The notes under the pieces: generated by a model
Seen by the model: only the letters and a program-made list of their open reading frames with translations
The model's database searches: none
What the model was told of the DNA's origin: nothing
Shown here: one piece after another, positions 1 through 64,000 of the stretch
How positions within the stretch are numbered: the stretch's first letter is position 1
Layout of the letters: the number at the start of each line of letters is the position of its first letter
IMG/VR virus record: IMGVR_UViG_3300024308_000018
Span: 1 to 64,000 of that record
Strand: one strand, 5' to 3'
Length of the DNA: 64,000 bases
Translations under genes and position numbers: made by a program

Positions 1-120
1 AGCGTCGGGGTCTTCCTCTTCAGCGTCGGGGTCTTCCTCTTCAGCGTCGGGGTCTTCCTCTTCAGCGTCGGGGTCTTCCTCTTCAGCGTCGGGGTCTTCT
101 TCAGCGTCGGGGTCTTCTTC
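1..120 (-). repeat. Coding tandem repeat (VNTR): 4 x 21 bp plus 2 x 18 bp, encoding (E)EEDPDA
   Basis: agcgtcggggtcttcctcttc at 1, 22, 43 and 64; agcgtcggggtcttcttc at 85 and 103. Unit lengths are multiples of 3 and in frame with the CDS. Confidence 0.95.
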
Positions 121-1473
121 AGTGGCCGGATCTTCCTCTTCCTCTTCCTCGTCAGCAGGTTCTTCACCGCTGGCCTTAGCTTCCCACTTCGCGACGATGG
201 CGTCCTTGTCCTCTTCGGTAGTATCCGCAGCCTTCAGAGCCTTGGCATCTTCCTTATACTCGGCACGGGCAGCGGCTTCCGCTTCCTTGTCGTCACCAGC
301 GGCTTCGATCACAGACTTCAGAGCTTCAGCCATTCGCAGGCTGATGTCTTCGGCACGCTTGCGAGCATCGAGCTTGGATTTCTCCACGTCGTTCTCTTTG
401 GTGCGCTCGGCTTTCTTGTCATCCGACTGGCGAGTGACGTCACCTTCCAGATCCTCGCCGAAGTCCTCGTCATCGTCGACGTCTTCCTCTTCCATCGCGT
501 GCTCAAGCGGCTTCATCTTGCTTGCCTTGGCATTGCGGAGATCTTCATCCTGCAATCCGGCCTTGGCGCGGCGCTCTTCTTTCTGCTGCTCGGCCTTGGC
601 GGTTTCAACGCGGGCCACTTCGGCAACCTGCTTGGCGATTTCGCTATTCTCTTTGGCGTCGAGGATGCGGCGCTGCTTCTGCTCTTCCTCGCGCTTGGCC
701 TTGGCTTCACGTTCAGCGTTACGTGCAGCAGCCTGTTGGGCACGCTCTTCCTTCTCACGCTCGTTACGTTCGCGGACACGTTGGCGCTCTTTGTTGAGCT
801 GGTACTCCTTGATCATCTCGGGAGTAACAACGGTCTGCGGCCAGCGGCCCTTCGGCATTACCGGAAGGTCGGAGGCGATGCGGTCATACTCGGCGGTGGT
901 TACCGTTTCGTACAGGCCGTTGAGGTCGACGATCTTACCGCCCTGTGACGGACGGCCGAAGCGCATACCGATCTTATCGCCACGGCGCAGCTTGATAGGG
1001 CGCTTGTTGGTTTGAATCAGGTACTCGGGATCGCGAACAATGCGCCACTGATAGTTAGTGGTATCGACACCGAACGCTTCAGTGCCATCCCGACCGAATG
1101 CCTCGTTGCGCACAGCGCCCAGCGGTTTGAAGCGGTCGGAATCAAACTTCTGAGTAGCGGCGTCGTCGAGGATTTCTTTGGTCTTGGCAGTGGGCTGATC
1201 GCCTTGCAGGATAACGCGCTTGATGCGCTTGCCTGTGCTCGCAATCTTGTTGGCGCGCTGCTTGGTGATCTTGAACAGTTTCTTCGGCGCGTCCTCGGTT
1301 ACGATGTAGTAATCCTTGGAACGTGCAACGGGGCGGATGCCAACCCGCGTCCCTTCTTTGACTTGCGCCCGAGCAGTACCGCCAGTGACAGTGAAGGTGC
1401 TGCCCTTGTAGATGTACCACTCGAAATCTTGCTGCGCAGAAGTCGAGGCAATAGAGCTAATCGACAGTTGCAT
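1..1473 (-). CDS. Putative internal head/scaffold-like protein (3' end outside window): SxSA-tagged N-terminus, two small beta-rich repeats, coiled coil, acidic tail
   Basis: Absent from the ORF track because it runs off the edge. Read by hand from ATG at 1473 (preceded by AGGA): MQLSISSIASTSAQQDFEWYIYKG..., open to position 1. Contains an E/R/K-rich coiled coil and EEEDPDA repeats. The + strand ORF 122..1015 is its Ser-rich shadow. Confidence 0.85.
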   Translation of the reverse strand, partial: MQLSISSIASTSAQQDFEWYIYKGSTFTVTGGTARAQVKEGTRVGIRPVARSKDYYIVTEDAPKKLFKITKQRANKIASTGKRIKRVILQGDQPTAKTKEILDDAATQKFDSDRFKPLGAVRNEAFGRDGTEAFGVDTTNYQWRIVRDPEYLIQTNKRPIKLRRGDKIGMRFGRPSQGGKIVDLNGLYETVTTAEYDRIASDLPVMPKGRWPQTVVTPEMIKEYQLNKERQRVRERNEREKEERAQQAAARNAEREAKAKREEEQKQRRILDAKENSEIAKQVAEVARVETAKAEQQKEERRAKAGLQDEDLRNAKASKMKPLEHAMEEEDVDDDEDFGEDLEGDVTRQSDDKKAERTKENDVEKSKLDARKRAEDISLRMAEALKSVIEAAGDDKEAEAAARAEYKEDAKALKAADTTEEDKDAIVAKWEAKASGEEPADEEEEEEDPATEEDPDAEEDPDAEEEDPDAEEEDPDAEEEDPDAEEEDPDA

Positions 1474-1505
1474 ACTTGGATCCTAATGTTGAATTCAACA
1501 ACGTT

Positions 1506-1513
1506 GTTTACAG
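1506..1513 (-). promoter_or_regulatory. CTGTAAAC putative phage promoter element
   Basis: Intergenic, about 30 nt upstream of ATG 1473. The same motif recurs upstream of several other genes. Confidence 0.6.
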
Positions 1514-1524
1514 TATGGTGGCGG

Positions 1525-4500
1525 TTACCCGCCACTCAAATACCCATAAGGGGGACATTCAACGCACATGTTGACGCACAGATCTGGGGTAGCCCAGTAC
1601 CACTGACCCGTAGGCAGCTGACGCGCAACAACGTCGGACGGTTCCATCTTCCACACGCGCACCGCATTCTGCAACGCCTCCACTTCAGTCGCGAAGTATC
1701 CACGGTCAAGCAAGTCCGGATTCCCGTCGTGCGACGTTGCCAGATTGAACACAACCGTGCGGCCTTCGAACGACTGCGTTGCCGTCTGCACAAACTCACC
1801 AGTGCGGGGAGCGTGCGACGTTACGGCCGACGAAGCAGCGAATGACGAAGTGCTACCGAACCGCGAGAAGCTGTTAACGCGCACGGCCTTAGCGGGCTTC
1901 AACTCTGCGCTCTGGCTTTGCGATTCCACGTACTCAGCGGGCGCTGCGTCGACGGCTGCGGCTTTGCCGATCTGCGCGTAGTCAGCGGCGAGAGACAGCT
2001 GCCATGGTGCATACTGCACGTGCCACGTTACGCCGGGAATCGGGTCGGCCATCTCGTACAGTTTGGGGAAGACGAACGAACGCGACTCAATCTTGACGGT
2101 GCGCTTCTTCACCTGCCGATACAGAGCGCGGATCGGGATCGTGTCGGGCTGCCGGGCTTGCGCGCTACGTGCCTCAGTTCCCCAGTGCGTGAGGCCAAGA
2201 ATTTGCTTCTGCGCTGCGTTCAGTTCTAGGTACTGCTTCTTGGGCAATGGAGCGAACGTTGCATCCAACTCAAGCGTCATGGCTGTGCGGTAGACAGCAC
2301 CCGTGACATCCAATGCCTCGACGGTGTACGCTGGCTTCGGCGTTGCCCCGTTGGCGGCGAGCGATAGGCCCTCAGCTGCGCGCTGTGTTACAGCCTGCGC
2401 ATCCAGCCCCAGTGCGGCAGCGCGTTGTGCGCGAACCTCTGCGTACTTCGCGCTCTTGGTTTCCGCACGATTACGCTTCATGTGAGTGAAATTAGAGGAT
2501 TCAACATCGACATGTTGCATTTGGCGGAATTTCGGAGCCGACGGCGCATGGCTGTGTGCCGCATGCACGTTCGAGACGATTTGGAAATCGAGATCGTTGA
2601 ACGTCCGTACCTCCTGCCGCTTGGTGTGTTGCGCAGTAGAGCGCTCGACACTGCTGACAGTGAACTCGTTGTGGTCAAATGTCGGAGTCCGGATACCACC
2701 ATTCGTAGGCACCGCGTTGCGCTGGAACCCAACCCCTGCATAAGAGGACGAATCTGGGCGCGTGAACGACTGGTGCTTGCGGAGCGGATACAGCACAAAA
2801 GTGCTCGGCTCATGTTCAACGATTGGGGTGCGTGGGATAGTGAGCAGCGAATCGACGGGCAACACGATGTCGCGTGCCGGAACTTTCAGGAGCTGCTGTT
2901 TCTCCAACTTGATGGCGGTGACAATCGGGTCATAGTGCCAGCGGGCAACTACATCGCCGAAATCCAAAGTGCGACCGTCAGCGAACGGAATAGCGCGGTA
3001 GGTCAGTGGCTGATCAAGGTCAAACTCAACCTCTTCCTCTGCCCTGTTGAATCCGCGAGCATCGGTATCTGCTGGCAGTGCATCGCCATCGACGGAAACC
3101 CACACACCAGCCGGAGTGCGCGCCACGGCGTAGAATCCCTCGGGTATTGCATCGAAGGGGAACGCTGGCGACGTGCCGATAACGTAACGCGCTGCCGCAT
3201 CAGTTACAGGCTCGGCATCGAGGAAGTGGTCATCCGCCCAGATACGAAGCACGTGATCGGTGCGCCCGAACTTGTACGGGATTTCGTAGTGGGCGTGCTC
3301 GGTCACTTCGAACTTGATGTGAGCCGTCTGGCTGGGGCCCAACACAATGGATCGCAGTGGCGTATTTTGGAACTCGCCAAGATCGCTGGTCAACGTCAGG
3401 ATCACACGGCTATCATGCGTGTTCTCGATGGCACGACTGACGAACTTGCCCAGCGGCATGTACGCGCGTCCCTTGATGCCAACTGTGATCGGCTGCGCGT
3501 CCTGAATGGAGTTGAAGGTCACCCGCAGCGCGCCAGTGGTCACCCACCAGTTATCGACAAACTCGTCGCTCTGCGTAACGCGAATCGCCAAGCTCTGGCC
3601 GGGGCGAATCAGCGTACCGTCAGCAACCTCAACGCCATCGATCAGGATCACGCCATTACTGTGTACCGGAATAGCGGTGTCGTAAGCAGTAGGTGTCACG
3701 GCAACCGTGGCGCGCACTTCCTGCGGGCGGATGTTGTAGATGTCGTCGATTACGAACGTGTCGGGCAGCTCGTCGGGAATCATCGGTTCGTCGAGGGCAT
3801 TGCGGCCAACGGCAATGACGAACAGGTTGTCGCGAATGCTGTTGGTATCGACTACGATCTTGAGCTGCTGGCCGTTGCGTGCGCTGACCGTTGGTGCGTC
3901 ATTGACGGTAACTGTCGCGTTAGACCCTTCAGGCAGCGCGAGCGGGAACGCCTCGTTGGCGTCACCCACAACGTCCACCCACAACGTCATCCAGTTGCCA
4001 GCGGTTTCCTTCTTGGCAATCGTCAGGGTGGTGGCGTGCTTGCTGCTGTCAGTGCGCAGCGATACCACGGGAGCCATGGCACAAACAGCATGCGCAACGT
4101 TGTTGAGGTAGATGATGCCCAACAGCGTGCGACCATCCGGCAGATTGCCCGTCAGCGTTCCGGCCTCGTAGCGCTTACCGTCCGTGCTCAGGTACTTGCC
4201 AGACGCTGGGTAGAGCAGCTGGCCTGCACACGCGTCGTAGGAGACGGCAATCGACGTGGTGTCAGTCAGCAGCTTGCGATAAGCGCCGTGCATGAACCCA
4301 GTATCGGTTAAGCCGAGACCAGTATACGACTCGCCAGCAAACGTGGGAGTCAGTTCAGTGCCGTAGGTGAACGCGTTGTCGGTTACGGCATCGCTGACGC
4401 AGTAGACGCGGCTGGCATCTTGCGGATCGGGCTGCACACGTGTCCACGTGCGAGTTGAATCCAACAGGGTGACCGCACTTGGCGCATAGCTGGCCCCAAG

Positions 4501-5208
4501 AGCAACACGTTTCAGGCTACCATCGTCGGCAACAAACACGAACCCGGTGGCGATGCCGTTGGTGTAAGTGAATGCGCCGTTGCGTACCCCAACACCGATG
4601 TCGTGTGGCGCTAGGGGATTGAAGCTGTGGTCGTAGCGATGGAGGCGGCCCGCGACGTCAACGAACAAATGCGCACGCTGATCACTAGAGTTACGGGAGA
4701 TTCCGGTCGCGACTGTTACTTCACCGATATTGATGGAGCGGCCGACCGTGGGGACAGTCAGTGTTGAATTCGAGCGCAGGGCCCAAACGCGCTTGCCCGC
4801 AGCGTCTGGGACGAGGATGTAATCGAGCCAAGGATCCGCAGCCGTGGCCGGAGCAGTCAGCACAGTTTCGACATTGGTAACCAAGTTGATTACACAGATG
4901 CCGCTGCTGTTCCAGTCAAGGTGGTTACCGATGCCGCGCAGTGCCGCGAGCGACCAACGGTCAGCGGTCGGGCTCAGCACGCAGTAGGTTTCGATTCGAC
5001 GCCCGCTCTCACTTACCTCAACGAGTCGGGCTTGCAGCGCACGGTTTGCTTCAATCGTAATGTTTACGTTTTGCAGCCCCGTGAGTGTCAGCTCTTTGCT
5101 GCCGTTGGGGAATGTTGCGTTGCCCGTGATCCGATACGTTTTGGTTTGACCGATTGCACCCAGCGACAGAGGTTCAATGACCGCGCCGCTCGTTGTGATG
5201 TATTTCAT
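1525..5208 (-). CDS. Large tail fibre/virion structural protein (1227 aa)
   Basis: Long ORF at the distal end of the tail operon. Beta-rich, propeller-like N-terminal half, an extended low-complexity segment, and a C-terminal CxxxCxxC...GG. Confidence 0.6.
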   Translation of the reverse strand: MKYITTSGAVIEPLSLGAIGQTKTYRITGNATFPNGSKELTLTGLQNVNITIEANRALQARLVEVSESGRRIETYCVLSPTADRWSLAALRGIGNHLDWNSSGICVINLVTNVETVLTAPATAADPWLDYILVPDAAGKRVWALRSNSTLTVPTVGRSINIGEVTVATGISRNSSDQRAHLFVDVAGRLHRYDHSFNPLAPHDIGVGVRNGAFTYTNGIATGFVFVADDGSLKRVALGASYAPSAVTLLDSTRTWTRVQPDPQDASRVYCVSDAVTDNAFTYGTELTPTFAGESYTGLGLTDTGFMHGAYRKLLTDTTSIAVSYDACAGQLLYPASGKYLSTDGKRYEAGTLTGNLPDGRTLLGIIYLNNVAHAVCAMAPVVSLRTDSSKHATTLTIAKKETAGNWMTLWVDVVGDANEAFPLALPEGSNATVTVNDAPTVSARNGQQLKIVVDTNSIRDNLFVIAVGRNALDEPMIPDELPDTFVIDDIYNIRPQEVRATVAVTPTAYDTAIPVHSNGVILIDGVEVADGTLIRPGQSLAIRVTQSDEFVDNWWVTTGALRVTFNSIQDAQPITVGIKGRAYMPLGKFVSRAIENTHDSRVILTLTSDLGEFQNTPLRSIVLGPSQTAHIKFEVTEHAHYEIPYKFGRTDHVLRIWADDHFLDAEPVTDAAARYVIGTSPAFPFDAIPEGFYAVARTPAGVWVSVDGDALPADTDARGFNRAEEEVEFDLDQPLTYRAIPFADGRTLDFGDVVARWHYDPIVTAIKLEKQQLLKVPARDIVLPVDSLLTIPRTPIVEHEPSTFVLYPLRKHQSFTRPDSSSYAGVGFQRNAVPTNGGIRTPTFDHNEFTVSSVERSTAQHTKRQEVRTFNDLDFQIVSNVHAAHSHAPSAPKFRQMQHVDVESSNFTHMKRNRAETKSAKYAEVRAQRAAALGLDAQAVTQRAAEGLSLAANGATPKPAYTVEALDVTGAVYRTAMTLELDATFAPLPKKQYLELNAAQKQILGLTHWGTEARSAQARQPDTIPIRALYRQVKKRTVKIESRSFVFPKLYEMADPIPGVTWHVQYAPWQLSLAADYAQIGKAAAVDAAPAEYVESQSQSAELKPAKAVRVNSFSRFGSTSSFAASSAVTSHAPRTGEFVQTATQSFEGRTVVFNLATSHDGNPDLLDRGYFATEVEALQNAVRVWKMEPSDVVARQLPTGQWYWATPDLCVNMCVECPPYGYLSGG

Positions 5209-5223
5209 TCAGTCACCTCGGAG

Positions 5224-5255
5224 AAAGAAAAAAGGGCAGCCCGAAGGCCGCCCTG
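5224..5255 (-). terminator. Rho-independent terminator
   Basis: Minus strand agggcggcc-TTCG-ggctgccct followed by tttttcttt. Confidence 0.85.
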
Positions 5256-5270
5256 TCTCGGGGTTGTTGC

Positions 5271-6404
5271 TTATGCCACACCGCCGCCTTCTTGCAGCAA
5301 GAACAGGCGCATGCCAGTGTTCTTCGGCCCGTTGGCGGCACAGGCGCGGTACTTGCGCAGCTTCGGAGAACCGCCGTCCATCTCGTTATATACCTGCACC
5401 TCGATAGAGATGTCGTTGGTGCTGGTATCAGCGGAACCGTAACCGATCATGTCGATCTCATACGGGTAGCTGTAACGTTGGGTGTTCAGGCCAGCAGGCA
5501 GACGGAAGTCGTAACGGCCGTTTTCGTTGAACGACACCTGCTGCAACGGGTTCATAACCGCGAACGAGTCGGGGGTATGAGTGGTCGCAGAGGTAGCCCA
5601 CGCCGGAGAGTTCATGTCGTCTTCGCGCACGGTGAAGCGCATGATACCAGACGGCCAGATGGTGTTGGCATCGGGGGCACCGCCACCAGAGCAGGAGTAC
5701 AGGCAGAACAGCGGAGCCGCGCCAGTAGTAACGACAGTGCCGTCCGGATTGATCGCGCGCTGGATACAGAACCAGTTTTGACGGCAGCCGAAATCGTCCT
5801 GCGCTTCCACGCTGGTCACAACCGCGATGCCGTGGGTGCTGACGGAGCAGAAGTAGGAGAACGGGGTTGCGGTGTAGTCAGCATTGACCAGCGGAGCAGG
5901 GCCCGCGTCATCAGCAAACTGCATGGAACCGAAAGCGTCGAAGTCCTTAGCGGTCGCACCGCCAGTCCCTTTCTTACCGCGATGGTAGAAGAAGGTGTCG
6001 CGCAGTTCGGCCGGAGTGGACGTAACCCCCATGGCCTGCTCGGGGCGATAGTTGCCGATGGTGCCCGAGTAGAGAGGCAGGCTGTAGGAAGTCGGGTTAC
6101 CGCCGACCTTCAGGGAGCCTGCTTTGGACACAGTGCCATCGTCGGTGATCTGAGTCGGAGTCGCGCAGTACATCTTCACGCTGTCCTCGGTGACCTTGAT
6201 CGCCAGACGCCACTTCTGGGTGGCTGCCAGCGGATCCATAGTGGTGGTGGCTTCGAGCACGATTGCCTCGATGGACTCACCGACTGCGGAAGCCGCGATG
6301 CCATTTTGAGAAATGACGGTCATGCCACCAGCGACAAGATCCTTGGCGATAGCTGCCCACAGTTTACGTTGATCGGTAAAACCTTGGCCTGTAGTAAATC
6401 CCAT
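5271..6404 (-). CDS. Virion structural protein, probable major fibre subunit (paralogue of 6416..7369)
   Basis: 377 aa, RBS GAGG, followed by a terminator. Shares QR..APLF, TVRE.D, QQVS, NT.R..Y..DM.GY.SAD and ANG..N.G.R motifs with the upstream gene. Confidence 0.65.
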   Translation of the reverse strand: MGFTTGQGFTDQRKLWAAIAKDLVAGGMTVISQNGIAASAVGESIEAIVLEATTTMDPLAATQKWRLAIKVTEDSVKMYCATPTQITDDGTVSKAGSLKVGGNPTSYSLPLYSGTIGNYRPEQAMGVTSTPAELRDTFFYHRGKKGTGGATAKDFDAFGSMQFADDAGPAPLVNADYTATPFSYFCSVSTHGIAVVTSVEAQDDFGCRQNWFCIQRAINPDGTVVTTGAAPLFCLYSCSGGGAPDANTIWPSGIMRFTVREDDMNSPAWATSATTHTPDSFAVMNPLQQVSFNENGRYDFRLPAGLNTQRYSYPYEIDMIGYGSADTSTNDISIEVQVYNEMDGGSPKLRKYRACAANGPKNTGMRLFLLQEGGGVA

Positions 6405-6415
6405 GATGGAACCTC

Positions 6416-7369
6416 TTAGTCAGTAGGGAACAGAACGCGGAGCCCACGGTTGTTGGCACCGTTCGCGTTCATTGCTTTATACGTGCGCTGCGGAACACCA
6501 GCGAACGCAATAGGGACGTCACTTGCGGAACTCATGATGTCAGCACTGGTGTAGCCCAGCATATCCAACATCAGAGCGTACACGTGGCGATGGGTGTTGA
6601 TCCGTTGAGGGAACGACACGACGGCGTTGTTATCTACCGTGACCGAAACCTGCTGCATCGAGTTGATGATGGGAGCAACATCGGGAGCAAAGCTGCACGC
6701 GGTTACAGCCAAAGCCGCAGCATGAATGTCGGCTTCGCGGACTGTGATGCGTTGAATCTCTTTGGCGTTGAGGACGTCGGGATCCCCAGAGCCTTCGGCA
6801 CGGAACACCGCGAACAACGGAGCAGGGCCAGCGGGAACAGCCATAGAGCTTTCCAGCACCGGACGTTGAACCACGGCCCAGCTGTAGGCTTTGCCTGTAT
6901 TGTCCAGAGCATCAGCTGCGACATGCAACGTGAATCCGTGGTCGGACGTTGAGATGAACAGGGTCAGGGGAACGGCCGTGTAATCAGCCTCTTCTGCAAT
7001 GCCCCACGCGTCGAACGACACGAAGTAGCGATTGATAAGATTGTCCACTGACAAACGTCCGGCTTCAGCGGTAGCGGTAATCTTTGCCACCTTGCCGTCG
7101 TCGGAAATCTGCGGAGTCGGAACAACATTCAGCGAGACCCAGCGGTCGAGGTCATGGCCTTCAACCACAACAGACCAAGGCTCGTTGTTGAACTTGGGAT
7201 CGATAGTAGGCCCAGCACTCAGCACAATGCGGCTGCTGTCATCGAGCACAGCGTTGGCTGCAACTCCATCGACGTTGGTCACGGTAAACCCGAGACCAGC
7301 AAGCTCGCGCGCAATGGTACGTGCAAGGCCCTGCATACCGATCACATCCTTTTTAATGACGTGAGGCAT
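6416..7369 (-). CDS. Virion structural protein (paralogue of 5271..6404)
   Basis: 317 aa, collinear motif sharing with the neighbouring gene, located in the tail operon. Confidence 0.65.
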   Translation of the reverse strand: MPHVIKKDVIGMQGLARTIARELAGLGFTVTNVDGVAANAVLDDSSRIVLSAGPTIDPKFNNEPWSVVVEGHDLDRWVSLNVVPTPQISDDGKVAKITATAEAGRLSVDNLINRYFVSFDAWGIAEEADYTAVPLTLFISTSDHGFTLHVAADALDNTGKAYSWAVVQRPVLESSMAVPAGPAPLFAVFRAEGSGDPDVLNAKEIQRITVREADIHAAALAVTACSFAPDVAPIINSMQQVSVTVDNNAVVSFPQRINTHRHVYALMLDMLGYTSADIMSSASDVPIAFAGVPQRTYKAMNANGANNRGLRVLFPTD

Positions 7370-7372
7370 CTA

Positions 7373-8188
7373 TTACTCCAAAACCAGATAGTTGATCGTT
7401 ACCGTCGGCTTGCTTGCTGCGGCACCAACGTTGGTGAAACGACAGTACAGCTGATCAGCGCTCGGCGAACGATTGACGAATACCGCGTAACGACGATGTT
7501 TGACTTTCTTGCCGTCCTGCACCGTGATGCCTTGGTCGGACATGACGTCTACCCCGCTCACAAAGCGATAGGGGTTTTCATCGTCGTAAGCAGCGGTAGA
7601 AAAGATTTGAAAGTCGATGTCTACCGCATTCAAAATTACGTCAATTAGCAGCAGAGCCCGCGACGCCTTGATAGAAAAGTCGTGCGCCTGCGAGGGCTGC
7701 AAGTAAGTTGGAGCTTCGTACTCCACAGACGAGCGCGTACCTGCTTTGTCCTGCCCACTGGTATCAATCCAAATGAGCGTTCCGTTAGCGCCAGACATCA
7801 AGGTGTAGCCAGCAGCTGGAGCGGGAGGAATCTTCTGGCTGTTGTGCAGCGAGATGATTTGCTTCTTGTCGACAGGGGTCAGGAGGATCGGCAGCTCTGC
7901 GCCAATCTTGTCTCCTGTATCCATGCCTTCAATCAACGCCCTCACGTCCTCTTCACTCATGCCCATCTTAAACTCTTCCCAGTTCGTTTTGTCTGGTTGG
8001 AGTTTGTAGATTTTGTCGTCAGCGATTACGTAAGCGAGCATCCCCACCTTCTTCGCGAACGGGTGTATCTTCGCAAGCTCGGCGAAGGTGGCCTTCACTT
8101 GAAAGCCACCCTTGACATAAATGTCCTCGACGAGAAACGGCACAGCCGTGTTCGAAGGCAGAAGGAATGCCGACATTGAAATCGGCAT
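7373..8188 (-). CDS. Putative tail fibre-associated protein
   Basis: 271 aa with RBS AGGAG. The N-terminal 'KGGF...K.GM.AYV..D.K.Y.L..D...W' module is typical of fibre proteins; tail operon context. Confidence 0.5.
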   Translation of the reverse strand: MPISMSAFLLPSNTAVPFLVEDIYVKGGFQVKATFAELAKIHPFAKKVGMLAYVIADDKIYKLQPDKTNWEEFKMGMSEEDVRALIEGMDTGDKIGAELPILLTPVDKKQIISLHNSQKIPPAPAAGYTLMSGANGTLIWIDTSGQDKAGTRSSVEYEAPTYLQPSQAHDFSIKASRALLLIDVILNAVDIDFQIFSTAAYDDENPYRFVSGVDVMSDQGITVQDGKKVKHRRYAVFVNRSPSADQLYCRFTNVGAAASKPTVTINYLVLE

Positions 8189-8199
8189 ACGCTTTCTCC

Positions 8200-11100
8200 T
8201 TATGGGTTACCAGACATCGGATCGGTTGCGTGGTACTGGAACTCGTAGGTGTATTCCATCTGGTTGAACGGGAAGTCGTTACGATACACCACGTAGTCGA
8301 CGCCATCGATCTTCCCTTCCCACGGGCCAGTAAAGTCCCATGCGTCCGGATAATCTTTCGCGCCATCCCACGAACCAGCGAAGCCGTACTGACCGCCCAC
8401 CGCAACGAAGCCCGGCTTGCCGTCAATAGAAGTTACGGAACGCACATATGCGTAACCGCACTTGGCTTTCGGCATCGCGAAGTATCCCCACTTGTCGTTA
8501 TCTTGGGTAGAAGAGAACGCAGGCATGTAGATACGGTCAGACACGGTGCCCGTGAGTTCTTGCGTCAGGCTATCGAGGAAAGCCTTGTTGAACCCAGAGG
8601 GACTGTTGACCCGCGAGACAATGCCGAACTTGATCTTGGATTCCCCAATGGGAGGAACGCTGGTGTCGGTGATAGTCACAGTCTTGGTCGCCGTCTTGGT
8701 AACGCCGCCCTCAGTGTACGAGGCGGTGATTACGATGTTGGTGTTGGCCGCTACTGCCGGAGTGGTCAGGATGCCAGACGAAGAGATCGACACACCAGTC
8801 AGGCCGCCCGCGTTGCTAATGCTCCACGTGGGGTTGACGTTCTTGGTGCTGTTGTCGCTCATGGTGGCAACGCAGGTGTAAGTTGCGGTGGCCGTACTCT
8901 CGGCGGCAGTGTTCGGGCCCTGAATCACGATGGAGCTGAGAACAAGCGGCACGTTCTTGATCACGATGTCCTTGTCCGCAGTCCAGCTCTTGCCTTCGGC
9001 GGTTACCGTACCACGAATGGTCAGCGGCACATCCGCAGAAACCTGACTCGCCGTTACAACGTTGCCGCTGATGGTGGCGTTACTGGTCGGCGTCACGAAC
9101 GTGAGCGCGGGCGTACTGAAGAGGGATTTGGATCCGTCTTCGAGCGTGGCTTCCATGGTGTAGGTGCCCGTCTGACCTTCGGTAATCTGTGCAGGGCCCA
9201 ACAGTGCGACCGACACAATATTGCCGAGGTTGACGATGTTCACGTTCAGCGTAGCAGTGAACGCTTGGCCCGCCTTCACGGCCTTCAGCTCAATGACGAC
9301 CGGAGTGTTCGCCAGAACTTTCGGCCAAGTCGCGAGACCAGCAGCCGAGATGGTGCCGACGCCAGACTTGATTGTCCACGAAGTGATGGAGTCGGGAGCA
9401 ACTTTGCTGCCGTCACTCATGGTAATCTGAGCGCTGTACTGCGACGTGGTGTTCTCGTTGGCAGTAGTCGGGCCGAGAATCTGCATGGACGCAGGCAACA
9501 CCGCACGATCCTTGATGGTTACGTCGATGGTATCGGACTTCACGATGCCGCCGATGTTCGCACGCAGCGAAATGGTGACCAGAGTGTCCTGAGTTACCTG
9601 CTGCGCGACCAGCATACCGACGTTGGAGATAGTGCTAGTGCCCGTTACCTGCCACTGCTCCATTTCACCGGGAGCTACACCACGCACGCTACCGTCAGAG
9701 AAGTAGGCGTCCGCTTGGTACTGCGTCGAGCTGCCTTCGTCTACGGAAGTCGCGCCCGTGATCACAATGCTTTCCAGCGTGATGATCACTTCGTTCTTGA
9801 CCATGAGGTCAAGGTGGCCTTGGATTGCGTAGCCCGCAACAGTCGCCTTACAGGTGACGGTGTTAGGAGTATCAATCGTTACCTCGGGCGCAGTGAACAC
9901 GCCGGACGCACCGGATGCCGCGATGCTGCCGACCAGAGTTTCCCAGCCAGTGAGTTCCGCAACCTTCAGGTCTTCCTTGCTGCCGTCGCTGTAGACAACT
10001 TTGGCAGTGTAGGTCGAACTGGTCTTCTCTTGTACCAGAGTAGCACCCAGAACTTGAATGGATTCCGGAATACGCTCGGGCGGGTTGCTCACGTTGCGCA
10101 GCGTGATATTCTTGGTTGCGGTGACCGTCACACCATTGACCATTTTGGTGGCCGTCAGGATTGCAGCTTCATCGGCAGCGACTTCGGCGGCTGCGACCTT
10201 GTTGCCAGTCACGGTGCCTTTCGGGTTGTCACACTTGAAGGAATCGACCGTGGTCTGTTCCTGTGTGCCGTCGTTGTACGCTACGTAGAACGCGTAAGCC
10301 TGTTCGGTGTGCTCGTCGATAACCGCAGCACCTTGGATGGTGAGGGTCACTGGCTTGAACTGGCGAATCAGCACGTCGTGGGTATCGGTCAGGCCGTCTT
10401 TCACGGCGGACAGAGTTACCACGGTGTCTTGGGTTACGCGCTTCGCAACACCGACGAACCCGTTGAGGGCCAGCGCATCGTTGTTGTTCGATGCGAACGT
10501 ATCGGGAATCAGAGCCGCGCTGCTGCCGTCGCTGTAGTGGCCGACGACGCCGAACGTGGTTTGATCCGCAGGCATCATCTCGGTGACACCGACGATCTCG
10601 ATACTGACCAGCGTGACGACGGTGGACTTAACGATGATGCGCAGCAGGTACTCGGCTTCTACCCACTTGTTGAACACGACGTCGCGCAACTTAACCTTGA
10701 CGGTCAGGTCGGTGTCGAACTGCAACTTCGGACAGGTGACAACGCCAGTAGCCGGATCGATGGTCACGCCAACGGTGTTCTGCTGAATGCTCCACACCAG
10801 ACCCTCGGGGTCAACTTCGGTGCGGTCAGTCCAGATAGCCGTGCCGATCAGATCCATCGTGCCGTTGTCGTTCATGTACGACGCGTTGCCCGGCAGGCTG
10901 ATGATTACGCGTTCGAGGCGCGGGCTTACCCAGTCGATGTGCTCGATGGTGGGCTTGCCCCAGCGTGCGTAATACACGTTGCGGTCGGTGGGATGGGCGC
11001 GAACCAGATACAGGATGTCACCAGCAGCCGGGGCGTTGCCCTCGATGATTGCGTAGTGAGTGGCGCTGATCTTTACCAGCTTGCGCGGGTAGTCCGGGTG

Positions 11101-11601
11101 GTCGTGCTCGGTCGGATAGCGCTTGTCCGACATTGCCGGATGGTTGGACACCACGACGACAGCATCTGCCTGCTCGGCTTCCAGCTGCACAACACCCATG
11201 ACTTTCGGGGTTGCGTGCGGGATGGTGGTGTCGGCAGGGTCGAGACCGATGTCGGCCGGATTCTCCACAACCGGACGGAAGAACTGATCTACAACGTAGA
11301 TTTGTGCCAGCTCAGTGATCTCTTCCCACGTGCCACGGTGCACGCCATCGGTGCTGTGACTGGTGCGGCGACGCAGCGAACGGAACTCTGGGGAGCCCGG
11401 ATTCATGTTCAGCCACAACGTGTTGTAGGGAACTTCACTGAAGGTCGGCTCAGTGAAAGAGCACACGATGATAAACGAGCGTGCGGTCTCAGTGTCGTTC
11501 TCCATCTGCGTCAGTTGAACTGGATGTGCGGGATTACAGCCCCGCACACGTGCCAGATCATACCAACGCGCAATGGCTTTGTTGAGCAATTCCATAATCA
11601 C
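8200..11601 (-). CDS. Tail fibre/whisker protein with about 8 tandem Ig-like domains
   Basis: About 90-aa repeats beginning L/P-x-S-I-x-I-x-G...E...Y...Y/M-S-D-G-S (8 counted). The N-terminal module is shared with the two upstream genes. Confidence 0.85.
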   Translation of the reverse strand: MIMELLNKAIARWYDLARVRGCNPAHPVQLTQMENDTETARSFIIVCSFTEPTFSEVPYNTLWLNMNPGSPEFRSLRRRTSHSTDGVHRGTWEEITELAQIYVVDQFFRPVVENPADIGLDPADTTIPHATPKVMGVVQLEAEQADAVVVVSNHPAMSDKRYPTEHDHPDYPRKLVKISATHYAIIEGNAPAAGDILYLVRAHPTDRNVYYARWGKPTIEHIDWVSPRLERVIISLPGNASYMNDNGTMDLIGTAIWTDRTEVDPEGLVWSIQQNTVGVTIDPATGVVTCPKLQFDTDLTVKVKLRDVVFNKWVEAEYLLRIIVKSTVVTLVSIEIVGVTEMMPADQTTFGVVGHYSDGSSAALIPDTFASNNNDALALNGFVGVAKRVTQDTVVTLSAVKDGLTDTHDVLIRQFKPVTLTIQGAAVIDEHTEQAYAFYVAYNDGTQEQTTVDSFKCDNPKGTVTGNKVAAAEVAADEAAILTATKMVNGVTVTATKNITLRNVSNPPERIPESIQVLGATLVQEKTSSTYTAKVVYSDGSKEDLKVAELTGWETLVGSIAASGASGVFTAPEVTIDTPNTVTCKATVAGYAIQGHLDLMVKNEVIITLESIVITGATSVDEGSSTQYQADAYFSDGSVRGVAPGEMEQWQVTGTSTISNVGMLVAQQVTQDTLVTISLRANIGGIVKSDTIDVTIKDRAVLPASMQILGPTTANENTTSQYSAQITMSDGSKVAPDSITSWTIKSGVGTISAAGLATWPKVLANTPVVIELKAVKAGQAFTATLNVNIVNLGNIVSVALLGPAQITEGQTGTYTMEATLEDGSKSLFSTPALTFVTPTSNATISGNVVTASQVSADVPLTIRGTVTAEGKSWTADKDIVIKNVPLVLSSIVIQGPNTAAESTATATYTCVATMSDNSTKNVNPTWSISNAGGLTGVSISSSGILTTPAVAANTNIVITASYTEGGVTKTATKTVTITDTSVPPIGESKIKFGIVSRVNSPSGFNKAFLDSLTQELTGTVSDRIYMPAFSSTQDNDKWGYFAMPKAKCGYAYVRSVTSIDGKPGFVAVGGQYGFAGSWDGAKDYPDAWDFTGPWEGKIDGVDYVVYRNDFPFNQMEYTYEFQYHATDPMSGNP

Positions 11602-12206
11602 CCCGTGATTTCAGTGCGGGCCAGTTTGCGCTGGTCAGCGGAAGTGGGAGAGGCTGCGACGAAAGTTGCACCTTGCGCTGCGGCCCCGTTGTCCATGTTG
11701 ACCACGCCGATAACGTCGACAAGCGGTTTCTCGGGGTGCATCTCGTCATGCGGCAGCGGGTAGCGCTCGTCGGTCAGGCGCGGGTCACTTGCGGCGACGA
11801 ATGCGGGCGCAGTCTCTTGAGCTGCCGGATGGTTGAGCTTGGCGATGCCGTAGCGCGTGGTGGTCGCGATGTCGACGTTGCCCAGATTCGGATCGCCGTC
11901 GGCCGCGTCGTAGTATTGCGCAGACCAGATACTCTCAACGCGCTCGACCAGCTCCCACGTGTTGTTCAGTCCGTTGCTCGGAACCTTGCTCACGCGACGC
12001 ACGAACTTCATGTAGGTATCGCGGTCGCGGTTCATGTCGAGCCACACGACGTTGAGCGGCAGCATGCGCGTTGGCTCTTCGTCAGATACCCACACCATTG
12101 CGCTGTTGTTCAGCACTGCGTTGTACTGGCGGAAGATCTTCGCGCTCTGCCCAACGGTGTAACCAGTTACGGTCAGGATGGCCTGCGCCATTTCACGAAT
12201 GTTCAT
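11598..12206 (-). CDS. Tail fibre-associated protein (paralogue family)
   Basis: Start revised to ATG 12206 (TGATG overlap, GGAGG RBS). Motifs WLDMN, AT...G, D.RLTDERYPLPHDEMHPEKP. Confidence 0.7.
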   Translation of the reverse strand: MNIREMAQAILTVTGYTVGQSAKIFRQYNAVLNNSAMVWVSDEEPTRMLPLNVVWLDMNRDRDTYMKFVRRVSKVPSNGLNNTWELVERVESIWSAQYYDAADGDPNLGNVDIATTTRYGIAKLNHPAAQETAPAFVAASDPRLTDERYPLPHDEMHPEKPLVDVIGVVNMDNGAAAQGATFVAASPTSADQRKLARTEITG

Positions 12207-12841
12207 CAGACCTCCAAATCGCTTTCTTTCAGGTGACGCCACGTGTAGACGGGAACGCCCTCTACGACATCAGCAACCAGAGTGTCGCCCAAGCGCGGGG
12301 CAACCTGACTAGCGATTTTCACCGAGGTGCCGTCGCCAGTGCGGATGATGGTCGCGGGCTTCTCTGGGTGCATCTCCATATGCGGCTTCGGATCGCGGTC
12401 GTTGGTCAGGCGAATGTCGCCCTCGATTACAACCTTGGAATCCGGTTCCGGTGCCGACAGGTAACCGATGCCGTGCACTTGCTGGGTAGCTGGCGGCGGC
12501 AGCGTGATGGAGATCATGCCAGTGTCTTCCGGATCGTACTGCTGATCGGGGAACGCGTCGGCGTAGAAGTAGAGAACCTTCCACTCGTCACCGTCCGGAG
12601 TTTCCCCTTTCTTGGTACGCAGGTACGCATGCTGGTAGGTGTCGGACTCCGGATTGAAGTCAATCCAGATGGCCTGAATCGGCAGCAGCACGTACTTGGG
12701 TTGATGATACGAACAGCACACGACAGTCGCCTTGCCCGTAGCATCGTCCGTAAGGCGAACGATGATCGGGGCTTCTTGTTGACGGTGAATGTTCGTAGTC
12801 AACTCAAGTGCAGCGATATATTTCTCTAACTTGAGTTCCAT
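12206..12841 (-). CDS. Tail fibre-associated protein (paralogue family)
   Basis: Motifs WIDFNPES, PAT...G, DIRLTNDRDPKPHMEMHPEKP are shared with the two downstream genes. Confidence 0.7.
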   Translation of the reverse strand: MELKLEKYIAALELTTNIHRQQEAPIIVRLTDDATGKATVVCCSYHQPKYVLLPIQAIWIDFNPESDTYQHAYLRTKKGETPDGDEWKVLYFYADAFPDQQYDPEDTGMISITLPPPATQQVHGIGYLSAPEPDSKVVIEGDIRLTNDRDPKPHMEMHPEKPATIIRTGDGTSVKIASQVAPRLGDTLVADVVEGVPVYTWRHLKESDLEV

Positions 12842-12852
12842 GGATTACCCTC

Positions 12853-14511
12853 TTACTGGATTTCGGTGGCCCGAGAACCCTTCGGATTGATGTTGTAGCG
12901 GAAGAAGATCCGACGCACGGAGTTCGCCGGGTCGATGATCACGTCCAGAATCAGATCACCGTTAGCGATAGCGGTGTTCGGGTTGTTGGTGTGGTCACAG
13001 ATAACCTCGAACGGAGTAGCGCCGTCCACAGTGTTGAATGCACCCAGCAGGTTCAGGGCACTCAGCTCGTCGGTCGCCTTGGTTTTCAGATCCTGACGGA
13101 GCACAATGTCGTTGGGATCGAAGAGACCGTACTTGGCGCGGGCCGCTACCAGTTCCAGAACGCGACCGCTGACCGCACTGGCGTTGATGTTGCGCAGCGC
13201 AGACGGGCGACGGTACAGTGTGAGCTGTTCCCAGACGGCAAAGCTGCCTCCAATCTCGTCCGGCATCTTGCGGGCGTAGTTGATCTGGGCGTTGGTCAAC
13301 ACGTTACGCATCGGCTGATCGTAAATGATGTTGGTGCCGAGAACCTTGATGTGTTCACTCATGCGAAGACCAGCAGGAGCGCGCACAAAGTTTGCAGCAG
13401 CATACGCACCAGCAGCAAAAGCGACCACAGGCACATAGACTTTGCGAGCTTCTTGATCATCGAAGACCAAGAAGTCCCCGACGTAAAGGGCACCGTAGTA
13501 AGTGTCCAAGTTGAGAGTCTGTTCACGGTACTTAACAGCCTCACGCACGGAATGCTTATCGCTGGCAATCTGCATGAAGGCACGGCAGTTGTTATGGACG
13601 GCAGATGCGGCGACCATTGCGCGGTGAACGATGTGATCGTTACCTTGGCAGTTCAGCAACATGTGCGGGGAAAGTTGTTCAGGGTCACTGAAGAACTTGG
13701 CGTAGGCTTGCGCGATTTCATCGCTGGTTGCACGACGGCCAGCTGTACCACCACGCATGTCGGACTTCGCGGTGCGCAGGACGGGGACAGCAGGGCAGCT
13801 CTTGTTACGCTTGAAGCGCAGGATCTTACTGTCGCGTTCCAGAACTTCGGACAGCTCGTACTGGCGGCCCTCGCCGTCGACGTAGTGGTCGAAGGTGACG
13901 AGGTGGCTTTCGTTGGGCATTGCGCCAGCAACGTAGTTCTCGAAAACCTGCACACGGAAGATCGTCGGGTCGTACTCGCCACGGTTCTTGATAGGGTCAA
14001 GGCCCTTGGGTACGTTCGGCTGCACGAATACCAGCGTGCCTTCGGCCCAGTCGCCGGGGTTTGCTTGGAAGAAGCAGCCGAGCACGGTGTCGATCAGCGG
14101 GTCGGTGGGCAGCCAGCCGAGTTCGTCGGGAGACAGTACGCCCTCGACCTCGCCGTTTGCATTGGTGCGCGGGGACAGGTTGATCTTCGGAACGTTGGCT
14201 TTCGGGTCATCCACGGACAGGTTCAACACGGCGTAGTGCGCTTCCGGCGCGAGACGCAGGTTGTAGAGTTGGTTCGTGAACTTGTGAACGAGTTCAGCGA
14301 ACGTGCCCATGTACCCGAACTTTTTGTGGTTGCGCTTACCGAAGTATGCAGTCCAGTCGTCGGCCGTCAGGGAACGAAACACCATGTTGACGGGGCCGCG
14401 CTCAGCTTCACCAACCATCGCGACACGCAGGCCGCTGTTGACGATGTTGAGGCGAGAGAAATCTCGGATCTTGGTATATACACCAGCCGAGCTATGCGGA
14501 ACATTACTCAT
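12853..14511 (-). CDS. Contractile tail sheath protein
   Basis: Start revised to 14511 (ATGA overlap with the lysozyme stop). N-terminal AGVY...D.S and G.AERGPVN; C-terminal APAG, LFDPND, EVICD.TNN....I.NG.L..D are characteristic sheath motifs. Confidence 0.9.
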   Translation of the reverse strand: MSNVPHSSAGVYTKIRDFSRLNIVNSGLRVAMVGEAERGPVNMVFRSLTADDWTAYFGKRNHKKFGYMGTFAELVHKFTNQLYNLRLAPEAHYAVLNLSVDDPKANVPKINLSPRTNANGEVEGVLSPDELGWLPTDPLIDTVLGCFFQANPGDWAEGTLVFVQPNVPKGLDPIKNRGEYDPTIFRVQVFENYVAGAMPNESHLVTFDHYVDGEGRQYELSEVLERDSKILRFKRNKSCPAVPVLRTAKSDMRGGTAGRRATSDEIAQAYAKFFSDPEQLSPHMLLNCQGNDHIVHRAMVAASAVHNNCRAFMQIASDKHSVREAVKYREQTLNLDTYYGALYVGDFLVFDDQEARKVYVPVVAFAAGAYAAANFVRAPAGLRMSEHIKVLGTNIIYDQPMRNVLTNAQINYARKMPDEIGGSFAVWEQLTLYRRPSALRNINASAVSGRVLELVAARAKYGLFDPNDIVLRQDLKTKATDELSALNLLGAFNTVDGATPFEVICDHTNNPNTAIANGDLILDVIIDPANSVRRIFFRYNINPKGSRATEIQ

Positions 14512-14993
14512 AGCTTCAATACTCCGTTGTAAACTTGTGGAATTGAACCGTGATACATGACCAGTGCGTGTCGCTGCGCGCGTTCCGGAGTATCGCGTTT
14601 GGCCCATTTGCTATCCAGCATTTGGTTGTAGGCTTCACGCCAGTTACCAGCGGCGGCTGCCTTCAGGAACTGACCAAACCCGAGCACGCCGGAAATACCC
14701 AGCTGGTGAATCATAGACACGACGATGGCGCGGCGATCCTCATTCATCTGGTTCCACGCAGCGGCCAGCTTTGCTTCTGCCTGCTGCACGTACTCTTCGG
14801 AAAGCTCACTCAACATCAGGTGAGAAACTTTCCGGCTCATGCTGAAGTTTGCGTAGTGGGCGAGCGGAGCATTCAGCCTACAAAGCAGAAATCCCGAGCC
14901 AATGGTCGGGAAACCTTTCGTATCGTAGTACGCTTTGGGGCGAAACCCTTCTTCGAAGTCCATGACGACAACGGCGTGAGTTGGGACTGTCAT
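14508..14993 (-). CDS. T4-type (GH24) lysozyme
   Basis: EEG.R.KAY.DT.G.PTIG.G catalytic E/D/T motif and C-terminal SKWA...TP.RA.R. Confidence 0.92.
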   Translation of the reverse strand: MTVPTHAVVVMDFEEGFRPKAYYDTKGFPTIGSGFLLCRLNAPLAHYANFSMSRKVSHLMLSELSEEYVQQAEAKLAAAWNQMNEDRRAIVVSMIHQLGISGVLGFGQFLKAAAAGNWREAYNQMLDSKWAKRDTPERAQRHALVMYHGSIPQVYNGVLKL

Positions 14994-14996
14994 GAT

Positions 14997-15395
14997 TTAC
15001 TTCCGCTGCTTTTTCTTGCGGGCCCGCGCCATCGCTTCGTTGCGCTTCGCGTTCAGAATGGACACGCGATTACGCAGGCTCTCGATAGACTTGCGGGTGT
15101 TGTTCAGACGGCTCACCAGTTTCTTTTGCAGGGCTTGCGTTTCCTTGAGGGGTCGCGGGCTTGTGCCGAGGTAGCCTTTGTTCTTCGCATCGAACTTTTC
15201 GAGTTCGGCGCGGGCACCTTCACGGACAAGTTGGCGACGCTGCTTGGTGAGCTTGATGATGTTGTCGACCTTATTACGCGACGCAACAAGGCCCTTACGC
15301 TTCGCCACCAACTCACGGCCTTTTGCTTTTGCCGCTGCCAGTCGCTTGTCGTAAGTTGCAACGCTGTATAAACGTTGCGGCTTATCAGTTGGCAT
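14997..15395 (-). CDS. Basic helical hypothetical protein, first gene of the tail operon
   Basis: ATG 15395 follows GGAGG; very K/R-rich. Confidence 0.7.
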   Translation of the reverse strand: MPTDKPQRLYSVATYDKRLAAAKAKGRELVAKRKGLVASRNKVDNIIKLTKQRRQLVREGARAELEKFDAKNKGYLGTSPRPLKETQALQKKLVSRLNNTRKSIESLRNRVSILNAKRNEAMARARKKKQRK

Positions 15396-15440
15396 TCTCG
15401 CCTCCAATCAACGTTGATTAAACACATTTTGACGTCGGTG

Positions 15441-15450
15441 GTAAATTAGC
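15441..15450 (-). promoter_or_regulatory. Putative late promoter (GCTAATTTAC)
   Basis: Lies between a terminator and the start of the tail operon. The TAATTT core recurs at 27656, 52437 and 53276. Confidence 0.6.
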
Positions 15451-15460
15451 GTTTGAATGC

Positions 15461-15488
15461 GAAAAGGGCCCGCAAAAGCAGGCCCTTG
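15461..15488 (-). terminator. Rho-independent terminator
   Basis: Minus strand aagggcctgc-tttt-gcgggccctttt just after the HD gene stop. Confidence 0.85.
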
Positions 15489-15497
15489 TTCTACGCG

Positions 15498-16358
15498 TTA
15501 GCTGTTCATATCCAACACAATGCGGTGAAGATCTAGCACGGCTTGGAGTGCAGCTTTGTTCTCAGGCAGCTGCACGCGACCAACGCAACCCTTCTCGATG
15601 AAGCGGATCTGTGCACGGCAGAAGGTTTCGATGTCCAAGTGTGCATCGTTACCTTGGGTCGCCATGTCATGCGCAATCACGCTGCCCAGTGCAGGCCAGA
15701 ACGGAGTGGCTGACATCATGAGATCAGCTTCAGCCACGATACGCGCTGCCAGCGCAAACTGCTCTTCCCATGTGGCGGTGGCCGCAAGAGGGTCAAGAGA
15801 GCTTTCTGGAATGTCATGAGGGAATTCCCCGCACGTCCATTCAGTGAGGCGCAAAATCTCAGAGATGTGTTGCGCTTCCTTAATGTCGAGCCCAAGACTA
15901 TCACCGTGGACTGCAACAACGTTGCGGATGTAACGTTGTGCACGTGACACATTGTCTGAGTCGGGCAGTGCGCCATGAGAATGGAACGAATCGTGGAACA
16001 TTGCAGCTACTACTGCAACGCGAGCCATGACCGGATGGTACGGCAAGTATATGTTGCACAACCGCCGCGTCAGAATCGCAATCAACACACCATGCGATAG
16101 GCAGTGATAGCCATATGTGGTGTAGGAGTCGGTGAACGCCGCCACCCAGTGCGGGTCGTAGATCCCCACGTGGTTGGAGAGCGTGGCCGCAGTGTGCAGC
16201 TCCATATCGCGCTCGCTAGGCATGTCGGAGCGGAACAACTCAAACCGCTCGTCCTTCCAGTAGGGAGCGCCTTCGCCGTAGACTGCGGCCAGCGCTTCCT
16301 CTATCTTGCGTGCACGAATGGATGCCAGTTCGTGGAGTGCATCTTCGTAACGTTTCAT
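15498..16358 (-). CDS. HD-superfamily phosphohydrolase, class I phosphodiesterase-like
   Basis: Motifs YH...H, AAMFHD..H....D..N, T, ADL and Q..FI. Confidence 0.75.
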   Translation of the reverse strand: MKRYEDALHELASIRARKIEEALAAVYGEGAPYWKDERFELFRSDMPSERDMELHTAATLSNHVGIYDPHWVAAFTDSYTTYGYHCLSHGVLIAILTRRLCNIYLPYHPVMARVAVVAAMFHDSFHSHGALPDSDNVSRAQRYIRNVVAVHGDSLGLDIKEAQHISEILRLTEWTCGEFPHDIPESSLDPLAATATWEEQFALAARIVAEADLMMSATPFWPALGSVIAHDMATQGNDAHLDIETFCRAQIRFIEKGCVGRVQLPENKAALQAVLDLHRIVLDMNS

Positions 16359-16370
16359 ATCCTTTCCTTG

Positions 16371-17186
16371 TCAGTGGCAGACGTCCACGCCTACCGGTTG
16401 ATTATTGGCGAGCAGGTCGATGCGCTGCTGACGTTTGGGGGCGTGCTCTTCGGGAACGGTGTAGGGAGAAGTGCGAATGTAGTTCCACAACTTCTTGTAC
16501 ATGTTCTTCGCCATGGCAGAGCCACGGACTTCGGCGTAGACGTGTAGCTCTTGCAGCAGAACCTTGATGATGGACTCAACGTGAATGACGCGAGTGCTAC
16601 CGAACGCGACGTCAACGTTCCACGGCTGCGACACCACGACAGTACGAGCCCAGCGGTCGTGAACGAGAGTGCCACCAGCATCCGGACGGCGGCAGTGAGT
16701 GTTGTCATCCACCAGCACGTAGTTTCCGCGACCGGACAGTCCGGAGAAGTGGGACTCCATGAATTCGTGCTTGGAGACCGACGAGGGAACGGCGACGACT
16801 TGCGGAGTTGCGGTCGGCACGTGCTTGGCGAAGAACTCTTCGGTAAATCGCTGGCCGTCTTCGTGGTAACCGCGATGCGTGAGCACGAAGTGCGGGTACT
16901 CGATGTAGCTCAGAGCTTTCAGCAGATACTCGGCACCCGGCAGCAGCGGAGCTTCGCGCATGAACGTTGCATCTTGCAACGCAGTGTTTTGATACTTGCG
17001 CTCAATCAGATCGTCACCTAGAGACAGCGTTGGGCACGCCAAGCACTTGGCCTCGTTGGCGCCTGCGGCTACCGCCACCTTGGTGAACCATGAGCGGGTA
17101 TCGACCAGCGTGTCGTCGGCGTCCAGAGCCAGTACCGGAAGATGGTGATGAATGTCAGCAGCGAACTTGAAAGTGAAGTTAGACAT
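16371..17186 (-). CDS. HAD-superfamily 5'(3')-deoxyribonucleotidase-like protein
   Basis: HAD motifs LDADDTLVD, LTHRG, K and LVDDN, plus PWN. Confidence 0.8.
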   Translation of the reverse strand: MSNFTFKFAADIHHHLPVLALDADDTLVDTRSWFTKVAVAAGANEAKCLACPTLSLGDDLIERKYQNTALQDATFMREAPLLPGAEYLLKALSYIEYPHFVLTHRGYHEDGQRFTEEFFAKHVPTATPQVVAVPSSVSKHEFMESHFSGLSGRGNYVLVDDNTHCRRPDAGGTLVHDRWARTVVVSQPWNVDVAFGSTRVIHVESIIKVLLQELHVYAEVRGSAMAKNMYKKLWNYIRTSPYTVPEEHAPKRQQRIDLLANNQPVGVDVCH

Positions 17187-17920
17187 CAGTGATGAATTCC
17201 GTTGATGATGTAGGTTTGGTCGTTACTGCGTATCGCTACGCATGAATAGCGTGTGGTGCTTTGCGGATCGTCTGACGGCACTACAGATACCGCCACGCTG
17301 TCCGGTCGGCCACCGCACATATAAGAAATAAGTATGAACAGGCGGAACGTTACGCACTCTTCAGTGTTCAGCGGGGCCCCGTGCTTGAGGCCGTCCTCGA
17401 CAATGCTTGAGCACGCTGCCGCAATCCTGTCCCCATACTCTGGGTTCCGCGTGCGCAGCGCCACAAGGTAATCAACCACAGAGACGTTGTTGTAGTCCTT
17501 GAGGTCGGTCATTGTGGAGCGCCGCGCGTACTGAATGGAGCGCGTTGTCTTCGGCACCACGTAGTCCCATGGCATTTCACGCAGCTCTTCCTGAGTGATT
17601 CCAGACAGCTCGCTCATACGGCGGCGTGCCGTGGAGTTGCGGTGGTTGTAACGGTCACAGCCCAGCATCCGGTTCGCCATGTTGTAGCGAATCGGCGACG
17701 GGAACAGTGCTGCGATCCACAGGTAACCATGCTCAGGCGCATGGAAGTTGGATTCAACGAGGGAGAACATTGCGCTCATTGGATCCGGACTTTCCATGAT
17801 CTGGGTGCGCCACTGCTGCCAGCTGTGATACGCGAACCCTGTCAGAGGAATGTATGTGGCAGGTACGCCACCACGAATCCAGCTAGTGGGGATGCCTCGG
17901 TGTTTGGGGAACAGCTTCAT
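17186..17920 (-). CDS. Hypothetical protein (RLF..Y..G family)
   Basis: Start revised to ATG 17920 (TAATG overlap); coupled to neighbours on both sides. Confidence 0.65.
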   Translation of the reverse strand: MKLFPKHRGIPTSWIRGGVPATYIPLTGFAYHSWQQWRTQIMESPDPMSAMFSLVESNFHAPEHGYLWIAALFPSPIRYNMANRMLGCDRYNHRNSTARRRMSELSGITQEELREMPWDYVVPKTTRSIQYARRSTMTDLKDYNNVSVVDYLVALRTRNPEYGDRIAAACSSIVEDGLKHGAPLNTEECVTFRLFILISYMCGGRPDSVAVSVVPSDDPQSTTRYSCVAIRSNDQTYIINGIHH

Positions 17921-18498
17921 TACTTGCACTCCGCGACAGTAGACCAATCGAAGTTGAGATCGAACTGGTTGGGCTCTTGGATCACCACGTCACCTGACGG
18001 GAACTTCAGCACGATGCGCTCGGGGGTAATCTCGATCTCGTCCATAGAAGGCGCGGCCCCGTAGACGTAATCAAGAAACAAGCGCAGCACCGCTTTCAAC
18101 TTCCACTCTTCGACGTTCGCGTAATCAGCCGCATTGCGCAGCGAGGTAATGCCGCAGCGAATGCGCGCGTACATTGACTTGTACTCGTCTTCGATGTGCG
18201 CCATGTAATCTGGCAGTTCCATGAACACCGTCGGGCGCATGTAGTAGCGGCACTTGACGCTCTTCCCTGCCGAGCGTGAGATGGCAACGCGCTTGCAAAG
18301 GTGGTGGCCAAAGTGCATTGGTGGCAGCAGACCCGCCAACATCGTGATACTGAACGTTGACATGCCGTACTTGGTGCGGTCGAGCCAGTCGTAGGTGAAG
18401 TTCACCGGAGACGTGGTTACCAGCAGGGAGCCCAGCATTTCATCGCCAAAGTAGGCCATCGCTTTATGGAGGTAAGGCAAACTTATTTTCGACATCAT
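17920..18498 (-). CDS. Hypothetical protein (RLFLDYVYG family)
   Basis: RBS GAGG, operon packing, motif shared with neighbours. Confidence 0.65.
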   Translation of the reverse strand: MMSKISLPYLHKAMAYFGDEMLGSLLVTTSPVNFTYDWLDRTKYGMSTFSITMLAGLLPPMHFGHHLCKRVAISRSAGKSVKCRYYMRPTVFMELPDYMAHIEDEYKSMYARIRCGITSLRNAADYANVEEWKLKAVLRLFLDYVYGAAPSMDEIEITPERIVLKFPSGDVVIQEPNQFDLNFDWSTVAECK

Positions 18499-18503
18499 TC
18501 ACC

Positions 18504-19070
18504 TCACAGCGGGCCGTCGTAGATGGAGAAGCTGGGGCCTGCGGGATCCGCGTACAGCTCAATCTTGGCCCAGCCGACTTTTACCACGCCGTTTTCTCTG
18601 GTCTTCGGAGTGATGGAGATGTCGAACGCGTGGGGATAGCACACGAACCCGAACATGAATTCGAGGAACAGACGCAACCGCGATTGCAGGTAGTTGTCGC
18701 TCGGGGAATCCAAGTGGTCGTAGATAATCTCGCGCACGCCGTCACCCCAGCGATTGATTCGATCCAACTCATACTTGGGCAGCGTGCCGCCCAAGTGGTC
18801 GCGCAGTGTATCGAAATCTTCAACGCGCTTGGTGCGGTGCTTGCCTATGTAGAATGGCGCGACGGGCGGCAGCAACTTCTTCTTGGTGTCGAGAAGTTCG
18901 CGGGCCACACGCTCGCGGGCCGTGTACGGGTACAACAGCATCAGGACGTCCACGGTCGTCGCACTACGTCCGAATGTGTTGAGGATTGTTTCTATAGTTG
19001 AGGATGGGGCATCTGCGTCGAGCAACCAGTCAACGCGTGCGCCAAACATTTCTATCACTTTGTGTCTCAT
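18504..19070 (-). CDS. Hypothetical protein (RLFLEFMFG family)
   Basis: Operon packing, motif shared with neighbours. Confidence 0.65.
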   Translation of the reverse strand: MRHKVIEMFGARVDWLLDADAPSSTIETILNTFGRSATTVDVLMLLYPYTARERVARELLDTKKKLLPPVAPFYIGKHRTKRVEDFDTLRDHLGGTLPKYELDRINRWGDGVREIIYDHLDSPSDNYLQSRLRLFLEFMFGFVCYPHAFDISITPKTRENGVVKVGWAKIELYADPAGPSFSIYDGPL

Positions 19071-19083
19071 GGGAAGTACCGTA

Positions 19084-20250
19084 TCAGTCTACACTGCAAT
19101 TGGAGGAAGATTCACTGCCCCAGCTTGTGGACGGGGAGGCGTCTCGACAAACAGGGGACGGGTCGGGCTCGCGATAGGTCGGCGTCGGGTCGGGAGCGCG
19201 GTAGCACGGCTCAGGGTCAGCAATGCTGAGGCCGTGCGCAATGTCATTGGCAACCGCGTCATCACCTGCACGTCCAAGTTTGAACGCGGGGCTTTCGTGC
19301 GGTGAGCTAACGAGATTGTCAGCGATGGAGGCCGCCAGTGCGACATCAGCAATCGTCATGCCATCCTGTTGCCGAACGTTGCCATGGTAGTGAATGCGCG
19401 TGAGATCAATGTGGTTGATAGAGTAAGTGTCGGGAGCTTGCGCGCTTGTGCGTCCTGTCGAGGTGGGCCCCGCTGGTGCATTACGACGCGGGGCTTCTGC
19501 CCGCTCCTTCGGTTTCCACGCCGGAACTTCCATAGTGCCTTCGAAGTATTCCGGCACGCGATCATAAAAGGAAGTGAAGCCGATGCGATTGTCGATAACT
19601 GCTGGGATACCGATAACGAACGACAAGTGCCCGGACGGGGACAGCAGCGTGAGGATCATTGAACGCAACAAACGCACGGTAGTCACCAGACCTATGTGGG
19701 GAGGTAGGTTGGCTTTAATCAGGTTGGTCAGCGCAATGACTTCCGACGGTAGCCACTTGCCATCGACAATGGGAGGACGGCAGTTATTTTTGCAGTAGCT
19801 GGACGCGGTTGGTGCGGCGTTCGTGTAGCGTCCGGACACATGCCCGTAGACATGCGGAGTCTGTGTAGCAACCAGAGCAGAGAACATGAAAGCATTGTGG
19901 GCGAACCGCGCGGGTAGCACCTGCACTTTCTGACTGAAAGGGATCCAGCTTGTACGTTCCCAGCATGCTTGCTTGGTCAGCAGCTTGAGCAAGCGATTGC
20001 GGCGCTCGGCATCTGTGGGAACCCAGAACTCAACGAACGCCTTCAGTTGGTCGTCGGCACTGGTTATGCCTTTGAGGTGACGATGCGTAATGTCCAACGC
20101 TACGTCAATCGGGTGATGCAGCATCCACGTTGCATGACGCTTCTTTACCTCGGCCTCGCTGCGGGGAATTGCGTGCAGCTGATCCCAGAACTCGTCTGCA
20201 AGGTTGATGGGGCGAGGCGGGGCTGACAGACTGCGGAACAATGTTCTCAT
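19084..20250 (-). CDS. Hypothetical protein with a Pro/Ser-rich disordered tail
   Basis: Start revised to ATG 20250 (GGAG RBS); begins MRTLFRSLSA. Confidence 0.7.
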   Translation of the reverse strand: MRTLFRSLSAPPRPINLADEFWDQLHAIPRSEAEVKKRHATWMLHHPIDVALDITHRHLKGITSADDQLKAFVEFWVPTDAERRNRLLKLLTKQACWERTSWIPFSQKVQVLPARFAHNAFMFSALVATQTPHVYGHVSGRYTNAAPTASSYCKNNCRPPIVDGKWLPSEVIALTNLIKANLPPHIGLVTTVRLLRSMILTLLSPSGHLSFVIGIPAVIDNRIGFTSFYDRVPEYFEGTMEVPAWKPKERAEAPRRNAPAGPTSTGRTSAQAPDTYSINHIDLTRIHYHGNVRQQDGMTIADVALAASIADNLVSSPHESPAFKLGRAGDDAVANDIAHGLSIADPEPCYRAPDPTPTYREPDPSPVCRDASPSTSWGSESSSNCSVD

Positions 20251-20265
20251 GATGATCTCCAATGG

Positions 20266-20297
20266 AAAAAGGGTAGCAGGTTGCCCCACTACCCTTT
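20266..20297 (-). terminator. Rho-independent terminator closing the tagged-effector operon
   Basis: Minus strand aaagggtagtgg-ggcaa-cctgctacccttttt. Confidence 0.8.
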
Positions 20298-20305
20298 GTT
20301 TACAG
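20298..20305 (-). promoter_or_regulatory. CTGTAAAC putative promoter element abutting the terminator
   Basis: Exact motif, intergenic, immediately 5' of the hairpin. Confidence 0.6.
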
Positions 20306-20312
20306 ATTTGCG

Positions 20313-22520
20313 TTACATAGTGCCCAGCCCAGAATTGAGCAGCATGCGCACGGCAGCAGGGTTGAAGTCTGCACCGAATCTGTCACGCAATTCCTCTTCG
20401 ATAGTGACGCCATGTTCCTGTGCATCTTCCACCGACTCTTGAACGTTGTACGCTGCTTGCATCAGCGGGAACATTCGGGCCACACGCAAGAACGACGGAA
20501 CGTTGCGGAGAGCTTGCTTCAGCAACGTCAGCATCTTGTTGGCGGTCTTCGGGTCAGCAGCGATTGCATTCATTACCGATCCGAAGGGGCCGCCATTGAA
20601 GTCCTCGGTGTTTGCCAGCGCCATGATACGAACGGGAGCAGCAGAAATCCACGACGTGATTCCAAGCGCGCCCTCAATTTCGCCGCGACCCCCGCTGCCG
20701 TTCAATAGCACGTCGAGACCGATCATTGCCATGGCGGGCTCAGTCCACAGCGCGTCCGGAATAGCATGGAAGAACTCGGGCCCATACTGCGGGCCTGACA
20801 TTGCTCCCTCAAAGGGAAGCATCAGCTTCACCATGAAGTTGCCACGTTTGGTTTCGTCCTTCATGTAATCCGCAATGCGCTTTGCAAGGTACGGACGCAT
20901 AGCGCTGATTGCCGTGTCGTTGGTGTCGTTGGCATACGTGCTATGCACCAGCAACGGCATCAGGTAGCTACCACGGAAAGCAGTCGCCCACTTGTCGGCA
21001 GGCATGCGCTCAATCAGCAGCTTCATCGTTGCTGGGCTGTGCGTACTGCCAGTCGACCGTCCCCTTACAAACTCGTTGTTGGCGGCTTCGACGAACTTCT
21101 TGAACATTGCGGGCATCTTGGTGTCGGGAGCAAGTGCGGCCTCGTAATACGGCGGCAGCTCGTCGACACCTTCATCCGCCCACGTCCGCTTCAAGATTTT
21201 GAGTTCGGCCTTGGTGAGGGTAACGCGGTGCCAGTTGTTGTGCGTGTCGGTCGTCATCAGTGACAACGCCTTCGCCGGAGAGATCCCAAACTTCGGAGCC
21301 GCGTCGAGCAGCGGACGACTGGCTTCCACATCCATCAGCATGGTGTAGAGGCGGGACATTGAAATGTCGCGTTCGGCGCGTACCGTGGAGGCCGCAACCT
21401 TGAACGCGTCAATCTCCGACAGCAGCTTCTGGCCCATCAGAGCGGATACCCGCAGCAGCGCAAGCGCGTCGTGCGTTACGAACGTGCTCGGGTTGTGGCA
21501 ATATCCGCGCGCTGCGATTTCCGCACAGTCCTTATAGGCGAGCGTGACCGCGTTGTCCTCGACGAGGATTCGGATCTTGCGCACGGCGCTCTCGGCCAGC
21601 CGCATATCCATCTCTTTCGAGTTGATCGCGTTGACCAGAGCGTAGAACTCGGACGCATCGGAACCGAACTTGGTCTCGAACATCCCCAACTCTTCCACTA
21701 CGGATTTGGGATTGGCGCGCAGCGACTTTTCCAACTCCTTCAGCGCGGTTGCCGGATCGTAGTTGTCATTGACTACAGTCTTGCGTCCATCGTTGTAGAG
21801 GTCGTCGAGCAGATCCATCGTCATGCCGTAGGGGATGCCGAAGTACGTTGCGTTCACTTCACTGCACCACTTACGCACGGTGTCGAAGAACAGTTGCGAA
21901 CGGGCGCCGTAAATGCCGGACGGGAACAGGCCCTTCTTGCCGTTCTCTGCACGATAGACACGCAGCAAGATACGGGCGCTCGGGCGCTGCAAGTTCAGGT
22001 CGTCTTTGCCCACAAGGTACGCGATGATCGATCCCTGAATGATGTCGTCCTTGACGTACTTGGCGTTGGAGCCGCCGACAAGGTGCATGCAGCTTACCCA
22101 ACCACGATCTGTCGACATGCCCGCCACGTCGTAAGGGTGGCGGGAGATCACGATCATCTGATTGCCTGACGCCGCGTTGCGTGCGTTACTACGCGACTTG
22201 TCGTTGGCGAACACCTTCTGCAACTCCGGCGTCAGCAGCTTACCGATCTTGATGCGACGTTTACCGCTGGCGTCCACGGCGATCCCCGTGATGTAGTCCT
22301 CGACAACGTAACCCTTTTCCGCAACTGACTTCTGGATTGCTTCAGGTACTGGGGCGTAAGCCACACGTTTTGCACCAGCCACTAGCGGCAAGTGGATGCG
22401 GTAGTTATTACGGTCACCAGTGTACTTGCGAAACAGATCGGCGTAGCGTTCTTTGTTCCACCCCTTCACGTACTGTCGGTATTGGCTGGGTTTCAGCGCC
22501 GACGTTGAGATGTTGATCAT
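20313..22520 (-). CDS. Putative internal virion protein (735 aa): conserved N-domain with RGW.SCM motif plus unique C-region
   Basis: The first ~245 aa align with 22524..25169 (SRHPYDVAGMSTDRGW.SCM, IAYLV, ARIL.RV, GLFPSG.YG, KWCSEVN). Begins MINISTSA. Confidence 0.7.
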   Translation of the reverse strand: MINISTSALKPSQYRQYVKGWNKERYADLFRKYTGDRNNYRIHLPLVAGAKRVAYAPVPEAIQKSVAEKGYVVEDYITGIAVDASGKRRIKIGKLLTPELQKVFANDKSRSNARNAASGNQMIVISRHPYDVAGMSTDRGWVSCMHLVGGSNAKYVKDDIIQGSIIAYLVGKDDLNLQRPSARILLRVYRAENGKKGLFPSGIYGARSQLFFDTVRKWCSEVNATYFGIPYGMTMDLLDDLYNDGRKTVVNDNYDPATALKELEKSLRANPKSVVEELGMFETKFGSDASEFYALVNAINSKEMDMRLAESAVRKIRILVEDNAVTLAYKDCAEIAARGYCHNPSTFVTHDALALLRVSALMGQKLLSEIDAFKVAASTVRAERDISMSRLYTMLMDVEASRPLLDAAPKFGISPAKALSLMTTDTHNNWHRVTLTKAELKILKRTWADEGVDELPPYYEAALAPDTKMPAMFKKFVEAANNEFVRGRSTGSTHSPATMKLLIERMPADKWATAFRGSYLMPLLVHSTYANDTNDTAISAMRPYLAKRIADYMKDETKRGNFMVKLMLPFEGAMSGPQYGPEFFHAIPDALWTEPAMAMIGLDVLLNGSGGRGEIEGALGITSWISAAPVRIMALANTEDFNGGPFGSVMNAIAADPKTANKMLTLLKQALRNVPSFLRVARMFPLMQAAYNVQESVEDAQEHGVTIEEELRDRFGADFNPAAVRMLLNSGLGTM

Positions 22521-22523
22521 TGA

Positions 22524-25169
22524 TTACTCCTGTGCCAGTCCAATAAGGGCTGCGGCGTAACGGGTGACGTCAGCCGGATTTGGCTTACGGGGCGAGAGGC
22601 GGCGGCGAAGTCCCGGCTCAATCGCGAGTTCGACACGACGCTGTAGCGAGACGTCTTCTTCGAAGTCTTCCTCTTCGTCAGCCACCAAGCGGTCAATCAT
22701 GCTTTGGATGCCTGCTTTGACTTTGTAGGTAAAGGTCTCGTTACCTATGGCAGCACGCAGCTTAGGCGGCAGCTTCGCCATGAAGGCGGTAACGCCCTCT
22801 TCCAGCTGCTTCCATGCAGGGCTCGCGATAGTGTCGAGCAGCTGGATCGGCAGTAACCGCTCGATGTAGTCGATGCGCCCTTTGTCGTCAAAGTCTTCGC
22901 TATCGAAGATGTAGTGCAGGGCCAGCAGCATCTCCATCTCTGGAGTCCGCCGCTTCGGCAACGCTGCCGTCAGTATCCGAGCAGAGTCAATACCTAGCGC
23001 ATGGTCGCACCCAGTAACGAAAGGAATTGCCACCATCAGATACGGAGCAAGCGGAGATCCCAGCGCCACAATCTGCGTATGCGACAGACCATGATACGAG
23101 ATGTCGACCTCGTTGTTCGGGTCGTGGGAGTTGAACATCTTCTCCATAGTGACCAACGCTGCATCTTCGGTGCTGATACTTGCGATCATTGCCGCGCGCA
23201 TAGTCTTGGACAATTTCTTGAACAGTGCGCTGTTGCCGAAGAGTGGGCTGCTCTTACGTGTGTGCATCAGGCCGCGCTTCTCCCCAGTGTAGAGGGATTC
23301 CGCAACACGAATCAGAATATCACTGCCGAGCAATGCGGGGTCTGAAGGTGCAGCCGCCGTCCATTCTTCAATGAACTTGGCTACGTTGTATCCCTCGCGG
23401 CGGATATGGGCGGCCAGCAACGCAACAGCGATGGAGGTTTTGTTGCCTGCCTTCAGGGTCTCAATCACCGATTCCAGACTCTTGGCGTTTAGGGCGGAGC
23501 GCAAGGTTCCCACAGATCTGCTCATGGGCATGGCGTTCACGCGAGCGAACGCAATAAACTCCGGCTTCGGATTGAACTGGGGAGCGTAGCTAATGCGCAT
23601 ACCGCTGATGTCCACAAGCCCATCCTTACCAACTTGCTTGAGCAGCTGCTTGATCGTAATGCGGCCTCGGCAGTAGTTGGCAAACTGTGCGAGCAGGTAG
23701 TCGTCGGATCCTTCTTCAAAGGACGCTGCAAGTTTCTTTGCATCCTCTTCTTCAAGGTAGAGGCCGAACAGAAGGTCGGCAACATTGGCCCCATCCCGAT
23801 CAGAAAGAGCGTCGACGTATGACGGCTCGTTCGAATAGATGTTCTCACCCTGATACTGCGCTAACTTGAACAGGTCTTTGATGAAGGTGACGACATCATC
23901 TCCGGAGTACGGGCTACTCTTGAAGTGATCGGAGGACAGACTAAACACCAGTGACTCAAAGCCTTTAATCTCCATCCACGTGTTAAACTGCTTGAAGACT
24001 TTGATGTTCGGCTCCCGCTTCGTCGCATTGGTGCGGGCCAGCGAGATCATCTGGGCGATGCAGCTAGTCAGGTACTCACGACTTGCGTCCGGCAGTCGCT
24101 GCACGTTGGTTATCAAGTTCTGGTCGCGCAGATGAATCATAGCACGCGGCACAAACACCGAACGTATGGCTTTCACCGAAGAGGGGTACTTGGCCTCGAA
24201 CACCTTGGCAGATTGAATAACGCTGTCTGCTTGCTTGGCGCTGGCATCGTATGAATTTGGATCAAACCCAGCGGCGCGCGCTTCACGGTCTGCCATGTTG
24301 TCCACGAGAACCACATAGGTATTGCGAAGTACCGCTTCTGAAATTTTGGATGGTGCGGTAGGTGCGTCGAGCAACGTGCGGATATTGGCAGCAGCGGTAT
24401 CCTCTTGCGGCAGGTGCGTCTCACGGGTCGCTGAGTCCGGATACAGCGACGAGAGCATTTTCATGGTCGTGCCGTAGGGGATCTTGAAGAACTTGGAGTT
24501 CACTTCACTGCACCACTTGGAGACCGTTAGGGCAAACGCGTCCGGCGCAGTTCCGTACACTCCTGACGGGAACAGTCCGATCTTGCCCTTGGCCTTGAAC
24601 ACGCGCATCAGGATTCTGGCTTTAGGTGACTGGATATTCAAGTCAGTGGCATCGACAAGATACGCAATGAGCGAGCCTTCTTTGACATCCTTGTTGACGT
24701 AGTGCTTGTTCTGACCGTCGATCAGATTCATGCAGCTAGTCCAGCCACGGTCAGTCGACATGCCAGCAACGTCATAAGGGTGACGCGAAATAACAACGGT
24801 CAGAGCACCAGACTTCTGCTTTGCCGCGCCCCGGCGTTTGTCGTTAGCAAACTCCTGCGCCACGTCGGAAGACTTCAGGATCTTACCGATGCGCACGCGG
24901 CGTTTACCAGTAGCGGAGTCCACGGCATAACCGCCGATGTAATCGTCAACGATGTAGCCAGCAGATTCCACGGCGGCCTTGACTGACGGCAGCGGCTCCA
25001 CTGGCTTTGCATCACGCGCTAAGGTCTTAGCAAGAGGCAGTGAGAAGCGGTATGCTTTAGGATCCGAAGTGTAGGCAGCAAATATGTCTGCGTACCGTCC
25101 CTTATCCCAGCCGCGCACAAACTTGCGATACTGGCTCGGCTTCAACGCCGATGTTGAAATATGAAGCAT
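22524..25169 (-). CDS. Putative internal virion protein (881 aa), paralogue of 20313..22520
   Basis: Same N-domain with an unrelated helical C-region. Begins MLHISTSA. Confidence 0.7.
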   Translation of the reverse strand: MLHISTSALKPSQYRKFVRGWDKGRYADIFAAYTSDPKAYRFSLPLAKTLARDAKPVEPLPSVKAAVESAGYIVDDYIGGYAVDSATGKRRVRIGKILKSSDVAQEFANDKRRGAAKQKSGALTVVISRHPYDVAGMSTDRGWTSCMNLIDGQNKHYVNKDVKEGSLIAYLVDATDLNIQSPKARILMRVFKAKGKIGLFPSGVYGTAPDAFALTVSKWCSEVNSKFFKIPYGTTMKMLSSLYPDSATRETHLPQEDTAAANIRTLLDAPTAPSKISEAVLRNTYVVLVDNMADREARAAGFDPNSYDASAKQADSVIQSAKVFEAKYPSSVKAIRSVFVPRAMIHLRDQNLITNVQRLPDASREYLTSCIAQMISLARTNATKREPNIKVFKQFNTWMEIKGFESLVFSLSSDHFKSSPYSGDDVVTFIKDLFKLAQYQGENIYSNEPSYVDALSDRDGANVADLLFGLYLEEEDAKKLAASFEEGSDDYLLAQFANYCRGRITIKQLLKQVGKDGLVDISGMRISYAPQFNPKPEFIAFARVNAMPMSRSVGTLRSALNAKSLESVIETLKAGNKTSIAVALLAAHIRREGYNVAKFIEEWTAAAPSDPALLGSDILIRVAESLYTGEKRGLMHTRKSSPLFGNSALFKKLSKTMRAAMIASISTEDAALVTMEKMFNSHDPNNEVDISYHGLSHTQIVALGSPLAPYLMVAIPFVTGCDHALGIDSARILTAALPKRRTPEMEMLLALHYIFDSEDFDDKGRIDYIERLLPIQLLDTIASPAWKQLEEGVTAFMAKLPPKLRAAIGNETFTYKVKAGIQSMIDRLVADEEEDFEEDVSLQRRVELAIEPGLRRRLSPRKPNPADVTRYAAALIGLAQE

Positions 25170-25178
25170 GGAATTTCC

Positions 25179-26018
25179 TTACAGCGCGTTCAGGGAGCCG
25201 ATATAGAGAACCTTATACAGCTTGCCAGTGGCCTTGTCGGTGACGACCTTCTCAACCAAGTTGCAATTGACGCCGTGACTGCGGTAGTGAGCAGCAATGT
25301 TGCTCGGACGTGCGACGCCCGTGGCGCTGTACTGAGTTGCACTGCCGAGGTTGATGCCACACACGCGGCACTTGGCGAACCCACGGAACTCAACAGCTTT
25401 GACTGACTTGAAGGCAATGGTCGGTGCCGAGCCCATCATGGCGAACAGGTCAGAGCGCGGAATCGTACCGTATAGGGTCTTGACCTTGCGAGTGACTGGG
25501 CCGTAGGCGAACGGCCAGAACATGAGGTGCGTGCCAGTATCGGTCTTCACTTCCTTGATAGCCAGCAACGCGGTGCCGAGCGCAATCACTTTCTTGGCGA
25601 GCGCCGTGCCATACTTGGCGGTGACTTCGGCGCGCTGCTCCTTGGTCAACTTGGCTGGGGCCTTCGCCTTGAACTTGATTTGCTTGCGCGCCTGTTCAGA
25701 TCCGGCCTTGGGGCCTATGGCCGCGAGCTTGGCTTTCAGCATATCGCCGCGCTTGGAGGCAGTCGTGCTTTGGGTGGAAGTAAGTCGGGCACCTACGCGA
25801 GGGGCGGGAAATTCCAGAAGCATTTTGCCGTCGTGTTTGACGAACACGTGGCCGCCTTGCTGGTCGTAAGTGATCACAACGTTATCGCCAGATGCAGTGT
25901 ACTTGGTGCCTCGCTTGGATGTTTTGATTCCAGACAGGCCAGCACGCTGTGCAATGATGCGCGCGAACAACTCGGGAGGGGTAGGCAGGTTGGCTGAGAT
26001 TGACAGTTGAATTTTCAT
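25179..26018 (-). CDS. Putative internal virion protein with a C-terminal Zn-binding (CxxC...HxxxH) domain
   Basis: Begins MKIQLSISA; basic; contains RG...CRVC...HYRSH. Confidence 0.65.
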   Translation of the reverse strand: MKIQLSISANLPTPPELFARIIAQRAGLSGIKTSKRGTKYTASGDNVVITYDQQGGHVFVKHDGKMLLEFPAPRVGARLTSTQSTTASKRGDMLKAKLAAIGPKAGSEQARKQIKFKAKAPAKLTKEQRAEVTAKYGTALAKKVIALGTALLAIKEVKTDTGTHLMFWPFAYGPVTRKVKTLYGTIPRSDLFAMMGSAPTIAFKSVKAVEFRGFAKCRVCGINLGSATQYSATGVARPSNIAAHYRSHGVNCNLVEKVVTDKATGKLYKVLYIGSLNAL

Positions 26019-26027
26019 GACAGATCC

Positions 26028-26456
26028 TTACCAGTCGTCGGCGACTGCTGGGCTATCTTGGCGGCGACGTTCGTCAAACTTGCGGCGGTCGGCTTCGCGT
26101 CGGTTGATGATGTACTCGGCGTAGTCATGCGCAGTACGCAGACCGAACTTCTTCATCTCAAGCAAGAGACGGTCGAGGCGCGTGCGATCCTTCATCATGC
26201 GAGAGCCCGCAGCACGTGACGCATTCTGGAACGCGGCAGACAGCTGACGTTCGAGGTCTTCGGCGTAACGTAGGTAACCGAGGAATCGCTTGTCGATTCC
26301 CTTGACGTCGTAGATCGCATCGTAGGTGTCGAACTCGGGGTCAGCAGTCAGGCGCAGCACGTGAAGCGCGGAACTCAGAATAGTCTCAAGTCCACGGCCA
26401 CTGTCGCCATACTTTGGGGCGGGTGCCTGTTTGTCCACCGCTTCTTCGATAGACAA
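26028..26456 (-). CDS. Hypothetical protein or orphaned 3' gene fragment
   Basis: Protein-like 142-aa frame with only a TTG start near its 5' end. Overlaps the upstream ORF by 71 nt. Confidence 0.5.
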   Translation of the reverse strand: MSIEEAVDKQAPAPKYGDSGRGLETILSSALHVLRLTADPEFDTYDAIYDVKGIDKRFLGYLRYAEDLERQLSAAFQNASRAAGSRMMKDRTRLDRLLLEMKKFGLRTAHDYAEYIINRREADRRKFDERRRQDSPAVADDW

Positions 26457-26904
26457 GCGGCCCTTCCCTGCCGATCACGTGGTCGTAACCAGCGGCCTTG
26501 AGCATGTCGACGATGCTCTTGTCCTCCATGTACCACGCCCAGACTTTCTTGAACTTGCCAGTGTCCTTTTCAGTCATATCGAACAACTGATCCATTACGT
26601 TGCGATACTGCGCTTTGGTCATAGAGCCGCTGTTCGCTCTGTTATTCACGGCGGTCTTGATGCGGTCGAGTACGTCGGCTCGCTTTACCTCCGTGTCGAA
26701 CGTGCGGAAGCCGAAGTTGAACCCGTGGTTGACGTTCACGGAGAAGCGCATCAGGTGGCGCGGGTCACCAGCGTAACGCATTGCGTACTGACGATCAGTT
26801 GTGAGCCACACGATATGCGAGCGGTCATGAACGGCTTGGTCAAACGCAACTTGCAGGCCACGGTAATAAATCCTGTGGCCCGATAGTGAGAGTTGGATTT
26901 GCAT
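26386..26904 (-). CDS. ADP-ribosyltransferase-like protein (ART-PolyVal-like), possibly C-terminally disrupted
   Basis: YYRG, VWLTT...YA..YA and GYD.V...E motifs parallel those of the upstream ART. Begins MQIQLSLSG. The tail after GREG looks out of frame. Confidence 0.55.
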   Translation of the reverse strand: MQIQLSLSGHRIYYRGLQVAFDQAVHDRSHIVWLTTDRQYAMRYAGDPRHLMRFSVNVNHGFNFGFRTFDTEVKRADVLDRIKTAVNNRANSGSMTKAQYRNVMDQLFDMTEKDTGKFKKVWAWYMEDKSIVDMLKAAGYDHVIGREGPLVYRRSGGQTGTRPKVWRQWPWT

Positions 26905-26913
26905 CTTGGTTCC

Positions 26914-27630
26914 CTAGTCGGTGATGTCGGCAACGCGACGGTAACGTCCACTGTTACCTACAGCGGATTTGATCTGCAACGGAGAGAACACGACGTACAC
27001 GTCGCCTCCCGGTCGCCGGGCAACGACACCATCGTATCCGGTAGCCGCAGCGAAAATCTCTGGGAAGTGTCCAGCGGTAGGCTGCCCCTCGTAGAGGTCG
27101 CTCCACAACATCATCGACGCGTGAATCAGATCGTGTCCGATGTAGTTCTCGGCGTATTCGTGGATACTGCGTTGCATGCCCTGAAATTCCACGTCGTAGT
27201 TGTCGCGGATGAAGCGTTCAAGGTTGCGGCGGCCGAGGCCAGTCAACATCTTGCTTACTTGCGTGCGGGTAATCTTCGGCTGGCGGTAGAAGTCGATGGG
27301 CTTCTTGATGCGCAGGTACACGGGCATGACGTTACTGCTCTCAGGGTCAGTGCCGTCCTTTCCCGTAACGCGGTCAATCTTGTTGCGCGTGTAGGTGTTC
27401 GCCATCTCTGGCGCGCTTGTGAAGTAGTAGCCAATCCCGTACTGGTCAACGCCGGAGCCGATGTACTTGGGGTCGAACTGCTTGAATTCTTTGGGAGTGC
27501 CATGGTAACAACGCAGAGGCGCACCAGACTTGTCGCGAACCACACTTTTGCCGAACCAACGTTCGAACTTTGCAAGTTCTGCGGAGGTCAATGCCGAATA
27601 CGCTTTCGACATTGAAAGTTGGATTTTCAT
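26914..27630 (-). CDS. ADP-ribosyltransferase-like protein (ART-PolyVal family)
   Basis: F..WFG.S.V.D..G.PL..YHGT, G.G.YFT, A..Y, V.PVYL.I..P, GYDG and YVVF.P.QIKSA.GN.G match the ART domain of phage polyvalent proteins. Confidence 0.85.
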   Translation of the reverse strand: MKIQLSMSKAYSALTSAELAKFERWFGKSVVRDKSGAPLRCYHGTPKEFKQFDPKYIGSGVDQYGIGYYFTSAPEMANTYTRNKIDRVTGKDGTDPESSNVMPVYLRIKKPIDFYRQPKITRTQVSKMLTGLGRRNLERFIRDNYDVEFQGMQRSIHEYAENYIGHDLIHASMMLWSDLYEGQPTAGHFPEIFAAATGYDGVVARRPGGDVYVVFSPLQIKSAVGNSGRYRRVADITD

Positions 27631-27655
27631 CGCGATACCTCTTGGTGAATGTAGA

Positions 27656-27666
27656 GCAAAATTAGC
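27656..27666 (-). promoter_or_regulatory. Putative late promoter (GCTAATTTTGC)
   Basis: Just downstream of a terminator and 25 nt before ATG 27630 (GAGG RBS). Confidence 0.6.
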
Positions 27667-27670
27667 GACG

Positions 27671-27707
27671 GAAACGCGAAAGGGGCAGGCAAATGCCCAC
27701 CCCCTTC
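27671..27707 (-). terminator. Rho-independent terminator
   Basis: Minus strand aagggggtgggc-attt-gcctgcccctttc..gtttc. Confidence 0.7.
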
Positions 27708-27729
27708 TACAGGTTGCCTTGTTCGTCGG

Positions 27730-27870
27730 TTAGTGCGACCAGAATTCGCATGCAATACCTGCAAGAGCAACGTGCGTGCTCCTACCGCCGGAAGCGTTGG
27801 AATCTGTCCAACTCAGGTCTAGGTGTGCACCAAGGCTAATGCACGCTAAACAAATCAGGAACCAGATCAC
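27730..27870 (-). CDS. Possible 46-aa hydrophobic peptide
   Basis: GTG overlaps the upstream TGA (GTGA). Reads MIWFLICLACISLGAHLDLSW...EFWSH and fills the gap before the terminator. Confidence 0.4.
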   Translation of the reverse strand: MIWFLICLACISLGAHLDLSWTDSNASGGRSTHVALAGIACEFWSH

Positions 27871-29030
27871 TCAGCGTCGTCGCCGCCGAGGATGGATTCA
27901 GCGAACTGACGAGCCGCGCTACCGTTGAGGGTAGGCAGGATCAGCAGTGCGTCGTACAGGGAATCGAACTCGCCGACGTGACGGCCACCGGAGGCACGCA
28001 ACGCCAACGCAGTTTGCTTGTTACCCAGACCGTTGTAGAGGTTGGATTTGCCTTGGTCGTTGTACGCCAACTGGGCGAACTGGTTGGCGGCAGTGCGGCG
28101 TTGAGTTGCAGCGTTTTTGTAGGCCATGTCCAAATGCTCTTTGGTTGCCTGTGGGTTGCCGCTGGCCGCCAACAGACCAGAACGGTAGCCGTCGAGGTAC
28201 GAACGGATTTCGGTGACGGAACGGAAGAACCAGATGGTTCGGAATTCGGCACCTGTGTCTGGATCCGGAATGTTGGCGAACGCGGTTTCCGGAGTAGCGG
28301 CGGGCCGGATGTCCAGTACCTGCTGGAACAGGGTTTCCAGCGCAGCGGCATCGTACTGCGAACCGCGTACCACGAAACGCACGCTCTTCATCACGGTCTC
28401 TGCATCTTCCAGAGTGAGACCTTCGACGGCTTCACTGAGGCGGTGGATCACGAAGTGGCGAATGCTGTCCAGCGTGTCACCCAGACAGTGCTTATGCGAA
28501 TAGCGCGGTGCACTGGCGGCAGCATGAGCTTGCGGGGAGGCATTGGCCCACCACGCCTGAGTGGACTTGGATACGGTACGGCCGTAACGGCGGATCTGGG
28601 CGTCGACGTCGAAGTTCCAGCTGCGGACAACTACGCTCGGGGAAACAACGGAGTCACCGCAGAGATCCGAATCGTCGTTTGGGCCACGGGCGCGTTCACG
28701 GTGAGATTCCAGCGCGGACTCCGCAACGGCGTCGACCAGATCGGACGGCATGGCGCGGGAGGCGTCCATGTAGATGGCACCGAGGCTGGCGATTGCGGTG
28801 GAGGCCAGCACGTCCATACCTTCGATGTCCAGCAGGATCACGGGGGACGGCAGGATCTCGGAAGAGCTGCGACGAGTCGGCAACGCGTGCGCTTCGGCTA
28901 CGCTGTTCAACAGCGCTTCGCGCGTGCTGACTTCGGTCACGACTTCGGGCTCGGGTGCCTGATTGGCTTTCGGTGCACTCTTTTTCGCAGTGGGCTTCTG
29001 CCCATCGACGTTTACTTTCTTTGCAGTCAT
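27867..29030 (-). CDS. DEDD 3'-5' exonuclease (Rv2179c/ExoVIII-like)
   Basis: Motifs LLDIEG, IASLGA, ST.AWW, RG..YD...L, EIRS and H......L.DA. Start revised to 29030 (AAGGA RBS). Confidence 0.7.
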   Translation of the reverse strand: MTAKKVNVDGQKPTAKKSAPKANQAPEPEVVTEVSTREALLNSVAEAHALPTRRSSSEILPSPVILLDIEGMDVLASTAIASLGAIYMDASRAMPSDLVDAVAESALESHRERARGPNDDSDLCGDSVVSPSVVVRSWNFDVDAQIRRYGRTVSKSTQAWWANASPQAHAAASAPRYSHKHCLGDTLDSIRHFVIHRLSEAVEGLTLEDAETVMKSVRFVVRGSQYDAAALETLFQQVLDIRPAATPETAFANIPDPDTGAEFRTIWFFRSVTEIRSYLDGYRSGLLAASGNPQATKEHLDMAYKNAATQRRTAANQFAQLAYNDQGKSNLYNGLGNKQTALALRASGGRHVGEFDSLYDALLILPTLNGSAARQFAESILGGDDAE

Positions 29031-29113
29031 TTCTATTTCCTTGTTACATGATCCAAACCCATCTGGGTTCAATGAATTGGCCGAAGGCTGGCCCCGGCCA
29101 ATAGTAGGCAGAC

Positions 29114-29989
29114 CTAGAAGCGGTCGACGTCGTTACCAAGCACCGTAATGTGCGGACGGCGCTGTCGGGCAAACAACTCGACGGTCGGATACTTCTTGAG
29201 GTCATATAGACGGTTTACAGATTTGTAGAACGCTTCAGGCTTCTGACTGTGCTCACGCAACGCTTCGTAGATAACCTGCTTGACGTTGTTGTTGAAGCGC
29301 GGAATGCGCTTGCCGCGAACACCAATCAACACGAACTCGCTGTTGCTGCGGGTGTAGTGACCGCCGCCCATGAAGTCGATGTCGGTTTGCAGCTTGTTGC
29401 GCTTGACCCACACGAACGCGTTGGTCTTGTACTTGAAGCCCCACGCGCGCATTACGGCTTTCGCTTCATCCAGCAGCGGCCACGTTCCCCAGAGAAGAAG
29501 CACGGCATCTTTTGCCACAATGCTGTTCACATCGAGGTTCTTGATGTCGCGCAACTTCATGACCGGATACTTGAACTCGGCACCCCGCTCGCCAGCTGCC
29601 GCCTTGTCCTCGTACTCCCACGGAGGATCCGCGATTACGATGTTGAACTTCTTGCCTTTGCGAGCCAGCTTCTTGACTTGCTGGTGAATCGGCGACGCCT
29701 TCTCGTCGAAGGGCACGAACTTCTCGCGGCGAGTTTTCATCTGAGATGCGCAACCGTCAGCAATGATGTTCGCCACGGCGTGCAGCACCTTGCGCGGATT
29801 CGGCTCATTCTCCTGATAACGCAACTGGCGCAGAAGACGACGCATCGAGTCCTCTGTCCGGTTCGTTGGTTCGAGCAGCTGGTTGATGATCAAGGCCAAG
29901 TCGCATTCCGCATCAGTGGCAATGCCAATAACGCGGTTATCAACGTTCAGTGAGCCGAGCGTCCCATTCGTGTTACGCTCTATAATCAC
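29114..29989 (-). CDS. MT-A70 family N6-adenine methyltransferase
   Basis: Motifs IADPPW, LLLW, WGF.YKT..FVWVK, G.YTR.NSE, HSQKP and ELFAR. Confidence 0.92.
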   Translation of the reverse strand: MIIERNTNGTLGSLNVDNRVIGIATDAECDLALIINQLLEPTNRTEDSMRRLLRQLRYQENEPNPRKVLHAVANIIADGCASQMKTRREKFVPFDEKASPIHQQVKKLARKGKKFNIVIADPPWEYEDKAAAGERGAEFKYPVMKLRDIKNLDVNSIVAKDAVLLLWGTWPLLDEAKAVMRAWGFKYKTNAFVWVKRNKLQTDIDFMGGGHYTRSNSEFVLIGVRGKRIPRFNNNVKQVIYEALREHSQKPEAFYKSVNRLYDLKKYPTVELFARQRRPHITVLGNDVDRF

Positions 29990-30177
29990 TTGATCAGCCC
30001 CTTGATTTCCAAGGCCGCCAGCTCCTTGATTTCAGCCGGAGCGTCAATCTTCTTCAGAGCCTTGCGCAGCCAGCTGAGGTTGCCGCCACTTGCGTCAATC
30101 TTGCGGCGGAAGGATGGAAAGTCGTGGGTGTCAGCTTCCTTGGCAAGCCACGCATTGAGTTGATCCAACTTGCTCAT
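29986..30177 (-). CDS. Small hypothetical protein
   Basis: 63 aa, AAGGA RBS, stop overlaps the methyltransferase start. Confidence 0.7.
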   Translation of the reverse strand: MSKLDQLNAWLAKEADTHDFPSFRRKIDASGGNLSWLRKALKKIDAPAEIKELAALEIKGLIK

Positions 30178-30186
30178 AGAGGTTCC

Positions 30187-30846
30187 TTACATGAAGAGGT
30201 GGTACTGTTCAAGGTTGCCATCCTTGCGCAGGGCAGCCAGCATGGTTTGCGCCCACATGGATTGCAGAGGCACGTGATAGTGGTGAGCGAGCACCACACG
30301 CTGCAACATCTCGCCACTGCGATAATGGGTGTAGGCATCCGGCAGGTTAACGTCTCCGCTTACTTGCACGCCGCCCAGCACAGGCACGTACCAATCAGCT
30401 GGCTTGTCCGCGAGCATGAGGGCGTACAGGGCATAAGCTGGTTCTACGCAAGCACCGTGCGATGCGTACTTGAGCAGGTCGGCCGCGAACAACTCAAGCG
30501 CATCCGGTGCGAACGTCCGCAACGCAGAGCGTGACACATTGAAGTGCGGATTACGATCAACGACTTCCGCCAGCGTTGAGATAAGCTGACCGCTGAGAGG
30601 GCGCAACGCGTCGCACACCTTGGCGATGAAGTGGGTGCGGAACTCTTCGGTAGTGAAGGCACGCAGGAACAGTCCGTACTGCTGGGTACGGTCGGCGCGC
30701 ACGTACACGTCTTCCGGTTTGGAGAAGAGGCCCTTCTTACGCGGCGGGTTGAAAATCCGCATCTTGTGGTCAGGGCCGAAAGACAGCTGGCCGCGAACGA
30801 GGTTCGCTTCAACGCGCTGCCAGCAACGCAGCTTGAGATTGATCAT
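30187..30846 (-). CDS. Hypothetical protein
   Basis: 219 aa, ATGA-coupled to the upstream gene. Confidence 0.7.
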   Translation of the reverse strand: MINLKLRCWQRVEANLVRGQLSFGPDHKMRIFNPPRKKGLFSKPEDVYVRADRTQQYGLFLRAFTTEEFRTHFIAKVCDALRPLSGQLISTLAEVVDRNPHFNVSRSALRTFAPDALELFAADLLKYASHGACVEPAYALYALMLADKPADWYVPVLGGVQVSGDVNLPDAYTHYRSGEMLQRVVLAHHYHVPLQSMWAQTMLAALRKDGNLEQYHLFM

Positions 30847-31466
30847 AGTCCATCCAGTATTGAGACCACAACGGTCTTGCCTTTGAACATCAGCGGGTGA
30901 GTAACAGCGTAACGCAGCCGAGTTGCCGACAGCGTTACGGGGTCAATGGAAGAGCCGCACATTACAACGCGCGGGATACCTGAAAACAATTCGAGGACGT
31001 CGCGCAGTCGCTCCATCTTTTGCGGTGTTGTGTCGTCCGTTATGTTGGAGATGAACAACGCAGTCGGGTTACGCTTACGCAACGCCTCGTAGTCGAGATA
31101 CGAGTTGTAGAGCGTGATCCAGTGCGGACGCCGCTTGCGAATGTCAGGGTTCGGGTGGTTGCGGCCCTCTTCCCAGCAACGCTTCAGCAACTCCGCACCG
31201 AACAACTTGGCACGCACGTCAGTCGGGTAACTGCAAACCATCGCACAGTAGTTGGCGGCCAGCGGATTCTCCAACAACTTCAGCGCGCTCGCTTCCTGCA
31301 TCTCTTGCGACACCGTTGCACGTTGCACGCCGTTGATTGCAGGCTGGAACTCGAAGAAAGAGCCTTCAAGTTCGAAGGCATCCTTTTCGTGATACAGGGT
31401 GCGCGGGTCGGTGCCGAGCTGGTGCAGTACGCTCGCGTAACCGTCAAACTTACCATCGAGGAACAT
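30843..31466 (-). CDS. Hypothetical replication protein (possible degenerate DnaC/helicase-loader-like fold)
   Basis: Coupled to the helicase. Alpha/beta pattern resembles a P-loop fold but no intact Walker A is present. Confidence 0.4.
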   Translation of the reverse strand: MFLDGKFDGYASVLHQLGTDPRTLYHEKDAFELEGSFFEFQPAINGVQRATVSQEMQEASALKLLENPLAANYCAMVCSYPTDVRAKLFGAELLKRCWEEGRNHPNPDIRKRRPHWITLYNSYLDYEALRKRNPTALFISNITDDTTPQKMERLRDVLELFSGIPRVVMCGSSIDPVTLSATRLRYAVTHPLMFKGKTVVVSILDGL

Positions 31467-33103
31467 CAGAAACTCCTAGACAAAATACTGTTCGCTTGTA
31501 CCTTGTTTACAGATCCTGCGCGCGGCACGTCGTAGATTGCCGAACCGTACTCGTTTTGCAGGTAGGCCCGCGACTTCTCGCTCAACTGGTGGTTGAACTT
31601 CATCGACGCCTGCAACGTTACCTTGAAGCAGCCCACGCTACGTTGCATGTACTTGTCGAGGAACATGCGAATGCGCGGTGTCGGCTTGTCTGGCATTGGC
31701 GTCAGGATCCGATACGACTCCTGCTCCCAGTTTGGCTCGTTCGACATCGGCATGATGTAGTAGAGGGTGTCCCAGCATGGAATGTTGATCCCCAGCTGAA
31801 TCAGACTACGGATACCGATAACGACTTTGATTTTGCCGCTACGTGCATCGTCCACAACCTGCTTCCGCTTCTTGGCTTCCTTGCTGCCGCCCATGAACAA
31901 CGCAACGACGGACGTGTCGTAACCGAGAGCGAAGTCAATCTCGCGCTTCAGCTTGTCGGCATGCTCCTTATACATGATCGGGATACACACCGAGCGTCCG
32001 GCCTTCACGTCCTTCACCGCCATCTCCACAATCTGCATGTTACGGTCTTCATGACGCGCAAGGAACTGGCAGAACTTCGTCCATCCGGCTTGGCCGTTGA
32101 ACTGGGCTTTGGTGCGCACAGTGTCGGGCGTTGGGTGCACAACGATGGTGGGGCACATGGCTTCCGCGCGGGTCGTCGCAATGACGGGCCCGATCAGGTT
32201 GTACGCCAGCACCTCGCGCTTGTTCTTCTTCTTCGGTGTTGCCGAGAGCCCGAACCGTGAGCGCGCTTTCATCTTACCCAGCACCTTGCTGAACTCGGGA
32301 GCACAAGTCCGATGCACTTCGTCGACTGCCAGTGTCCCGTAGTTCATGCGCAACAGCTTCAGGCGCTTGCGGGACATCTCGCTATCTTTGATCAGCTGCT
32401 GGTAGGTGACGAGGATAACTTGGAACGTCTCGTAATCCTTCAGCGTTTTCGGGAACCCGATCAGCTTGGTGCCTGCTTGCTCTTCCAACTCCTTCATGTT
32501 GGTCAGGGCTTCGAACGTTTCGAGGAAGCCGTCGAGAAAGTCCTTCTGATCCGCCATGATGATCGCGCGCTGCTTCATCCGACAGATTGCGGCTACCGCC
32601 ATGACGGTCTTGCCCGTCCGTGGTTTGGATTTCAGGATGCCCATCTTCTTCTTGCAGATGATGCGTACCGGATCCTCTTGGTAGTCAAACAGGTTGCCCG
32701 TGAACTTGAGCGGATAGGTAAACTGGCGCTTCGTGGTCTTGTCCACAAGTTCGAAGTCGTCGAAGTCAATGCCGAGCTTGTACTCAACGTTGTCGATGTC
32801 CCCGAGCGGCGTGGTGTAATACTCATTGCCGCTAACCATCCGGTGGCCCGCCATGCAGAACGTCTGCTTCAGGCCACCCCACTCGCACGCGTAGCAGTCC
32901 TCGCAGGGACGAACGTTGCGCATATCACAGCCACGACAGATGTTGTCGTCGAATTCGCAGTGAGTGTACGCTTTCTTCAGTCGGTCTTCGTCCACGAACC
33001 TGACTGGGATGTAGATCTTGTCGCTCAAGTAGATCTTGGGCATGCGTGGTTTGCGCGTGCTTGCTTTCTTCTTGGGCGCGGGCTTCTTGGATTTCTTTTC
33101 CAC
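31466..33103 (-). CDS. Superfamily 2 DNA helicase (UvsW/XPB-like) with an N-terminal Cys cluster
   Basis: Motifs PRTGKT, DEVH, GLSATP, GINIP and Q...R; CxxC...CxxC..C near the N-terminus. Confidence 0.9.
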   Translation of the reverse strand: MEKKSKKPAPKKKASTRKPRMPKIYLSDKIYIPVRFVDEDRLKKAYTHCEFDDNICRGCDMRNVRPCEDCYACEWGGLKQTFCMAGHRMVSGNEYYTTPLGDIDNVEYKLGIDFDDFELVDKTTKRQFTYPLKFTGNLFDYQEDPVRIICKKKMGILKSKPRTGKTVMAVAAICRMKQRAIIMADQKDFLDGFLETFEALTNMKELEEQAGTKLIGFPKTLKDYETFQVILVTYQQLIKDSEMSRKRLKLLRMNYGTLAVDEVHRTCAPEFSKVLGKMKARSRFGLSATPKKKNKREVLAYNLIGPVIATTRAEAMCPTIVVHPTPDTVRTKAQFNGQAGWTKFCQFLARHEDRNMQIVEMAVKDVKAGRSVCIPIMYKEHADKLKREIDFALGYDTSVVALFMGGSKEAKKRKQVVDDARSGKIKVVIGIRSLIQLGINIPCWDTLYYIMPMSNEPNWEQESYRILTPMPDKPTPRIRMFLDKYMQRSVGCFKVTLQASMKFNHQLSEKSRAYLQNEYGSAIYDVPRAGSVNKVQANSILSRSF

Positions 33104-33112
33104 AGCTTACCC

Positions 33113-33661
33113 TTACAAATCGACTCGACCTTCCGCTTTGAATATCGCACCGAACACGTCGGCCATCGCGCGTATCCCATAACCAGCTTGGTCGATGTCT
33201 TTGATGTAGTAGTTGAGTTCTTGCAGGAAGTTCTCGGTGTCGTCCATCAGCCGTATGTAGCTGCGCATCGTGTTCGCGATTAACGACTCCCGCTCCTTTG
33301 CCGTTTTACAAACTTGCGACACCTCGTAGCTGTACTCAACGGTCAGCCAGTCAGTCAGCGCCTCGATGTGCTGCTTGAGCTTGCGGTGCACAGTGTTGGT
33401 CTGCACCAACATTTCGGTGAATCGTCCACGGGCAGCAGTTTCCATAGCCTGCGCCTTCACCAGCTTGCGTGCAAAGTTAGGTGACGAGCCACTGAGTTTC
33501 TTTACCGTGCGGGCCCCGAAGAGGAGGCGGGCTTCTTGCCGCCATTCATCTATGGGTAGGCGCAGCGCGTTATCGGCCGCAACGAGGTCGCGGAATTTCA
33601 CAAAGCGCTTATCACTTCGGAGTAAGCGCTTCGCAATATCCAGAGGGTCTGTCGATGCCAT
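33113..33661 (-). CDS. Helical hypothetical protein (possibly UvsY-like)
   Basis: Start revised to 33661 (TAATG overlap); coiled-coil pattern; next to the helicase. Confidence 0.5.
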   Translation of the reverse strand: MASTDPLDIAKRLLRSDKRFVKFRDLVAADNALRLPIDEWRQEARLLFGARTVKKLSGSSPNFARKLVKAQAMETAARGRFTEMLVQTNTVHRKLKQHIEALTDWLTVEYSYEVSQVCKTAKERESLIANTMRSYIRLMDDTENFLQELNYYIKDIDQAGYGIRAMADVFGAIFKAEGRVDL

Positions 33662-34098
33662 TAGAGTTTGTCCCTTATCACCAGCGGGCTGGACGGGTAC
33701 GCCGCTGCTTCGGACAGCGCCATGCACGAACCATTCCCGTCACTGAACATGTAGAGCCCGCCGCAGGCACTGCCCGTAATGCAGCGCATGTCATGGTGGG
33801 CACCATCAATTAAAACTCGGCTGACGGTCAGCGCACTGTACTCACAAAACTTGGCGCGCACATACAGGATGGAGCCGACCACAATGTTGTCGACGTCAAT
33901 CACGTAGTGCTGACGGAATTCAGGATCGTTGTTGACGTCAATGGAGCTGTCGACTGTGAGTCGGCTGCTGTTCACTGGAATGCGCATTAGAATCAAAAAC
34001 GTGTGGCAGCCCTTGTTCGTATCCAGCAGGATGAACGAACCGGGATGGAGCGATGCCAATTGCTCGGCACTGAGTTTGAGGTAGTTGTTCTTCGTCAT
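33661..34098 (-). CDS. Hypothetical protein
   Basis: Start revised to 34098 (TGATG overlap). Confidence 0.6.
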   Translation of the reverse strand: MTKNNYLKLSAEQLASLHPGSFILLDTNKGCHTFLILMRIPVNSSRLTVDSSIDVNNDPEFRQHYVIDVDNIVVGSILYVRAKFCEYSALTVSRVLIDGAHHDMRCITGSACGGLYMFSDGNGSCMALSEAAAYPSSPLVIRDKL

Positions 34099-35291
34099 CA
34101 GTTGGTGCAGTGCATGAGGTACTTGATACGGAACTCTTTCATGTCGTAGTCCAACATGAACGCTTTGTACTTGCCGACTGGGCCGAACACCCGCATCAGG
34201 TGATCGCACTCACCGCCCTTGATTCCATTACCCAATGCCTTGAGCAGAAGTTGGAACAGGCGGATGTCAGCATTGAACGTGAACGTATCCTTGGTTGCGA
34301 ACTTGATCTTCTCAACCAGAGACTGGCCGTCGGTGCTGAACTTCAACAGAGCTTGGCCGGACTTCGCACTGAAGTTGAACTTCACGCTCTGGCCCTTCAG
34401 TGCCTTGTTCGCACTGACCAGCGCAGCTAACGTATTCACCGCCAACACCATATCGTGATGTCCGTTACCCGTGGCAGTTGCGGAGCCCAGCGTATCCAAC
34501 GCGATGTCGAACTTCTGGAAGTCTTCTTTCGAGCTACGTACCGGAGGCAGCAGCACCAAGAAGTTGTCGGCACTTGCAACGAAGTTCGCACCGTTGACAT
34601 AGAACTGGGTGTCGGCATCGCCCACGACTTTGTAGAGCAGCTTCAGCATGTCGGAGCCCAAGCTGATCTTGGTGTCAGGCACGCGCTCTTTGAACTCGGC
34701 CTCGTACAGCGCACTGATAAAGTTGCTGCTGGTGACGACCGTCAGCTGGCCGGACTTCAACGTGATGTGCGAGTTAACACTGGCGTCGGTGTAGAGGTCG
34801 GGGATGTACGACATATCGACCGCACGCTTCAGCTCGCTAACCACGTTCGGCGGCAGGATGTCCGCGTTGTTCTTCACTTCGATATTACGGATCGTCATGT
34901 CCAGCGACATCAGCTGGTCTTGCGAAACGTGACGCACGCTGATCTTGAGCTTGCTGTTGCGGGACTTGGCCAACATCTCGCCGCGCGTGAACTCGAACTT
35001 GATCAGGTCTTTGCGGACAACCGGAGACAGCTGAGAGAAGTCCAGCAGTGCGGCACCAACGCCTTCAATGCCGGAAGCCGACAGCTCATTGATGATGAAG
35101 GTGTCGATGGTGCGTCCGATCAGATAGACCTTGCTGCCAGTGCACACCACCATGTTGAGGTCTTCGATCATCTTGTCAGCTTCACTGAACTTGATTACCT
35201 CGTCGCACAGTTTGAGGCTCTTGCCGAAGAGGTTGCCATCGAGAGTAAAGCTGAAGTCTTCAATGGTCTTTGGAATCTGCGGTAACTGCAT
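34098..35291 (-). CDS. Putative DNA sliding clamp (beta-clamp-like)
   Basis: About 397 aa with a three-fold repeating alpha/beta pattern and a C-terminal Y.LM strand, downstream of the DNA polymerase. Start revised to ATG 35291 (AAGGA RBS). Confidence 0.5.
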   Translation of the reverse strand: MQLPQIPKTIEDFSFTLDGNLFGKSLKLCDEVIKFSEADKMIEDLNMVVCTGSKVYLIGRTIDTFIINELSASGIEGVGAALLDFSQLSPVVRKDLIKFEFTRGEMLAKSRNSKLKISVRHVSQDQLMSLDMTIRNIEVKNNADILPPNVVSELKRAVDMSYIPDLYTDASVNSHITLKSGQLTVVTSSNFISALYEAEFKERVPDTKISLGSDMLKLLYKVVGDADTQFYVNGANFVASADNFLVLLPPVRSSKEDFQKFDIALDTLGSATATGNGHHDMVLAVNTLAALVSANKALKGQSVKFNFSAKSGQALLKFSTDGQSLVEKIKFATKDTFTFNADIRLFQLLLKALGNGIKGGECDHLMRVFGPVGKYKAFMLDYDMKEFRIKYLMHCTN

Positions 35292-35565
35292 CAGCCGGAT
35301 CCTTGTAGTTTTGTGGGTCGCATTTCTCTGGGACAAACACTGTCCGCCCTTGAATAACCTTTACAGCAATGCGCATTCCGGTTGGCCCGTAAATGCCATT
35401 GAGGAAACCAATGACGTTGAAGCGCAGTGCCTCGGCCCCGAGCTGGGTGTACTCGACAGCAAAGTGCGGAGTACGCGCGTCCCATGACGTATTGGTCATC
35501 GCAGCGAGTGACAGGTAATCAACCTCGCCAAGTTCATTCAGAAGATTGCACGCTTGTTCGATCAT
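35260..35565 (-). CDS. Hypothetical protein
   Basis: 101 aa with a strong GGAGG RBS. Confidence 0.65.
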   Translation of the reverse strand: MIEQACNLLNELGEVDYLSLAAMTNTSWDARTPHFAVEYTQLGAEALRFNVIGFLNGIYGPTGMRIAVKVIQGRTVFVPEKCDPQNYKDPADAVTADSKDH

Positions 35566-35583
35566 GATTTGATCCTCCTACGG

Positions 35584-35606
35584 CAAAAGGGAGCCGAAGC
35601 TCCCTT
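35584..35606 (-). terminator. Rho-independent terminator
   Basis: aagggagc-TTCG-gctccctttt after the polymerase stop. Confidence 0.85.
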
Positions 35607-35608
35607 GT

Positions 35609-38600
35609 TTATGCCGCCTTTCTCTTGAGACGACGTTTCTTTTTCGGCTCGGCCTCTTTGGCCCCACCGTTCTTAGCGCGCTCTTCATCCTCGATGATTT
35701 TCTGCAACAGCGGCTCGTTGGTTTCAATCTCCTGACGCCACTTCTTAGCACGGCGGCGGGTGACTTCATCCAACGGGTTCTCCTTGCACATAGAACGAAT
35801 CTTGATGCCGTTGGCCCACAGCTGTTGCTGCATCCACTCAGGCATAAGGTCGTACTGGTCTTCCATCATGGAGTCCAAAATGCGGTCGAACGTTTTGGGG
35901 TCGGCCAGTTGCTTATCGCCCAGTTCGTCACGCTTGAATTCCAACGACGCCTTGAAGATGTCGCGAATTGCAGCGTAGCTGAAGTCCCAGCTCTTGACCG
36001 TTGCTTCTGAACCACCGATCTCGAAGTCGATCTCTGGAATCGACGTGAACTTCATGCCATGGCGACGTTCCATTTCTTTCGCGACGTCCTTGGTCATACA
36101 CTCTTCGATGATCTTGATGGCGAACCACACCCAGTCGTAGGCAGCCTCTACCGACAGCGAGTCGTGCACTGAGATACTGAAACGGATGTCAGGCCACACG
36201 CCATGTTCCTTCCAGTGGTCAAAGCAACGACGCTCCATCATGCGAATAGCGGTCATCATCAAGTCAGAGCCGAAGCCCTGTACCGGACTGTTCACCGACT
36301 GGCGCTCACTTCGGCTGATGGTGCTGCGTGCTCCCTGTAGAGTTTCGTCCAACAGGAATGCAAACAGGTTACGACGCCGACCAAGTGGGGACTCCACGTA
36401 GTAGTTCTTCCGCGCGAAGTTCTTGATCTTGTCGAACCACTTCAGGCCGATTGGGAAGCGGTTAAGGAACCGCGCCTTGATGTCCACGATCTCTTCGACC
36501 GGACGTTTCGTTGAGTTCGCGAGACCTTCATCGCCCTGCTGATAGATCAGGCCGAAGATTACAGTCTTAACCGCGTTACGAATGTCCTTCACTACTTCGT
36601 AGATTGGAATCCCGAAGAAGTAGGCCGCGTTGATCTTGTGAACGTCACCTTCGTACTCAAGCCGCTTTGCAATGTACGGGTCAGGAACCAGACGGTACTG
36701 ACGTCGCAACTTTGCACCCTGCTCGAATACGTCAGCCACACCTTGGTCGCCCGAGATGATTGACCAACCTCGCACTTCGTGAGCTGAGTAGTCGACCTTG
36801 ATAACCAAGTAGCCCATCGTGGAAATCAGCAGGCGCTTGATGTACTTCGCCATTGGCCCACGGCTAGGAACCTGCTGCAAGTTTGGATCATTAGCGGACG
36901 TCCGGCCCGTTACGATCCTGTCGTAGTTGTACGTCGCACGCAATCGCTTGGTCGTGTTGAAGTCGATGTCCTCACCGAACTTCTTGATCAGGCTCTTTAC
37001 GTATGCGTTACGCAACTTCAGCAGCTTGGTCATCGAGGTATACATGGCAACCACTGGGTTGTCCTTGTATTTCTCTTGGAACGCCTTGTCGATCTTGGCT
37101 TCCGGTTTTCCGTTGTCGCGTATCTTGGTTTCCGATACCACGACAGGCTCCAACTTCATGACGTCGAAGAACAGAGTTTGCAGGTGCTCACGCGACGACA
37201 GCTTGAACATGCGATCCTTGATCTTGCCGAACAGTCCGACCTCTGGGACATTGGCGCGCTTCTTCAAGCGGGAGTCGGCACGGGCAACCTCGTCGGTGTC
37301 CTTGAACTTCTGCACGGTTTCCCGCAGCAACGAGTTGATTGGCGAGTCCGGCATCGAGAGACGGAACAGGTAGTCAACGTCAGTCGCGGCTCCCGTGTAC
37401 TCCAACGTCGAGAACGTGTGAATCTGATCGCTGATCTGCTCGCCCACAATCGACTGATACTTCTCGTACCCCATCGACGCGGCCTTCTTCATCTGCTGGA
37501 AGGCAATGCGCCAAGGGATGATGGTATCAAGCGCCGCATATTCGCACACGTCTTCGTCGAGCGGGACGTCCTTGATCAGCGCTCGGTTCTGCTTGCCGAA
37601 GTTCGCTTCAAGGTACGCGGTGCAGCCGTACTGCATCGACAGGTTCGCCAAGCTGTAGTACCAATGCCCGGTAACCTGCGACAGGACTTTCATGTTTTCA
37701 TCCATCGCGAAGTCGCCCGCGATGATGTCCCACACGTTGTTGATGAAGCTGCGAACCTTGATGCAGTTACGCAGGATGTTCAAGTCGAACTTCGCGTTGG
37801 TGTAGATATGCAGGCGGTTACGGTTGTCGTACTCGAAGTAAGCCTGCAACGTCTGCCGGATCTCTTCCAGCTGCTTACTGGTGAACGGCGAGTCGTTGTG
37901 CATGAAGGGAAGCACGTAGCTGGTTTCACCGTCGGCACTGAATTGCAGCGTCAACATATTCACGTTGATGCGGTGCAGGCCGTCGGTTTCCGTATCTATT
38001 GCGACGTACTTGGCGCGACGAAGCACCTTCATCATCAGGTGGAACTTCTTCATCGTGTCAACGACGATCATGTTCCAGTTGCGCTTCTCCCCGGTCTTGA
38101 CGGGCTTGATCTTGAACGGCATCTTGCCTTCGTTGAAGATGGGCAGGAAGTTGCGCGCGTAGTACCCCAGCAGGTAAGCCGAACTCGTAATCGACTTGCT
38201 GTTGAGCAGGCTGTTGATCGAGAGGTTCGGAATCAGGCGAACCTTACGGCCCTCGGGAGTTGTCATCGGCAGACTGTTACCCAGCCAGCCGTTGGGCTTG
38301 TCGGGAGCGCGGTCGAAATATTTGCGCCCCAGATGTTGGAACGGAGCCCGACCACACGTTACCACGTAGTCAGCGCCGTACTCGTCGATGATACCTAGCA
38401 CGCGCTCGGCAAAGTAAGAGTCGCTTTCCTGTCGGCGCTCTTCCGACATCGTGTAGGTCTTCCAGCAGTTCCAGTTCACAAACAAGAGGTCGAGGTCTTC
38501 CATCTTGTGCGTGTTGGTCTTGAACGCTGTTGCCGCGTAGTGCATTACGCGGTTGATCGTGCCGCCCGTGCCGCCGCTCAGCAGCTTGCCGGACTTCAGG

Positions 38601-38746
38601 TCTTCCGTGGGAACGTGGTCGAGAACTATGACAACGCGCGCAGCAGGCTTGTCCACCTTCTGCCGAATACACTGCACGTTGTAGTGCTCTTCTCCCCTGA
38701 ATGCCTTGGGCACCTTGATTGGTAGATTAAGGTGTTGGATTTTCAT
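35609..38746 (-). CDS. polA: Family A DNA polymerase with a 3'-5' exonuclease and an N-terminal uracil-DNA-glycosylase-like domain
   Basis: Exonuclease motifs DTET, NAKFD and YAALD; polymerase motifs TGRTS..PNLQQVP, DYSAHEVR, R...K...FG..Y, NSPVQG and VHDS. Start revised to 38746. Confidence 0.95.
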   Translation of the reverse strand: MKIQHLNLPIKVPKAFRGEEHYNVQCIRQKVDKPAARVVIVLDHVPTEDLKSGKLLSGGTGGTINRVMHYAATAFKTNTHKMEDLDLLFVNWNCWKTYTMSEERRQESDSYFAERVLGIIDEYGADYVVTCGRAPFQHLGRKYFDRAPDKPNGWLGNSLPMTTPEGRKVRLIPNLSINSLLNSKSITSSAYLLGYYARNFLPIFNEGKMPFKIKPVKTGEKRNWNMIVVDTMKKFHLMMKVLRRAKYVAIDTETDGLHRINVNMLTLQFSADGETSYVLPFMHNDSPFTSKQLEEIRQTLQAYFEYDNRNRLHIYTNAKFDLNILRNCIKVRSFINNVWDIIAGDFAMDENMKVLSQVTGHWYYSLANLSMQYGCTAYLEANFGKQNRALIKDVPLDEDVCEYAALDTIIPWRIAFQQMKKAASMGYEKYQSIVGEQISDQIHTFSTLEYTGAATDVDYLFRLSMPDSPINSLLRETVQKFKDTDEVARADSRLKKRANVPEVGLFGKIKDRMFKLSSREHLQTLFFDVMKLEPVVVSETKIRDNGKPEAKIDKAFQEKYKDNPVVAMYTSMTKLLKLRNAYVKSLIKKFGEDIDFNTTKRLRATYNYDRIVTGRTSANDPNLQQVPSRGPMAKYIKRLLISTMGYLVIKVDYSAHEVRGWSIISGDQGVADVFEQGAKLRRQYRLVPDPYIAKRLEYEGDVHKINAAYFFGIPIYEVVKDIRNAVKTVIFGLIYQQGDEGLANSTKRPVEEIVDIKARFLNRFPIGLKWFDKIKNFARKNYYVESPLGRRRNLFAFLLDETLQGARSTISRSERQSVNSPVQGFGSDLMMTAIRMMERRCFDHWKEHGVWPDIRFSISVHDSLSVEAAYDWVWFAIKIIEECMTKDVAKEMERRHGMKFTSIPEIDFEIGGSEATVKSWDFSYAAIRDIFKASLEFKRDELGDKQLADPKTFDRILDSMMEDQYDLMPEWMQQQLWANGIKIRSMCKENPLDEVTRRRAKKWRQEIETNEPLLQKIIEDEERAKNGGAKEAEPKKKRRLKRKAA

Positions 38747-38776
38747 ACGGCCACTCGGTTGAAGTGTTACCAGCTT

Positions 38777-38784
38777 CTTTACAG
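38777..38784 (-). promoter_or_regulatory. CTGTAAAG putative promoter element for the polymerase
   Basis: Between a terminator and ATG 38746. Confidence 0.55.
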
Positions 38785-38790
38785 TTTTCG

Positions 38791-38820
38791 GAAACAAGAA
38801 AGGGAGCACTAGGCTCCCTT
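38791..38820 (-). terminator. Rho-independent terminator
   Basis: aagggagc-ctagt-gctccctttcttgtttc. Confidence 0.8.
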
Positions 38821-38826
38821 GTAACG

Positions 38827-39297
38827 TTACTTGCGCTGTTGGTTTTGCTGGTGCTTCTGACCTTGCTGCTGAACGTTGTTCTGTTGAACGTTGTTCTGCT
38901 GCTGGGTCGGAGCAGGCGCAGGCGCTTCAGCCTTCACAGCAACTGGCTTGGGCTCAAGGCCCTCGTCGATTGCGGAAGACGTCAGCGGATTGAACGTCGC
39001 CATGTGCTTGTCGACTTCTGCCCGCAGCGCAGGGCTCAACAACACGTAGCTGATTTTCGGTACGGGGCCAGACGCCCAGCTCAGACCTTTCGGCAAGCGG
39101 GACGGGTAGGCCATCGGGTAGCCGCGAGTCGGCAACGCGGGATCGAAACTCTCTTCCATCTCCCACAGTCTCATTGCCGCTACAGCCTTCGGGCCCCAGC
39201 TCCCGTCGATTTCGCCGTCGTAGAATCCGAGCGCGGCCATGACTGCCTGCTGAGTGGCAAGCATTCGCTGCATCGGTGTTCCTTTGTTATCCATCAT
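38827..39297 (-). CDS. Peptidoglycan-binding domain protein with a Gln/Asn-rich tail
   Basis: Q..M.ALGFY.G.IDG.WGP....A...W matches PG_binding_1; QQNNV repeated twice at the C-terminus. Confidence 0.75.
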   Translation of the reverse strand: MMDNKGTPMQRMLATQQAVMAALGFYDGEIDGSWGPKAVAAMRLWEMEESFDPALPTRGYPMAYPSRLPKGLSWASGPVPKISYVLLSPALRAEVDKHMATFNPLTSSAIDEGLEPKPVAVKAEAPAPAPTQQQNNVQQNNVQQQGQKHQQNQQRK

Positions 39298-39330
39298 GTT
39301 CTCCAAGTAGAGAGGGCCGAAGCCCCCTCG

Positions 39331-42300
39331 TTACTTCTTGGGCTCGTCGGCGGTGGGGCGCACGCGGATTTCCGAGAGCGTCTTGACCACGGCCTTGAGG
39401 TTGGTAATGGTGTAACCAGCTTTCTGCAACTGGGACAGCACGCGCTTGGCTTCCGTGGGGTTAGCCACGAAGTTGATCGCCATGCTTTCGTGCAGTTTCC
39501 AAGTCGCGTACTTGGCGGTGGCACCGACCGATACCTTGCCGACGAGCTTGCGCGCGTGCGGGTTGGTCTTCAGGTCGATCATCACGCGCATACGGTCACG
39601 CATGAAGGACGGATATGCCTTCAGGATGTTGGGCTTCTGGTTGTCGATGTGGCGCGTGCGGAAGAACTCGATAACTTCGTTCTTCAGTTTGTACGCAACC
39701 GGGTAGAGGAACTTCGAACGGCCAGACTCGCTGAACACGTTCTGGATCTCTTCCAGTCGCTTGGCACTTGCCTTGTCGAACGGGCCTTCACCGAACACTG
39801 AATCCAAGTAATCAAGGTGAGCGTAGAAGTCCTTGATATACAGGGAGTCGGCATAGACGTACTCGCCGAACACTTTGAACCCGAAGCTCTTGACCAGTTC
39901 CTTGTAGTCACTGTCGCTGGTGTTCACGTAGATAGCCAGCAGGCCGTTATACACGGTCGGGTAAACTTCGATGCTCTTGTCGGGAGCGGCAGCGGCAGCT
40001 TTCGGGGTACGCGTGCGCGGAACCTTGTTGCCCGCAACGTCGACGTCCTTGCCAGTAGGCATAACGATCTTGCCTTCGGTGTCGGTGTCGCTGAGTACAG
40101 GCAGACCCGAGTTGATGGCCTTGCCCTCCTTGACGTTCTGCTTGCGAGTACCGCTGGCCTTCGCGCCTTCGGTTGCAACTTCGGCCCCTTCGCGGATCTG
40201 TTTGTCGATGTCGCGTTGGATTGCTTCTTCTTGCTTCCGACGTTTGTCCTCGGCCTTGGTGATTGCATCCTCGACTTCGGAGTCGCGCTTGGTCTTCGGC
40301 ACGGGCTTGACTCCGCCCTTGCTTCCCTTGGCGAACACGCTGCTACGCAGTACCGGATCCTTGATGGCGTTGACCGACACGTGGACACGACCTACCCCGA
40401 CAATGCGCTCACTGCCATCCTGATACTGCACTCGGACGGTGGTGAACGTCGGGTCAGCTTGACGCCGCTCGACGTCTGCGAACTTCTCGTCGTTGACCTT
40501 GCCAATACCGACGATGATACCGTTGCCCCATTCGGTGTGAACCGGAACCCCGTCAAACAACTTGCGGTGCTCTGCCTTGTTGTCGTTGTACGGAACCTTG
40601 GAGCCGCGCGACTTGTAGTAGTCACGGAACGATACCAGACCAAAGCCCCAGCGGTCGTGGATGCGTTGGTTCGGAACATACGGCACGTTGTCCAGCATGC
40701 GATAGCCAGCAGCAGGATCAACAGGCGCACCTTCAATGACGTGCATCGCGGACGCAGTTGACAGGCGCATCTCTGCGAACTCTGCGGCGTCGATAGCACT
40801 CAGGTTTGCCTTGGCGACGAAGTGTTGCAGGCTCTCGTCTTCCGGATCCATGTAGGTGTCGAAGTTGATCCACTTACCAGTCTTATCCAGAATGGTTTCG
40901 GCGTTGTAGGGCGGCTCTTGCATTGCTGCCCACTTCTTCACCTCGTCGTAGCGTGGGTTGCCCGCTTCGTCCCAGATGGTGGTCTTCACATCCTTGGCCG
41001 TCACACGCGCTACCTTCAGCACCTCCATCGTGTTGTTGGTCATCACCCAGTCGATGAAGATTACTTCACGCTTCATGTCACCCGGCTTTCCGTTCTCGTC
41101 GAAGATTGCGGAGTTGAAGTCCGGACGCATGATACGTGCATGCGACTGGCGAACGCGACCCGGTGACCACGGAGTGTCACAGCGGATAATGCGCGAACCG
41201 ATCTGCATGTTGTAGCCTTCAGTGATCCGCTGCTCGTTCGCCACCAGAATGCGGGCTTCAGAGTTGTTGCGGAACTGTTCGACCAGCTCTTTGGTGTCGG
41301 CACCTTTGCCCAGACGGATGGCGTAACGCGCCAGCTTCGGAGCGAGCTTCTTGAGCGACTTGATCACGGAATCGCCGGAGCGGGTGTATTCGCACAGCAC
41401 GATAACCTTGCCCGTGTCTTCCGGTTTCCAGTATTCCAGATCCTTGTCCGGAGTGACGTTGGATTCCGGCAGGCGGAAACGTTGCGGCGTACCCTGCTTC
41501 TGCTTACGTGCCAGATAGCGCTTGCCCTGATACACGCACAGGTCGAGTTCGAACGGACGGCAGCCCGCTTTCCACTCAAACATCTGGTGCATCTGTGCGA
41601 TCTCTTCGCCGTCATCATTGCGCTGCGGCTTGGCAGGCTCGATGAAGTTGGGCTGGACTTCGAAGTGCTTCTTGATCCGCTCGACAATCTTGTGCATCTT
41701 GACGGGGATGAAGTCTTTCACGCCCTGCTCTTTGAAGATCTCGACAGCTTCTGGGTCACCCATCGGGTCAGACAGGATCATTTCCATGCGCTGCCAGTAT
41801 TGGCGCAGCTTCACGGACGACGCAATCATCGAGCCGATAGAGTCAGCCGCTTCTTCCTCTTCTTCGAGCACTGCATCTTCATCAGCCAGCTCGTCGTCTT
41901 CGGATTCCGCGTCCTCGTCTTTCTTGACCGGGCCCTTGCGCTTGATCTCGGCCATCACCTCTTCGACCAACGCAGCGTACACAGCGTCATAGGCAATCTT
42001 GTGCAGGCCGGAGTGCGGCACGCTCGGATCGTCGATGTCGAAGTGCAGGAAGGTCTCGATAGGGTTGGGCAGCATGAACGCCCACTCTTTCCGCTTGTAC
42101 GATGCCATCGTTGCATAGTTGCTGAAGCGACCACGCATTGCGGCAACGCGCTTGTTGAACAGGTCAACAGCGTCCAGAGTTACAGCGCCATCACCGTTGG
42201 AGCGGGAGGCGTCTTCGATGTCCTGACCGTCGCCGAAGATACCCGGCGTGAACATTGCGGCTTGACCAACAACGTCAGACACCTTGTCGGGCACCAGAGT

Positions 42301-45300
42301 ACCGGTAGCCAGACGCTTGAACTTGACAGTGGATTGCAGGAACATCTGCTTGATAGCAGCGTGCACGCCGGAGCCAGAGTTCTTGACGCGGTGCGATTCG
42401 TCGAGGATCACGTAGTTGAACTTGTAGCGACGCAGGAATTCAGTCTGCGCCATGATAGTCACGCGCTCGCCACCGATGTCGGCATCGAAGCGGCCATGGT
42501 GGTTGGCGATGAACGTATCGGCGAACACGAAAATGGTGTTGACCGGAGCGTTGGACAGCAACTCCTGAATGCGCTCAAGGCCGTGCTCTTTCACGGTCTC
42601 GTTGGTGATCGGAACCACGTTCCAGTCGTGAGTGACCAGCAGCAAGTCTTCGCACCAGTTGGCGACCAGACCCTTCGGCGCGATTACCGCAGGTTTAATC
42701 GGCTCGTCCATGATCGACGCACACCACAGAATGTCGTGCAGGCCGAGGATGGTCTTACCGCCACCCGGATGGATGTCGAGCGTCGCGTAGGGCGGCGGCA
42801 CTTTCTTCGACAGCTGAGTCTGCGCCTTGAACTGGTGCGGCATCAGCGTGAAGTCGTGCGTACCTGCAATCTTCAGCGACTCTTCGCTCACGCTATCGTC
42901 AGGCTGGTTGGCCTCAACGTGGGCTTCGACGGCCTCGAAGTAACGGCGGGTGTCGGGAATCGCATGACCGAACATGAACGCGGTCGGCAGCACTGCACGC
43001 ATCAGGAAGCCGGACGGCATCAGGTTGGTTTCGTACAGGGCGCTGAACACTTTCTTCCGGTCGGCGTCGAACACAGCACGCGACATCGCAACCAGCAACG
43101 CACCGCCCAGATAACCACGCAGGTTACCCATGGTATGCAGGCCGGACTTCGACGGGCTGTCGATGAAGCGCCAGTCGTTCACGATCTCAGTGCTTTGACC
43201 CTGACGTTCCCAGAAGCCACGCAGGCGGCCACCGCGATACGAATCACGGGCGTCTTCGATTGCCAGCAGGACGCGGTACATTGCGATCTCGCCATCGTTC
43301 GCCAGACGGCCTTGCGCGGAGTACATGCCAGCGTCGATATAGTTGGCGGGCTCGGCTTCGGGATCGTGCTCCTGAGTGTACGCCATCTGGATCGCTTTCG
43401 CTTGGTTGTTGATTTCCTCGAAGGAGGGAACCAGACCCTTCTGCTGCATCCAGTCGTAGGTGCGGACGATCATGCACGCGGCATAACGCAGCATGTGCGG
43501 GCTACGGGCAGACTTCAGATCGTTCCAGTTGTTATTGTTGTAGCCAGCGTGCGGCACAGCAAACTCGTACTTGGTGCCGATACTAGCGGACATCGCGCTG
43601 ACCACGCGGTCGGTCACAGCACCTACCAGCATCAAGCGCTCGTTGGTTGCGTTGTAGCGCAGGAACTGGCCGAGTACGCGGGAGCCAGTGCGGATGTTCG
43701 GCGCTTCGCCTTCGGCTGCAAAGTTGAAGCCCAAGCTATCACCGATTTCCAGATCGGCAGCGGGTACTGCGCCGCTCTCCTGAATGGAGTCGAAGTTCAG
43801 GAAGTCCGCAGAGGTCTGGATAACCAAACCGGAAGTCGGATCCGTACCAACGACAACGTTGGAGAAGCGGTTGGCCTTGGCGCTGAAGTCGTTGTGCAGC
43901 GACGCGATGTTGACAGTGGTCTCACCGTTGACGCGCTCCAAATCGAGTTCCAGCACCTTGCGGTACTCGGTGCTCAAGTGGCCGACGGGGATGCCGTGCT
44001 CGTACAGAGTGCTCATGCCGTCGGCAAGTGCGGATTCTGCTTTCGCTACGACTTCGAGGTCGATGTCTTGGGTACGCGGGTACACGACCAGCGCGCCGTT
44101 GCTGCTGACTGCTACGCCCTTGTCATCGCCGATGGAGTCGGAGATGGGGAAGCCCAGCTTTTTGCGCATGTCGTTCAGGCGCTTGATCTCGGTGCTCGAA
44201 GTCAGGCAGCGCGGAACGTTGCTGCGGCTACCAGTGCGAGAACCGGACAGGCGGAAGAAGCCTTGGCACCAGCGGTTGAACCAACGAGCAAGCAGCAGCT
44301 CGGCCGCAGAGTGATCGTCGTTCTGGATGATGTAGTCGACCACAGGGTTCGGCAGGTGCAGGGTGTAACCCACGTGCACTACGAAACCGCAGTATGGCAA
44401 CATCGCATCGTGCATGGAAGCCATGCTACCAGCGTTGGTGCTACCGCTCAAGAGCGCGGCGGCGCGGGCGGTGTGTGCTTCAGCCAGTACACGACGCACG
44501 GTGAACTTGAACATCGGGCCGAGGTTAACGCGCACGGGATCAGGCACGAAGCGCGACGGGAAGAACACGGTGTTACCGATGGCTTCCTTGACGCCGGGGA
44601 TTTTCTGCAACGCAGCATTCAGCACGCTGAAGTTGGTGTCGAGATCGAAGTGCACAGTCTTCGACTTCAGGTTGGCCTTGGAGGGCACGTCGCCGAAGAA
44701 GAACTTGTGGAACGCCAGCGCTGCCTTGTGCACCGCTTGCCCGAACTCGGACTGCATGCCGCCGAAGTAGAAGTCACGGAACTCCTTGCTGGCTGATGTG
44801 TCGTCGGGCTTGCCAGACTTCTCGAACTCGGGCGAGCTGCCGTTGTACTGGAAGTAGGGGTCAATACCGGAGCCAACTTCGGAAACCAGCGAGTCGTTGC
44901 GGTAGGTCTGAAACGCGTTCCAGTAACCTTCGTTGGTGCCCGCAATCTTCACAACTTGCAATTCGTAGCCGTCGTTCCCGCGCTTGATTACCAAGTCGCT
45001 GGTGTTCGACATTGCCGCAGTGATCATGCCGCGAGTGGCGGACGTAATCATGGGCGTGCCGCTCTGCATCTTGGCGAGTACGGAGCCGCAGCTGGATTCG
45101 AACACTTGGGAAATCAGGGCAGCCGCACGACCGTTAGTGCCACGCATCTTTTCGAAGATCAGGGTGTTGCTGATCTCGACACTATTACGCATCAGCGCAG
45201 ATAAGAAGGACTGATACAGCTTGATGCGAACGTTCAAGGTGATCAGAGACTCAGCGAACGGGCCGTATTGGTCGGGACGCGGAGTGTTAGCCACGTCGCG

Positions 45301-45480
45301 CGTTGCCTTGGTCAGGCGATCAGGCGGAAACAGCGCATTGGAGAATACGGTTTCGTACTTCGGGTCGAGCGGGCGCGCCGTCAGCTCTGCCCCAATCTGA
45401 GCGCGCAGCTGGCTGGCTACGCCACCCGTTTCCTTGGGCGCTGCCGACTCAGATTGGAAGACGTTGAAGGGATATTGCAT
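39331..45480 (-). CDS. Giant SNF2-like (SF2) helicase/ATPase, 2049 aa
   Basis: Motifs L.PHQ, PGGGKT, P...V.NW, ILDESH..KN, LATGT, EGYNMQ and W.P....Q...RI.R. Preceded by an ~870-aa N-terminal extension beginning MQYPFNVFQSESA. Confidence 0.9.
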   Translation of the reverse strand: MQYPFNVFQSESAAPKETGGVASQLRAQIGAELTARPLDPKYETVFSNALFPPDRLTKATRDVANTPRPDQYGPFAESLITLNVRIKLYQSFLSALMRNSVEISNTLIFEKMRGTNGRAAALISQVFESSCGSVLAKMQSGTPMITSATRGMITAAMSNTSDLVIKRGNDGYELQVVKIAGTNEGYWNAFQTYRNDSLVSEVGSGIDPYFQYNGSSPEFEKSGKPDDTSASKEFRDFYFGGMQSEFGQAVHKAALAFHKFFFGDVPSKANLKSKTVHFDLDTNFSVLNAALQKIPGVKEAIGNTVFFPSRFVPDPVRVNLGPMFKFTVRRVLAEAHTARAAALLSGSTNAGSMASMHDAMLPYCGFVVHVGYTLHLPNPVVDYIIQNDDHSAAELLLARWFNRWCQGFFRLSGSRTGSRSNVPRCLTSSTEIKRLNDMRKKLGFPISDSIGDDKGVAVSSNGALVVYPRTQDIDLEVVAKAESALADGMSTLYEHGIPVGHLSTEYRKVLELDLERVNGETTVNIASLHNDFSAKANRFSNVVVGTDPTSGLVIQTSADFLNFDSIQESGAVPAADLEIGDSLGFNFAAEGEAPNIRTGSRVLGQFLRYNATNERLMLVGAVTDRVVSAMSASIGTKYEFAVPHAGYNNNNWNDLKSARSPHMLRYAACMIVRTYDWMQQKGLVPSFEEINNQAKAIQMAYTQEHDPEAEPANYIDAGMYSAQGRLANDGEIAMYRVLLAIEDARDSYRGGRLRGFWERQGQSTEIVNDWRFIDSPSKSGLHTMGNLRGYLGGALLVAMSRAVFDADRKKVFSALYETNLMPSGFLMRAVLPTAFMFGHAIPDTRRYFEAVEAHVEANQPDDSVSEESLKIAGTHDFTLMPHQFKAQTQLSKKVPPPYATLDIHPGGGKTILGLHDILWCASIMDEPIKPAVIAPKGLVANWCEDLLLVTHDWNVVPITNETVKEHGLERIQELLSNAPVNTIFVFADTFIANHHGRFDADIGGERVTIMAQTEFLRRYKFNYVILDESHRVKNSGSGVHAAIKQMFLQSTVKFKRLATGTLVPDKVSDVVGQAAMFTPGIFGDGQDIEDASRSNGDGAVTLDAVDLFNKRVAAMRGRFSNYATMASYKRKEWAFMLPNPIETFLHFDIDDPSVPHSGLHKIAYDAVYAALVEEVMAEIKRKGPVKKDEDAESEDDELADEDAVLEEEEEAADSIGSMIASSVKLRQYWQRMEMILSDPMGDPEAVEIFKEQGVKDFIPVKMHKIVERIKKHFEVQPNFIEPAKPQRNDDGEEIAQMHQMFEWKAGCRPFELDLCVYQGKRYLARKQKQGTPQRFRLPESNVTPDKDLEYWKPEDTGKVIVLCEYTRSGDSVIKSLKKLAPKLARYAIRLGKGADTKELVEQFRNNSEARILVANEQRITEGYNMQIGSRIIRCDTPWSPGRVRQSHARIMRPDFNSAIFDENGKPGDMKREVIFIDWVMTNNTMEVLKVARVTAKDVKTTIWDEAGNPRYDEVKKWAAMQEPPYNAETILDKTGKWINFDTYMDPEDESLQHFVAKANLSAIDAAEFAEMRLSTASAMHVIEGAPVDPAAGYRMLDNVPYVPNQRIHDRWGFGLVSFRDYYKSRGSKVPYNDNKAEHRKLFDGVPVHTEWGNGIIVGIGKVNDEKFADVERRQADPTFTTVRVQYQDGSERIVGVGRVHVSVNAIKDPVLRSSVFAKGSKGGVKPVPKTKRDSEVEDAITKAEDKRRKQEEAIQRDIDKQIREGAEVATEGAKASGTRKQNVKEGKAINSGLPVLSDTDTEGKIVMPTGKDVDVAGNKVPRTRTPKAAAAAPDKSIEVYPTVYNGLLAIYVNTSDSDYKELVKSFGFKVFGEYVYADSLYIKDFYAHLDYLDSVFGEGPFDKASAKRLEEIQNVFSESGRSKFLYPVAYKLKNEVIEFFRTRHIDNQKPNILKAYPSFMRDRMRVMIDLKTNPHARKLVGKVSVGATAKYATWKLHESMAINFVANPTEAKRVLSQLQKAGYTITNLKAVVKTLSEIRVRPTADEPKK

Positions 45481-45483
45481 CGC

Positions 45484-46008
45484 TTACTTTCCTCGTCCGG
45501 TGTTGGAGATTTCGACCCAGAGGGGCCGCGTGACTTTCGTTACAGCGATAAGGGCGCGAGCCAGTCCCGCTGCCTCTTCAGGCTTCAGGTTCTGGAACAG
45601 GACAGGATCGTCATAAACGATTTCGGCCTGTGCCACACCGCGCAGCTTCTCGCGGTAGTAGGTGTCAAAGCTCTGCACCTCAGACTGGTTGAGGCTGCTG
45701 ACTTCTGCGCTCTCGGCATCTTTGGTTACCGCGTTGCGCATCCCGATCAGGATGGACGACAGCTTGATAACGAGGGCAACAGGGTCTTCCTTCTCTTCAG
45801 GCGAGATGATACCGGACGCGAGCAGCGCTTCAACGTTGGAGTCGTAAGCGAACGGGTCAGTAGAGCCTTCAGGTTCCGCAACTTCGTCAGCGGAATGTGA
45901 CTGAATCTTGAACCCATCATGCGACAGGATAGAGCGCGCATAGCTTCCAAGCGGCCCTCCATCATGTGACAGACGAGTCAACAGTTTCGTTAGATCTTTA
46001 CCTGCCAT
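45484..46008 (-). CDS. Hypothetical protein
   Basis: Start revised to ATG 46008 (AGGAG RBS). Confidence 0.7.
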   Translation of the reverse strand: MAGKDLTKLLTRLSHDGGPLGSYARSILSHDGFKIQSHSADEVAEPEGSTDPFAYDSNVEALLASGIISPEEKEDPVALVIKLSSILIGMRNAVTKDAESAEVSSLNQSEVQSFDTYYREKLRGVAQAEIVYDDPVLFQNLKPEEAAGLARALIAVTKVTRPLWVEISNTGRGK

Positions 46009-46018
46009 GAAGCAGCTC

Positions 46019-46801
46019 CTATTTTTTCGAAAGCCGCTGGGCGGCCATGCGGAAGAAATCTGAAATCTTACGGTGGTCAATATAAACTACCGTTTTCGGA
46101 TAGATGCGCGTGCGGAACACAAGGACGTTGCCTTCAGCGCGTGCGACCGAGATGTCAGGCACGACCTCTACCCAGCGACTTGGCATTTGCGTAAGCTCGT
46201 CAACACTGGGCCACTTGGCATTACGCAGCGCCGGAATGTCGGTGGGCGACAGCAGCTTGCTTGGCACCGAGACTTTCGACAGCCAATGCTGAGAACGCAG
46301 TTTAAGTGCAGCAGCCATGTCAGCAGGCTTCGGCCCTTTGCGTCGCAGCACCAGCGAGTAATAGACGTCGACGTACTCGGGAACGTGCGCACTGATCGCC
46401 TTGTCGTAGTCGTAGTCCGGCCACAGGTTAACAGCCACCTTGGTGAAGTCGTTGAATATGCCACGCTGGCGTATGTAGGTCTCAAGGGATCTGCGCACCA
46501 GATCATCCAGCTCACGCACCGCTTTGTCCGCTGACATCTTGGCAGCAGAGAACGCGACGTTGCTGATGAACGGGCGCATCCGCTTGCTCTCAAGCGAGGC
46601 GATGAATGCCATAACAACTTCGAGCATCGCGGAGTCTGGATCGGTGTGGCGATTGTAGAGTTCGTAGCAGGTGGGCGATGCCACGAAGGTAGCCCACGCT
46701 TGCAAATGCTTCGGGTGAAGCGTAGTTGGAAAGTTCACCACGCTGCAATCGTTGTTGGCGACGCCAAGATTGCGTAGCAGCGTGCGGTTAGCAATTGACA
46801 T
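46019..46801 (-). CDS. Hypothetical protein
   Basis: 260 aa, TGATG-coupled to the HNH gene. Confidence 0.7.
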   Translation of the reverse strand: MSIANRTLLRNLGVANNDCSVVNFPTTLHPKHLQAWATFVASPTCYELYNRHTDPDSAMLEVVMAFIASLESKRMRPFISNVAFSAAKMSADKAVRELDDLVRRSLETYIRQRGIFNDFTKVAVNLWPDYDYDKAISAHVPEYVDVYYSLVLRRKGPKPADMAAALKLRSQHWLSKVSVPSKLLSPTDIPALRNAKWPSVDELTQMPSRWVEVVPDISVARAEGNVLVFRTRIYPKTVVYIDHRKISDFFRMAAQRLSKK

Positions 46802-47181
46802 CAGCGCCTCCGACGTTTGATGCCGCGCAGCAGTCTCGCCCCATTACGGTTCGAAGTCCCTATCTCATTGTTCATGTGACAGTCGATGCAGCGCAGTCGT
46901 AGGTTGTTGGGAGTGTAGGGGCCGCCGTCGGCATGTGCGATGATGTGAGCCACAGTGATTGTGGTCTGGTCTTCGCCTTTACCGCAGCGGGTGCAGCAAC
47001 GATTGTCGCGCGCCCACACGTAGGCATCGACCGCAGCCTTGACGCTTGCGGGAATCGCACGCACCAGAGTTCCGGCACGGGTACGATCCAATCCGCTGGT
47101 TGCGCCGCGCAGCCGCTGACTAACCTTGCGCGGGTGGCCGCCGAATGGGGCAGCGCGTGCCGCAATTCCACCTTTTGCCAT
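46801..47181 (-). CDS. HNH endonuclease
   Basis: RD..CC..CG...HI.....GG.....NL...C..CH. Confidence 0.9.
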   Translation of the reverse strand: MAKGGIAARAAPFGGHPRKVSQRLRGATSGLDRTRAGTLVRAIPASVKAAVDAYVWARDNRCCTRCGKGEDQTTITVAHIIAHADGGPYTPNNLRLRCIDCHMNNEIGTSNRNGARLLRGIKRRRR

Positions 47182-47958
47182 TTAGCCTCCAAGTACAGTC
47201 TGCGATTTGTCGAGCGAGTTTTCGTAAGAGCGCTGCATGCTGGTAGCAGCACTTGAAAACAGCTGATCCACTTTTGGCTTTAACGCGGCAGCCTGCTGGG
47301 GGTCAAGGTGGGAAGCGTGCAATCGGACTACGGCCTGATAGAGGTCGACCGTATCCTGCGAGATAGATTGCATCATTGGCGCAAGCACCTCGTCGTTCAA
47401 CAGCGAGCCCATGGCGCCAACGTCACGCAGCGCCCGCATGTCGGCAATCACTTCACGAATCTGGTTGTACGTCTGCATGAGCGGGTACACTTCGCGCCCG
47501 TTCTTGTTCCGTGTGATGTTGTCTTCCAGAATGTTCGCAATGTCCACCAGCTTGTCAAACATGTGGCGATACTGGGCAAGCTGCTCAGCGTCTTCACTGT
47601 TGTTGACCGGAATGCGTTCAATGACGGCTTCCGCTTCAGCCTTCAGCCTCTCCAATTCATCGCGGCGCTCGCTTGCCGAAGACGACGCGGTAATCTTGGC
47701 GATGGCCTTTTTGGTTGTAACCTTCTTCTTTACAGTTTCAGGTTCAACGTTTGCGGACTTGCGACGTTTGGGTTTGCGCTTAGGCATCGCCTCGTCGTCA
47801 GCTGGACGCTTCCGCTTGCGGTTCGGGGCGAACTCGTCGGCAACGCTCAGCTTCTTTTTCTTTTTGACACGCAGTGGCTTGGCGTCTTCCGCCTCGGGCT
47901 TACGCTTTTTTACCACGCGTTTCTTTTTGGCAAGTGCACCAAGTTCCACTTCGATCAT
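47182..47958 (-). CDS. Hypothetical protein with a K/R-rich N-terminus and helical C-domain
   Basis: 258 aa; adjacent to the HNH gene. Confidence 0.7.
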   Translation of the reverse strand: MIEVELGALAKKKRVVKKRKPEAEDAKPLRVKKKKKLSVADEFAPNRKRKRPADDEAMPKRKPKRRKSANVEPETVKKKVTTKKAIAKITASSSASERRDELERLKAEAEAVIERIPVNNSEDAEQLAQYRHMFDKLVDIANILEDNITRNKNGREVYPLMQTYNQIREVIADMRALRDVGAMGSLLNDEVLAPMMQSISQDTVDLYQAVVRLHASHLDPQQAAALKPKVDQLFSSAATSMQRSYENSLDKSQTVLGG

Positions 47959-47970
47959 GGCAGGATCCTC

Positions 47971-47991
47971 GAAGGGGGCCGAAGCCCCCTT
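47971..47991 (-). terminator. Intercistronic UUCG hairpin (weak terminator or stabiliser)
   Basis: aagggggc-TTCG-gcccccttc with only a short U run. Confidence 0.55.
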
Positions 47992-48000
47992 GTTGATTGG

Positions 48001-48804
48001 TTACGCGAAGGCGTGACCTTTGATGATTTCGGACAGCTTCTTGAAATACTCGGGAGCGTGACCGAACACACGACGGTAGTAGTCGAGCAGAGTCTTGCTG
48101 CTGTTGGCGGCAGCGCTCTCGCTCAGGTGCACGTCGGGGTACTTGATGTTGTCGCTGGGCAGTACCGCGATCACCGCTTCACGGCTCACGCTGAACACTT
48201 CGCCGTCCATGCTCTGAACAGCCAGCGCTTCTTGCCCGTCAGCGGACTTGCTCACGTAGGCGATGAAGCCAACGTCGACTTGCTTGTCGTCGCGCACGAA
48301 GGACACGATGTCGGAACCTTCAGCAGCGGACAGACTGGCAGCGAAGTTGGCGCACGCTTTACGCAGGATCGGGTCGCGGCCGATTTCAACAGCGATGTCG
48401 CTGGAGCAGGACTGCATCATATCCGCGAGTTCGGCCGGGTCTTCGCTCACGCTACGCACCAGCATTTGCTGATCGCCGGAGCTACGCAGAGCCCACAACT
48501 TCTCGTTGGCATCCATGAACATGTTGGAGGACAGCGCGGTCATGTTGCCAGCAGCGGTAGCAGGCAGCACTTCGTGGGCCGGGGCCATCATGGCACGGAA
48601 GATCGCTTCGTTGGCGCCACGCTCTTCCATCATTACGACAGAGCCGGGAATGGTGGACATGCGGTGGCCGCTGGCAGCAGACAGAGCAACCAGCATCTCG
48701 TCGGCGGACGACATGGAGGCAATGCCCTGCACGGTAGCGATCACGCTAACGATGTTGGAAGAGGAATGAGCAACTTCGGTATTCTTGATTTGAGCAGACA
48801 GCAT
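48001..48804 (-). CDS. Probable virion structural protein
   Basis: 267 aa, AGGAG RBS, followed by a hairpin; contains internal HLSESA. Confidence 0.55.
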   Translation of the reverse strand: MLSAQIKNTEVAHSSSNIVSVIATVQGIASMSSADEMLVALSAASGHRMSTIPGSVVMMEERGANEAIFRAMMAPAHEVLPATAAGNMTALSSNMFMDANEKLWALRSSGDQQMLVRSVSEDPAELADMMQSCSSDIAVEIGRDPILRKACANFAASLSAAEGSDIVSFVRDDKQVDVGFIAYVSKSADGQEALAVQSMDGEVFSVSREAVIAVLPSDNIKYPDVHLSESAAANSSKTLLDYYRRVFGHAPEYFKKLSEIIKGHAFA

Positions 48805-48818
48805 GGCTGTTCTCCTAG

Positions 48819-50000
48819 TTAACGTCTAAGTCCGTAATGGGCACGCATCCACATACGTTGTTGTCCGTGGATTGACGATGCACCATAGCGAGTTGTTGGT
48901 GATACAGTGACACCCAGAACACCCATCTTCTGCGCGCCGTCTACACGTTTGCCGCCAATGGAGCCGTCGCCCTCGAACGCGCCAGCACGCGCCAACAATT
49001 TCTTGTAGGGCATGACTATCGTGTTGAGCTGGCCTTCAAGGCGGCCGAGCGTTGCTTCAATGGCAGGCGTCCGATCCATGTTGAGGCTGACAGTCTGACC
49101 GCTAAAGTCAAACGCCAAGCTACCTTCAGCAAGGAACTGTGCACTCAGCGCGTGAATGCTTGCGCAGATTACCCACGAATCGAGAAGCGGGCCCTGCATG
49201 TTGGTTCCGGTGAAGTTGGTTGCTCGCGACGGCAGAGAGTTGAACATCGCGAGGCCCCGATACAGGTAGTTCATCAAATCAGATTCGACGTACTCCAACT
49301 CGGGAATCACGTTCTCCATCCGTGCACGGTCGATGAAGTTTTGCAGCATGCCCATCGCCACACCAATCTGCGGGTTCACTGTCCACAGAATGAATTGTGT
49401 GTTGCGCACCATGTTACCAGTGATCGGATTCACGGGGTCAATGCGTGCGCTCAGCGAGTATGGTGCCACGATAGGCGGCCAGCCACTGAGAGGCAGACGG
49501 TATACCGTCCGGTCAGACAGCTGGGCAACCAGCTCAACGTCGGAGTCGAGATTCGTGTAGCGTGCAATCACATCGTTGTTGAGTGACAGCGCCAGCTTCA
49601 CCTTGTCACCGTCGCGAATCACCCACGGCAGAACGACGTCGTAATAAACGGTCTCGCCGGGTTCATCGAAGTAGACACAGATGTCGGTGATACGCTTGCG
49701 GCTCTCTGGTTCGATCACAACCTGCTGCGACATGCGTTCGCGGCCTTGCTCGGTCTCGAATACCCAGACAACTGTCACCTCGATTTCATCTTCCAGCCCC
49801 ATTACCGGGTACGCAACGTCACACGTCCAAACACCCGGCGTCAAATCAGGAGCTGCGGATCCTTCGAAGAGGATTTCCCCGTCGCTGGTGATAGCGCGCA
49901 CCAGCGGGCCGGATCCGAAATCGGTAGGCTGCAACGGCAAGCCGTCATCGTCTACGAACTTTTGAGTGACTGGCAGGATCCCGCCTTCAGTTACCCGCAT
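48819..50000 (-). CDS. Putative neck/head-tail adaptor protein
   Basis: Beta-sandwich-like N-part and helical C-part (L..YL.RGL..FN..P...FDFSGQTVSLN.D), reminiscent of myovirus neck proteins. Start revised to 50000. Confidence 0.4.
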   Translation of the reverse strand: MRVTEGGILPVTQKFVDDDGLPLQPTDFGSGPLVRAITSDGEILFEGSAAPDLTPGVWTCDVAYPVMGLEDEIEVTVVWVFETEQGRERMSQQVVIEPESRKRITDICVYFDEPGETVYYDVVLPWVIRDGDKVKLALSLNNDVIARYTNLDSDVELVAQLSDRTVYRLPLSGWPPIVAPYSLSARIDPVNPITGNMVRNTQFILWTVNPQIGVAMGMLQNFIDRARMENVIPELEYVESDLMNYLYRGLAMFNSLPSRATNFTGTNMQGPLLDSWVICASIHALSAQFLAEGSLAFDFSGQTVSLNMDRTPAIEATLGRLEGQLNTIVMPYKKLLARAGAFEGDGSIGGKRVDGAQKMGVLGVTVSPTTRYGASSIHGQQRMWMRAHYGLRR

Positions 50001-51096
50001 TGTACGCCGCCTCAATCAGCTGAATGAGGGTTTTCATTGCGGGAAGCGTCACCAGACCTTGAGTCAGGCATTCGGCCGCCTCAAGGTTACGCATCTGCGC
50101 GATGGTATCCAGCAACCCTTGTTGCAGTGACGGGGTATTTGCACACCCAGCAATCACACGCATCATGAACATCGTGACGTAGCGTTCGGACTCCGCGTAA
50201 CGCTTCTCGTCGATGGGCACACCTTGCAGTGCACGCATGCGGGTGATCAGCGCAACGAGTTCGGGGGCCGGACGAATTGGAGCCACCAGATTCTTGATTG
50301 CAACGGACATCAGGGCCATCGCGGGCGCAAGGAACTGAGTCACCGACGTTTCGATCAGAGCACGTGCGCGGTCGCCGACACCGAAGCGGTAGACGTCATC
50401 ATCCAGATAGAGGCTCCAATACAGCGGGAACATGGCGGGCAATTCGCGCTGCCAGATCAGGTAGCTGTACTCGGCCCACACTTTCGGAACCATGATCCAC
50501 TCGGACACCGGAACGTTATCAACGATCTGACTCAGGGTAGTCGCAGCGTAAGCGCGGTTGGCGTAGATGTGGAAGTATTGGGGATCGCATTCGGTCTCCA
50601 ACACCATGCCGTTACGCAGCAGGTTCTTGGTTGCGGCACCCACTACATTGTAGAGAACGCGCAGCACAGGTTCAAGCAGCGTGGTGGCTTGGGTCTTTGC
50701 CAGCTCGGTGCGCGGCACAAACACGGTGGCAAACTTGGTGCGGCTATCGCCCCAGATTACCAGACCGCGACCGCGACTGTCTTCCGGCGTAGGCCAGACA
50801 AACTTGCTCTTGCCTTTGATGGGCTTGAGTGCGAAGGTGAACGCGATACCCGCATCTTGCGTCACAATCTGAGGCGCATCTTCAATGTAGCCGATACTGA
50901 TTTGGTTCGGCGCATAGAACATGTTGATCAGCGTGAAGTCGATTGCGAATGGTGCGAGCAGGGATCCGGCAGCACTGGATTTCAACGTGGAGAGCACAGA
51001 CCCGAGGATCGGCCCTACACGATCAACGCCGGAGATGTTGTCCTGAAAGAACGACATCCCCGCGCTGGGTGCAGTTTTGAATGTGGTTTTCCACAT
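49987..51096 (-). CDS. Hypothetical protein
   Basis: 369 aa, GGAG RBS. Confidence 0.7.
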   Translation of the reverse strand: MWKTTFKTAPSAGMSFFQDNISGVDRVGPILGSVLSTLKSSAAGSLLAPFAIDFTLINMFYAPNQISIGYIEDAPQIVTQDAGIAFTFALKPIKGKSKFVWPTPEDSRGRGLVIWGDSRTKFATVFVPRTELAKTQATTLLEPVLRVLYNVVGAATKNLLRNGMVLETECDPQYFHIYANRAYAATTLSQIVDNVPVSEWIMVPKVWAEYSYLIWQRELPAMFPLYWSLYLDDDVYRFGVGDRARALIETSVTQFLAPAMALMSVAIKNLVAPIRPAPELVALITRMRALQGVPIDEKRYAESERYVTMFMMRVIAGCANTPSLQQGLLDTIAQMRNLEAAECLTQGLVTLPAMKTLIQLIEAAYNAGN

Positions 51097-51107
51097 AGAG
51101 CACTCCC

Positions 51108-52409
51108 TTACTTCATGGCGGCAACGAGATTGCGACGTTGGCTTTCATCCATGCCCAGCAGGCTGGCGACTTCGTTGATCTTCTGAAGCGTCATCGAGCC
51201 AGCCTTGGAACCGCGCGTCGGCAGGATACTGAATTCCAGCCACTCACGACCTTGCTGCCCGCGAACAACCTTGTAGGTGATCGCGTTGTTCTTGCGTTGG
51301 CTGGTCATGCCGCCGCTATACATGCTGCTGACAATGGCAACGACTTCGTTGATTGCTGCGGCGCGTTCGCGGGGGCTCATGCCCTTGACCAGACGCACGA
51401 AGATCTTGTGGTTCGAGACGCGCACGCCGTCGATGATCTGCACGTCTTTGCCGTTGATGTTGTGGGTCTTGAGGCCGAGCGCAGTTGCTTTACGCATGTG
51501 GTCGGTGCTACGCCCAACAGGACGACGGTCGCCAAACGCCGGAGTACCGTCAATCGCGAGCAGGCGGTTAACGGACGCTTTCAGCTGCGGCAGCGACTTG
51601 AACTCGGAACCGAACGGGAAGGTGCCCGGCGCTTTGCTGTCAACCAGACTGGTGATGAAGCGTGCGGTCTTGCCCGTCATGGTATTCAGGGAGCTGGTGA
51701 TCACCATGATGTACGTGGGGTACGTGTACCCGTCATCGCTGGTGAAATCCGCAACCGTGATATACGACTGGTAGTTAACGAGGGAGCCGCTGCTGCCTGC
51801 AATGTAGTGCACCAGAGAGATCTTGGTGTAGCGATCTTTCTCGATGGTGGACTTCAGGTAGCGACCGACAGAAGCCGCGAGGCTCTGGTGTTCTGCGGGA
51901 ACTTCGTCTTTCGCTGCTTGCGACAACTTGAACCAGCGGTCGCGAATGATAGTAGCTTCCTTGATGGTTGCGGCTACCGATGCAGCGGTGTCCTTGGCCG
52001 TCTTCATCTTGCTGAAGTTGGGGGACATGAGCAGTTGATACGCTGCGTTCAACTCAGTGATTGTCTGGTTGAGGATCGCAAGGTTGCGGGCAGCGCGGGC
52101 ACGGGATTGTGCGGTGTCGAGTTTGAGACCTTCGAGATCGGTAACGTCGTCGAGCACCGGGTGCGCAGCACGCGCAGGACGAACAGGCTGCTTGGAGACA
52201 AGCGTGCCTGACTCAATCTCCGCCGATGCAGAATTCAACTTGGCACGCACCTTCAGAGAAGAAGGGCGCTGCTTCAAGTCCAGCACTGCGTCGAGTTCGG
52301 TTTGCATGGAACTGACGGAAGTGATTAGCGGACTGACGTGCGCCCTCAACTCAGTAACGGTGCGACTGGCAGTTATCTTCTGCAACGTTGCACTTGGTTG
52401 ATTGGACAT
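51108..52409 (-). CDS. Probable virion structural protein
   Basis: Start revised to 52409 (GGGAG RBS), directly behind a TAATTT motif; contains internal LNSASA. Confidence 0.55.
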   Translation of the reverse strand: MSNQPSATLQKITASRTVTELRAHVSPLITSVSSMQTELDAVLDLKQRPSSLKVRAKLNSASAEIESGTLVSKQPVRPARAAHPVLDDVTDLEGLKLDTAQSRARAARNLAILNQTITELNAAYQLLMSPNFSKMKTAKDTAASVAATIKEATIIRDRWFKLSQAAKDEVPAEHQSLAASVGRYLKSTIEKDRYTKISLVHYIAGSSGSLVNYQSYITVADFTSDDGYTYPTYIMVITSSLNTMTGKTARFITSLVDSKAPGTFPFGSEFKSLPQLKASVNRLLAIDGTPAFGDRRPVGRSTDHMRKATALGLKTHNINGKDVQIIDGVRVSNHKIFVRLVKGMSPRERAAAINEVVAIVSSMYSGGMTSQRKNNAITYKVVRGQQGREWLEFSILPTRGSKAGSMTLQKINEVASLLGMDESQRRNLVAAMK

Positions 52410-52436
52410 TCTGGGAACTCCCTTGGCTGTGACAAC

Positions 52437-52487
52437 GTAAATTATTGAGCAAGTCACAGTAGCCTTGCATACACGTTCTGTTTACAG
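52437..52487 (-). promoter_or_regulatory. Tandem putative promoters: CTGTAAAC (52480-52487) and ATAATTTAC (52437-52445)
   Basis: Both recurring motifs occur in one intergenic region downstream of a terminator. Confidence 0.6.
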
Positions 52488-52522
52488 AATCCGCGAACGC
52501 ATTTCGGTGGATTTTGAATGTG

Positions 52523-52549
52523 AAAAAGGGAGCACGAGGCTCCCTTTTT
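52523..52549. terminator. Bidirectional rho-independent terminator
   Basis: aaaaagggagc-acgag-gctcccttttt. Confidence 0.9.
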
Positions 52550-52570
52550 GGTTCGCACTAGACCGGAAGG

Positions 52571-53227
52571 TTAGGCGGCTTTCGGGCCGGACTTCTTGCG
52601 GGTCTTGGCGGCTTGCTTGCCAGCGGCCTTGTCTTCGGCAGCCGGAGCATGCTTCACTTTCGGCTTGTAGGTGATCTTGCCGTTTTCCAGACGCGGCATC
52701 GGCTTCAGCTTCGGCTTCTTCGGAGTGTAGACCGGAGCGGTGACCTTCGGAGTCACAACCTTGCCATCTTTCAGCACCGGCTTCTTGGCCTTCATGTACT
52801 TGAGGCGGGCTTCGTTACGCGCCTTGATGTTGGCGTCAGTGGCGTTCTGACGAGCCTTCAGGTTGACGTTCTGAACAGCCTTGCGCTTCTCTTGCAGAGT
52901 TTTCTGCAAGCTGGCGGTCTTCTCGGCTTTGGCGACGGCAGCGTCGTGAGCCTTCAGACGCTCGGCCAGCTGGGCGGAAGCGTCTTTCTTGGTTACGCCA
53001 GCCTTCTGGCCGTTCTTGCGCTCTTCCAGAACGTTGCGACGCTTCTTGTTGAAGTCCTTGTCGGCAGCGGTCAGATCTTTGTTGGCTTTCGGAGCGCGCT
53101 TCGGCTTCGGAGACGCGGCCGGAGTAGCCGGAGCTTTGGTGCCCTGCTTGCGCTGTACGGTAGCAGAGGTGGAACCCATTTTCGGGTCGTGAACGCTTTT
53201 CAGCTTACGTTTGATGGGCTTGGCCAT
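52571..53227 (-). CDS. Lys/Ala-rich histone H1-like basic protein
   Basis: Start revised to 53227. Extremely K/A/P-rich; monocistronic between a TAATTT motif and a strong terminator. Confidence 0.7.
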   Translation of the reverse strand: MAKPIKRKLKSVHDPKMGSTSATVQRKQGTKAPATPAASPKPKRAPKANKDLTAADKDFNKKRRNVLEERKNGQKAGVTKKDASAQLAERLKAHDAAVAKAEKTASLQKTLQEKRKAVQNVNLKARQNATDANIKARNEARLKYMKAKKPVLKDGKVVTPKVTAPVYTPKKPKLKPMPRLENGKITYKPKVKHAPAAEDKAAGKQAAKTRKKSGPKAA

Positions 53228-53275
53228 GATAGTGATTCCTGTAGTGATGCCGATTTCGGCGGTTACCTTTTGCAT

Positions 53276-53287
53276 GTAAAAATTAGT
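53276..53287 (-). promoter_or_regulatory. Putative late promoter (ACTAATTTTTAC)
   Basis: TAATTT core in AT-rich intergenic DNA upstream of the basic protein. Confidence 0.55.
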
Positions 53288-53310
53288 ATTGAATACAAAA
53301 TTTCTTCACG

Positions 53311-54357
53311 CTATGAATAACCAATTTCAGAGAGGGCTGTTTTTAGCAGGCGTCCGCAACTTTTGATTTCGTCTTTCGAAAGTCCAGCCGAAACCAAGTG
53401 TCGCTTCAAACCTTTGCGCGGGTGCATTGCGGTTGACGCAATCTTCACTTCCAACGTTCCATGTTCTTCAATTTGCTGCAACGTATGTTTCGCAACGCCT
53501 TTCAGTTGTGCAATGTTGGGATAGCGAATCCGCAAGTCAGCTGGCACTACAACTCCCTCTTCAATGAAGAGGCGATAACGTAGGTACTTGTTTTCCACAA
53601 GTGAGCTGAAATCCTGCTGCTCTGAAATTATCTTCGTTTCAAGAATAAACTTCGGAGTGTTTGGCACAAACTTATGGGAAATATTTAACTTCGATTTCGC
53701 ATAGTATGCTTTGAACTCCAAGAAACCTTTCGGCAAACTTTCACCGAACGTTTTCTGGTATGGCGAACCATTGATGATCATTCTTCGTTTCAACAATTCT
53801 TGGTACAGGTGAATGTGCCCGCCAATTGTGAAGTCACGATCATTGACTGTGATGTCATGCGAAGTTCGCAACGGATGTCCGTTGTCACCGCGCGCACCAA
53901 CAACGTCACAGTGCACAAAGTTCAAACATGGTTTCTTGTGCGGTATGCTTTCCTTTGCCGGATGCGGCAGGAAGTTTACAACGACACCGCCAATCACAAG
54001 TTGCTCAGGCTCCAGAAACACGTGGAACGTTTTCAGGAAATCCCATTCGCAGAACTGCGAGATCAAATCCATCGACGTGTGCTTTGCATCAGCACGGTCA
54101 TGGTTGCCGCCGATGTAGTAAGTGTTGATCTTGCCATCATACTTAATGAGCAAGGCGAGCAACTTACGTTTGGTCTCGTCCGTCATTGTCGACGTGTCGG
54201 TGATGTCACCGGGAACGAAAACGTGGTTGATGCCTTGCTCCAACGCGTAAAGATAAATCTTGTCAATCTCGGCCAGCTGTAGGTCAACTCCCTCGGGGCC
54301 GAAATGCTTGTTCATTGCTTCAAGGTGCCAGTCACTGGTCGAGATTGCGTGCAACAT
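53311..54357 (-). CDS. sbcD: SbcD/Mre11-like (gp47-like) nuclease
   Basis: Metallophosphoesterase motifs SDWH, PGDI, GNHD, H, GHIH and GSPYQ..FGE. Confidence 0.88.
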   Translation of the reverse strand: MLHAISTSDWHLEAMNKHFGPEGVDLQLAEIDKIYLYALEQGINHVFVPGDITDTSTMTDETKRKLLALLIKYDGKINTYYIGGNHDRADAKHTSMDLISQFCEWDFLKTFHVFLEPEQLVIGGVVVNFLPHPAKESIPHKKPCLNFVHCDVVGARGDNGHPLRTSHDITVNDRDFTIGGHIHLYQELLKRRMIINGSPYQKTFGESLPKGFLEFKAYYAKSKLNISHKFVPNTPKFILETKIISEQQDFSSLVENKYLRYRLFIEEGVVVPADLRIRYPNIAQLKGVAKHTLQQIEEHGTLEVKIASTAMHPRKGLKRHLVSAGLSKDEIKSCGRLLKTALSEIGYS

Positions 54358-54362
54358 TGGTC

Positions 54363-54854
54363 TTATCTCAGGTAGGTGTTGATGTAATGGGGACGTACAG
54401 GTTGCTTACCCTTGATGTCGTTCACGGTTGCGGGTTCGCAGTAACGTTGGAAGGACATCAGCACGCAGTAGTCAGCCATCGTTCCGGATACTGACGCTTT
54501 GCAGAATTGCTGCCACTGGTTCGCTTGCACCAACTGCGCTTCCGTGCAGACAGTCAGCAACGGGACGTTCACGTTCGCGAGTCGGGTATCCGCATCTTGG
54601 TCTGCGACAGAAACTGTCTGCGCACTTGCTTGAGTTGCTGCCGTAGTTGCGATCACTGCTGCCGTTGCCAGCAGTGCAGCGTTGGTGCCACTGTTGGATT
54701 TTGCAACGTTGTTAACCTGCACTGGCTTTGCCGCTTGTACCGGAACCGGACGACTGATGGTAATCGGTCGGCTGATAGACACAGGGCGCGACACGACGGC
54801 GGCACCCGCAGTTGCGGACAGGAGAAGAACGGCGGCGACAACAAACTTTTTCAT
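54363..54854 (-). CDS. Secreted/periplasmic protein with a signal peptide
   Basis: Start revised to 54854 (GGAG RBS). MKKFVVAAVLLLSATAGA signal peptide; four Cys in the C-domain. Confidence 0.7.
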   Translation of the reverse strand: MKKFVVAAVLLLSATAGAAVVSRPVSISRPITISRPVPVQAAKPVQVNNVAKSNSGTNAALLATAAVIATTAATQASAQTVSVADQDADTRLANVNVPLLTVCTEAQLVQANQWQQFCKASVSGTMADYCVLMSFQRYCEPATVNDIKGKQPVRPHYINTYLR

Positions 54855-54867
54855 ATGGGCTCCAGAA

Positions 54868-54914
54868 AGTAGAAGAGGACGAACACCACTTGGCATCCGT
54901 CCTCTCGTTTACAG
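54868..54914 (-). promoter_or_regulatory. CTGTAAAC motif abutting a terminator-like hairpin
   Basis: CTGTAAAC (54907-54914) followed by gagaggacgga...ttcgtcctcttctacttt. Confidence 0.55.
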
Positions 54915-54915
54915 T

Positions 54916-56874
54916 TTAGCCGAGCACTGGTGTGAAGTGCGAAAGGAACCACTCACGTCCGCCAGTGATTGCCTTGTCGCCACACAGAACAACGTAGTTG
55001 TCCGTCTGCACCACAAAGTCGGAGATGCTGCCTTCACTGTTGTAGATAGTCAGACCGTTGCGGCCGTAGCACACGGTAGACTTCTGGCAACGTTGCGCGG
55101 CTGCAACGATGACGCCAGCGACAGCGGGGGAGCCATCGTAGATATAGGCGATTGCGGTTTCGCCTTCCTTGTCGATAACATGGAACGGGCCATTGTCTAC
55201 GGCTTCATCCTGCTCGACCGGATCGGTGTTGCCGTCGAAGGCCATGTCGTACTCTTTGCGCACCGAGTCTTCGCTCATGACGCGGAAGTGGCCGTTGCCG
55301 ACGTGCACGATGTAGTCACCAACGTTGATCGGAGTCAGCGGGAATTCGCCGTCCCACTTGAGTGCGATGGAGTCGGTGGCCGGAGTTTTGTCATACACGA
55401 TGCGGCAGATGTCGGTGCTGTTGTTCACCCACTCGACAACTTGGTCTGCGCTCTCCACGGTGCCATCGAAACGGGCCATGTCGTGGTAAGCGGCGCGGCG
55501 GCGAACGTTGAACACACCACGGAAGAGATGCGCGTTGCTCTGCGCTGCAATAAACTGGTCGAGACCTTCGAGAGGCAGCGAGTCCCGCACAGGCTTACGT
55601 ACCTGCTCGGCCACGTCACCTACTTGCGATGGAGAGTTGATCTGTACCAGACGACGGCCATTTTTCTTGTCGCCATTGATCAGGTCGATGCGCACGCCGG
55701 GAACAAAGGCGAGAGCTTCAGCAACCTCGTCACCTTGCTGCGTCGTAACCTGCACCACGCAACCGACGCCCGGAATTTCCATGGCCTTCGTGCTCTTCAT
55801 CCAGCCTTCGTCCTCGCTGCTGGCCTTACAGATCAACTTGAAGGTATCACCATCGCCGTAGATCTGAATGTCGCGAACGTTGTCGCGTGCACCGCTGACC
55901 GAGCTGTTGTGCAGGGTCTTGCCACCTTTCTTTTCTTTCTTTTCTTTCTTCACTTTCTTTGCCTTGTCCGCCATGATGTCTTCCTCGTTTACTTCGATGT
56001 AGGTTGCTTGAAAGTCCGACGCCGTTACAACTTCGATCTTGCTGTAGTCGGTGCCGAGGTCGTGGGCAACGATGTAATCGCCAACGTTGACCGGAGTTTG
56101 ATTACCCATTACGTTGAGCACCAGCCCCAGACTGTTGGACAGGAACTTGGACTGTGCGCGCTTGCTGTAAATCTGATCCAATATACGGAAGCGACAGCGG
56201 GCAGTCCCATCGTAGACGAGGGCCAAGCTGTTGGTCACCACCATACTCGCGCGCTCACGGATGTGCTTCATCTCGTAGCTCAGGAATTTCGGGAGCGCAC
56301 CTTCTTCGACCACTGAGAGTACGCCATCGGCATCGACACGCACTGTCCGCCCTTCAGCGATTGTGATACTACCATTGCTGTCGGTCAGTACCACGTAGCC
56401 ATCGTGTGTCAGCCGGAAAGCCTTACCGAACTCGCTGGCGTAGATGCGCAGGATCTCCAACGAAGGCAAGCCGCTGTACTTCATGAAGAACGAATAGTCT
56501 TCAGTGTTGCAGCGCTTGGCACACGGGTGATAGTCCAGCATGTTCTTGAGCTTCAATACAGTATGGCGCTTGTCAATCTCATAGAGCTTGAGGAACGTCT
56601 CGGTGTTGAAGTAGATGATGTGCGGCGAGTCATCAGGGGCGTGCGTTATCGCCACGTAGTTGTTGAATGGGATTTTCTGCATGTCGCCGTGAGGGGTCGT
56701 GATGAACTTGATCCCGTCGAGTTCCTTGAACCCAACGGGGAATCCATGACACGCCAGAAACTCCGTCACTTCCGAAATGCTTTCCGGTTGGTTGAGGAAT
56801 CTGAAGAAGACGCCGACGTCAGGGGCGGCACCGACTGCACCATTGCGCAGTTTCACTTCTACCTTGTGGTACAT
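54916..56874 (-). CDS. Multidomain protein: about 5 divergent GDY-type repeats plus an inserted conserved phage domain
   Basis: P(V/I)NVGDYIV occurs twice exactly and three weaker copies end in F...Y. Central KASS..EGWMKSTKAMEI.G.GC.VQVTTQQ domain. Confidence 0.65.
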   Translation of the reverse strand: MYHKVEVKLRNGAVGAAPDVGVFFRFLNQPESISEVTEFLACHGFPVGFKELDGIKFITTPHGDMQKIPFNNYVAITHAPDDSPHIIYFNTETFLKLYEIDKRHTVLKLKNMLDYHPCAKRCNTEDYSFFMKYSGLPSLEILRIYASEFGKAFRLTHDGYVVLTDSNGSITIAEGRTVRVDADGVLSVVEEGALPKFLSYEMKHIRERASMVVTNSLALVYDGTARCRFRILDQIYSKRAQSKFLSNSLGLVLNVMGNQTPVNVGDYIVAHDLGTDYSKIEVVTASDFQATYIEVNEEDIMADKAKKVKKEKKEKKGGKTLHNSSVSGARDNVRDIQIYGDGDTFKLICKASSEDEGWMKSTKAMEIPGVGCVVQVTTQQGDEVAEALAFVPGVRIDLINGDKKNGRRLVQINSPSQVGDVAEQVRKPVRDSLPLEGLDQFIAAQSNAHLFRGVFNVRRRAAYHDMARFDGTVESADQVVEWVNNSTDICRIVYDKTPATDSIALKWDGEFPLTPINVGDYIVHVGNGHFRVMSEDSVRKEYDMAFDGNTDPVEQDEAVDNGPFHVIDKEGETAIAYIYDGSPAVAGVIVAAAQRCQKSTVCYGRNGLTIYNSEGSISDFVVQTDNYVVLCGDKAITGGREWFLSHFTPVLG

Positions 56875-56877
56875 TTC

Positions 56878-57843
56878 TTACTCCGTTACGTCGTCGCTGC
56901 CTACGTCACCTGTCCCAGTGACCGGACGCTCGCTCACGCGCCAGTACGTGTAGTCACCGATGTGCAGCGAGAGGCCCTTGTTGTCTTCTATGAGTGTGCG
57001 CACTGCGTGAGTTGCGCGCGTCACGCACGACACACGTTCTACCAATGCGGTACTGGTCGTTGTACTGTGACGATTCACCAAGGCACTGCGCACGGACTCC
57101 ACATCGTGGGGATAGCGGCGGCCCAAGTCGAACACGTTCTCTTCAGCGCGCAGAGTGTCGTTTTCCACGACACGCAATACACGCAGGCCATAACGGCGAC
57201 GTATCTTGTTCCGCACGTAGGTCTCGGCTTTGTACGCGAGCTTGTGCATGCCACGCACGATGGAGAATCCGTTGGGGCAACCCAGATAGCAATCGCCCAT
57301 ACCGCCGAAGTAGCCGTAGTCGAGGAACACTAGGCGGCCGTCTGCGGTGTAACCGAGATTGCGCATGTAGCCATCGTCGTGAAAGCGGAAGCCTTTGACG
57401 TTGAACGTCGCATCCATTGTCGCGAAGTCACGTTCAAAGTTCGGCTCGTCGACTACGGGCGCACAGCGTCGGCTGATCTGGACGAGGCCGAAACGGTCGG
57501 CCCACAGGATCTCATTGAGAAACGGATAGTTCCACTTGTGCGTGCCGCTTTCGCTACACCACCAGTAACGTTCCTCCAACTGTTCACGGAAACCCGAAAT
57601 CATCCGCACGAAGTTTGCGAACGTCGGGAACTTGAACACCAGATGGCCGATCATGAATCCCCAGCGGCGTGAGCCGCTGAAGAATTCCAGCGCCTTGGAG
57701 ATCTTCGGAGCTGGGGCCGCCATGGAGTAGCGGTAATCCACGATGGCTTTGCGGCGGCGCTCTTCGTGCGCACGCTCCTGCTCGTCGGGTTTTGCATTGC
57801 GATACCAATCCTTGTAGCGCTCAGCTTCAGATTTCTGAGACAT
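56878..57843 (-). CDS. Protein kinase-like protein
   Basis: G..R, VFKFP (Lys), E, DGYMRN (DxxxxN) and LVFLDYG in kinase order. Confidence 0.65.
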   Translation of the reverse strand: MSQKSEAERYKDWYRNAKPDEQERAHEERRRKAIVDYRYSMAAPAPKISKALEFFSGSRRWGFMIGHLVFKFPTFANFVRMISGFREQLEERYWWCSESGTHKWNYPFLNEILWADRFGLVQISRRCAPVVDEPNFERDFATMDATFNVKGFRFHDDGYMRNLGYTADGRLVFLDYGYFGGMGDCYLGCPNGFSIVRGMHKLAYKAETYVRNKIRRRYGLRVLRVVENDTLRAEENVFDLGRRYPHDVESVRSALVNRHSTTTSTALVERVSCVTRATHAVRTLIEDNKGLSLHIGDYTYWRVSERPVTGTGDVGSDDVTE

Positions 57844-58195
57844 CTTCTTCCCTCTCTATGTCCAGCAGGTCAACGGTTTGACCGCTCAGTTCATGCGTAG
57901 TGTCCGGTAGGAATTGCGCACGGCCATCAGTGATCCACGTGTGGCAGCGAACCTCTACCGCCTTGGTTCCCACAAGGCGTTGCGTTGTGCTCAACACACT
58001 CGGGTGCAGAGTCGGGGCATTCACTGATCCGTTCCAGCTCCAACAGTTGGTGCCAGCTCGGGTGCCGCGCAGTATCACCGGAATGTAGCGCGTTGGAATC
58101 GGGCCGGGCATATTGAGTTCAACGTGCGTTGCTTCCTCGACGCTGCAATCGAAGTACCCCTGCCCGTAAACGAGTTTGACTGGACGTGCTTTCAT
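57827..58195 (-). CDS. DUF6527-like putative metal-binding protein
   Basis: W.WNG....PTL.PSV...CH..I.DG...F..D.TH.L.GQTV.L. Confidence 0.65.
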   Translation of the reverse strand: MKARPVKLVYGQGYFDCSVEEATHVELNMPGPIPTRYIPVILRGTRAGTNCWSWNGSVNAPTLHPSVLSTTQRLVGTKAVEVRCHTWITDGRAQFLPDTTHELSGQTVDLLDIEREEDVSEI

Positions 58196-58806
58196 CGCCG
58201 CAGCCTCGCCAGATTAAGGTGCTCGACTACGGATTCTAAATTGTAGACGACTGCCGCGCGATTGCGACGCACCAGATCAGCAACCGACTGAATGGATCGT
58301 GATTGAGCTTCCGTCCAGAAGTCGCCATCATCTGCGCTCAGCACACAGAGCACGGTGCGGCGCGGGCGCTTGTTGCTATCGTCCACAACTTCAGCGACCG
58401 AATACACGCCAGTCATCTTGGGAGTGAGAACGTAGAGACACACGTCGCAGGATTCGCGTTCCTGAATCTCGATAGCCTTGCACTCCGGCGTCCAATCAGG
58501 CACGACAGGATCGAAGTAATCGAAGCCCTGACGCACCAACATCGGAATCAGGGTCTCACGCCACTTGCTATCGTTACACGTGCCGCCGAGGAAAACGCGC
58601 ATCTTCCGGATCTGCTGAGGATGGCCGGAGTGGTAGCGTTCACGCTTTTGGATTTCTTCAGCGTCGCGTTCGCGCGCAATCACGTGAGCGGGAGAGTTGT
58701 CGCCCGCGTAGTTCTTGGCGTCGAGCACTACCTGCTGGCGCATTTCCTGATCGAGCTTCTGCTCTTCGCTGGGCTTCGGAGCTTCCATGAAAAGTTTGTC
58801 ACCCAT
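58192..58806 (-). CDS. Nucleoside 2-deoxyribosyltransferase-like protein
   Basis: VFLGGTC...WR, YF.PVV.DW, E...CD..LYV.T....GVYS.AE. Start revised to 58806. Confidence 0.8.
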   Translation of the reverse strand: MGDKLFMEAPKPSEEQKLDQEMRQQVVLDAKNYAGDNSPAHVIARERDAEEIQKRERYHSGHPQQIRKMRVFLGGTCNDSKWRETLIPMLVRQGFDYFDPVVPDWTPECKAIEIQERESCDVCLYVLTPKMTGVYSVAEVVDDSNKRPRRTVLCVLSADDGDFWTEAQSRSIQSVADLVRRNRAAVVYNLESVVEHLNLARLRR

Positions 58807-59077
58807 GGCGACCTTCCTTGCACGCGGCCTTTCTGGTAGCGGCACGCAGCAGATCTTCCAGCGTTTCAGTCTGCCAGACCGGGAGCAGGGCATCGGCCCG
58901 GCCAGTGAACACCAGCCACGCGCAACGCAGACGAGCCCGCAGAGTGTCGTGGAACGGATGCGGACGGGCCGGGATCCAGTTGCCGGAGTTCGGGCACTTC
59001 GCCATCGTGGTCTCGCCCCGTTCACGCAGTTCCTTGTGGGTCAGGACATCCGGGGCATGGTTCTTGAAGATGCGCAT
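58799..59077 (-). CDS. Conserved-type phage hypothetical protein
   Basis: W.PARP....R.R.AW.VFTG.ADAL motif, which I recognise from phage proteins. Confidence 0.65.
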   Translation of the reverse strand: MRIFKNHAPDVLTHKELRERGETTMAKCPNSGNWIPARPHPFHDTLRARLRCAWLVFTGRADALLPVWQTETLEDLLRAATRKAACKEGRHG

Positions 59078-59078
59078 T

Positions 59079-59975
59079 TTAAATCTCCGCTACGTAGGTT
59101 TGAAGATCGTGGACTACGGAATCGAACAGGTGAACGTTCGACGGCTTGTCATTGAGCGAGGCGGCCAGACTGTTGGAAGTGCAGTAACCGACGCGGCCCT
59201 TGTTGGGCAACGCATCGTTGAGAGTACGCACGACGTACTGACTGCTCAGCAGTTCAGGGTGGCTCAACACAACGCGGTGAATGTCGCGCGATACCAGAAC
59301 ACGCGTCAGCACGTGCATGAGGTAGGCACCGCGAGCCGGGTCTGCTTCGTGCTTCCGCAGCGCGGACAGCAGGTAGCGCTCAAGGTACGATTGCGGCAGA
59401 ACCGCAAGAACGTTGTCGCCCTCAACCTCGCCATACGGCAGGAACGGGAACGGGTTGGCGTCCACGGCTTCGGCGAACGGGTCGTGCGCAAAAATCGTGG
59501 GGCGCAGCGTAAGGTGCGATTGCAGGAACTCACACGGTGCGTCGGTGAACAGGAAGATGGGGCCGAGGTGGCAGCGGATCATCTTTGCCACTTGCATGAG
59601 GTTGTCCGCCAGTTGCGGCATGTCGAGAATCAGCGGAGCTTGAGCGAACTTGCTAGACATCTCGCTCAGCCCCTGCGCGTTCGTGGTCACACCACTGCCC
59701 TCGACGCGGCTGATAGTCGGGTCACCTTCACCCAGCAGTCCCTTGCAGTAGCGATGCAACTGCCCAGCGGTCAGGAACATTGCATGCGAGCCGAAGAATT
59801 CTTCGTGCAACAGGCGGTTGAGAGTGAAGGTGAGGCCGGAGCGCGGGACAGCGGTGTAGACAACGTTGAAGCCAGACTTCATCGCGCTGCCCAGTACGTT
59901 GATCAGAGTCTGGTCACTGTGGCGGAAGAGAGGGTCAACGCCAGTAGCCATCGCAGTTTCCTGTTGATCATTCAT
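59079..59975 (-). CDS. Hypothetical protein with a degenerate P-loop
   Basis: PRSGLT after a beta strand and LILD (Walker B-like); the Walker A lysine is absent. Confidence 0.55.
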   Translation of the reverse strand: MNDQQETAMATGVDPLFRHSDQTLINVLGSAMKSGFNVVYTAVPRSGLTFTLNRLLHEEFFGSHAMFLTAGQLHRYCKGLLGEGDPTISRVEGSGVTTNAQGLSEMSSKFAQAPLILDMPQLADNLMQVAKMIRCHLGPIFLFTDAPCEFLQSHLTLRPTIFAHDPFAEAVDANPFPFLPYGEVEGDNVLAVLPQSYLERYLLSALRKHEADPARGAYLMHVLTRVLVSRDIHRVVLSHPELLSSQYVVRTLNDALPNKGRVGYCTSNSLAASLNDKPSNVHLFDSVVHDLQTYVAEI

Positions 59976-60486
59976 GTGTGGTTCCCCAGATCATTTCCAT
60001 CAGCTGATTGAGTTCGACCAGAATAAAGTCGAGATAGTAGAGCGTGAACTGCTGCCACGCGGTGGCACCCAGTGTAGTCAGGCGGTAATCAAACGTGCCG
60101 TCCTCGTCTTCATCTAGCACACAGAAGCCACTGTGCAGCAGAGTCTTGTACGACGCGGTAGGGGCGGCGTAGATGCGCAGGCCGTACAGCTCATTGAATG
60201 CGAGGCTGCACAGTGCGGACGCCACACCACGGGAGAGGTGCATGCCGCGCTCGCCATACGGATAAGGCGCAACGCAGAACTTGGCCCTCTGCCAGAGCAG
60301 CACCGCGACGGTGGCTTCGATGATCGTGCGCTCGCGAAGTTGCGTCGGCTTCTTCACCGGGCGACGACGTACAGCGTTGCGCTCAAAGTCAGCGATGGTA
60401 GCAATCGGCATTTCGAGGAAATCGCGCGGGGCGATGTTGTCGACGATGCGGGCGATTGCGGGGTTATCCTTGTAGTCTCTTTTCAT
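59968..60486 (-). CDS. Hypothetical protein
   Basis: Start revised to 60486 (TAATG overlap). Confidence 0.6.
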   Translation of the reverse strand: MKRDYKDNPAIARIVDNIAPRDFLEMPIATIADFERNAVRRRPVKKPTQLRERTIIEATVAVLLWQRAKFCVAPYPYGERGMHLSRGVASALCSLAFNELYGLRIYAAPTASYKTLLHSGFCVLDEDEDGTFDYRLTTLGATAWQQFTLYYLDFILVELNQLMEMIWGTTHE

Positions 60487-60683
60487 TACGGGGCCTTTAC
60501 GAATTTCGTGCGCCACTCTGAAATCGGACGTGACCAAACATGTCCGTGAGTCAGGCAGCGGTAAACCACAGTTGGTTTGAACTTGTAGAGTTGGGTGCTC
60601 GCCAAGTTAGACAGCGCGATTATCTCATAGCGCCGCCCACTAGATACGTGCACCCATACTCCGGTCAGGTCATCGACGGGCAT
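60486..60683 (-). CDS. DUF1653-like small beta-barrel protein
   Basis: W.H..SG..Y.II......VVYR......W.RP..E...KF. Confidence 0.7.
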   Translation of the reverse strand: MPVDDLTGVWVHVSSGRRYEIIALSNLASTQLYKFKPTVVYRCLTHGHVWSRPISEWRTKFVKAP

Positions 60684-60684
60684 A

Positions 60685-61059
60685 TCAGCGGCGGGTGACT
60701 GCTGCGGGAACGCCGACCGGATTCAACATCGCGCGGTAGCTACGAATATCCTTCGAGCCGAACAGCGCCAGCAGCACCTTGCTACCAGCTTCGGTCAACG
60801 CAACCGCATGCTTACCCTTGTGGACGATCTCGTTGTAGACCTTGCCGTAGCACGCACCATGCTGCACCAGAGTGTACGCAGGATCGTCATTGCAGATTAC
60901 ACCGACGTCAGCCAGCTTCAACATAACCGAAAGGTCTGCCATGTTCAGGTCGTAGGTTACGCCTTCGGTGATGCCATTAGCCATAACACTGAAGCACTTG
61001 AGGCTAGTCAGCTGCTCGGGGCTGACGTCAGCCAGCTTGTTAGATTCAATCATCATCAT
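60685..61059 (-). CDS. Hypothetical protein
   Basis: 124 aa, AGGAG RBS, ATGA overlap. Confidence 0.65.
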   Translation of the reverse strand: MMMIESNKLADVSPEQLTSLKCFSVMANGITEGVTYDLNMADLSVMLKLADVGVICNDDPAYTLVQHGACYGKVYNEIVHKGKHAVALTEAGSKVLLALFGSKDIRSYRAMLNPVGVPAAVTRR

Positions 61060-61784
61060 TCTTCTCCTGTGTTTTGAACGTAGATGTCGGTGACGTCAGC
61101 CTTGCGATCAAGGCTGCCATTCACGAATCCGATCTCGAACGGGCGAACGCTGTTCTTACGGGCAGCGTCCTCCACACTCATTCCCTTCGCTACGTCGTTC
61201 AATGCTTTCTGCAAGCGCAGTGCAATCGGACGTTGCATAACTTCCATTATGCCTTCGAGCACGTGGTGCTTGCTCTTGGTGATTCCGGCCAGCGTCTTGC
61301 GCAGTTCGGTAAGATCCTTGTCCTTACCAGTCAGCCACTGACAGCACGCGGTGGTCGCTGGCTTCTGCGCCACACGACTCGGCAGGTCGTAGATGTGCGA
61401 CATCAAATCACCGAACAGCGAATACTGCTGCACGATGTCCAGCACACGCTCCGTCATGCCACCGCTCACTGGCTTCTTCGGCACGCGAATCACTTGATCG
61501 AAGTCAACGTCCATGATGGAGTCGACATCATCGTCGGCGGGCGCGATACCCCAGCGACCCAAATCGAATGCTGACCCGAAGACATAGATCTTGTACTTCA
61601 TCACCCGCAACAGCGCCGCGTTCTCTTCGAAGTCCGCGAAGTCGAACATGATCAGGTGGTCGATCTTCTTGGATGAAGGAGGCACGTCGCCGGACTTCAG
61701 AATGTGGATACGTTTCGGATCTACGGTTTTGATCAAACGCCCGAACACTTGCTCGGGCCCTTGGTGTGCAAAGCCTATAACCAT
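61056..61784 (-). CDS. Hypothetical protein with a possible C-terminal HTH
   Basis: Start revised to 61784 (TGATG overlap with sbcC). AL..V..GMS...AA....V..F resembles an HTH. Confidence 0.55.
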   Translation of the reverse strand: MVIGFAHQGPEQVFGRLIKTVDPKRIHILKSGDVPPSSKKIDHLIMFDFADFEENAALLRVMKYKIYVFGSAFDLGRWGIAPADDDVDSIMDVDFDQVIRVPKKPVSGGMTERVLDIVQQYSLFGDLMSHIYDLPSRVAQKPATTACCQWLTGKDKDLTELRKTLAGITKSKHHVLEGIMEVMQRPIALRLQKALNDVAKGMSVEDAARKNSVRPFEIGFVNGSLDRKADVTDIYVQNTGEE

Positions 61785-64000
61785 CAATATGATTCCTCTA
61801 CCGTGGAGACACCGCCGCTCTTCACAATCGTCCACTTGGGAACATCGTCACCGAACACGTCAGTGTCGAGCGGGGTGATCCAGAACACGTGCGGGACAAT
61901 GCTCATTAACTTCGGCAGGAACTCGGTGATCAGGTGCTCACGAACTCCGGGCGAGCAAGTGTTATCCGGCTCGTCCAGTATGATGAAGTTCGGGCGCTTG
62001 TGCTCTGGCGCAAACACCAACATGGTTACCGCCCACAGCAAGGCAAAGCAGTTACTCTCTGCACCACTGAGGTTCGCAATGTCTGATGTCCTTCCGTCGT
62101 GGCGGATGGCCTGCGCCTCTACCTCGTTCCTGTTATTTACAGCTAATCGGAAGCGCATTGACTCGGGGAACGCCAGCGACTGCAACTCGTTGAGTTGTTC
62201 CTCAATCATGCCCAGTACCTCGGCCACTGCCTGCGACTTGATGTCACCAGCGTAAGCCTTCTGCATGACCTTGTAGAGCTTGAGACGCTGCATCACGTCT
62301 TCTGAGGCGTCCAGTTCGGTACGCAGGCGACGCACGGTTTTCAACACGCTGCGCTTCTGCATGTAGGCAGCACGCAGCGTTGAAACCTCTTTCGCCGCCT
62401 TGTCGCTCTGGCCCAACAGCTTGACGCGCTTGTCATCCAGCACCTTGATTCTGGTGTCGAGGGTTGCGACGTCCACGTCGTGCTCGGGCAGTTCCGCCAG
62501 CTGGTCACGCAGCTCAATGAAGGTGCTGAGTGCCCGGCCCCTTGCTTTGATTTCCTTCGACGTCAACTTGGTGGCTGGCTTCTTCACGGCACGCGGTTCA
62601 CGCAATGCCCGCAACTCACGTTGGAGTTCGGTGCGCTCACGTTGCAGCTGTTCCGTTTTCTCAAGCTCGTCGAGTTCACGTGCAAGGTCGCGGCCTTCAG
62701 CTTTCAACGCCTTAACGTTAGGCATTGGCGGCAGTGCCTCCAACTCTGCAACGATTTCGGCCCGAGTATCCAACCCGTCGAAGTATGCAAGCGCATGATC
62801 GATCTCAACCAAGCGCTTCTGCGCACGCAGCGACGCTTTCTTCAAAGCAGCGACGTCTACTTTCTGGCGGCAAGTAGGGCACACGCAACCTTTCTTGTCG
62901 CTGACGATCTCTGAACCAAACTCTTTGGCGACCTTGATGATTGCGCGCTCTGCCGCTCTGTCTTCCAGCCATGACTCACGTTCCCCTTCCATCGGATTGG
63001 GATATTCGGAAAGCAGCTCGTCAATGCGACGAATGCGGGCTCTGAGTTCCCCGCGCTTCTCCTTGGTGTCGTCGGCCGCATCCAGCTCTTCATCGATCTC
63101 GGTCAGGCGGTCACGGATTTCATCGACACGCGCACTGACAGGTTCTTTGCTGACTTTGATGGCCTTCAGTTTCTTGGACAACGCCGCGTGCGCTTCGTCG
63201 TACTCTTCCTTTCGCGCAAGGTAGTTGCGATAGTCGGCCAGATCGTCGACTAGCTTTTCCAGCTTGGCGATCTCGGCTTCCGGATCATCGGACTTCACGT
63301 CGAGGTCATCGAGGCGCGATTGCAACGTGTGACGTTGCTTCACTGCGCTGCGCTGCTCGCGGTACTTCTGAATCTTGGTCAGGATTCCGCTGTCGCCCAT
63401 GAGCTGATCGCGGATCTTGGCTTCGCGGGCTTCCGCGTCGTCTACCTGCTCCTTAGTAACCTTGATTGCCTTCAACTCGACTTCGGCAACCTGCAACTCG
63501 GACGCCAAGGTTTCCGCGCGGTCGGCTTCCTTCTGAGTGGCGCTGACCTTCGCGCTGAAATTTGCACGGAGCTTGTCGTACACGTCGAGATCGAACAAGT
63601 CGATGATGTACTTCATACGCTCGGTGCCCGTTACGCGCTGGAACGGGTGCGGACGCTGAGTCGTCAGGTACGCGTAGGAATAGAACTCGGCTTGGCTGAG
63701 CGGGAACATCTTGCGAATCCAGTCCCGCCCAACTTCTTGACGGCTCTTGTGGACTTCCATATCCACGCCGTCGATTTCGATGAAGTAGTTCTTGCTGTTG
63801 AGTGCGGCTTTCACCTTCTGCCCGAGGTGCGACCACTCGAACCCAATGCGACTTTCCTTGTCATTGAGTGCCTTCTTCTTGCTGCTGCGTTTGGTCAGCG
63901 AGAGAGGATCGTTGTCGTACATGAGAATGGGGAGCGTGCCCCACAGAACAGACTTACCAACACCGTTGCGGTTGTTGGGCGTATCCGAATCCAGATTACG
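61784..64000 (-). CDS. sbcC: SbcC/Rad50-like (gp46-like) ATPase, 5' end outside window
   Basis: The frame is open to the edge and includes Walker A NGVGKS. Coiled coils, CPTC zinc hook, LSGAE signature and IILDEP Walker B are present. Confidence 0.93.
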   Translation of the reverse strand, partial: RNLDSDTPNNRNGVGKSVLWGTLPILMYDNDPLSLTKRSSKKKALNDKESRIGFEWSHLGQKVKAALNSKNYFIEIDGVDMEVHKSRQEVGRDWIRKMFPLSQAEFYSYAYLTTQRPHPFQRVTGTERMKYIIDLFDLDVYDKLRANFSAKVSATQKEADRAETLASELQVAEVELKAIKVTKEQVDDAEAREAKIRDQLMGDSGILTKIQKYREQRSAVKQRHTLQSRLDDLDVKSDDPEAEIAKLEKLVDDLADYRNYLARKEEYDEAHAALSKKLKAIKVSKEPVSARVDEIRDRLTEIDEELDAADDTKEKRGELRARIRRIDELLSEYPNPMEGERESWLEDRAAERAIIKVAKEFGSEIVSDKKGCVCPTCRQKVDVAALKKASLRAQKRLVEIDHALAYFDGLDTRAEIVAELEALPPMPNVKALKAEGRDLARELDELEKTEQLQRERTELQRELRALREPRAVKKPATKLTSKEIKARGRALSTFIELRDQLAELPEHDVDVATLDTRIKVLDDKRVKLLGQSDKAAKEVSTLRAAYMQKRSVLKTVRRLRTELDASEDVMQRLKLYKVMQKAYAGDIKSQAVAEVLGMIEEQLNELQSLAFPESMRFRLAVNNRNEVEAQAIRHDGRTSDIANLSGAESNCFALLWAVTMLVFAPEHKRPNFIILDEPDNTCSPGVREHLITEFLPKLMSIVPHVFWITPLDTDVFGDDVPKWTIVKSGGVSTVEESY

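What the first reader, a model, noticed from the sequence alone, without database searches (positions are those of the whole stretch)
1..52409. The SxSA tag recurs outside the cassette, including at internal sites of probable head proteins
Seen: N-terminal MQLSISSIASTSA (1473), MQYPFNVFQSESA (45480) and MRTLFRSLSA (20250). Internal FKIQSHSA (46008 gene), VHLSESA (48804 gene) and KLNSASA (52409 gene). I did not see it at the starts of the polymerase, SF2 helicase, clamp-like, methyltransferase or exonuclease genes. Inference: a genome-wide prohead protease recognition motif that could be used to predict the internal proteome. The internal hits are individually weak.
Basis: partly seen in the sequence, partly recalled or inferred. 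Interest (0 to 1): 0.7.

Follow-up and report, generated by a model that had tools for sequence, protein, structure and literature searches.

The report
Short head-targeting tag on phage proteins
A giant phage puts the same eight-residue tag (Met-x-Ile-x-Leu-Ser-x-Ser) at the start of a dozen unrelated proteins and repeats its Ser-x-Ser core in its capsid, portal and scaffold-like proteins, which probably marks what is packed into the head and trimmed by the head protease, though no cleavage has been measured.

Summary
The window is bases 1-64000 of a 229.7-kb jumbo phage related to Dickeya JA29, Erwinia Alexandra and Pseudomonas Lu11/PaBG.

"SxSA" is only part of the real unit. That unit is an N-terminal leader, M-x-Φ-x-Φ-S-Φ-S, followed by A in half the cases. 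It sits on at least 12 proteins that are otherwise unrelated. S-x-S-[AG] starts within the first 16 residues 15 times against 2.35 expected. Nearly all of these proteins lie in the virion and effector modules.

The same S-x-S-[AGS] core occurs:
- 16 times in a 765-aa acidic protein next to the capsid gene (1.9 expected);
- at two conserved places in the capsid propeptide;
- at the portal N-terminus.

In Lu11/PaBG both serines become alanines: in Lu11's leaders, at the portal and second capsid sites, and in PaBG's scaffold-like protein.

The phage encodes a protease with the T4 gp21 fold.

The three internal hits are conserved in orthologues. However, the bare motif is no commoner inside virion proteins than inside other proteins.

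Cleavage and the scissile bond are inferred, not shown. Verdict: partly supported; a new variant of the capsid-targeting and prohead-protease theme.

The parts
1..1473 (-). Tagged gene. The leader MQLSISSIASTSA (nt 1435-1473) is followed directly by a KMPT-N domain. The ORF runs off the record start and probably continues at the record's far end.
   Evidence: Pfam KMPT-N, E 9e-9; phrog_35607. Orthologues keep the tag: JA29 MLSQSA, Alexandra MILSVSA, close relative G001 identical.
20313..22520 (-). Tagged gene of the cassette, 735 aa, leader MINISTSA (nt 22497-22520).
   Evidence: Orthologues: JA29 MEIEVSLSA, Alexandra MELMVSLSA, Lu11 MRIQLAVAA. It is a paralogue of the next gene, the only paralogous pair among the tagged genes.
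22524..25169 (-). Tagged gene of the cassette, 881 aa, leader MLHISTSA (nt 25146-25169).
25179..26018 (-). Tagged gene, 279 aa, leader MKIQLSISA (nt 25992-26018).
   Evidence: The G001 orthologue starts MQVQLSLS-NLPTPPE, so S-x-S is kept and the A is lost.
26386..26904 (-). Tagged gene, 172 aa, leader MQIQLSLSG (nt 26878-26904).
   Evidence: Orthologues: G001 MQIQLSLSA, Alexandra MQVFVSLSA.
26914..27630 (-). Tagged gene, 238 aa, an ADP-ribosyltransferase of the polyvalent-protein type, leader MKIQLSMSK (nt 27604-27630).
   Evidence: Pfam ART-PolyVal, E 3.6e-24. The JA29 orthologue starts MELLISLSK, so S-x-S-K is conserved.
39331..45480 (-). Tagged 2049-aa DarB-like helicase, N-terminus MQYPFNVFQSESA (nt 45442-45480).
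   Evidence: phrog_21391, 1170 bits. Orthologues keep an N-terminal S-x-S-A although the rest of the N-terminus is unalignable: JA29 MQIFSTSA, Alexandra ..MISTSA, PaBG MGSLFTLNSLSA. Lu11 has none at its start.
45889..45912 (-). Internal site FKIQSHSA, residues 33-40 of the 174-aa protein 45484-46008.
   Evidence: In 7 homologues of 57-92% identity, S37, A40 and D41 are invariant, S39 is kept in 7 of 8 sequences, and the middle residue varies freely.
48001..48804 (-). The last lies about 36 residues before a conserved C-terminal tail.
   Evidence: The VHLSESA column reads SVSAA in JA29 and Alexandra, AV-AA in PaBG and VATAAA in Lu11. The family is enriched in sites: JA29 4 vs 0.36, Alexandra 4 vs 0.49; Lu11 has 7 [SA]x[SA][AG] vs 2.2. 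ASMSSAD is also residues 70-76 of the capsid protein.
52221..52241 (-). Internal site KLNSASA, residues 57-63 of the 433-aa protein 51108-52409 (phrog_36434).
   Evidence: It aligns with KKLLSVSA in Alexandra and RNLLSLSA in JA29, just before the conserved body of the protein begins.
20221..20250 (-). MRTLFRSLSA at the start of gene 19084-20250: probably a chance match, not a tag.
   Evidence: It lacks the M-x-Φ-x-Φ frame. The 67%-identical G001 orthologue starts MRTFWPAPPRP, without S-x-S. No orthologue was found in JA29, Alexandra, PaBG or Lu11.
27867..38809 (-). Replication block (exonuclease, SF2 helicase, DNA polymerase and others) without any tag; a negative control inside the window.
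   Evidence: PHROG matches; N-termini listed. The MKIQHLNL start of the polymerase is the conserved polymerase N-terminus and carries no S-x-S.

Best explanation
The S-x-S-A strings are the visible half of a head-assembly signal used by this phage and its relatives.

Many proteins destined for the inside of the capsid start with an eight-residue leader, M-[EQK]-I-[QL]-[LV]-S-L-S, usually followed by A. A longer form has the same hydrophobic start, a short linker and then S-x-S-A. Several of these proteins have domains typical of injected effectors: an ADP-ribosyltransferase, a 2H/LigT-like enzyme, a DarB-like helicase and KMPT-N proteins.

The same small-x-small core is also present:
- at two conserved places in the N-terminal propeptide of the major capsid protein;
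- at the N-terminus of the portal;
- 16 times in an acidic zinc-ribbon protein encoded between the protease and capsid genes.

Inferred mechanism. The leader brings the protein into the assembling prohead, as the T4 capsid-targeting sequence does. The phage's gp21-fold serine protease then cuts at or next to the S-x-S core. This would remove the leader, trim the capsid and portal proteins, and chop the scaffold-like protein into acidic peptides.

What is shown: the motif, its position, its conservation, the Ser-to-Ala switch between lineages, and the fold of the protease.
What is inferred: packaging, cleavage, which enzyme cuts, and the exact bond (after the second Ser, or after the following A/G).
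For: 1. N-terminal enrichment is large and replicated. Observed vs expected: own genome 15 vs 2.35, G001 14 vs 1.3, JA29 16 vs 3.1, Alexandra 18 vs 2.8.
2. The tagged proteins share nothing beyond the leader, apart from one paralogous pair. Their leader codons differ at synonymous positions and their upstream DNA is unrelated, so selection acts on the peptide.
3. The tags survive in orthologues whose neighbouring residues have diverged. The residue between the two serines varies freely.
4. The 765-aa acidic protein has 16 S-x-S-[AG] vs 1.9 expected (0 of 1000 shuffles). Its orthologues: G001 15 vs 1.75, Alexandra 6 vs 1.3, JA29 5 vs 1.5.
5. In 38 capsid-protein homologues, S-x-S occurs in a window at residues ~24-36 in 33 and in a window at ~56-80 in 27. 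The mature part has 0.0016 per residue. The second site lies at about 20% of the length. That fits the ~20% mass loss reported for PaBG's capsid protein (PMC7412058). It also fits the start of the 280-residue capsid chain in PDB 6wkk, by extrapolation.
6. The portal has STSA and SGSA just before its conserved core.
7. Ser and Ala switch together. Lu11's leaders read MKIQLAVA, MKIQLALA, MRIQLAVAA. The portal sites read ATAA in Lu11 and ATAG in PaBG. The second capsid site reads ATAS in Lu11 and APSA in PaBG. Scaffold-like proteins are enriched in A-x-A: PaBG 15 vs 3.8, metagenomic L113 22 vs 4.7.
8. The gene at 222754-223545 matches phrog_18299, head maturation protease, at E 4.5e-90. Its AlphaFold model (pLDDT 86.7) matches T4 gp21 at Z 10.4, then herpesvirus proteases at Z 6.8 and 5.3. 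His126 and Ser183 are invariant in 52 homologues.
9. The mature capsid part and the protease itself are almost free of the motif.
Against: - No cleavage site has been mapped in this phage or any relative, so cleavage and the scissile bond are unproven.
- The protease's known relatives cut after Glu (T4 L/I-x-E, phiKZ S/A/G-x-E). No Glu is conserved in the leaders.
- The first capsid site is followed by a nearly invariant G-E-[LIV]-N-A that persists even in RSL1, which lacks S-x-S there. That site may therefore obey another rule.
- Many internal sites are followed by D or E, so a hidden acidic requirement is not excluded.
- Internal motif frequency does not separate virion-module proteins from the rest.
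- Protease plus leader gave no usable verdict in the complex prediction.
- No residue next to the catalytic serine tracks the Ser or Ala type cleanly.
- Gene starts and module boundaries come from my own simple gene caller.
Confidence: 0.6

Rival explanations
1. The N-terminal leader is purely a capsid-targeting (docking) signal that is never cut, like the N-terminal 30 residues of P1 DarB. On this reading the protease keeps the Glu specificity of its T4 and phiKZ relatives and cuts elsewhere, for example after the S-[AG]-[DE] that follows many internal sites.
For: P1 DarB is targeted by its N-terminus with no known cleavage (PMC9024508). Half of the sites in the 765-aa protein, and the sites in the 46008, 52409 and capsid proteins, are followed by D or E. 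G-E is nearly invariant after the first capsid site. The protease has the gp21 fold.
Against: The acidic residue is not at a fixed distance from S-x-S at the second capsid site. It is missing at the portal site, at the 48804 site and at two of three 52409-family sites. The same S-x-S core, with the same Ser-to-Ala switch, is shared by the leaders and by sites where trimming is expected. One recognition system is the simpler reading.
Confidence: 0.2
2. The motif is read by a different enzyme. One candidate is the zincin domain (HEFAH) at the end of the 1381-aa protein encoded between the protease and the scaffold-like gene. Another is a host protease of the Prp type, which removes the MLKLNLQFF leader of ribosomal protein L27 and of phage 80alpha head proteins in Staphylococcus.
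For: HExxH is conserved in the JA29, Alexandra and G001 homologues. KMPT-N, a domain named for its fusion to metallopeptidases, follows the leader in the protein at 1473. Long-form leaders such as MCLIKLNL...STSA in Alexandra look superficially like the L27 leader; that comparison rests on my memory of the literature.
Against: No Peptidase_Prp match in the phage at E up to 10. Known hosts of the relatives are Gram-negative, and to my knowledge these lack the L27 extension and Prp. Lu11 has abundant Ala-type leaders, yet no homologue of the zincin protein was found there or in PaBG. A dedicated head protease is present in every relative examined.
Confidence: 0.1
3. The strings are chance or composition: Ser/Ala-rich low-complexity sequence, recent gene duplication, or a DNA-level element at gene starts.
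For: Internal S-x-S-[AG] is about 1.4-1.6 times the shuffle expectation in all protein classes alike. At least three N-terminal hits (20250, 8188, 214302) are not conserved.
Against: N-terminal enrichment is 6- to 11-fold in four genomes. Only one paralogous pair exists among the tagged genes; codons and upstream DNA differ. The motif is conserved across genera, with a coordinated Ser-to-Ala switch.
Confidence: 0.03

Closest known systems
Phage T4 capsid-targeting sequence of internal proteins (IPI-III, Alt), removed by the gp21 prohead protease
   Same: A leader of about 10 residues sits at the N-terminus of otherwise unrelated proteins that are packed in the head and injected; both sets include an ADP-ribosyltransferase. 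A gp21-fold protease is encoded in the head module. The core or scaffold protein carries many sites, and the capsid and portal proteins are trimmed.
   Different: T4 cuts after Glu in L/I-x-E. Here the conserved core is Ser-Φ-Ser (Ala-Φ-Ala in Lu11/PaBG), with no conserved acidic residue. The protease does not match the Pfam S77 model and carries an inserted Cys cluster. Packaging and cleavage are not demonstrated here.
phiKZ / SPN3US giant-phage propeptides (gp175 / gp245 proteases; S/A/G-x-E and A-x-E motifs)
   Same: Jumbo myoviruses in which many head and ejection proteins are processed at a short motif with a small residue at P3. Mass spectrometry defined their processed proteomes (PMC5694885, PMC10052503).
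   Different: It is a different phage clade. No Glu is at a fixed position. The tag is at the extreme N-terminus and only eight residues long, rather than ending a long propeptide.
Phage P1 DarB capsid-targeting signal and the Dar system
   Same: A DarB-like giant helicase and a PmgG-like protein are present. In P1, the DarB N-terminal 30 residues suffice for packaging (PMC9024508).
   Different: The P1 Dar proteins share no consensus tag. Here one consensus tag is shared by a dozen proteins.
Herpesvirus assemblin sites ((V/L)-x-A | S; from my knowledge of the literature)
   Same: The protease fold is related (Z 6.8 to the VZV protease, 5.3 to the HCMV protease). The residues around the presumed bond are small and uncharged. 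One site lies about 36 residues before a conserved C-terminal tail (the 48804 protein), like the scaffold M-site.
   Different: There is no sequence homology of the substrates, and the resemblance in specificity is untested.
Polyvalent proteins of phages and conjugative elements (Iyer et al. 2017, PMC5512222)
   Same: The same effector domains occur: ART-PolyVal, 2H/LigT, DarB-like helicase and metallopeptidase-associated domains. They are encoded next to virion genes and predicted to be injected.
   Different: Here the domains are separate small proteins, each with its own leader, rather than fused into one giant polypeptide.

Membership tests
T4-type capsid-targeting sequence / prohead-protease propeptide system | A prohead protease of the gp21/assemblin fold encoded in the head module | tested here: met
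   phrog_18299, E 4.5e-90. The model matches 5jbl_A at Z 10.4 over 138 of 165 residues. His126 and Ser183 are invariant.
T4-type capsid-targeting sequence / prohead-protease propeptide system | A short shared N-terminal leader on otherwise unrelated head-internal proteins | tested here: met
   At least 12 unrelated proteins in this genome carry it. Thirty short-form leaders in four genomes give the consensus M-[EQK]-I-[QL]-[LV]-S-L-S.
T4-type capsid-targeting sequence / prohead-protease propeptide system | Cleavage after Glu (L/I-x-E in T4; S/A/G-x-E in phiKZ) | tested here: not met
   No Glu is conserved in or after the leaders. The position after S-x-S is A, K, D, N, H or V.
T4-type capsid-targeting sequence / prohead-protease propeptide system | Sequence membership of the protease in Pfam Peptidase_S77 | tested here: not met
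   No PF03420 match in the genome at E up to 10. The similarity is seen only at the level of fold.
T4-type capsid-targeting sequence / prohead-protease propeptide system | The leader is removed in mature virions, and the leader suffices for packaging | not testable with these tools
   This needs virion N-terminomics and reporter fusions. The only published data are coarse SDS-PAGE and MALDI results for PaBG (PMC7412058).
Prp / L27-type leader (Staphylococcus, phage 80alpha) | A Prp cysteine protease (Pfam PF04327) in the phage or its host | tested here: not met
   No match in the phage genome. The host is unknown, so the host side could not be tested.
Signal-peptidase I substrates (A-x-A) | A hydrophobic core of about 10-15 residues before the small-x-small site | tested here: not met
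   The leaders are 8-17 residues long with alternating polar residues. True signal peptides in the genome look different, for example at 54363-54854 and 109691-110266.
Polyvalent-protein effector domains | Domains of that repertoire present in tagged proteins | tested here: met
   ART-PolyVal, E 3.6e-24, and KMPT-N, E 9e-9. phrog_755 RNA ligase/2H on the tagged gene at 199098-199655. phrog_21391 DarB-like helicase.

The most novel reading that the evidence does not exclude
A whole clade of jumbo phages (Salmondvirus, Alexandravirus, Lu11/PaBG and many uncultured relatives) uses a gp21-fold prohead protease that has lost the Glu specificity of its T4 and phiKZ cousins. It would recognise small-Φ-small instead. 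The substrates and the enzyme's preference would have shifted together from Ser to Ala in the Lu11/PaBG branch. The eight-residue leader MKIQLSLS / MKIQLAVA would then be a portable address label. It would define the complete set of packaged and injected effectors, and it could be used to load foreign proteins into these capsids.
Probability: 0.4. Interest if true: 0.75.

Novelty: new variant of a known kind. Interest (0 to 1): 0.62.

Why it matters
If the tag works as proposed, it gives a sequence-only way to list the proteins that these large phages carry inside the head and inject with their DNA. Here that list includes an ADP-ribosyltransferase, a 2H/LigT-like enzyme and a DarB-like helicase, all likely early weapons against host defences. 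Most tagged proteins have no known function, so the tag picks out candidates for study.

It would also add a third kind of specificity to the gp21/assemblin protease family, with small uncharged residues instead of Glu. The Ser-type and Ala-type lineages form a natural pair for studying how a protease and dozens of substrates change together. In practice, an eight-residue label could serve to pack foreign proteins into capsids, as the T4 and P1 signals already do.

I found no description of this leader in the papers I could search. That library does not include subscription journals.

Tried and rejected
- Prp-type protease: no PF04327 match in the genome.
- Pfam S77 model for the protease: no match. 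Foldseek against PDB gave only weak matches, with T4 gp21 first at E 0.1. The exhaustive structural aligner was needed.
- Sequence search of the protease against PDB: only spurious zinc-finger matches to its Cys cluster.
- Complex prediction of the protease with residues 1-30 of the MKIQLSISA protein: score 0.01, no verdict. It counts neither for nor against binding.
- Active-site determinant of Ser vs Ala type. In six genomes, Lys184 and Thr186 beside the catalytic Ser went with the Ser type and Met/Met with the Ala type. With nine more relatives the rule failed: Ser-type leaders also occur with YSIGV, YSVGF, HSVGF and YSIGM. Only YSMGM went with the Ala type, in 3 of 3 genomes.
- DNA-level element at gene starts: rejected, because codons and upstream DNA differ.
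- megablast of the helicase gene against isolated phages: no match.
- The search for related loci with a single protein found only one close relative.
- The first 400 residues of the helicase found nothing in relatives; its PHROG profile did.
- The 46008 protein has no orthologue in the five reference genomes. Seven metagenomic homologues were found instead.
- Search for mapped cleavage sites in the literature: only the PaBG statement that processing occurs, with no table text held. The phage Matilda preprint has nothing relevant. The Y3 GenBank record carries no mass-spectrometry notes.
- RSL1 was checked as a more distant relative. It has the protease but no leader family.
- One contig look-up failed because the service was busy.

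Full report
**Setting.**
The window is the first 64 kb of a 229,746-bp virus record with 56.6% G+C. All window genes lie on the minus strand. The major capsid protein (genome 214299-215399) is 44-48% identical to those of Dickeya phages JA11/JA29, Erwinia phages Alexandra and Y3 and Yersinia fHe-Yen9-02. It is 37-41% identical to Pseudomonas phages HRDY3, Lu11 and PaBG, and about 29% to Ralstonia RSL1. The phage is therefore an uncultured member of the Lu11/PaBG/Alexandra group of jumbo myoviruses.

Window content by PHROG and Pfam matches:
- tail-sheath paralogues and tail proteins at 1525-14511;
- a cassette of small genes at 19084-27630;
- a replication block at 27867-38809;
- a 2049-aa DarB-like helicase at 39331-45480;
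- head and neck genes at 45484-53227, including a head-tail connector.

**The observation.**
Counting S-x-S-[AG] over my 247 gene calls gives 93 occurrences, against 46.6 +/- 7.0 in shuffles that keep each protein's composition. Fifteen start within the first 16 residues, against 2.35 +/- 1.6 expected and a maximum of 9 in 1000 shuffles.

Fourteen of these lie in the 63 proteins of the virion/effector modules, where 0.75 are expected. One lies in the other 184 proteins, where 1.57 are expected. None is at the start of a replication gene.

Inside proteins the picture differs. One 765-aa protein outside the window holds 16 sites, against 1.9 expected. Without it, virion-module proteins have 26 sites vs 16.5 expected, and all other proteins have 36 vs 25.1. 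Both show the same mild excess. The bare motif is therefore informative at N-termini and uninformative inside proteins.

**What the tag really is.**
Seven proteins of this genome begin M-x-Φ-x-Φ-S-Φ-S: MKIQLSISA, MQIQLSLSG, MKIQLSMSK, MEIQLSVSA, MLLNLSLSA, MINISTSA and MLHISTSA. Others have a longer form with the same hydrophobic start and an S-x-S a few residues later: MNIELNLCVANASLSA, MNINLGLNMVSES, MNIALGLNQVKTES, MKLNIKTVSVSA, MQLSISSIASTSA and MQYPFNVFQSESA.

Beyond residue 20 these proteins are unrelated, apart from one paralogous pair. The leader codons differ at synonymous positions. The upstream DNA shares only a ribosome-binding site. Selection therefore acts on the peptide, not on the DNA.

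Thirty short-form leaders from this genome, its close relative G001, JA29 and Alexandra give the consensus M-[EQK]-I-[QL]-[LV]-S-L-S. The next residue is A in 15 and K in 6, with D, N, H and V also seen. Two orthologue pairs show this directly:
- MKIQLSISA-NLPTPPE here against MQVQLSLS-NLPTPPE in G001;
- MKIQLSMSK here against MELLISLSK in JA29.

**Replication in other genomes.**
I fetched the whole genomes of G001, JA29, Alexandra, PaBG, Lu11 and RSL1 and called genes the same way. N-terminal S-x-S-[AG], observed vs expected:
- G001: 14 vs 1.3
- JA29: 16 vs 3.1
- Alexandra: 18 vs 2.8
- PaBG: 6 vs 2.2
- Lu11: 2 vs 2.7

Lu11 does not lack the leader; it writes it with alanine. More than ten of its genes start MKIQLAVAG, MKIQLALAK, MKIQLAIAT, MRIQLAVAA, MNVHIAVAA or MIISLAAAA, including the orthologue of the window's 22520/25169 family. 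RSL1 has the protease but no leader family.

Nine metagenomic relatives were reached through their protease genes. They add more Ser-type leaders, for example MKLLVSLSS, MKIRVFTSTSA and MLRLASLSA, and one more Ala-type genome.

- 1473: conserved. JA29 has MLSQSA, Alexandra MILSVSA, and G001 is identical. In each case a KMPT-N domain follows directly.
- 45480: conserved, although the N-terminal 200-800 residues of the helicases cannot be aligned. JA29 has MQIFSTSA, Alexandra ..MISTSA and PaBG MGSLFTLNSLSA. Lu11 has none at its start.
- 20250: not conserved. The G001 orthologue starts MRTFWPAPPRP, and the string has no hydrophobic frame. It is probably chance.
- 52409 gene: KLNSASA aligns with KKLLSVSA in Alexandra and RNLLSLSA in JA29, just before the conserved body of the protein.
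- 48804 gene: VHLSESA aligns with SVSAA in JA29 and Alexandra and with Ala-rich strings in PaBG and Lu11. It lies about 36 residues before a conserved C-terminal tail. The family as a whole is enriched in sites. This protein also contains ASMSSAD, the same heptapeptide as at the second capsid site; it is the only 7-mer the capsid protein shares with any other protein.
- 46008 gene: in seven homologues the pattern S-x-S-A-D is kept while x varies.

**Capsid, portal and scaffold.**

Capsid. In 38 capsid homologues there is a conserved [LF]-S-x-S-(T)-G-E-[LIV]-N-A at about residues 28-36. A second, more variable S-[ML]-S-[ASG] lies at about residues 70-74. S-x-S occurs in these two windows in 33 and 27 of the 38 sequences, while the mature part has 0.0016 per residue. 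The second site lies at about 20% of the length. This fits the ~20% mass loss reported for PaBG's capsid protein (PMC7412058). It also fits, by extrapolation, the start of the 280-residue capsid chain of PDB 6wkk.

Portal. The portal (145912-147822, found through PaBG's annotated portal) has STSA and SGSA just before its conserved core. JA29 has STSS there and Alexandra SQSA. Lu11 has ATAA and PaBG ATAG.

Scaffold-like protein. The 765-aa protein lies between the protease and capsid genes. It is 22% acidic and has CxxC pairs typical of zinc ribbons. It carries 16 S-x-S-[AG] sites. Ser-type relatives are similarly enriched in S-x-S-[AGS]: 12-19 sites against about 3 expected. PaBG and the Lu11-like metagenomic genome L113 are enriched in A-x-A instead: 15 vs 3.8 and 22 vs 4.7. 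PHROGs calls this family an ATPase, and I found no support for that name. A core or scaffold protein that is chopped up during maturation fits better, but this is inference.

**The protease.**
Gene 222754-223545 matches phrog_18299, head maturation protease, at E 4.5e-90. It has no Pfam match. An AlphaFold model built on 52 homologues has pLDDT 86.7. It aligns to T4 gp21 (5jbl) at Z 10.4 over 138 residues. Herpesvirus proteases follow at Z 6.8, 5.3 and 3.8. His126 and Ser183 are invariant.

**Mechanism.**
The simplest reading joins these facts. One recognition system reads small-Φ-small in leaders, capsid, portal and scaffold. The dedicated head protease is the obvious reader. The hydrophobic start of the leader may serve for docking in the prohead, as the T4 targeting sequence does. 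The residue after S-x-S is free in leaders, so I favour cleavage after the second Ser. Cleavage after the following A or G is equally possible from sequence alone.

Points against, or still open:
- Relatives of the protease cut after Glu.
- G-E after the first capsid site is nearly invariant, even in RSL1.
- Many internal sites are followed by an acidic residue.
- No mapped site exists for this clade.
- The complex prediction gave no verdict.
- I found no clean active-site correlate of the Ser-to-Ala switch.

**What the tagged proteins are.**
Known domains among them are ART-PolyVal (26914-27630), KMPT-N (1-1473), a 2H/LigT-type RNA ligase family (199098-199655) and the DarB-like helicase. These are the domains that Iyer et al. 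(PMC5512222) found fused together in injected polyvalent proteins. Here each is a separate gene with its own leader. The remaining tagged proteins have no match.

**Novelty.**
The principle is known from T4, phiKZ/SPN3US and P1: an N-terminal targeting leader, a prohead protease, and processed capsid, portal and core proteins. The motif, the eight-residue leader, its spread in this clade and the coordinated Ser-to-Ala switch are not described in the papers I could search. I rate it a new variant of a known kind, resting on comparative sequence evidence only.

Noticed in passing
window 1-1473 and genome 228742-229746: The first gene runs off the start of the record. phrog_35607 matches its N-terminal part here, and its C-terminal part matches an ORF at the far end of the record. 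The lengths are in frame (1473 + 1005 nt = 826 codons), and the G001 orthologue is one 769-aa protein. The record is therefore probably a circular permutation cut inside this gene.
   Followed up: partly
window 5271-6404, 6416-7369, 12853-14511; genome 210928-212640: There are four tail-sheath-like genes: two of phrog_12249 and two of phrog_23. Large tail proteins with a shared N-terminal module lie at 8200-11595, 11598-12206 and 12206-12841. Relatives such as Erwinia phage Y3 were described as 'hairy' myoviruses, which might relate to these extra sheath-like proteins.
   Followed up: no
window 46801-47181: An HNH endonuclease gene (phrog_30443, E 3e-21) sits inside the head/neck gene block. 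Y3 and PaBG have an HNH gene at the same place.
   Followed up: no
window 54363-54854: A small protein has a classical signal peptide (MKKFVVAAVLLLSATAGAA) followed by repeats of the type SRPVSISRPITISRP. Its function is unknown.
   Followed up: no
genome 218609-222754 (outside the window): A 1381-aa protein lies between the protease and the scaffold-like gene. Its last ~160 residues carry a conserved HExxH (HEFAH) zincin motif. In JA29 and Alexandra the homologue is only 367-398 aa. This makes it a second candidate peptidase in the head module.
   Followed up: partly
JA29 106684-108654 and PaBG 56209-57897 (relatives): In relatives, two DNA enzymes carry tag-like starts: the NAD-dependent DNA ligase of JA29 (MTEFKSISA) and the topoisomerase I of PaBG (MHTSLSA). 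The ligase of this phage has no tag. These may be chance matches or packaged enzymes.
   Followed up: no
window 48700-48720 and genome 215172-215192: The heptapeptide ASMSSAD occurs both in the 267-aa protein of gene 48001-48804 and at the presumed maturation site of the capsid protein. Apart from paralogues and acidic low-complexity runs, very few 7-mers are shared between proteins of this genome.
   Followed up: partly
PV359490.1 (Salmonella phage Sen-NF, locus L092): This 108.5-kb record has the best capsid match (48%). Its genes are annotated end to end without any spacing, and the protease region is unannotated. It may be an incomplete or oddly annotated member of the same group.
   Followed up: no

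What the first reader, a model, noticed from the sequence alone, without database searches (positions are those of the whole stretch)
1506..54914. Recurring CTGTAAA(C/G) motif on the coding strand: candidate phage-specific promoter
Seen on the minus strand at 1506, 20298, 29213, 31505, 35359, 38777, 47728, 52480 and 54907. Five copies are in the scarce intergenic DNA and three more lie within about 200 nt upstream of a start codon. Most precede replication or accessory genes. It does not match sigma70 TATAAT/TTGACA. Inference: recognised by a phage sigma or transcription factor.
Basis: partly seen in the sequence, partly recalled or inferred. Interest (0 to 1): 0.6.

Follow-up and report, generated by a model that had tools for sequence, protein, structure and literature searches.

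The report
Conserved jumbo-phage middle-gene promoter motif
The recurring CTGTAAAC word is real, lies only on the transcribed strand just upstream of replication genes, and is almost certainly the phage-specific promoter already annotated (but never tested) in the related Pseudomonas phage Lu11, so it is a sound but largely ordinary finding.

Summary
Observation confirmed. All nine CTGTAAA(C/G) copies sit at the stated coordinates on the minus strand, against 2 expected. The window is the first 64 kb of a 229.7-kb jumbo phage genome. Genome-wide, CTGTAAAC occurs 25 times (4 expected), never antisense to genes, and 17 copies lie in the 9% non-coding DNA. It is the top enriched upstream 7-mer. 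The full motif is aAAtCTGTAAACAA, with no -35 block, typically 35-75 nt before a start codon.

The same core is the top intergenic motif in Dickeya phage JA11 and Pseudomonas phage Lu11. It is kept at syntenic sites, such as upstream of the SSB gene. Lu11's RefSeq record annotates it as a 'putative middle/late promoter'.

It precedes replication and nucleotide-metabolism genes. A second motif, (C)TAATTT(A), precedes head and tail genes.

The genome shows no detectable phage RNA polymerase. It has one RpoD-like sigma and a weak second sigma-like candidate.

Best reading: a -10-type promoter (TAAACA at -12 to -7, start about 15 nt after the C) read by host core polymerase plus a phage sigma-family factor. 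Which factor reads it is unresolved, and no transcription start data were available. Six window copies are convincing, one probable and two doubtful.

The parts
1506..1513 (-). CTGTAAAC copy (context ataCTGTAAACaa). It is intergenic, follows a short hairpin and lies 40 nt upstream of the ATG of the gene at 1..1473. Convincing.
20298..20305 (-). CTGTAAAC copy (context aatCTGTAAACaa). It is intergenic, just after the stop of the 735-aa gene. A terminator-like hairpin starts 8 nt after the motif's first base, and the ATG at 20250 is 55 nt away. Convincing.
29213..29220 (-). CTGTAAAC copy inside the 3' part of the gene at 29114-29989 (its L052 counterpart has an MT-A70 Pfam hit), 190 nt upstream of the exonuclease gene start at 29030. 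A CTGTAAA sits at about the same distance (158-164 nt) in relatives L052 and L053. Probable internal promoter.
31505..31512 (-). CTGTAAAC copy in the last codons of the helicase gene, 46 nt upstream of the ATG of the DNA-polymerase-like gene (30843-31466). It is kept in relatives L052, L053 and L054 at 36-49 nt while the flanks diverge. Convincing.
35359..35366 (-). CTGTAAAG copy whose flanks do not fit the consensus (attgCTGTAAAGgt). It lies inside a 101-aa ORF (35260-35565) that my gene caller did not keep, 75 nt upstream of the 397-aa gene. It is kept only in the close relative L052, where the coding flanks are kept too. Doubtful.
38777..38784 (-). CTGTAAAG copy (context gaaaaCTGTAAAGaa). 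It is intergenic, about 16 nt downstream of a terminator-like hairpin with a T-rich tail and about 40 nt upstream of the DNA polymerase A start. In relative L052 the site reads CTGTAAAT, 38 nt before the 1044-aa polymerase gene. Convincing.
47728..47735 (-). CTGTAAAG copy inside a lysine-rich coding stretch of the 258-aa gene, 554 nt from the next start. No relative covers this site. Doubtful; it may be chance.
52480..52487 (-). CTGTAAAC copy, intergenic and downstream of a terminator-like hairpin, 78 nt upstream of an in-frame ATG at 52409 that has a Shine-Dalgarno sequence. A TAATTTA motif lies between the two. Convincing.
54907..54914 (-). CTGTAAAC copy immediately after the stop of the 652-aa gene. 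A 15-pair terminator-like hairpin starts 8 nt after the motif's first base, and the ATG at 54854 is 60 nt away. Convincing.
15443..15448 (-). Copy of the second promoter-like motif, cgCTAATTTa. It follows a terminator and lies 53 nt upstream of a start. It belongs to the class that elsewhere precedes head and tail genes.
27659..27664 (-). Copy of the second motif, cgCTAATTTt. It follows a terminator and lies 34 nt upstream of the 238-aa gene. It is kept in relatives L052, L053 and L054.
52439..52444 (-). TAATTTA copy 35 nt upstream of the ATG at 52409, downstream of the CTGTAAAC copy at 52480. This gene carries both motif classes.

Best explanation
aAAtCTGTAAACAA is the core of a phage-specific, single-block promoter of the -10 type. 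It drives the replication, recombination and nucleotide-metabolism ('middle') genes of a Lu11/Yoloswag/JA11-type jumbo phage.

No RNA polymerase of the phage's own was detected, so the host core enzyme must be redirected by a phage protein of the sigma family.

In the proposed geometry TAAACA occupies -12 to -7. T-12 and A-11 are the two positions that sigma domain 2 reads and melts. CTG abuts the hexamer where an extended -10 element would sit, and the A-rich flank lies at -18 to -16. Transcription would start about 15 nt downstream of the C of CTG, giving leaders of roughly 20-60 nt.

Some copies restart transcription just after a terminator. Others are placed so that the predicted start falls inside, or just before, a hairpin. 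Such a hairpin would stop upstream transcripts but would be incomplete, or 5'-terminal, in the new transcript.

Shown here: the motif's statistics, strand and position rules, conservation, gene class, and the presence of a sigma gene. Inferred: that it is a promoter, where transcription starts, and which factor reads it.
For: 1. Enrichment and specificity. The window holds 9 copies against 2.05 expected. Genome-wide there are 25 CTGTAAAC against 4.1 expected, 0 antisense and 17 intergenic. It is the top 7-mer in 100-nt upstream regions and in sense-oriented intergenic DNA. One-mismatch variants are not enriched.

2. Shape. There is one compact block of about 14 nt and no second block upstream or downstream. 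The median distance to the start codon is 50 nt.

3. Conservation. An independent de novo count puts CTGTAAA first in JA11 (38 against 3.4 expected; G+C 44.5%) and in Lu11 (26 against 2.3; G+C 50.9%). The motif is kept upstream of the SSB gene in JA11, Yoloswag, Lu11 and three metagenomic relatives. It is also kept upstream of the DNA polymerase, the polymerase-like gene and the primase.

4. Precedent. Lu11's RefSeq record annotates aaaaCTGTAAAT-N5-GTA as a 'putative middle/late promoter', including the copy between the sigma and SSB genes.

5. A lone minus-strand primase gene inside a plus-strand block needs its own promoter. CTGTAAAC is one of two conserved islands upstream of it; the other reads as CTAATTT on the plus strand.

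6. Several copies lie just downstream of terminator-like hairpins, where there is little RNA left to act on.

7. Start-site geometry. A purine at +15 (C of CTG = 0) is found in 0.67, 0.84 and 0.93 of sites in the three genomes. Lu11 has G-T-A at +13 to +15.

8. Machinery. No Pfam hit to beta or beta' subunits. An RpoD-like sigma is present: phrog_17569 at E 2.6e-88, profile against solved RpoD at E 3e-5, and a model that Foldseek matches to sigma70 chains, best the domain-2 complex 5yix. It keeps the Y/W/W and T residues that align with sigma70 region 2.3-2.4. Published comparative genomics places Lu11 and PaBG among jumbo phages that lack a polymerase but encode sigma factors (PMC7824862).

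9. Canonical sigma70-type promoters are not enriched in 44-64 kb (5 found, 8.1 expected).
Against: No transcription start data exist for this genome or, as far as the held literature shows, for any relative.

The reading factor is unidentified. The RpoD-like sigma gene itself lies behind a CTGTAAA motif: directly in JA11 and Yoloswag, and via an acetyltransferase gene and after a terminator here. That fits a cascade in which this sigma reads the next class rather than this one.

TAAACA lacks the T at -7 that sigma70-type -10 elements have.

A few copies are so close to the called start codon (17-22 nt) that the predicted transcript would lack a ribosome-binding site, unless the start codon is miscalled.

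The downstream G-T-A seen in Lu11 is weak here.

The search for a T7-type polymerase was uninformative, because its control found nothing anywhere.
Confidence: 0.72

Rival explanations
1. The motif is the operator of a phage DNA-binding regulator (activator or repressor) that sits next to promoters. It would not itself be the promoter element read by a sigma factor.
For: The word is short, highly specific and invariant, as for a sequence-specific DNA-binding protein. A small protein with a weak sigma region 4 / helix-turn-helix match lies directly behind one copy at genome 190760.
Against: No second conserved promoter block accompanies the motif at any fixed distance. The motif is not palindromic and is strictly one-stranded, which is unusual for dimeric operators. 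Its position relative to start codons, and the purine at +15, fit a -10 element.
Confidence: 0.1
2. The motif acts in RNA, as a recognition or cleavage site for a host or phage endoribonuclease or RNA-binding protein that processes polycistronic transcripts between genes.
For: It is strand-specific, A/U-rich, intergenic, and in several cases directly next to a stable hairpin. That arrangement is typical of processing sites.
Against: Several copies lie immediately downstream of terminator-like hairpins. One serves a lone divergent gene where no upstream transcript in that direction is expected. The distance to hairpins is not constant, and many copies have no hairpin. No Rfam family matches.
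Confidence: 0.08
3. The motif is read by an unmodified host holoenzyme carrying a host alternative sigma, not by a phage factor.
For: The T-12/A-11 geometry is generic to sigma70-family -10 elements. TCTG recalls the -10 of AlgU/RpoE-type promoters; this comparison is from my own knowledge and was not tested here.
Against: The same motif is used by relatives that infect Pseudomonas, Dickeya and Erwinia, and it travels with a conserved phage sigma gene. No -35 element of the kind that host alternative sigmas need is present.
Confidence: 0.05
4. The recurrence is a by-product of composition, codon usage or stop-codon context (CTG-TAA) and has no function.
For: The motif contains TAA. At the sigma gene it supplies the stop codon. 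The G variant alone is not enriched.
Against: The C form shows six-fold enrichment, no antisense copies and 17 of 25 copies in 8.7% of the genome. It ranks first in three genomes of different G+C and is kept in intergenic DNA away from stop codons.
Confidence: 0.01

Closest known systems
Putative middle/late promoter of Pseudomonas phage Lu11 (RefSeq NC_017972 regulatory features; genome announcement by Adriaenssens et al. 2012, not held in the library)
   Same: The core and flank are the same (aaaACTGTAAA). It is on the coding strand at the same distance from start codons, and the same syntenic copy lies between the sigma and SSB genes. The phage family is the same, sharing terminase, sigma, SSB and UvsX homologues, with sigma-SSB-UvsX in the same order.
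   Different: Position 8 is C here and T in Lu11. The downstream G-T-A of the Lu11 consensus is weak here. In Lu11 it is only a computational annotation, so membership rests on sequence and context, not on shown function.
T4 late promoters (TATAAATA at -10, read by gp55 with gp33 and the sliding clamp)
   Same: It is a single compact -10-type block with no -35 element, read by host core polymerase with a phage sigma-family protein. TGTAAAC and TATAAAT agree at 5 of 7 positions (my own comparison with the textbook consensus).
   Different: The motif here precedes replication genes, not late structural genes. No gp55-type sigma was found (phrog_234 and phrog_12791: no match). In this phage the late-gene role seems to belong to a different word, TAATTT(A).
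Extended -10 promoters of sigma70 (TGnTATAAT)
   Same: A TG sits just upstream of a hexamer that starts TA, and no -35 element is required. The phage sigma keeps the region 2.3-2.4 aromatic residues that handle -11A.
   Different: The TG abuts the hexamer with no spacer base. The hexamer ends in A, not T. A real extended -10 class (TGgTAAACT, TGgTATAAT) exists separately in this genome, in a seven-copy repeat outside the window.
Sigma cascades of large virulent phages such as Bacillus phage SPO1 (gp28, then gp33/34); comparison from my own knowledge
   Same: Successive gene classes are marked by different promoter words and read by the host core enzyme with phage sigmas. Here there are two phage-specific words and up to two sigma-like proteins.
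   Different: The sigmas are unrelated in sequence. The pairing of factor and word is unknown here, and the second sigma candidate is only weakly supported.
Promoters of phage-encoded multisubunit polymerases (phiKZ, AR9)
   Same: They are short phage-specific words in jumbo phage intergenic DNA.
   Different: No beta or beta' homologue is detectable here. This phage group is described as lacking its own polymerase (PMC7824862).

Membership tests
Lu11-type putative middle/late promoter (CTGTAAAT-N5-GTA) | Core CTGTAAA with an A-rich 5' flank on the transcribed strand | tested here: met
   The logo is aAAtCTGTAAACAA. CTGTAAA is 35 sense to 2 antisense; CTGTAAAC has no antisense copy.
Lu11-type putative middle/late promoter (CTGTAAAT-N5-GTA) | Sited in intergenic DNA a few tens of nt upstream of start codons | tested here: met
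   17 of 25 copies are fully intergenic. The median distance to the start is 50 nt here, 45 nt in Lu11 and 53 nt in JA11.
Lu11-type putative middle/late promoter (CTGTAAAT-N5-GTA) | Syntenic copies in related phages, for example between the sigma and SSB genes | tested here: met
   The copy is kept in Lu11, JA11, Yoloswag, L019, L021 and L022. Variant words stand at this site in PaBG, Afa-NA1 and PhiXhv-12.
Lu11-type putative middle/late promoter (CTGTAAAT-N5-GTA) | T at position 8 and G-T-A at +13 to +15 | tested here: not met
   Position 8 is C in 25 of 39 copies. At +13 to +15 there is only a weak purine preference (0.67 at +15). This is a variant of the consensus, not a different element.
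Lu11-type putative middle/late promoter (CTGTAAAT-N5-GTA) | Host phage belongs to the Lu11/PaBG/Yoloswag/JA11 lineage | tested here: met
   Terminase is 44-49% identical to relatives and sigma 31-43%. The sigma-SSB-UvsX gene order is kept.
Lu11-type putative middle/late promoter (CTGTAAAT-N5-GTA) | Transcripts start just downstream | not testable with these tools
No transcript mapping for this lineage was found in the library.
Canonical sigma70 promoter (-35 TTGACA, -10 TATAAT) | A -35 element 16-18 nt upstream of the -10 element | tested here: not met
   No information content is seen upstream of -4 relative to the motif.
Canonical sigma70 promoter (-35 TTGACA, -10 TATAAT) | A -10 hexamer with T-12, A-11 and T-7 | tested here: inconclusive
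   TAAACA has T and A at the first two positions but A at the last. The alignment to -12 to -7 rests on an inferred start site.
T4-type late promoter system | gp55-type minimal sigma encoded by the phage | tested here: not met
   phrog_234 and phrog_12791 (the families that T4 gp55 hits) have no match in the genome.
T4-type late promoter system | Precedes late (virion) genes | tested here: not met
   Genes downstream of the motif are DNA polymerase, exonuclease, primase, SSB, dUTPase and dCMP deaminase. Head, sheath and fibre genes carry TAATTT instead.
Promoters of phage-encoded RNA polymerases (phiKZ/AR9 multisubunit; T7-like single subunit) | The phage encodes the polymerase | tested here: not met
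   PF00562 and PF00623 have no match although the controls worked. The PF00940 search was uninformative because its control found nothing. Very divergent polymerases among the large unannotated proteins are not excluded.

The most novel reading that the evidence does not exclude
The phage runs a three-step transcription cascade with two phage sigma-like proteins.

Step 1: host-type extended -10 promoters, in a seven-copy repeat at 87-132 kb, drive early genes. These may include a very divergent sigma-like protein (genome 138858-139973, the homologue of PaBG gp112).

Step 2: that factor, not the RpoD-like sigma, reads CTGTAAAC and switches on the replication genes together with the RpoD-like sigma gene.

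Step 3: the RpoD-like sigma then reads TAATTT(A), which has T-12, A-11 and T-7, at head and tail genes.

In addition, several CTGTAAAC promoters are built into the 5' arm of the preceding gene's terminator, so that the terminator acts only on upstream transcripts.
Probability: 0.25. Interest if true: 0.55.

Novelty: new member of a known kind. Interest (0 to 1): 0.35.

Why it matters
Jumbo phages that lack their own RNA polymerase are thought to reprogramme the host enzyme with phage sigma factors. A 2026 review still states this only as 'likely' (PMC13282480), and the library search found no promoter mapping for this lineage.

This work adds four things.
- The CTGTAAA word annotated once in Lu11 is the dominant intergenic signal across the lineage, from Pseudomonas to Erwinia and Dickeya phages and uncultivated relatives.
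- It marks the replication gene class.
- A second conserved word, not annotated at the two Lu11 sites checked, marks the virion genes.
- The motif's geometry predicts a start site that can be tested.

Practically, the two words give a quick way to assign temporal classes and operon boundaries in unannotated genomes of this family. They also give defined templates for testing what the phage sigma proteins recognise. It is a useful refinement, not a surprise.

Tried and rejected
- Close relatives in IMG/VR through the sigma and DNA polymerase proteins: none found. Relatives came instead from the protein word search and contig look-ups.
- The Lu11 genome announcement is not held by DOI or PMC id. 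The claim about Lu11 therefore rests on the RefSeq feature table.
- Full-text searches for the motif word returned only unrelated primer sequences.
- Own RNA polymerase: Pfam beta and beta' families gave no hit. The T7-type search was uninformative.
- Other sigma families (Sigma70_r4, ECF TIGR02937): no hit. Sigma70_r4_2 gave only a 12.9-bit match in a small protein at genome 190346-190738.
- T4 gp55-type sigma: none.
- Second sigma candidate (homologue of PaBG gp112): no Pfam hit or hit to solved structures by sequence. Foldseek was not significant. VIA-align gave a best Z of 8.1 to the sigma-2 domain of an ECF sigma, and roughly 20 of its top 50 matches were sigma-factor chains. That is within the range common for helical bundles. 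hhalign against the RpoD-like family gave a probability of 2%. This candidate is left as inconclusive.
- Known RNA families and tRNAs at or near the sites: none.
- A fixed motif-to-hairpin distance as evidence for an RNA element: rejected. Hairpins occur before, after or not at all.
- Long 'non-coding' stretches after the copies at genome 67553 and 70503: probably small genes that my simple gene caller missed. No claim is made.

Full report
**What the window is**

The 64-kb window is the first part of a single 229,746-bp contig with G+C 56.6%. It is an IMG/VR virus record that CheckV rates as complete.

All window genes are on the minus strand. The genome has three large strand blocks: minus to 72 kb, plus from 72 to 186 kb, and minus from 186 to 229 kb.

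The terminase and sigma proteins place it among jumbo myoviruses. [quoted passage not shown] DNA similarity to any deposited phage is limited to about 575 bases at roughly 75% identity, annotated as DNA polymerase I in one of those phages.

**The observation**

Shuffles gave 2.05 on average.

In the whole genome there are 32 such words. Fifteen are on the plus strand, all inside or beside the plus-strand gene blocks. Seventeen are on the minus strand, all inside or beside minus-strand genes. None is antisense to a gene.

CTGTAAAC alone occurs 25 times against 4.1 expected. Seventeen copies are fully inside the 8.7% of the genome that is non-coding. Every one-mismatch variant is at background level and shows no strand bias.

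CTGTAAA is the most enriched 7-mer in the 100 nt upstream of genes and in sense-oriented intergenic DNA, ahead of the ribosome-binding words.

The aligned copies give aAAtCTGTAAACAA, with nothing conserved further upstream or downstream. Most copies lie 35-75 nt before a start codon, with a median of 50 nt.

The G variant is not enriched on its own (7 against 3.6 expected). In the window, 38777 is convincing, while 35359 and 47728 are doubtful.

**Conservation**

I fetched the whole genomes of JA11 (G+C 44.5%) and Lu11 (G+C 50.9%), called genes with the same simple method, and repeated the blind 7-mer count. CTGTAAA came first in both. JA11 had 38 sense intergenic copies against 3.4 expected, and Lu11 had 26 against 2.3. 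Sense to antisense ratios were 66:11 and 52:8.

Yoloswag is also enriched, with 73 copies against 29 for a reversed-word control. PaBG and a Xanthomonas phage are not.

At the syntenic site upstream of the SSB gene the word is kept in JA11, Yoloswag, Lu11 and three metagenomic relatives with 55-83% sigma identity, while the flanks differ. PaBG has CTGTCAA there, Afa-NA1 has CTGTTAA and the Xanthomonas phage has TGTAAAC.

Relatives that cover the window keep three of its copies. These are the copies upstream of the DNA polymerase (38777), of the polymerase-like gene (31505, in three relatives at 36-49 nt), and about 160 nt upstream of the exonuclease-type gene (29213).

Upstream of the lone, oppositely oriented primase gene, CTGTAAA is one of two conserved islands in three genomes.

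**What is already known**

Lu11's RefSeq record carries regulatory features called 'putative middle/late promoter'. Their sequence is aaaaCTGTAAAT-N5-GTA, and one lies between the sigma and SSB genes. The element is therefore a known computational annotation in one relative.

I found no transcript mapping for this lineage in the held literature. A 2026 review says only that polymerase-lacking jumbo phages 'likely' use their sigma homologues at phage-specific promoters. The PaBG paper discusses the sigma gene but not promoters.

**Gene class**

Genes directly downstream of the motif include:
- DNA polymerase A, a polymerase-like protein and an exonuclease in the window;
- primase, SSB, two GNAT acetyltransferases, dUTPase and dCMP deaminase elsewhere.

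The motif is absent from the virion-gene blocks at 150-190 kb and 210-229 kb.

Those blocks carry a second word, (C)TAATTT(A). It is 26 sense to 1 antisense. All 12 TAATTTA copies are sense and 11 lie in the sense-oriented intergenic set, and the word typically sits 10-70 nt before a start codon. It stands in front of the major head, tail sheath, tail fibre and other virion genes. It ranks next after the CTGTAAA-derived words in all three genomes.

It is kept at syntenic sites: before the small gene after the terminase here and in Lu11, and at window 27659-27664 in three relatives. The Lu11 record does not annotate it at the two sites checked.

Four copies are in the window: 15443-15448, 27659-27664, 52439-52444 and 53280-53285.

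**Machinery**

Pfam families for the beta and beta' subunits find nothing, although their controls worked. The T7-type search was uninformative.

The genome encodes a 330-345-aa sigma at 81112-82104, outside the window. It matches phrog_17569 at E 2.6e-88. A family profile matches solved RpoD sigmas over regions 1.2-2.4 at E 3e-5. The AlphaFold model (pLDDT 81) is matched by Foldseek to sigma70 chains, best the domain-2 complex 5yix. After that domain comes a low-confidence segment that is nevertheless conserved in sequence, and then three short C-terminal helices. No region 4 family matches this protein. The aromatic residues and the threonine that align with sigma70 region 2.3-2.4 are kept.

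A homologue of PaBG gp112, which the PaBG authors flagged as a possible second sigma, lies at 138858-139973. Its model gives only suggestive sigma-2 matches (VIA-align Z 8.1; Foldseek not significant; hhalign to the first sigma family negative), so it remains a candidate.

No T4 gp55-type sigma is present.

**Mechanism proposed**

The motif is a single block, and the logos of three genomes show a purine preference 15 nt after the C (0.67, 0.84 and 0.93). Lu11 adds G-T-A at +13 to +15.

A start at +15 puts TAAA(C/T)A at -12 to -7. That is the standard place of a -10 hexamer, with the T and A that sigma domain 2 reads. CTG abuts it, and the A-rich flank lies just upstream. This is inference from geometry, not a measured start.

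The surroundings fit a promoter. Several copies lie about 15-40 nt after a terminator-like hairpin (38777, 52480, and genome 67553 and 80124). Others are followed by a hairpin that begins 8-20 nt after the motif's first base (20298, 54907, and genome 85842, 190760, 128244, 135915). The predicted start then falls inside or just before the hairpin. Such a hairpin could stop transcripts from the upstream gene while being incomplete, or merely a 5' stem-loop, in the new transcript. That last point is my inference.

**Which factor reads it**

This is open. The RpoD-like sigma gene itself lies behind a CTGTAAA copy. The copy is directly upstream in JA11 and Yoloswag. Here it lies upstream of the acetyltransferase-sigma pair, right after a terminator.

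That favours a cascade in which this sigma is a product of the CTGTAAA class and reads the later TAATTT class. TAATTT also has the T at the last hexamer position. Autoregulation cannot be excluded.

The alternative readers are the gp112-like protein or an unrecognised factor.

**Rivals**

The alternatives considered were an operator for a DNA-binding regulator, an RNA processing site, use by a host alternative sigma, and chance. Each is treated in the rival entries. None fits the combination of strict strand bias, lack of a partner block, placement after terminators and at a divergent gene, and cross-host conservation as well as a promoter does.

**Verdict**

Of the nine window copies:
- six are convincing (1506, 20298, 31505, 38777, 52480, 54907);
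- one is probable (29213);
- two are doubtful (35359, 47728).

The element is a new member, with C instead of T at position 8, of a promoter type already annotated computationally in Lu11.

What this work adds is lineage-wide conservation, assignment of the motif to the replication gene class, a second conserved late-gene word, and a testable start-site model.

Noticed in passing
window 15443-15448, 27659-27664, 52439-52444, 53280-53285 (minus strand); genome-wide 29 copies: A second strand-specific upstream word, (C)TAATTT(A), precedes the major head, tail sheath, tail fibre and other virion genes. It ranks next after the CTGTAAA-derived words among enriched intergenic 7-mers in this genome, JA11 and Lu11. 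The Lu11 record does not annotate it at the two sites checked. It is probably the late promoter class.
   Followed up: yes
outside the window: genome 87034, 91824, 102667, 106774, 115220, 122067, 131756 (plus strand): There are seven copies of a roughly 70-nt intergenic repeat. Each has TGACGAAAACCGGACTAG, a variable stretch, then TTGGTAAACTGTTTACAAGGTGAGGGG, 50-98 nt before a start codon. The repeat contains an extended -10-like TGgTAAACT (TGgTATAAT in one copy) and the palindrome GTAAAC-T-GTTTAC. These are possibly host-sigma70 early promoters with a conserved upstream block.
   Followed up: partly
outside the window: genome 138858-139973 (plus strand; L005:14858-15970): A 371-aa protein is homologous to PaBG gp112 (phrog_19229, unknown function). 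Its model has a helical core whose best structural matches are sigma-2 domains of ECF and other sigma factors (Z 8.1), followed by a linker and a C-terminal helical domain. It is a possible second, very divergent sigma, but this is not established.
   Followed up: partly
outside the window: genome 76767-77102 (divergent region upstream of the primase gene): CTGTAAAC on the minus strand and CTAATTT on the plus strand lie back to back, about 11 bp apart. Both are kept in relatives L019 and L021. In L019 an 85-aa plus-strand gene follows, which my gene caller probably missed here. These are possibly overlapping divergent promoters of two temporal classes.
   Followed up: partly
window 8167-11763 (+) versus 8200-11601 (-): Two very long ORFs lie on opposite strands over the same DNA (1198 and 1133 aa). 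The minus-strand product matches a tail-protein family at E 3e-138 and has an HNH-like N-terminus. The plus-strand ORF is therefore most likely a shadow frame of G+C-rich coding DNA.
   Followed up: partly
relatives L020, L022, L054 and proteins P0049, P0052, P0054; own genome 83482-85839: Orthologous replication genes differ by mobile insertions between relatives. The helicase carries an intein in some. The primase locus holds a 673-aa product with a LAGLIDADG domain where another relative has 348 aa. The RecA/UvsX product has HINT and LAGLIDADG domains in one relative. This genome's UvsX-like gene is 785 aa, with the recombinase match confined to about the first 320 residues, so it may also carry an insertion.
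   Followed up: no
window 26917-27630 and 29114-29989 (minus strand); relatives L052, L054: By position in the 88% relative, these window genes correspond to an ART-PolyVal (ADP-ribosyltransferase) domain protein and an MT-A70 methyltransferase. Another relative carries Tad2-like and Acb2/Tad1-like genes nearby. This suggests a host-takeover or anti-defence cluster among the replication genes.
   Followed up: no
window 1-1473 (minus strand): The first gene runs off the start of the contig. The contig is classed as linear without end repeats, yet 100% complete. Its ends are therefore probably arbitrary (a circularly permuted or cut assembly).
   Followed up: no

Follow-up and report, generated by a model that had tools for sequence, protein, structure and literature searches.

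The window analysed here, the whole stretch of 64,000 nucleotides, carries on its minus strand a block of six ORFs (20313-27630) with intergenic gaps of 3-9 nt. Five of the six open with the peptide M-x-[IL]-x-[LI]-S-x-S-[A/G/K], a leader of 7-9 residues in which Met and alternating hydrophobic residues precede Ser-x-Ser, and both the ORF coordinates and the N-termini agree with the near-identical N-terminal peptide that had been reported in a preliminary description of this DNA.

The first gene of the cassette, g238 (26914-27630), has MKIQLSMS|K as its leader (27607-27630) and, after it, an ART-PolyVal ADP-ribosyltransferase domain (Pfam PF18760, E=3.6e-24; score 86.6 bits, gathering threshold 31.2); its orthologue in the relative L014 is 77% identical and starts with MKIELSVS|K. 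The next gene, g172 (26386-26904), combines the leader MQIQLSLS|G with a small domain without an assigned family. No Pfam or PHROG match was obtained for g172, and its hhalign comparison with the ART group was not significant (probability 3.6%), so that of the two ART-like proteins proposed earlier only g238 is borne out. In tblastn against Alexandra_199 and L014, the homology of g172 is restricted to residues 1-148 and stops at about 26460. The sixth ORF, g142 (26028-26456), is a 3' pseudogene fragment devoid of its own start codon and leader. All of its 142 residues align to L014:8706-9125, and it corresponds to the C-terminal 140 aa of a tagged L014 gene of 310 aa starting with MKVFLSLSA. 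The window lacks L014:5977-8705, a deletion of 2.7 kb whose junction is out of frame, which makes the last 24 codons of g172 junk; its endpoints fall outside the leaders. This explains the missing 5' end of the sixth ORF that had been suspected from the start.

The gene g279 (25179-26018) has the leader MKIQLSIS|A and encodes a protein with a conserved CxxC-x23-HxxxH pattern, in which C217, C220, H244 and H248 are invariant in three homologues. No family match was found in Pfam or PHROG, and the zinc-binding protein announced for the cassette is accordingly retained as a conserved motif with a putative Zn site. The two large genes, g881 (22524-25169, leader MLHISTS|A) and g735 (20313-22520, leader MINISTS|A), are paralogues, as had been stated, with 56% identity over residues 1-248; both have an N-terminal domain of ~250 aa, starting with 'ALKPSQYR' in g881, and they differ in the C-terminal region, which is variable in g881. 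Orthologues of g735 are P0001-P0007. The AF2 model of g881 reached a pLDDT of 89, with residues 1-5 disordered, and its comparison with the PDB gave no significant match, the weak best matches being GNAT folds. Neither g279 nor the C-terminal regions of g881 and g735 displayed an enzymatic signature in Pfam or PHROG. A copy of g881 is absent from L014 at the corresponding position. The cassette is a fast-turnover arsenal, whose relatives retain the leader and the boundaries of the locus and exchange the cargo, with NUDIX and a second ART among the proteins brought in.

The intergenic region upstream of the cassette (27631..27866, minus strand) is 91% identical to L014, compared to 73-78% for the flanking coding DNA. 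It contains a strong predicted hairpin with a U-rich tail at about 27678-27707, which resembles a terminator for the exonuclease gene lying upstream, and the block GCTAATTTTGCTCTACAT (27649-27666), conserved in L014. This block includes TAATTT, a motif that occurs once in the window and is a candidate promoter; a promoter of the CTGTAAACA type, or another recognised late promoter, was not found upstream of g238, and the region gave no Rfam or tRNA match. At the downstream boundary (20251..20312, minus strand), a hairpin GGGTAG/CTACCC followed by T5 lies at 20266-20294. Its stem of 6 bp encloses a loop of 12 nt, and for this reason it was missed by the terminator scan. The terminator previously placed at 20266 is present as a hairpin with T5 and shares an overlap with a promoter-like CTGTAAACA (20297-20305), to be compared with the Lu11 middle/late promoter consensus CTGTAAATA. 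These boundary elements are conserved in L014, and the gene 3' of the cassette starts at 20250.

Distribution of the leader

Enrichment of the motif at N-termini had been set beforehand as a check, and it was found. Of the 59 minus-strand genes of the window, 9 have S-x-S-[AGK] within the N-terminal 15 residues, against 1.03 expected from its internal rate (binomial 8e-7), and in the internal-Met control only 3 of 505 windows matched. As paralogues, g881 and g735 are to be regarded as a single event. Over 12 loci, the motif was present at 69/282 gene starts and in 94/1670 internal-Met windows (odds ratio 5.4, P=5e-20). Some N-terminal matches are coincidental, namely SLSA in g388, missing from the L014 orthologue, and MPISMSA in g271, missing from Lu11_0188.

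The tag is not confined to the cassette operon, and at least two further genes of the window bear it. A minus-strand gene that starts at 1473 and is cut by the window end (1..1473) has the leader MQLSISSIASTS|A, a KMPT-N domain (Pfam PF20294, E=9e-9) and CTGTAAACA upstream at 1505-1513. Tagged KMPT-N proteins of relatives include Lu11_0077 (MIISLAAA|A) and PaBG_00089 (MELAIA|S, with an additional SprT-like domain), which are likened to the window gene by their domain and not by direct comparison. The second gene (39331..45480, minus strand, start at 45480) encodes a helicase-like protein of 2049 aa, assigned to a PHROG of DNA helicases, with S-E-S|A at residues 10-13; its orthologues show the motif of their own genome (NSLS|A in PaBG gp202, MQIFSTS|A in JA29_166 and PLAAA|V in Lu11_0099).

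The leader was also recognised in related jumbo phages, namely Lu11, PaBG, Dickeya JA29, Erwinia Alexandra and metagenomic contigs, where it stands before differing cargo: ART-PolyVal, NUDIX, KMPT-N/SprT-like, DarA_C (on one tagged protein of L028), topoisomerase I and the helicase-like protein of ~2000 aa. Each genome has its own flavour of the motif, S-x-S in the window and A-x-A in Lu11, in which at least 11 consecutive genes start with MKIQLAVA. Similarly, MKIIIS[KRA]S is found on 9 genes of L015, M.I.LS.S on 7 genes of L014 and S-phi-S-A in JA29 and Alexandra, and S-x-S is retained in L027 and L028, whose protease is only 38-43% identical. The tagged genes cluster next to the protease/scaffold/capsid module. 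At the level of sequence, the leader is portable among unrelated proteins and its flavour follows the genome.

Proposed role of the leader

The g881/g735 family comprises 331 proteins, of which 120 members were taken for the analysis of leaders. An S-x-S end was found in 42/120 (7-9 aa), with Ser at P1 in all 42, and an [I/L]-x-E end in 70/120 (8-10 aa), and the two types end at the identical residue, directly before the conserved 'ALKPSQYR'. Those Glu-type members that could be placed belong to T4-like phages: Atu_ph07 encodes a gp21 homologue, RsoM2USA a prohead core protease, and L035 has T4 gp13 together with a neighbour starting with MKKFEQFLAE. This exchange within one family is a clear natural experiment, in which cargo moves between phages with different proteases.

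The virion data on tagged proteins come from the relatives Atu_ph07 and PaBG. Atu_ph07 gp394, which has a Glu-type leader, is a proven virion protein (18 unique peptides, 41% coverage in proteomics). For PaBG, in which no homologue of g881 was detectable, gp83 (MLIKINLLEAVA|A) and gp202 (NSLS|A, a band of 221 kDa) are virion bands, and both bear the small-residue motif. The major capsid proteins possess a variable linker at about residues 65-80 that keeps the small-x-small motif in the flavour of the genome, I/V-A-T-A in Lu11, L019 and L025, and V-S-E-S, S-V-S|A and S-T-S|A in JA29, Yoloswag and SNUABM_35. A cut at this position would remove about 20%, which equals the measured loss of the PaBG capsid protein; two sites are possible in the alignment, and neither suits L022 well. 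The head-maturation proteases of the group (PHROG 18299: JA29_134, Lu11_0071, phiRSL1 ORF132) themselves open with the motif, ELALG|F in Lu11 and MKKELSLS|F in L025. They contain a Zn-ribbon insert, and searches gave no Pfam or PDB sequence match and no detectable similarity to gp21; the AF2 model was poor (pLDDT 54), with T4 gp21 (5jbl) as the best, non-significant TM match (0.42, E about 1).

The leader is probably a capsid-targeting propeptide of the sort used by T4 and phiKZ, with a specificity that is new in not being for Glu. The disorder of the leader in the g881 model, the motif at the start of the proteases and the position of tagged genes beside the head module all speak for a propeptide. 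The earlier proposal is partly supported: for its core, a capsid-addressing S-x-S-[A/G] leader processed by a non-Glu prohead protease, the comparative evidence is strong, through the portability of the leader, the swap at the same junction, the virion proteins of relatives and the capsid motif. Against the reading stand the missing g881 homologue in PaBG, the two possible sites in the capsid alignment with the poor fit of L022, the failure to place the protease family and the want of a recognised late promoter upstream of g238. The leader would steer each cargo protein into the assembling prohead and would then be removed by the PHROG 18299 protease, whose cut would follow the second small residue (S-x-S|A in the window, A-x-A|x in Lu11). 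The cargo would ride in the head with the DNA and most likely be ejected into the host, where it may act on host or defence targets; in the window it would consist of the ART-PolyVal ADP-ribosyltransferase, the putative Zn protein, the two 'ALKPSQYR'-domain proteins and the small unassigned protein. That the cargo is injected is suggested by ART-PolyVal, KMPT-N, SprT-like, DarA_C and NUDIX, which are domains of injected polyvalent proteins and of P1 Dar. Cleavage at the motif, the identity of the cutting protease, and ejection and action in the host are steps that we infer.

It is unlikely that the leader acts purely as a docking signal, which would bind scaffold, portal or inner core through small-x-small as an epitope and stay on the protein. 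The alternating hydrophobics do resemble a beta-strand able to join a partner sheet, leader cleavage is itself something that we infer, and the size recorded for Atu_ph07 gp394 is the predicted one, 55.1 kDa, although a gel would not reveal a loss of ~1 kDa. However, the equivalent leader of the T4-like relatives ends, at the same junction, in the classical [I/L]-x-E cleavage motif, and small-x-small stands also at the protease N-termini and inside capsid proteins, from which about 20% is removed. Distinctly unlikely is a set of processed head-internal assembly proteins (scaffold, inner body or DNA-organising) that need not be ejected and are not directed at the host. Such a role would suit both the proximity of tagged genes to the head module and the want of enzymatic signatures in g279 and the C-terminal regions of g881/g735, but the tagged cargo includes enzymes or counter-defence modules (ART-PolyVal, NUDIX, SprT-like/KMPT-N, DarA_C and topoisomerase domains), and the quick turnover of cargo among close relatives is typical of arms-race genes rather than of assembly parts.

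It seems very unlikely that the common 5' end is a feature of the nucleic acid, either an enhancer of translation initiation or a recombination site for shuffling of the cassette, with the peptide incidental. The tight packing of the genes makes translational coupling possible, and the cassette does gain and lose genes; the leader codons, however, vary synonymously among the cassette genes (Leu CTT/CTC/CTG, Ile ATC/ATT, Ser TCG/TCA), the DNA 5' of tagged genes is unrelated from gene to gene, and the deletion endpoints are not at leaders. Moreover, the motif is internal in the capsid proteins and lies 10-13 residues in from the N-terminus of the gp202 orthologues, and the peptide recurs in genomes with a GC content of 0.35 to 0.57 (35-57%), which implies that selection acts on the peptide and not on the DNA. 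With its small residues at -3 and -1, in keeping with an Ala-x-Ala-like rule, the leader looks like a site for signal peptidase I; a secretion or lipoprotein signal cut by signal peptidase is nevertheless scarcely tenable, as the cassette leader has only 7-9 residues and no extended hydrophobic core, the cargo consists of cytoplasmic-type enzymes and relatives are located inside virions. No Sec-type core of ~10 or more residues precedes small-x-small, the leaders totalling 6-10 aa (one 15).

It is tempting to extend the propeptide reading to the whole PHROG 18299 clade, that is Lu11, PaBG, the Dickeya and Erwinia 'Lupandier' phages and many metagenomic relatives. The S-x-S/A-x-A zip code could there be necessary and sufficient for the capsid loading of any protein and have diverged with the protease of each genome, so that the tagged genes would form the complete injected effector set and the cassette a polyvalent protein in independently exchangeable modules, each with an address of its own. 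This extension is put forward tentatively, since we give it slightly less than an even chance.

Significance and known systems

About 70% of the genes in the 'Lupandier' jumbo phage group are orphans (PMC7412058). If the propeptide reading is true, the leader offers a handle, readable from sequence, by which the proteins that this large, poorly understood group packages and injects could be catalogued, and head-protease specificity would reach beyond the Glu rule held so far for T4-like and phiKZ-like phages. It would also account for the entry of counter-defence enzymes (ART, NUDIX, SprT-like, DarA_C, topoisomerase I and the 220-kDa helicase-like protein) into the cell with the DNA, and would provide a short tag for putting foreign proteins into large capsids.

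One close parallel is the capsid targeting sequence (CTS) of the T4 internal proteins and Alt, processed by the prohead protease gp21. There too an N-terminal leader of ~10 aa stands on unrelated proteins, including an ADP-ribosyltransferase, and is removed by the resident head protease, the cargo being packaged and injected, as is proposed for the cassette; this T4 kind of leader, ending in [I/L]-x-E, is the one borne by g881/g735 relatives from T4-like jumbo phages. In contrast to T4, the cassette leaders, all five, have Ser at P1 and those of Lu11 have Ala, in place of the Glu of T4 gp21 and phiKZ gp175 sites, the protease is that of PHROG 18299 and the cargo genes form a hypervariable multi-gene cassette. 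The herpesvirus assemblin, a serine protease of capsid maturation, cuts between small residues (Ala|Ser); it serves as an analogy for the small-residue specificity, with no homology demonstrated. The P1 Dar antirestriction system resembles the one proposed here in that accessory proteins enter the heads and protect the incoming DNA, but a Dar-family domain was not found in the window cassette by Pfam or PHROG, and the incorporation hierarchy of Dar is not known to use a leader of the S-x-S type.

In the jumbo phages phiKZ and SPN3US, as is proposed for the tagged phages, a single protease processes many head-internal proteins at one short consensus (PMC5694885, PMC10052503). On their inner-body and ejection proteins, the sites are S/A/G-x-E and A-x-E, still with Glu as the last residue, and the propeptide is in many cases long, whereas the cassette leader is uniformly 7-9 aa with a small-residue end, and the 'Lupandier' group is an unrelated lineage (PMC7412058). 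For the polyvalent proteins of phages and conjugative elements, delivery together with the DNA has been predicted (Iyer et al. 2017, cited in PMC7824862), and they share ART-PolyVal, KMPT-N, SprT-like/zincin, NUDIX and helicase domains with the tagged cargo. Only this repertoire is common, since the polyvalent domains are fused into one giant polypeptide, whereas those of the cassette lie on separate ORFs of 172-881 aa, each tagged gene with its own leader; the cassette amounts to a polyvalent protein whose parts are addressed one by one.

The leader and the genes that carry it

The cassette is composed of six minus-strand ORFs with a spacing of 3-9 nt, each named by its length in amino acids: g238 (26914-27630, N-terminus MKIQLSMSK), g172 (26386-26904, MQIQLSLSG), g142 (26028-26456, no leader), g279 (25179-26018, MKIQLSISA), g881 (22524-25169, MLHISTSA) and g735 (20313-22520, MINISTSA). 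Translation of the ORFs gave the five near-identical N-termini exactly as listed in the preliminary description, in which they were taken for a capsid tag on injected effectors. The observation of a shared leader, a short peptide ending in S-x-S, is confirmed and extended here.

The enrichment at N-termini anticipated for such a tag was found with the internal rate of the motif as control. S-x-S-[AGK] occurs within the first 15 residues of 9 of the 59 minus-strand genes, against 1.03 expected from its internal frequency (binomial 8e-7), and in only 3 of 505 windows following an internal Met. Two of the nine are probably coincidental: g388 (start 20250, MRTLFRSLSA), whose SLSA is absent from the 56%-identical orthologue in the related contig L014, and g271 (start 8188, MPISMSA), whose motif is absent from Lu11_0188. 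When these are discounted and the paralogues g881 and g735 are counted as one event, six independent cases are left where about one would be expected. Since the leader codons vary synonymously between genes, the upstream DNA is unrelated, and the same leader peptides are used in loci whose GC content ranges over 35-57%, the conservation lies at the peptide level. The SbcD/Mre11-like nuclease (53311-54357) also has a tag-like start, MLHAISTSDWH, which is probably metallophosphoesterase motif I; this is a caution against calls made by pattern alone.

The bodies of the tagged proteins are diverse. Two ORFs had been described as ART-like. One of them, g238, is a bona fide ART-PolyVal, while g172 is unassigned, an ART identity finding no support in BLASTP, Pfam or hhalign, all negative; the only sub-threshold ART-PolyVal match was that of Lu11_0205, which aligns with g172, and the motif order of g172 resembles that of short ART-like proteins (alignment A3), none significantly. 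A CxxC-x23-HxxxH motif is conserved in g279. The two large ORFs are indeed paralogues, g881 and g735 sharing an N-domain for which AF2 gave a confident fold (pLDDT 89) with a disordered leader. Despite the good model, comparison of the g881 N-domain with PDB structures gave no significant match, and there were weak GNAT and PcfJ-like hints. Many members of the family defined by this domain, named 'ALKPSQYR' after a conserved sequence, end in DUF4116 (PF13475) repeats (P0027-P0120); the C-terminal regions of g881 and g735 are unrelated, so that the N-domain resembles a constant head to which variable tails are attached. Tagged proteins of related phages carry additional NUDIX, DarA_C, SprT-like and topoisomerase I domains. 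The same repertoire is described for injected polyvalent proteins in a passage of PMC7824862 (citing Iyer 2017), and the domains of the tagged cargo, in the window and in relatives, are also those of P1 Dar. Such a repertoire supports, without proving, a role as host-directed effectors.

Borders and turnover of the cassette

Among relatives for which the gene neighbourhood is available, the closest is the Logan contig L014, with a g735 orthologue of 87% identity. Its cassette has the same borders as that of the window and a different gene content: an ART-PolyVal (MKIELSVSK), a g172 orthologue (MHIMLSLSS), a 149-aa protein (MRIQLSISA), a 301-aa NUDIX protein (MEIQLSLSD), an untagged 171-aa protein, a 310-aa protein (MKVFLSLSA), a g279 orthologue (MKVQLSLSA) and the g735 orthologue. 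No counterpart of g881 was found at the cassette position in L014. The suspicion that the sixth ORF lacks its true 5' end was well founded, as g142 aligns over its full length to the last 140 residues of the 310-aa protein. Since, moreover, the homology of g172 ends at residue 148, the window lacks the equivalent of L014:5977-8705, with an out-of-frame junction. This 2.7-kb deletion (window 26028-26460) removed the end of g172, a short ART-like gene, a NUDIX gene, an untagged gene, and the first ~170 codons of the 310-aa gene. By these alignments g142 is what the deletion left of its gene, and the final 24 codons of g172 are not native. In another related locus (L015) the leader MKIIIS[KRA]S stands on nine genes, including two ART-PolyVal and two 'ALKPSQYR' genes. 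The cassette locus is a hot spot in which the leader is constant and the cargo is exchanged.

The terminator proposed at 20266 corresponds to a real, conserved hairpin followed by T5, and it overlaps a promoter-like motif of the next gene. At the other border, the 236-nt region upstream of g238 (27631-27866) is 91% identical to L014, compared with 73-78% for the flanking genes. It contains several hairpins, including a strong terminator-like one at ~27678-27707, and then a conserved block with TAATTT. Searches of this region against Rfam and for tRNA returned no family, and its fold z was -1.5; it may have a regulatory role or encode a small RNA. As a recurrent promoter the TAATTT block found no support, being present in a single copy in the window, and the two copies of the shorter CTAATTTT are not a significant number. 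A scan for sigma-70 promoters and terminators gave nothing useful at the cassette borders.

The middle/late promoter motif of the phage group, annotated in Lu11, is CTGTAAATA (CTGTAAAYA). Exact copies of CTGTAAACA lie on the minus strand at 1505-1513, 20297-20305, 31504-31512 and 52479-52487, all four intergenic and 30-70 nt upstream of start codons; the downstream genes include g388 and a tagged gene with a KMPT-N domain. Copies with one mismatch precede the DNA polymerase gene (38776-38784) and the gene starting at 54896. No CTGTAAACA was found before g238, and the overall count of CTGTAAAYA in the window is not above chance. That the cassette is a self-contained operon is plausible.

Leaders, virion proteins and a candidate protease in related phages

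The window has a GC content of 55-59% and is coded almost wholly on the minus strand. No near-identical record was found in the phage collection, and distant DNA and protein matches group the phage with the 'Lupandier' jumbo phages, which include Lu11, PaBG, NCTB, Dickeya JA11/JA29, Erwinia Alexandra, Yoloswag and Y3 (PMC7412058). An assignment of g433 (51108-52409) as the capsid protein was rejected, as nothing in PaBG or Lu11 matches it; the true capsid gene lies outside the window.

Leaders of the same kind were found throughout this clade. In Lu11 at least 11 consecutive genes start with MKIQLAVA or MKIQLA.A, and the motif is also present on the topoisomerase I-like Lu11_0197, on Lu11_0068, which adjoins the head module, and on the KMPT-N protein Lu11_0077. 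The leader of JA29 and Alexandra is M-x-phi-x-V-S-phi-S-A, with a longer form ending in S-x-S-A. In PaBG, with the proposed cut site marked by a vertical bar, the leaders are MHTSLS|A (topoisomerase I), MELAIA|S (KMPT-N/SprT-like) and MLIKINLLEAVA|A (gp83), and the window gene with its start at 1473 combines MQLSISSIASTSA with a KMPT-N domain. At loci anchored on the head protease, tagged genes are abundant beside the protease/scaffold/capsid module, even at 38-43% protease identity. Over twelve loci a loose leader pattern matched 69 of 282 gene starts and 94 of 1670 internal-Met windows (odds ratio 5.4, P=5e-20).

The topoisomerase I-like leaders, MNVHIAVA|A (L009:4604-6289, Lu11_0197) and MHTSLS|A (L012:1210-2898, PaBG_00084), imply that this protein of the clade would be virion-packaged. 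A helicase-like protein of ~2000 aa bears the motif of its own genome in 4/4 orthologues, close to an N-terminus that is otherwise not conserved; the motif reads QSES|A in the window copy, MQIFSTS|A in that of JA29, NSLS|A in that of PaBG and PLAAA|V in that of Lu11. In the window copy (39331-45480, 2049 aa) the N-terminal ~230 aa are unconserved except for the small-x-small motif, and tblastn with the N-terminal 400 aa gave no match. The presence of the PaBG orthologue, gp202, in the virion suggests that the 2049-aa protein is a giant packaged enzyme.

Evidence from virions is available for two relatives. PaBG gp83 and gp202 (221 kDa), both of which carry a small-residue motif, are among 14 virion bands. 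In Atu_ph07, gp394, a 1455-nt homologue in the 'ALKPSQYR' family with the leader MQYTDLIE|ALKPSEYR, was detected in the virion proteome by 18 unique peptides covering 41% of the protein. According to the PaBG authors, maturation deprives the capsid protein of that phage of about 20% of its mass. When 11 capsid proteins are aligned, a poorly conserved linker at residues ~65-80 always holds a small-x-small motif of the same flavour as the leader of its genome: I/V-A-T-A or I-A-V-A in Lu11-type genomes, V-S-E-S, S-V-S|A and S-T-S|A in JA29, Yoloswag and SNUABM_35. A cut at this linker is predicted to remove ~70-80 of ~365 residues, roughly 20%.

The tag is presumed to be read by PHROG 18299, annotated as 'head maturation protease' and represented by JA29_134, phiRSL1 ORF132 and Lu11_0071. 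The genes of these three are located upstream of those for an acidic scaffold-like protein and the capsid; the protease gene is not within the window. Its invariants, including EH, NT.S.G and CSIC..C.HT (L018-L029, alignment A1), would fit a Ser/His protease with a Zn-ribbon insert, and a small-x-small motif at the N-termini of the proteases themselves suggests possible self-processing. The protease gave no match in Pfam or among PDB sequences; with a shallow alignment the AF2 model was poor (pLDDT 54), Foldseek was not significant, and there was no more than a hint of T4 gp21. A PaBG gp82-like 'ATPase' was rejected as the protease, an acidic stretch being all that it has. JA29_133 (L016:2000-3103), adjoining the JA29 head protease, has a KMPT-N domain and a weak SpvD-like match, and no leader at its annotated start. 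No publication on the leader itself or on the specificity of the protease was found.

Exchange of the leader and comparison with known systems

The 'ALKPSQYR' family comprises 331 proteins, the best 120 of which were classed by the residues preceding the conserved 'ALKPSQYR..GWDK'. In 42 of these 120 the leader is 7-9 residues long and ends in phi-S-x-S (one A-x-S); in 70 it is 8-10 residues long and ends in [I/L]-x-E, the established consensus at which the T4 prohead protease cuts. Both types end at the identical position. All Glu-type members that could be placed belong to T4-like phages: Atu_ph07 encodes a gp21 homologue (gp204), RsoM2USA has a prohead core protease, and the 332-kb contig L035 has T4 gp13, a sheath gene and a neighbour gene starting MKKFEQFLAE. 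The swap at the same junction, together with the T4-like setting of the Glu types, indicates that a cargo family wears the leader that suits the resident head protease.

The reading of the leader as a capsid-targeting propeptide is supported in its core; cleavage, late expression and ejection are its inferential parts. The likeness to the propeptide systems of T4 and phiKZ consists in a capsid-targeting leader and its proposed cleavage. The present system differs from them in what would be a specificity for small residues, in a different protease family, and in a hypervariable cassette in which each effector gene has an address of its own.
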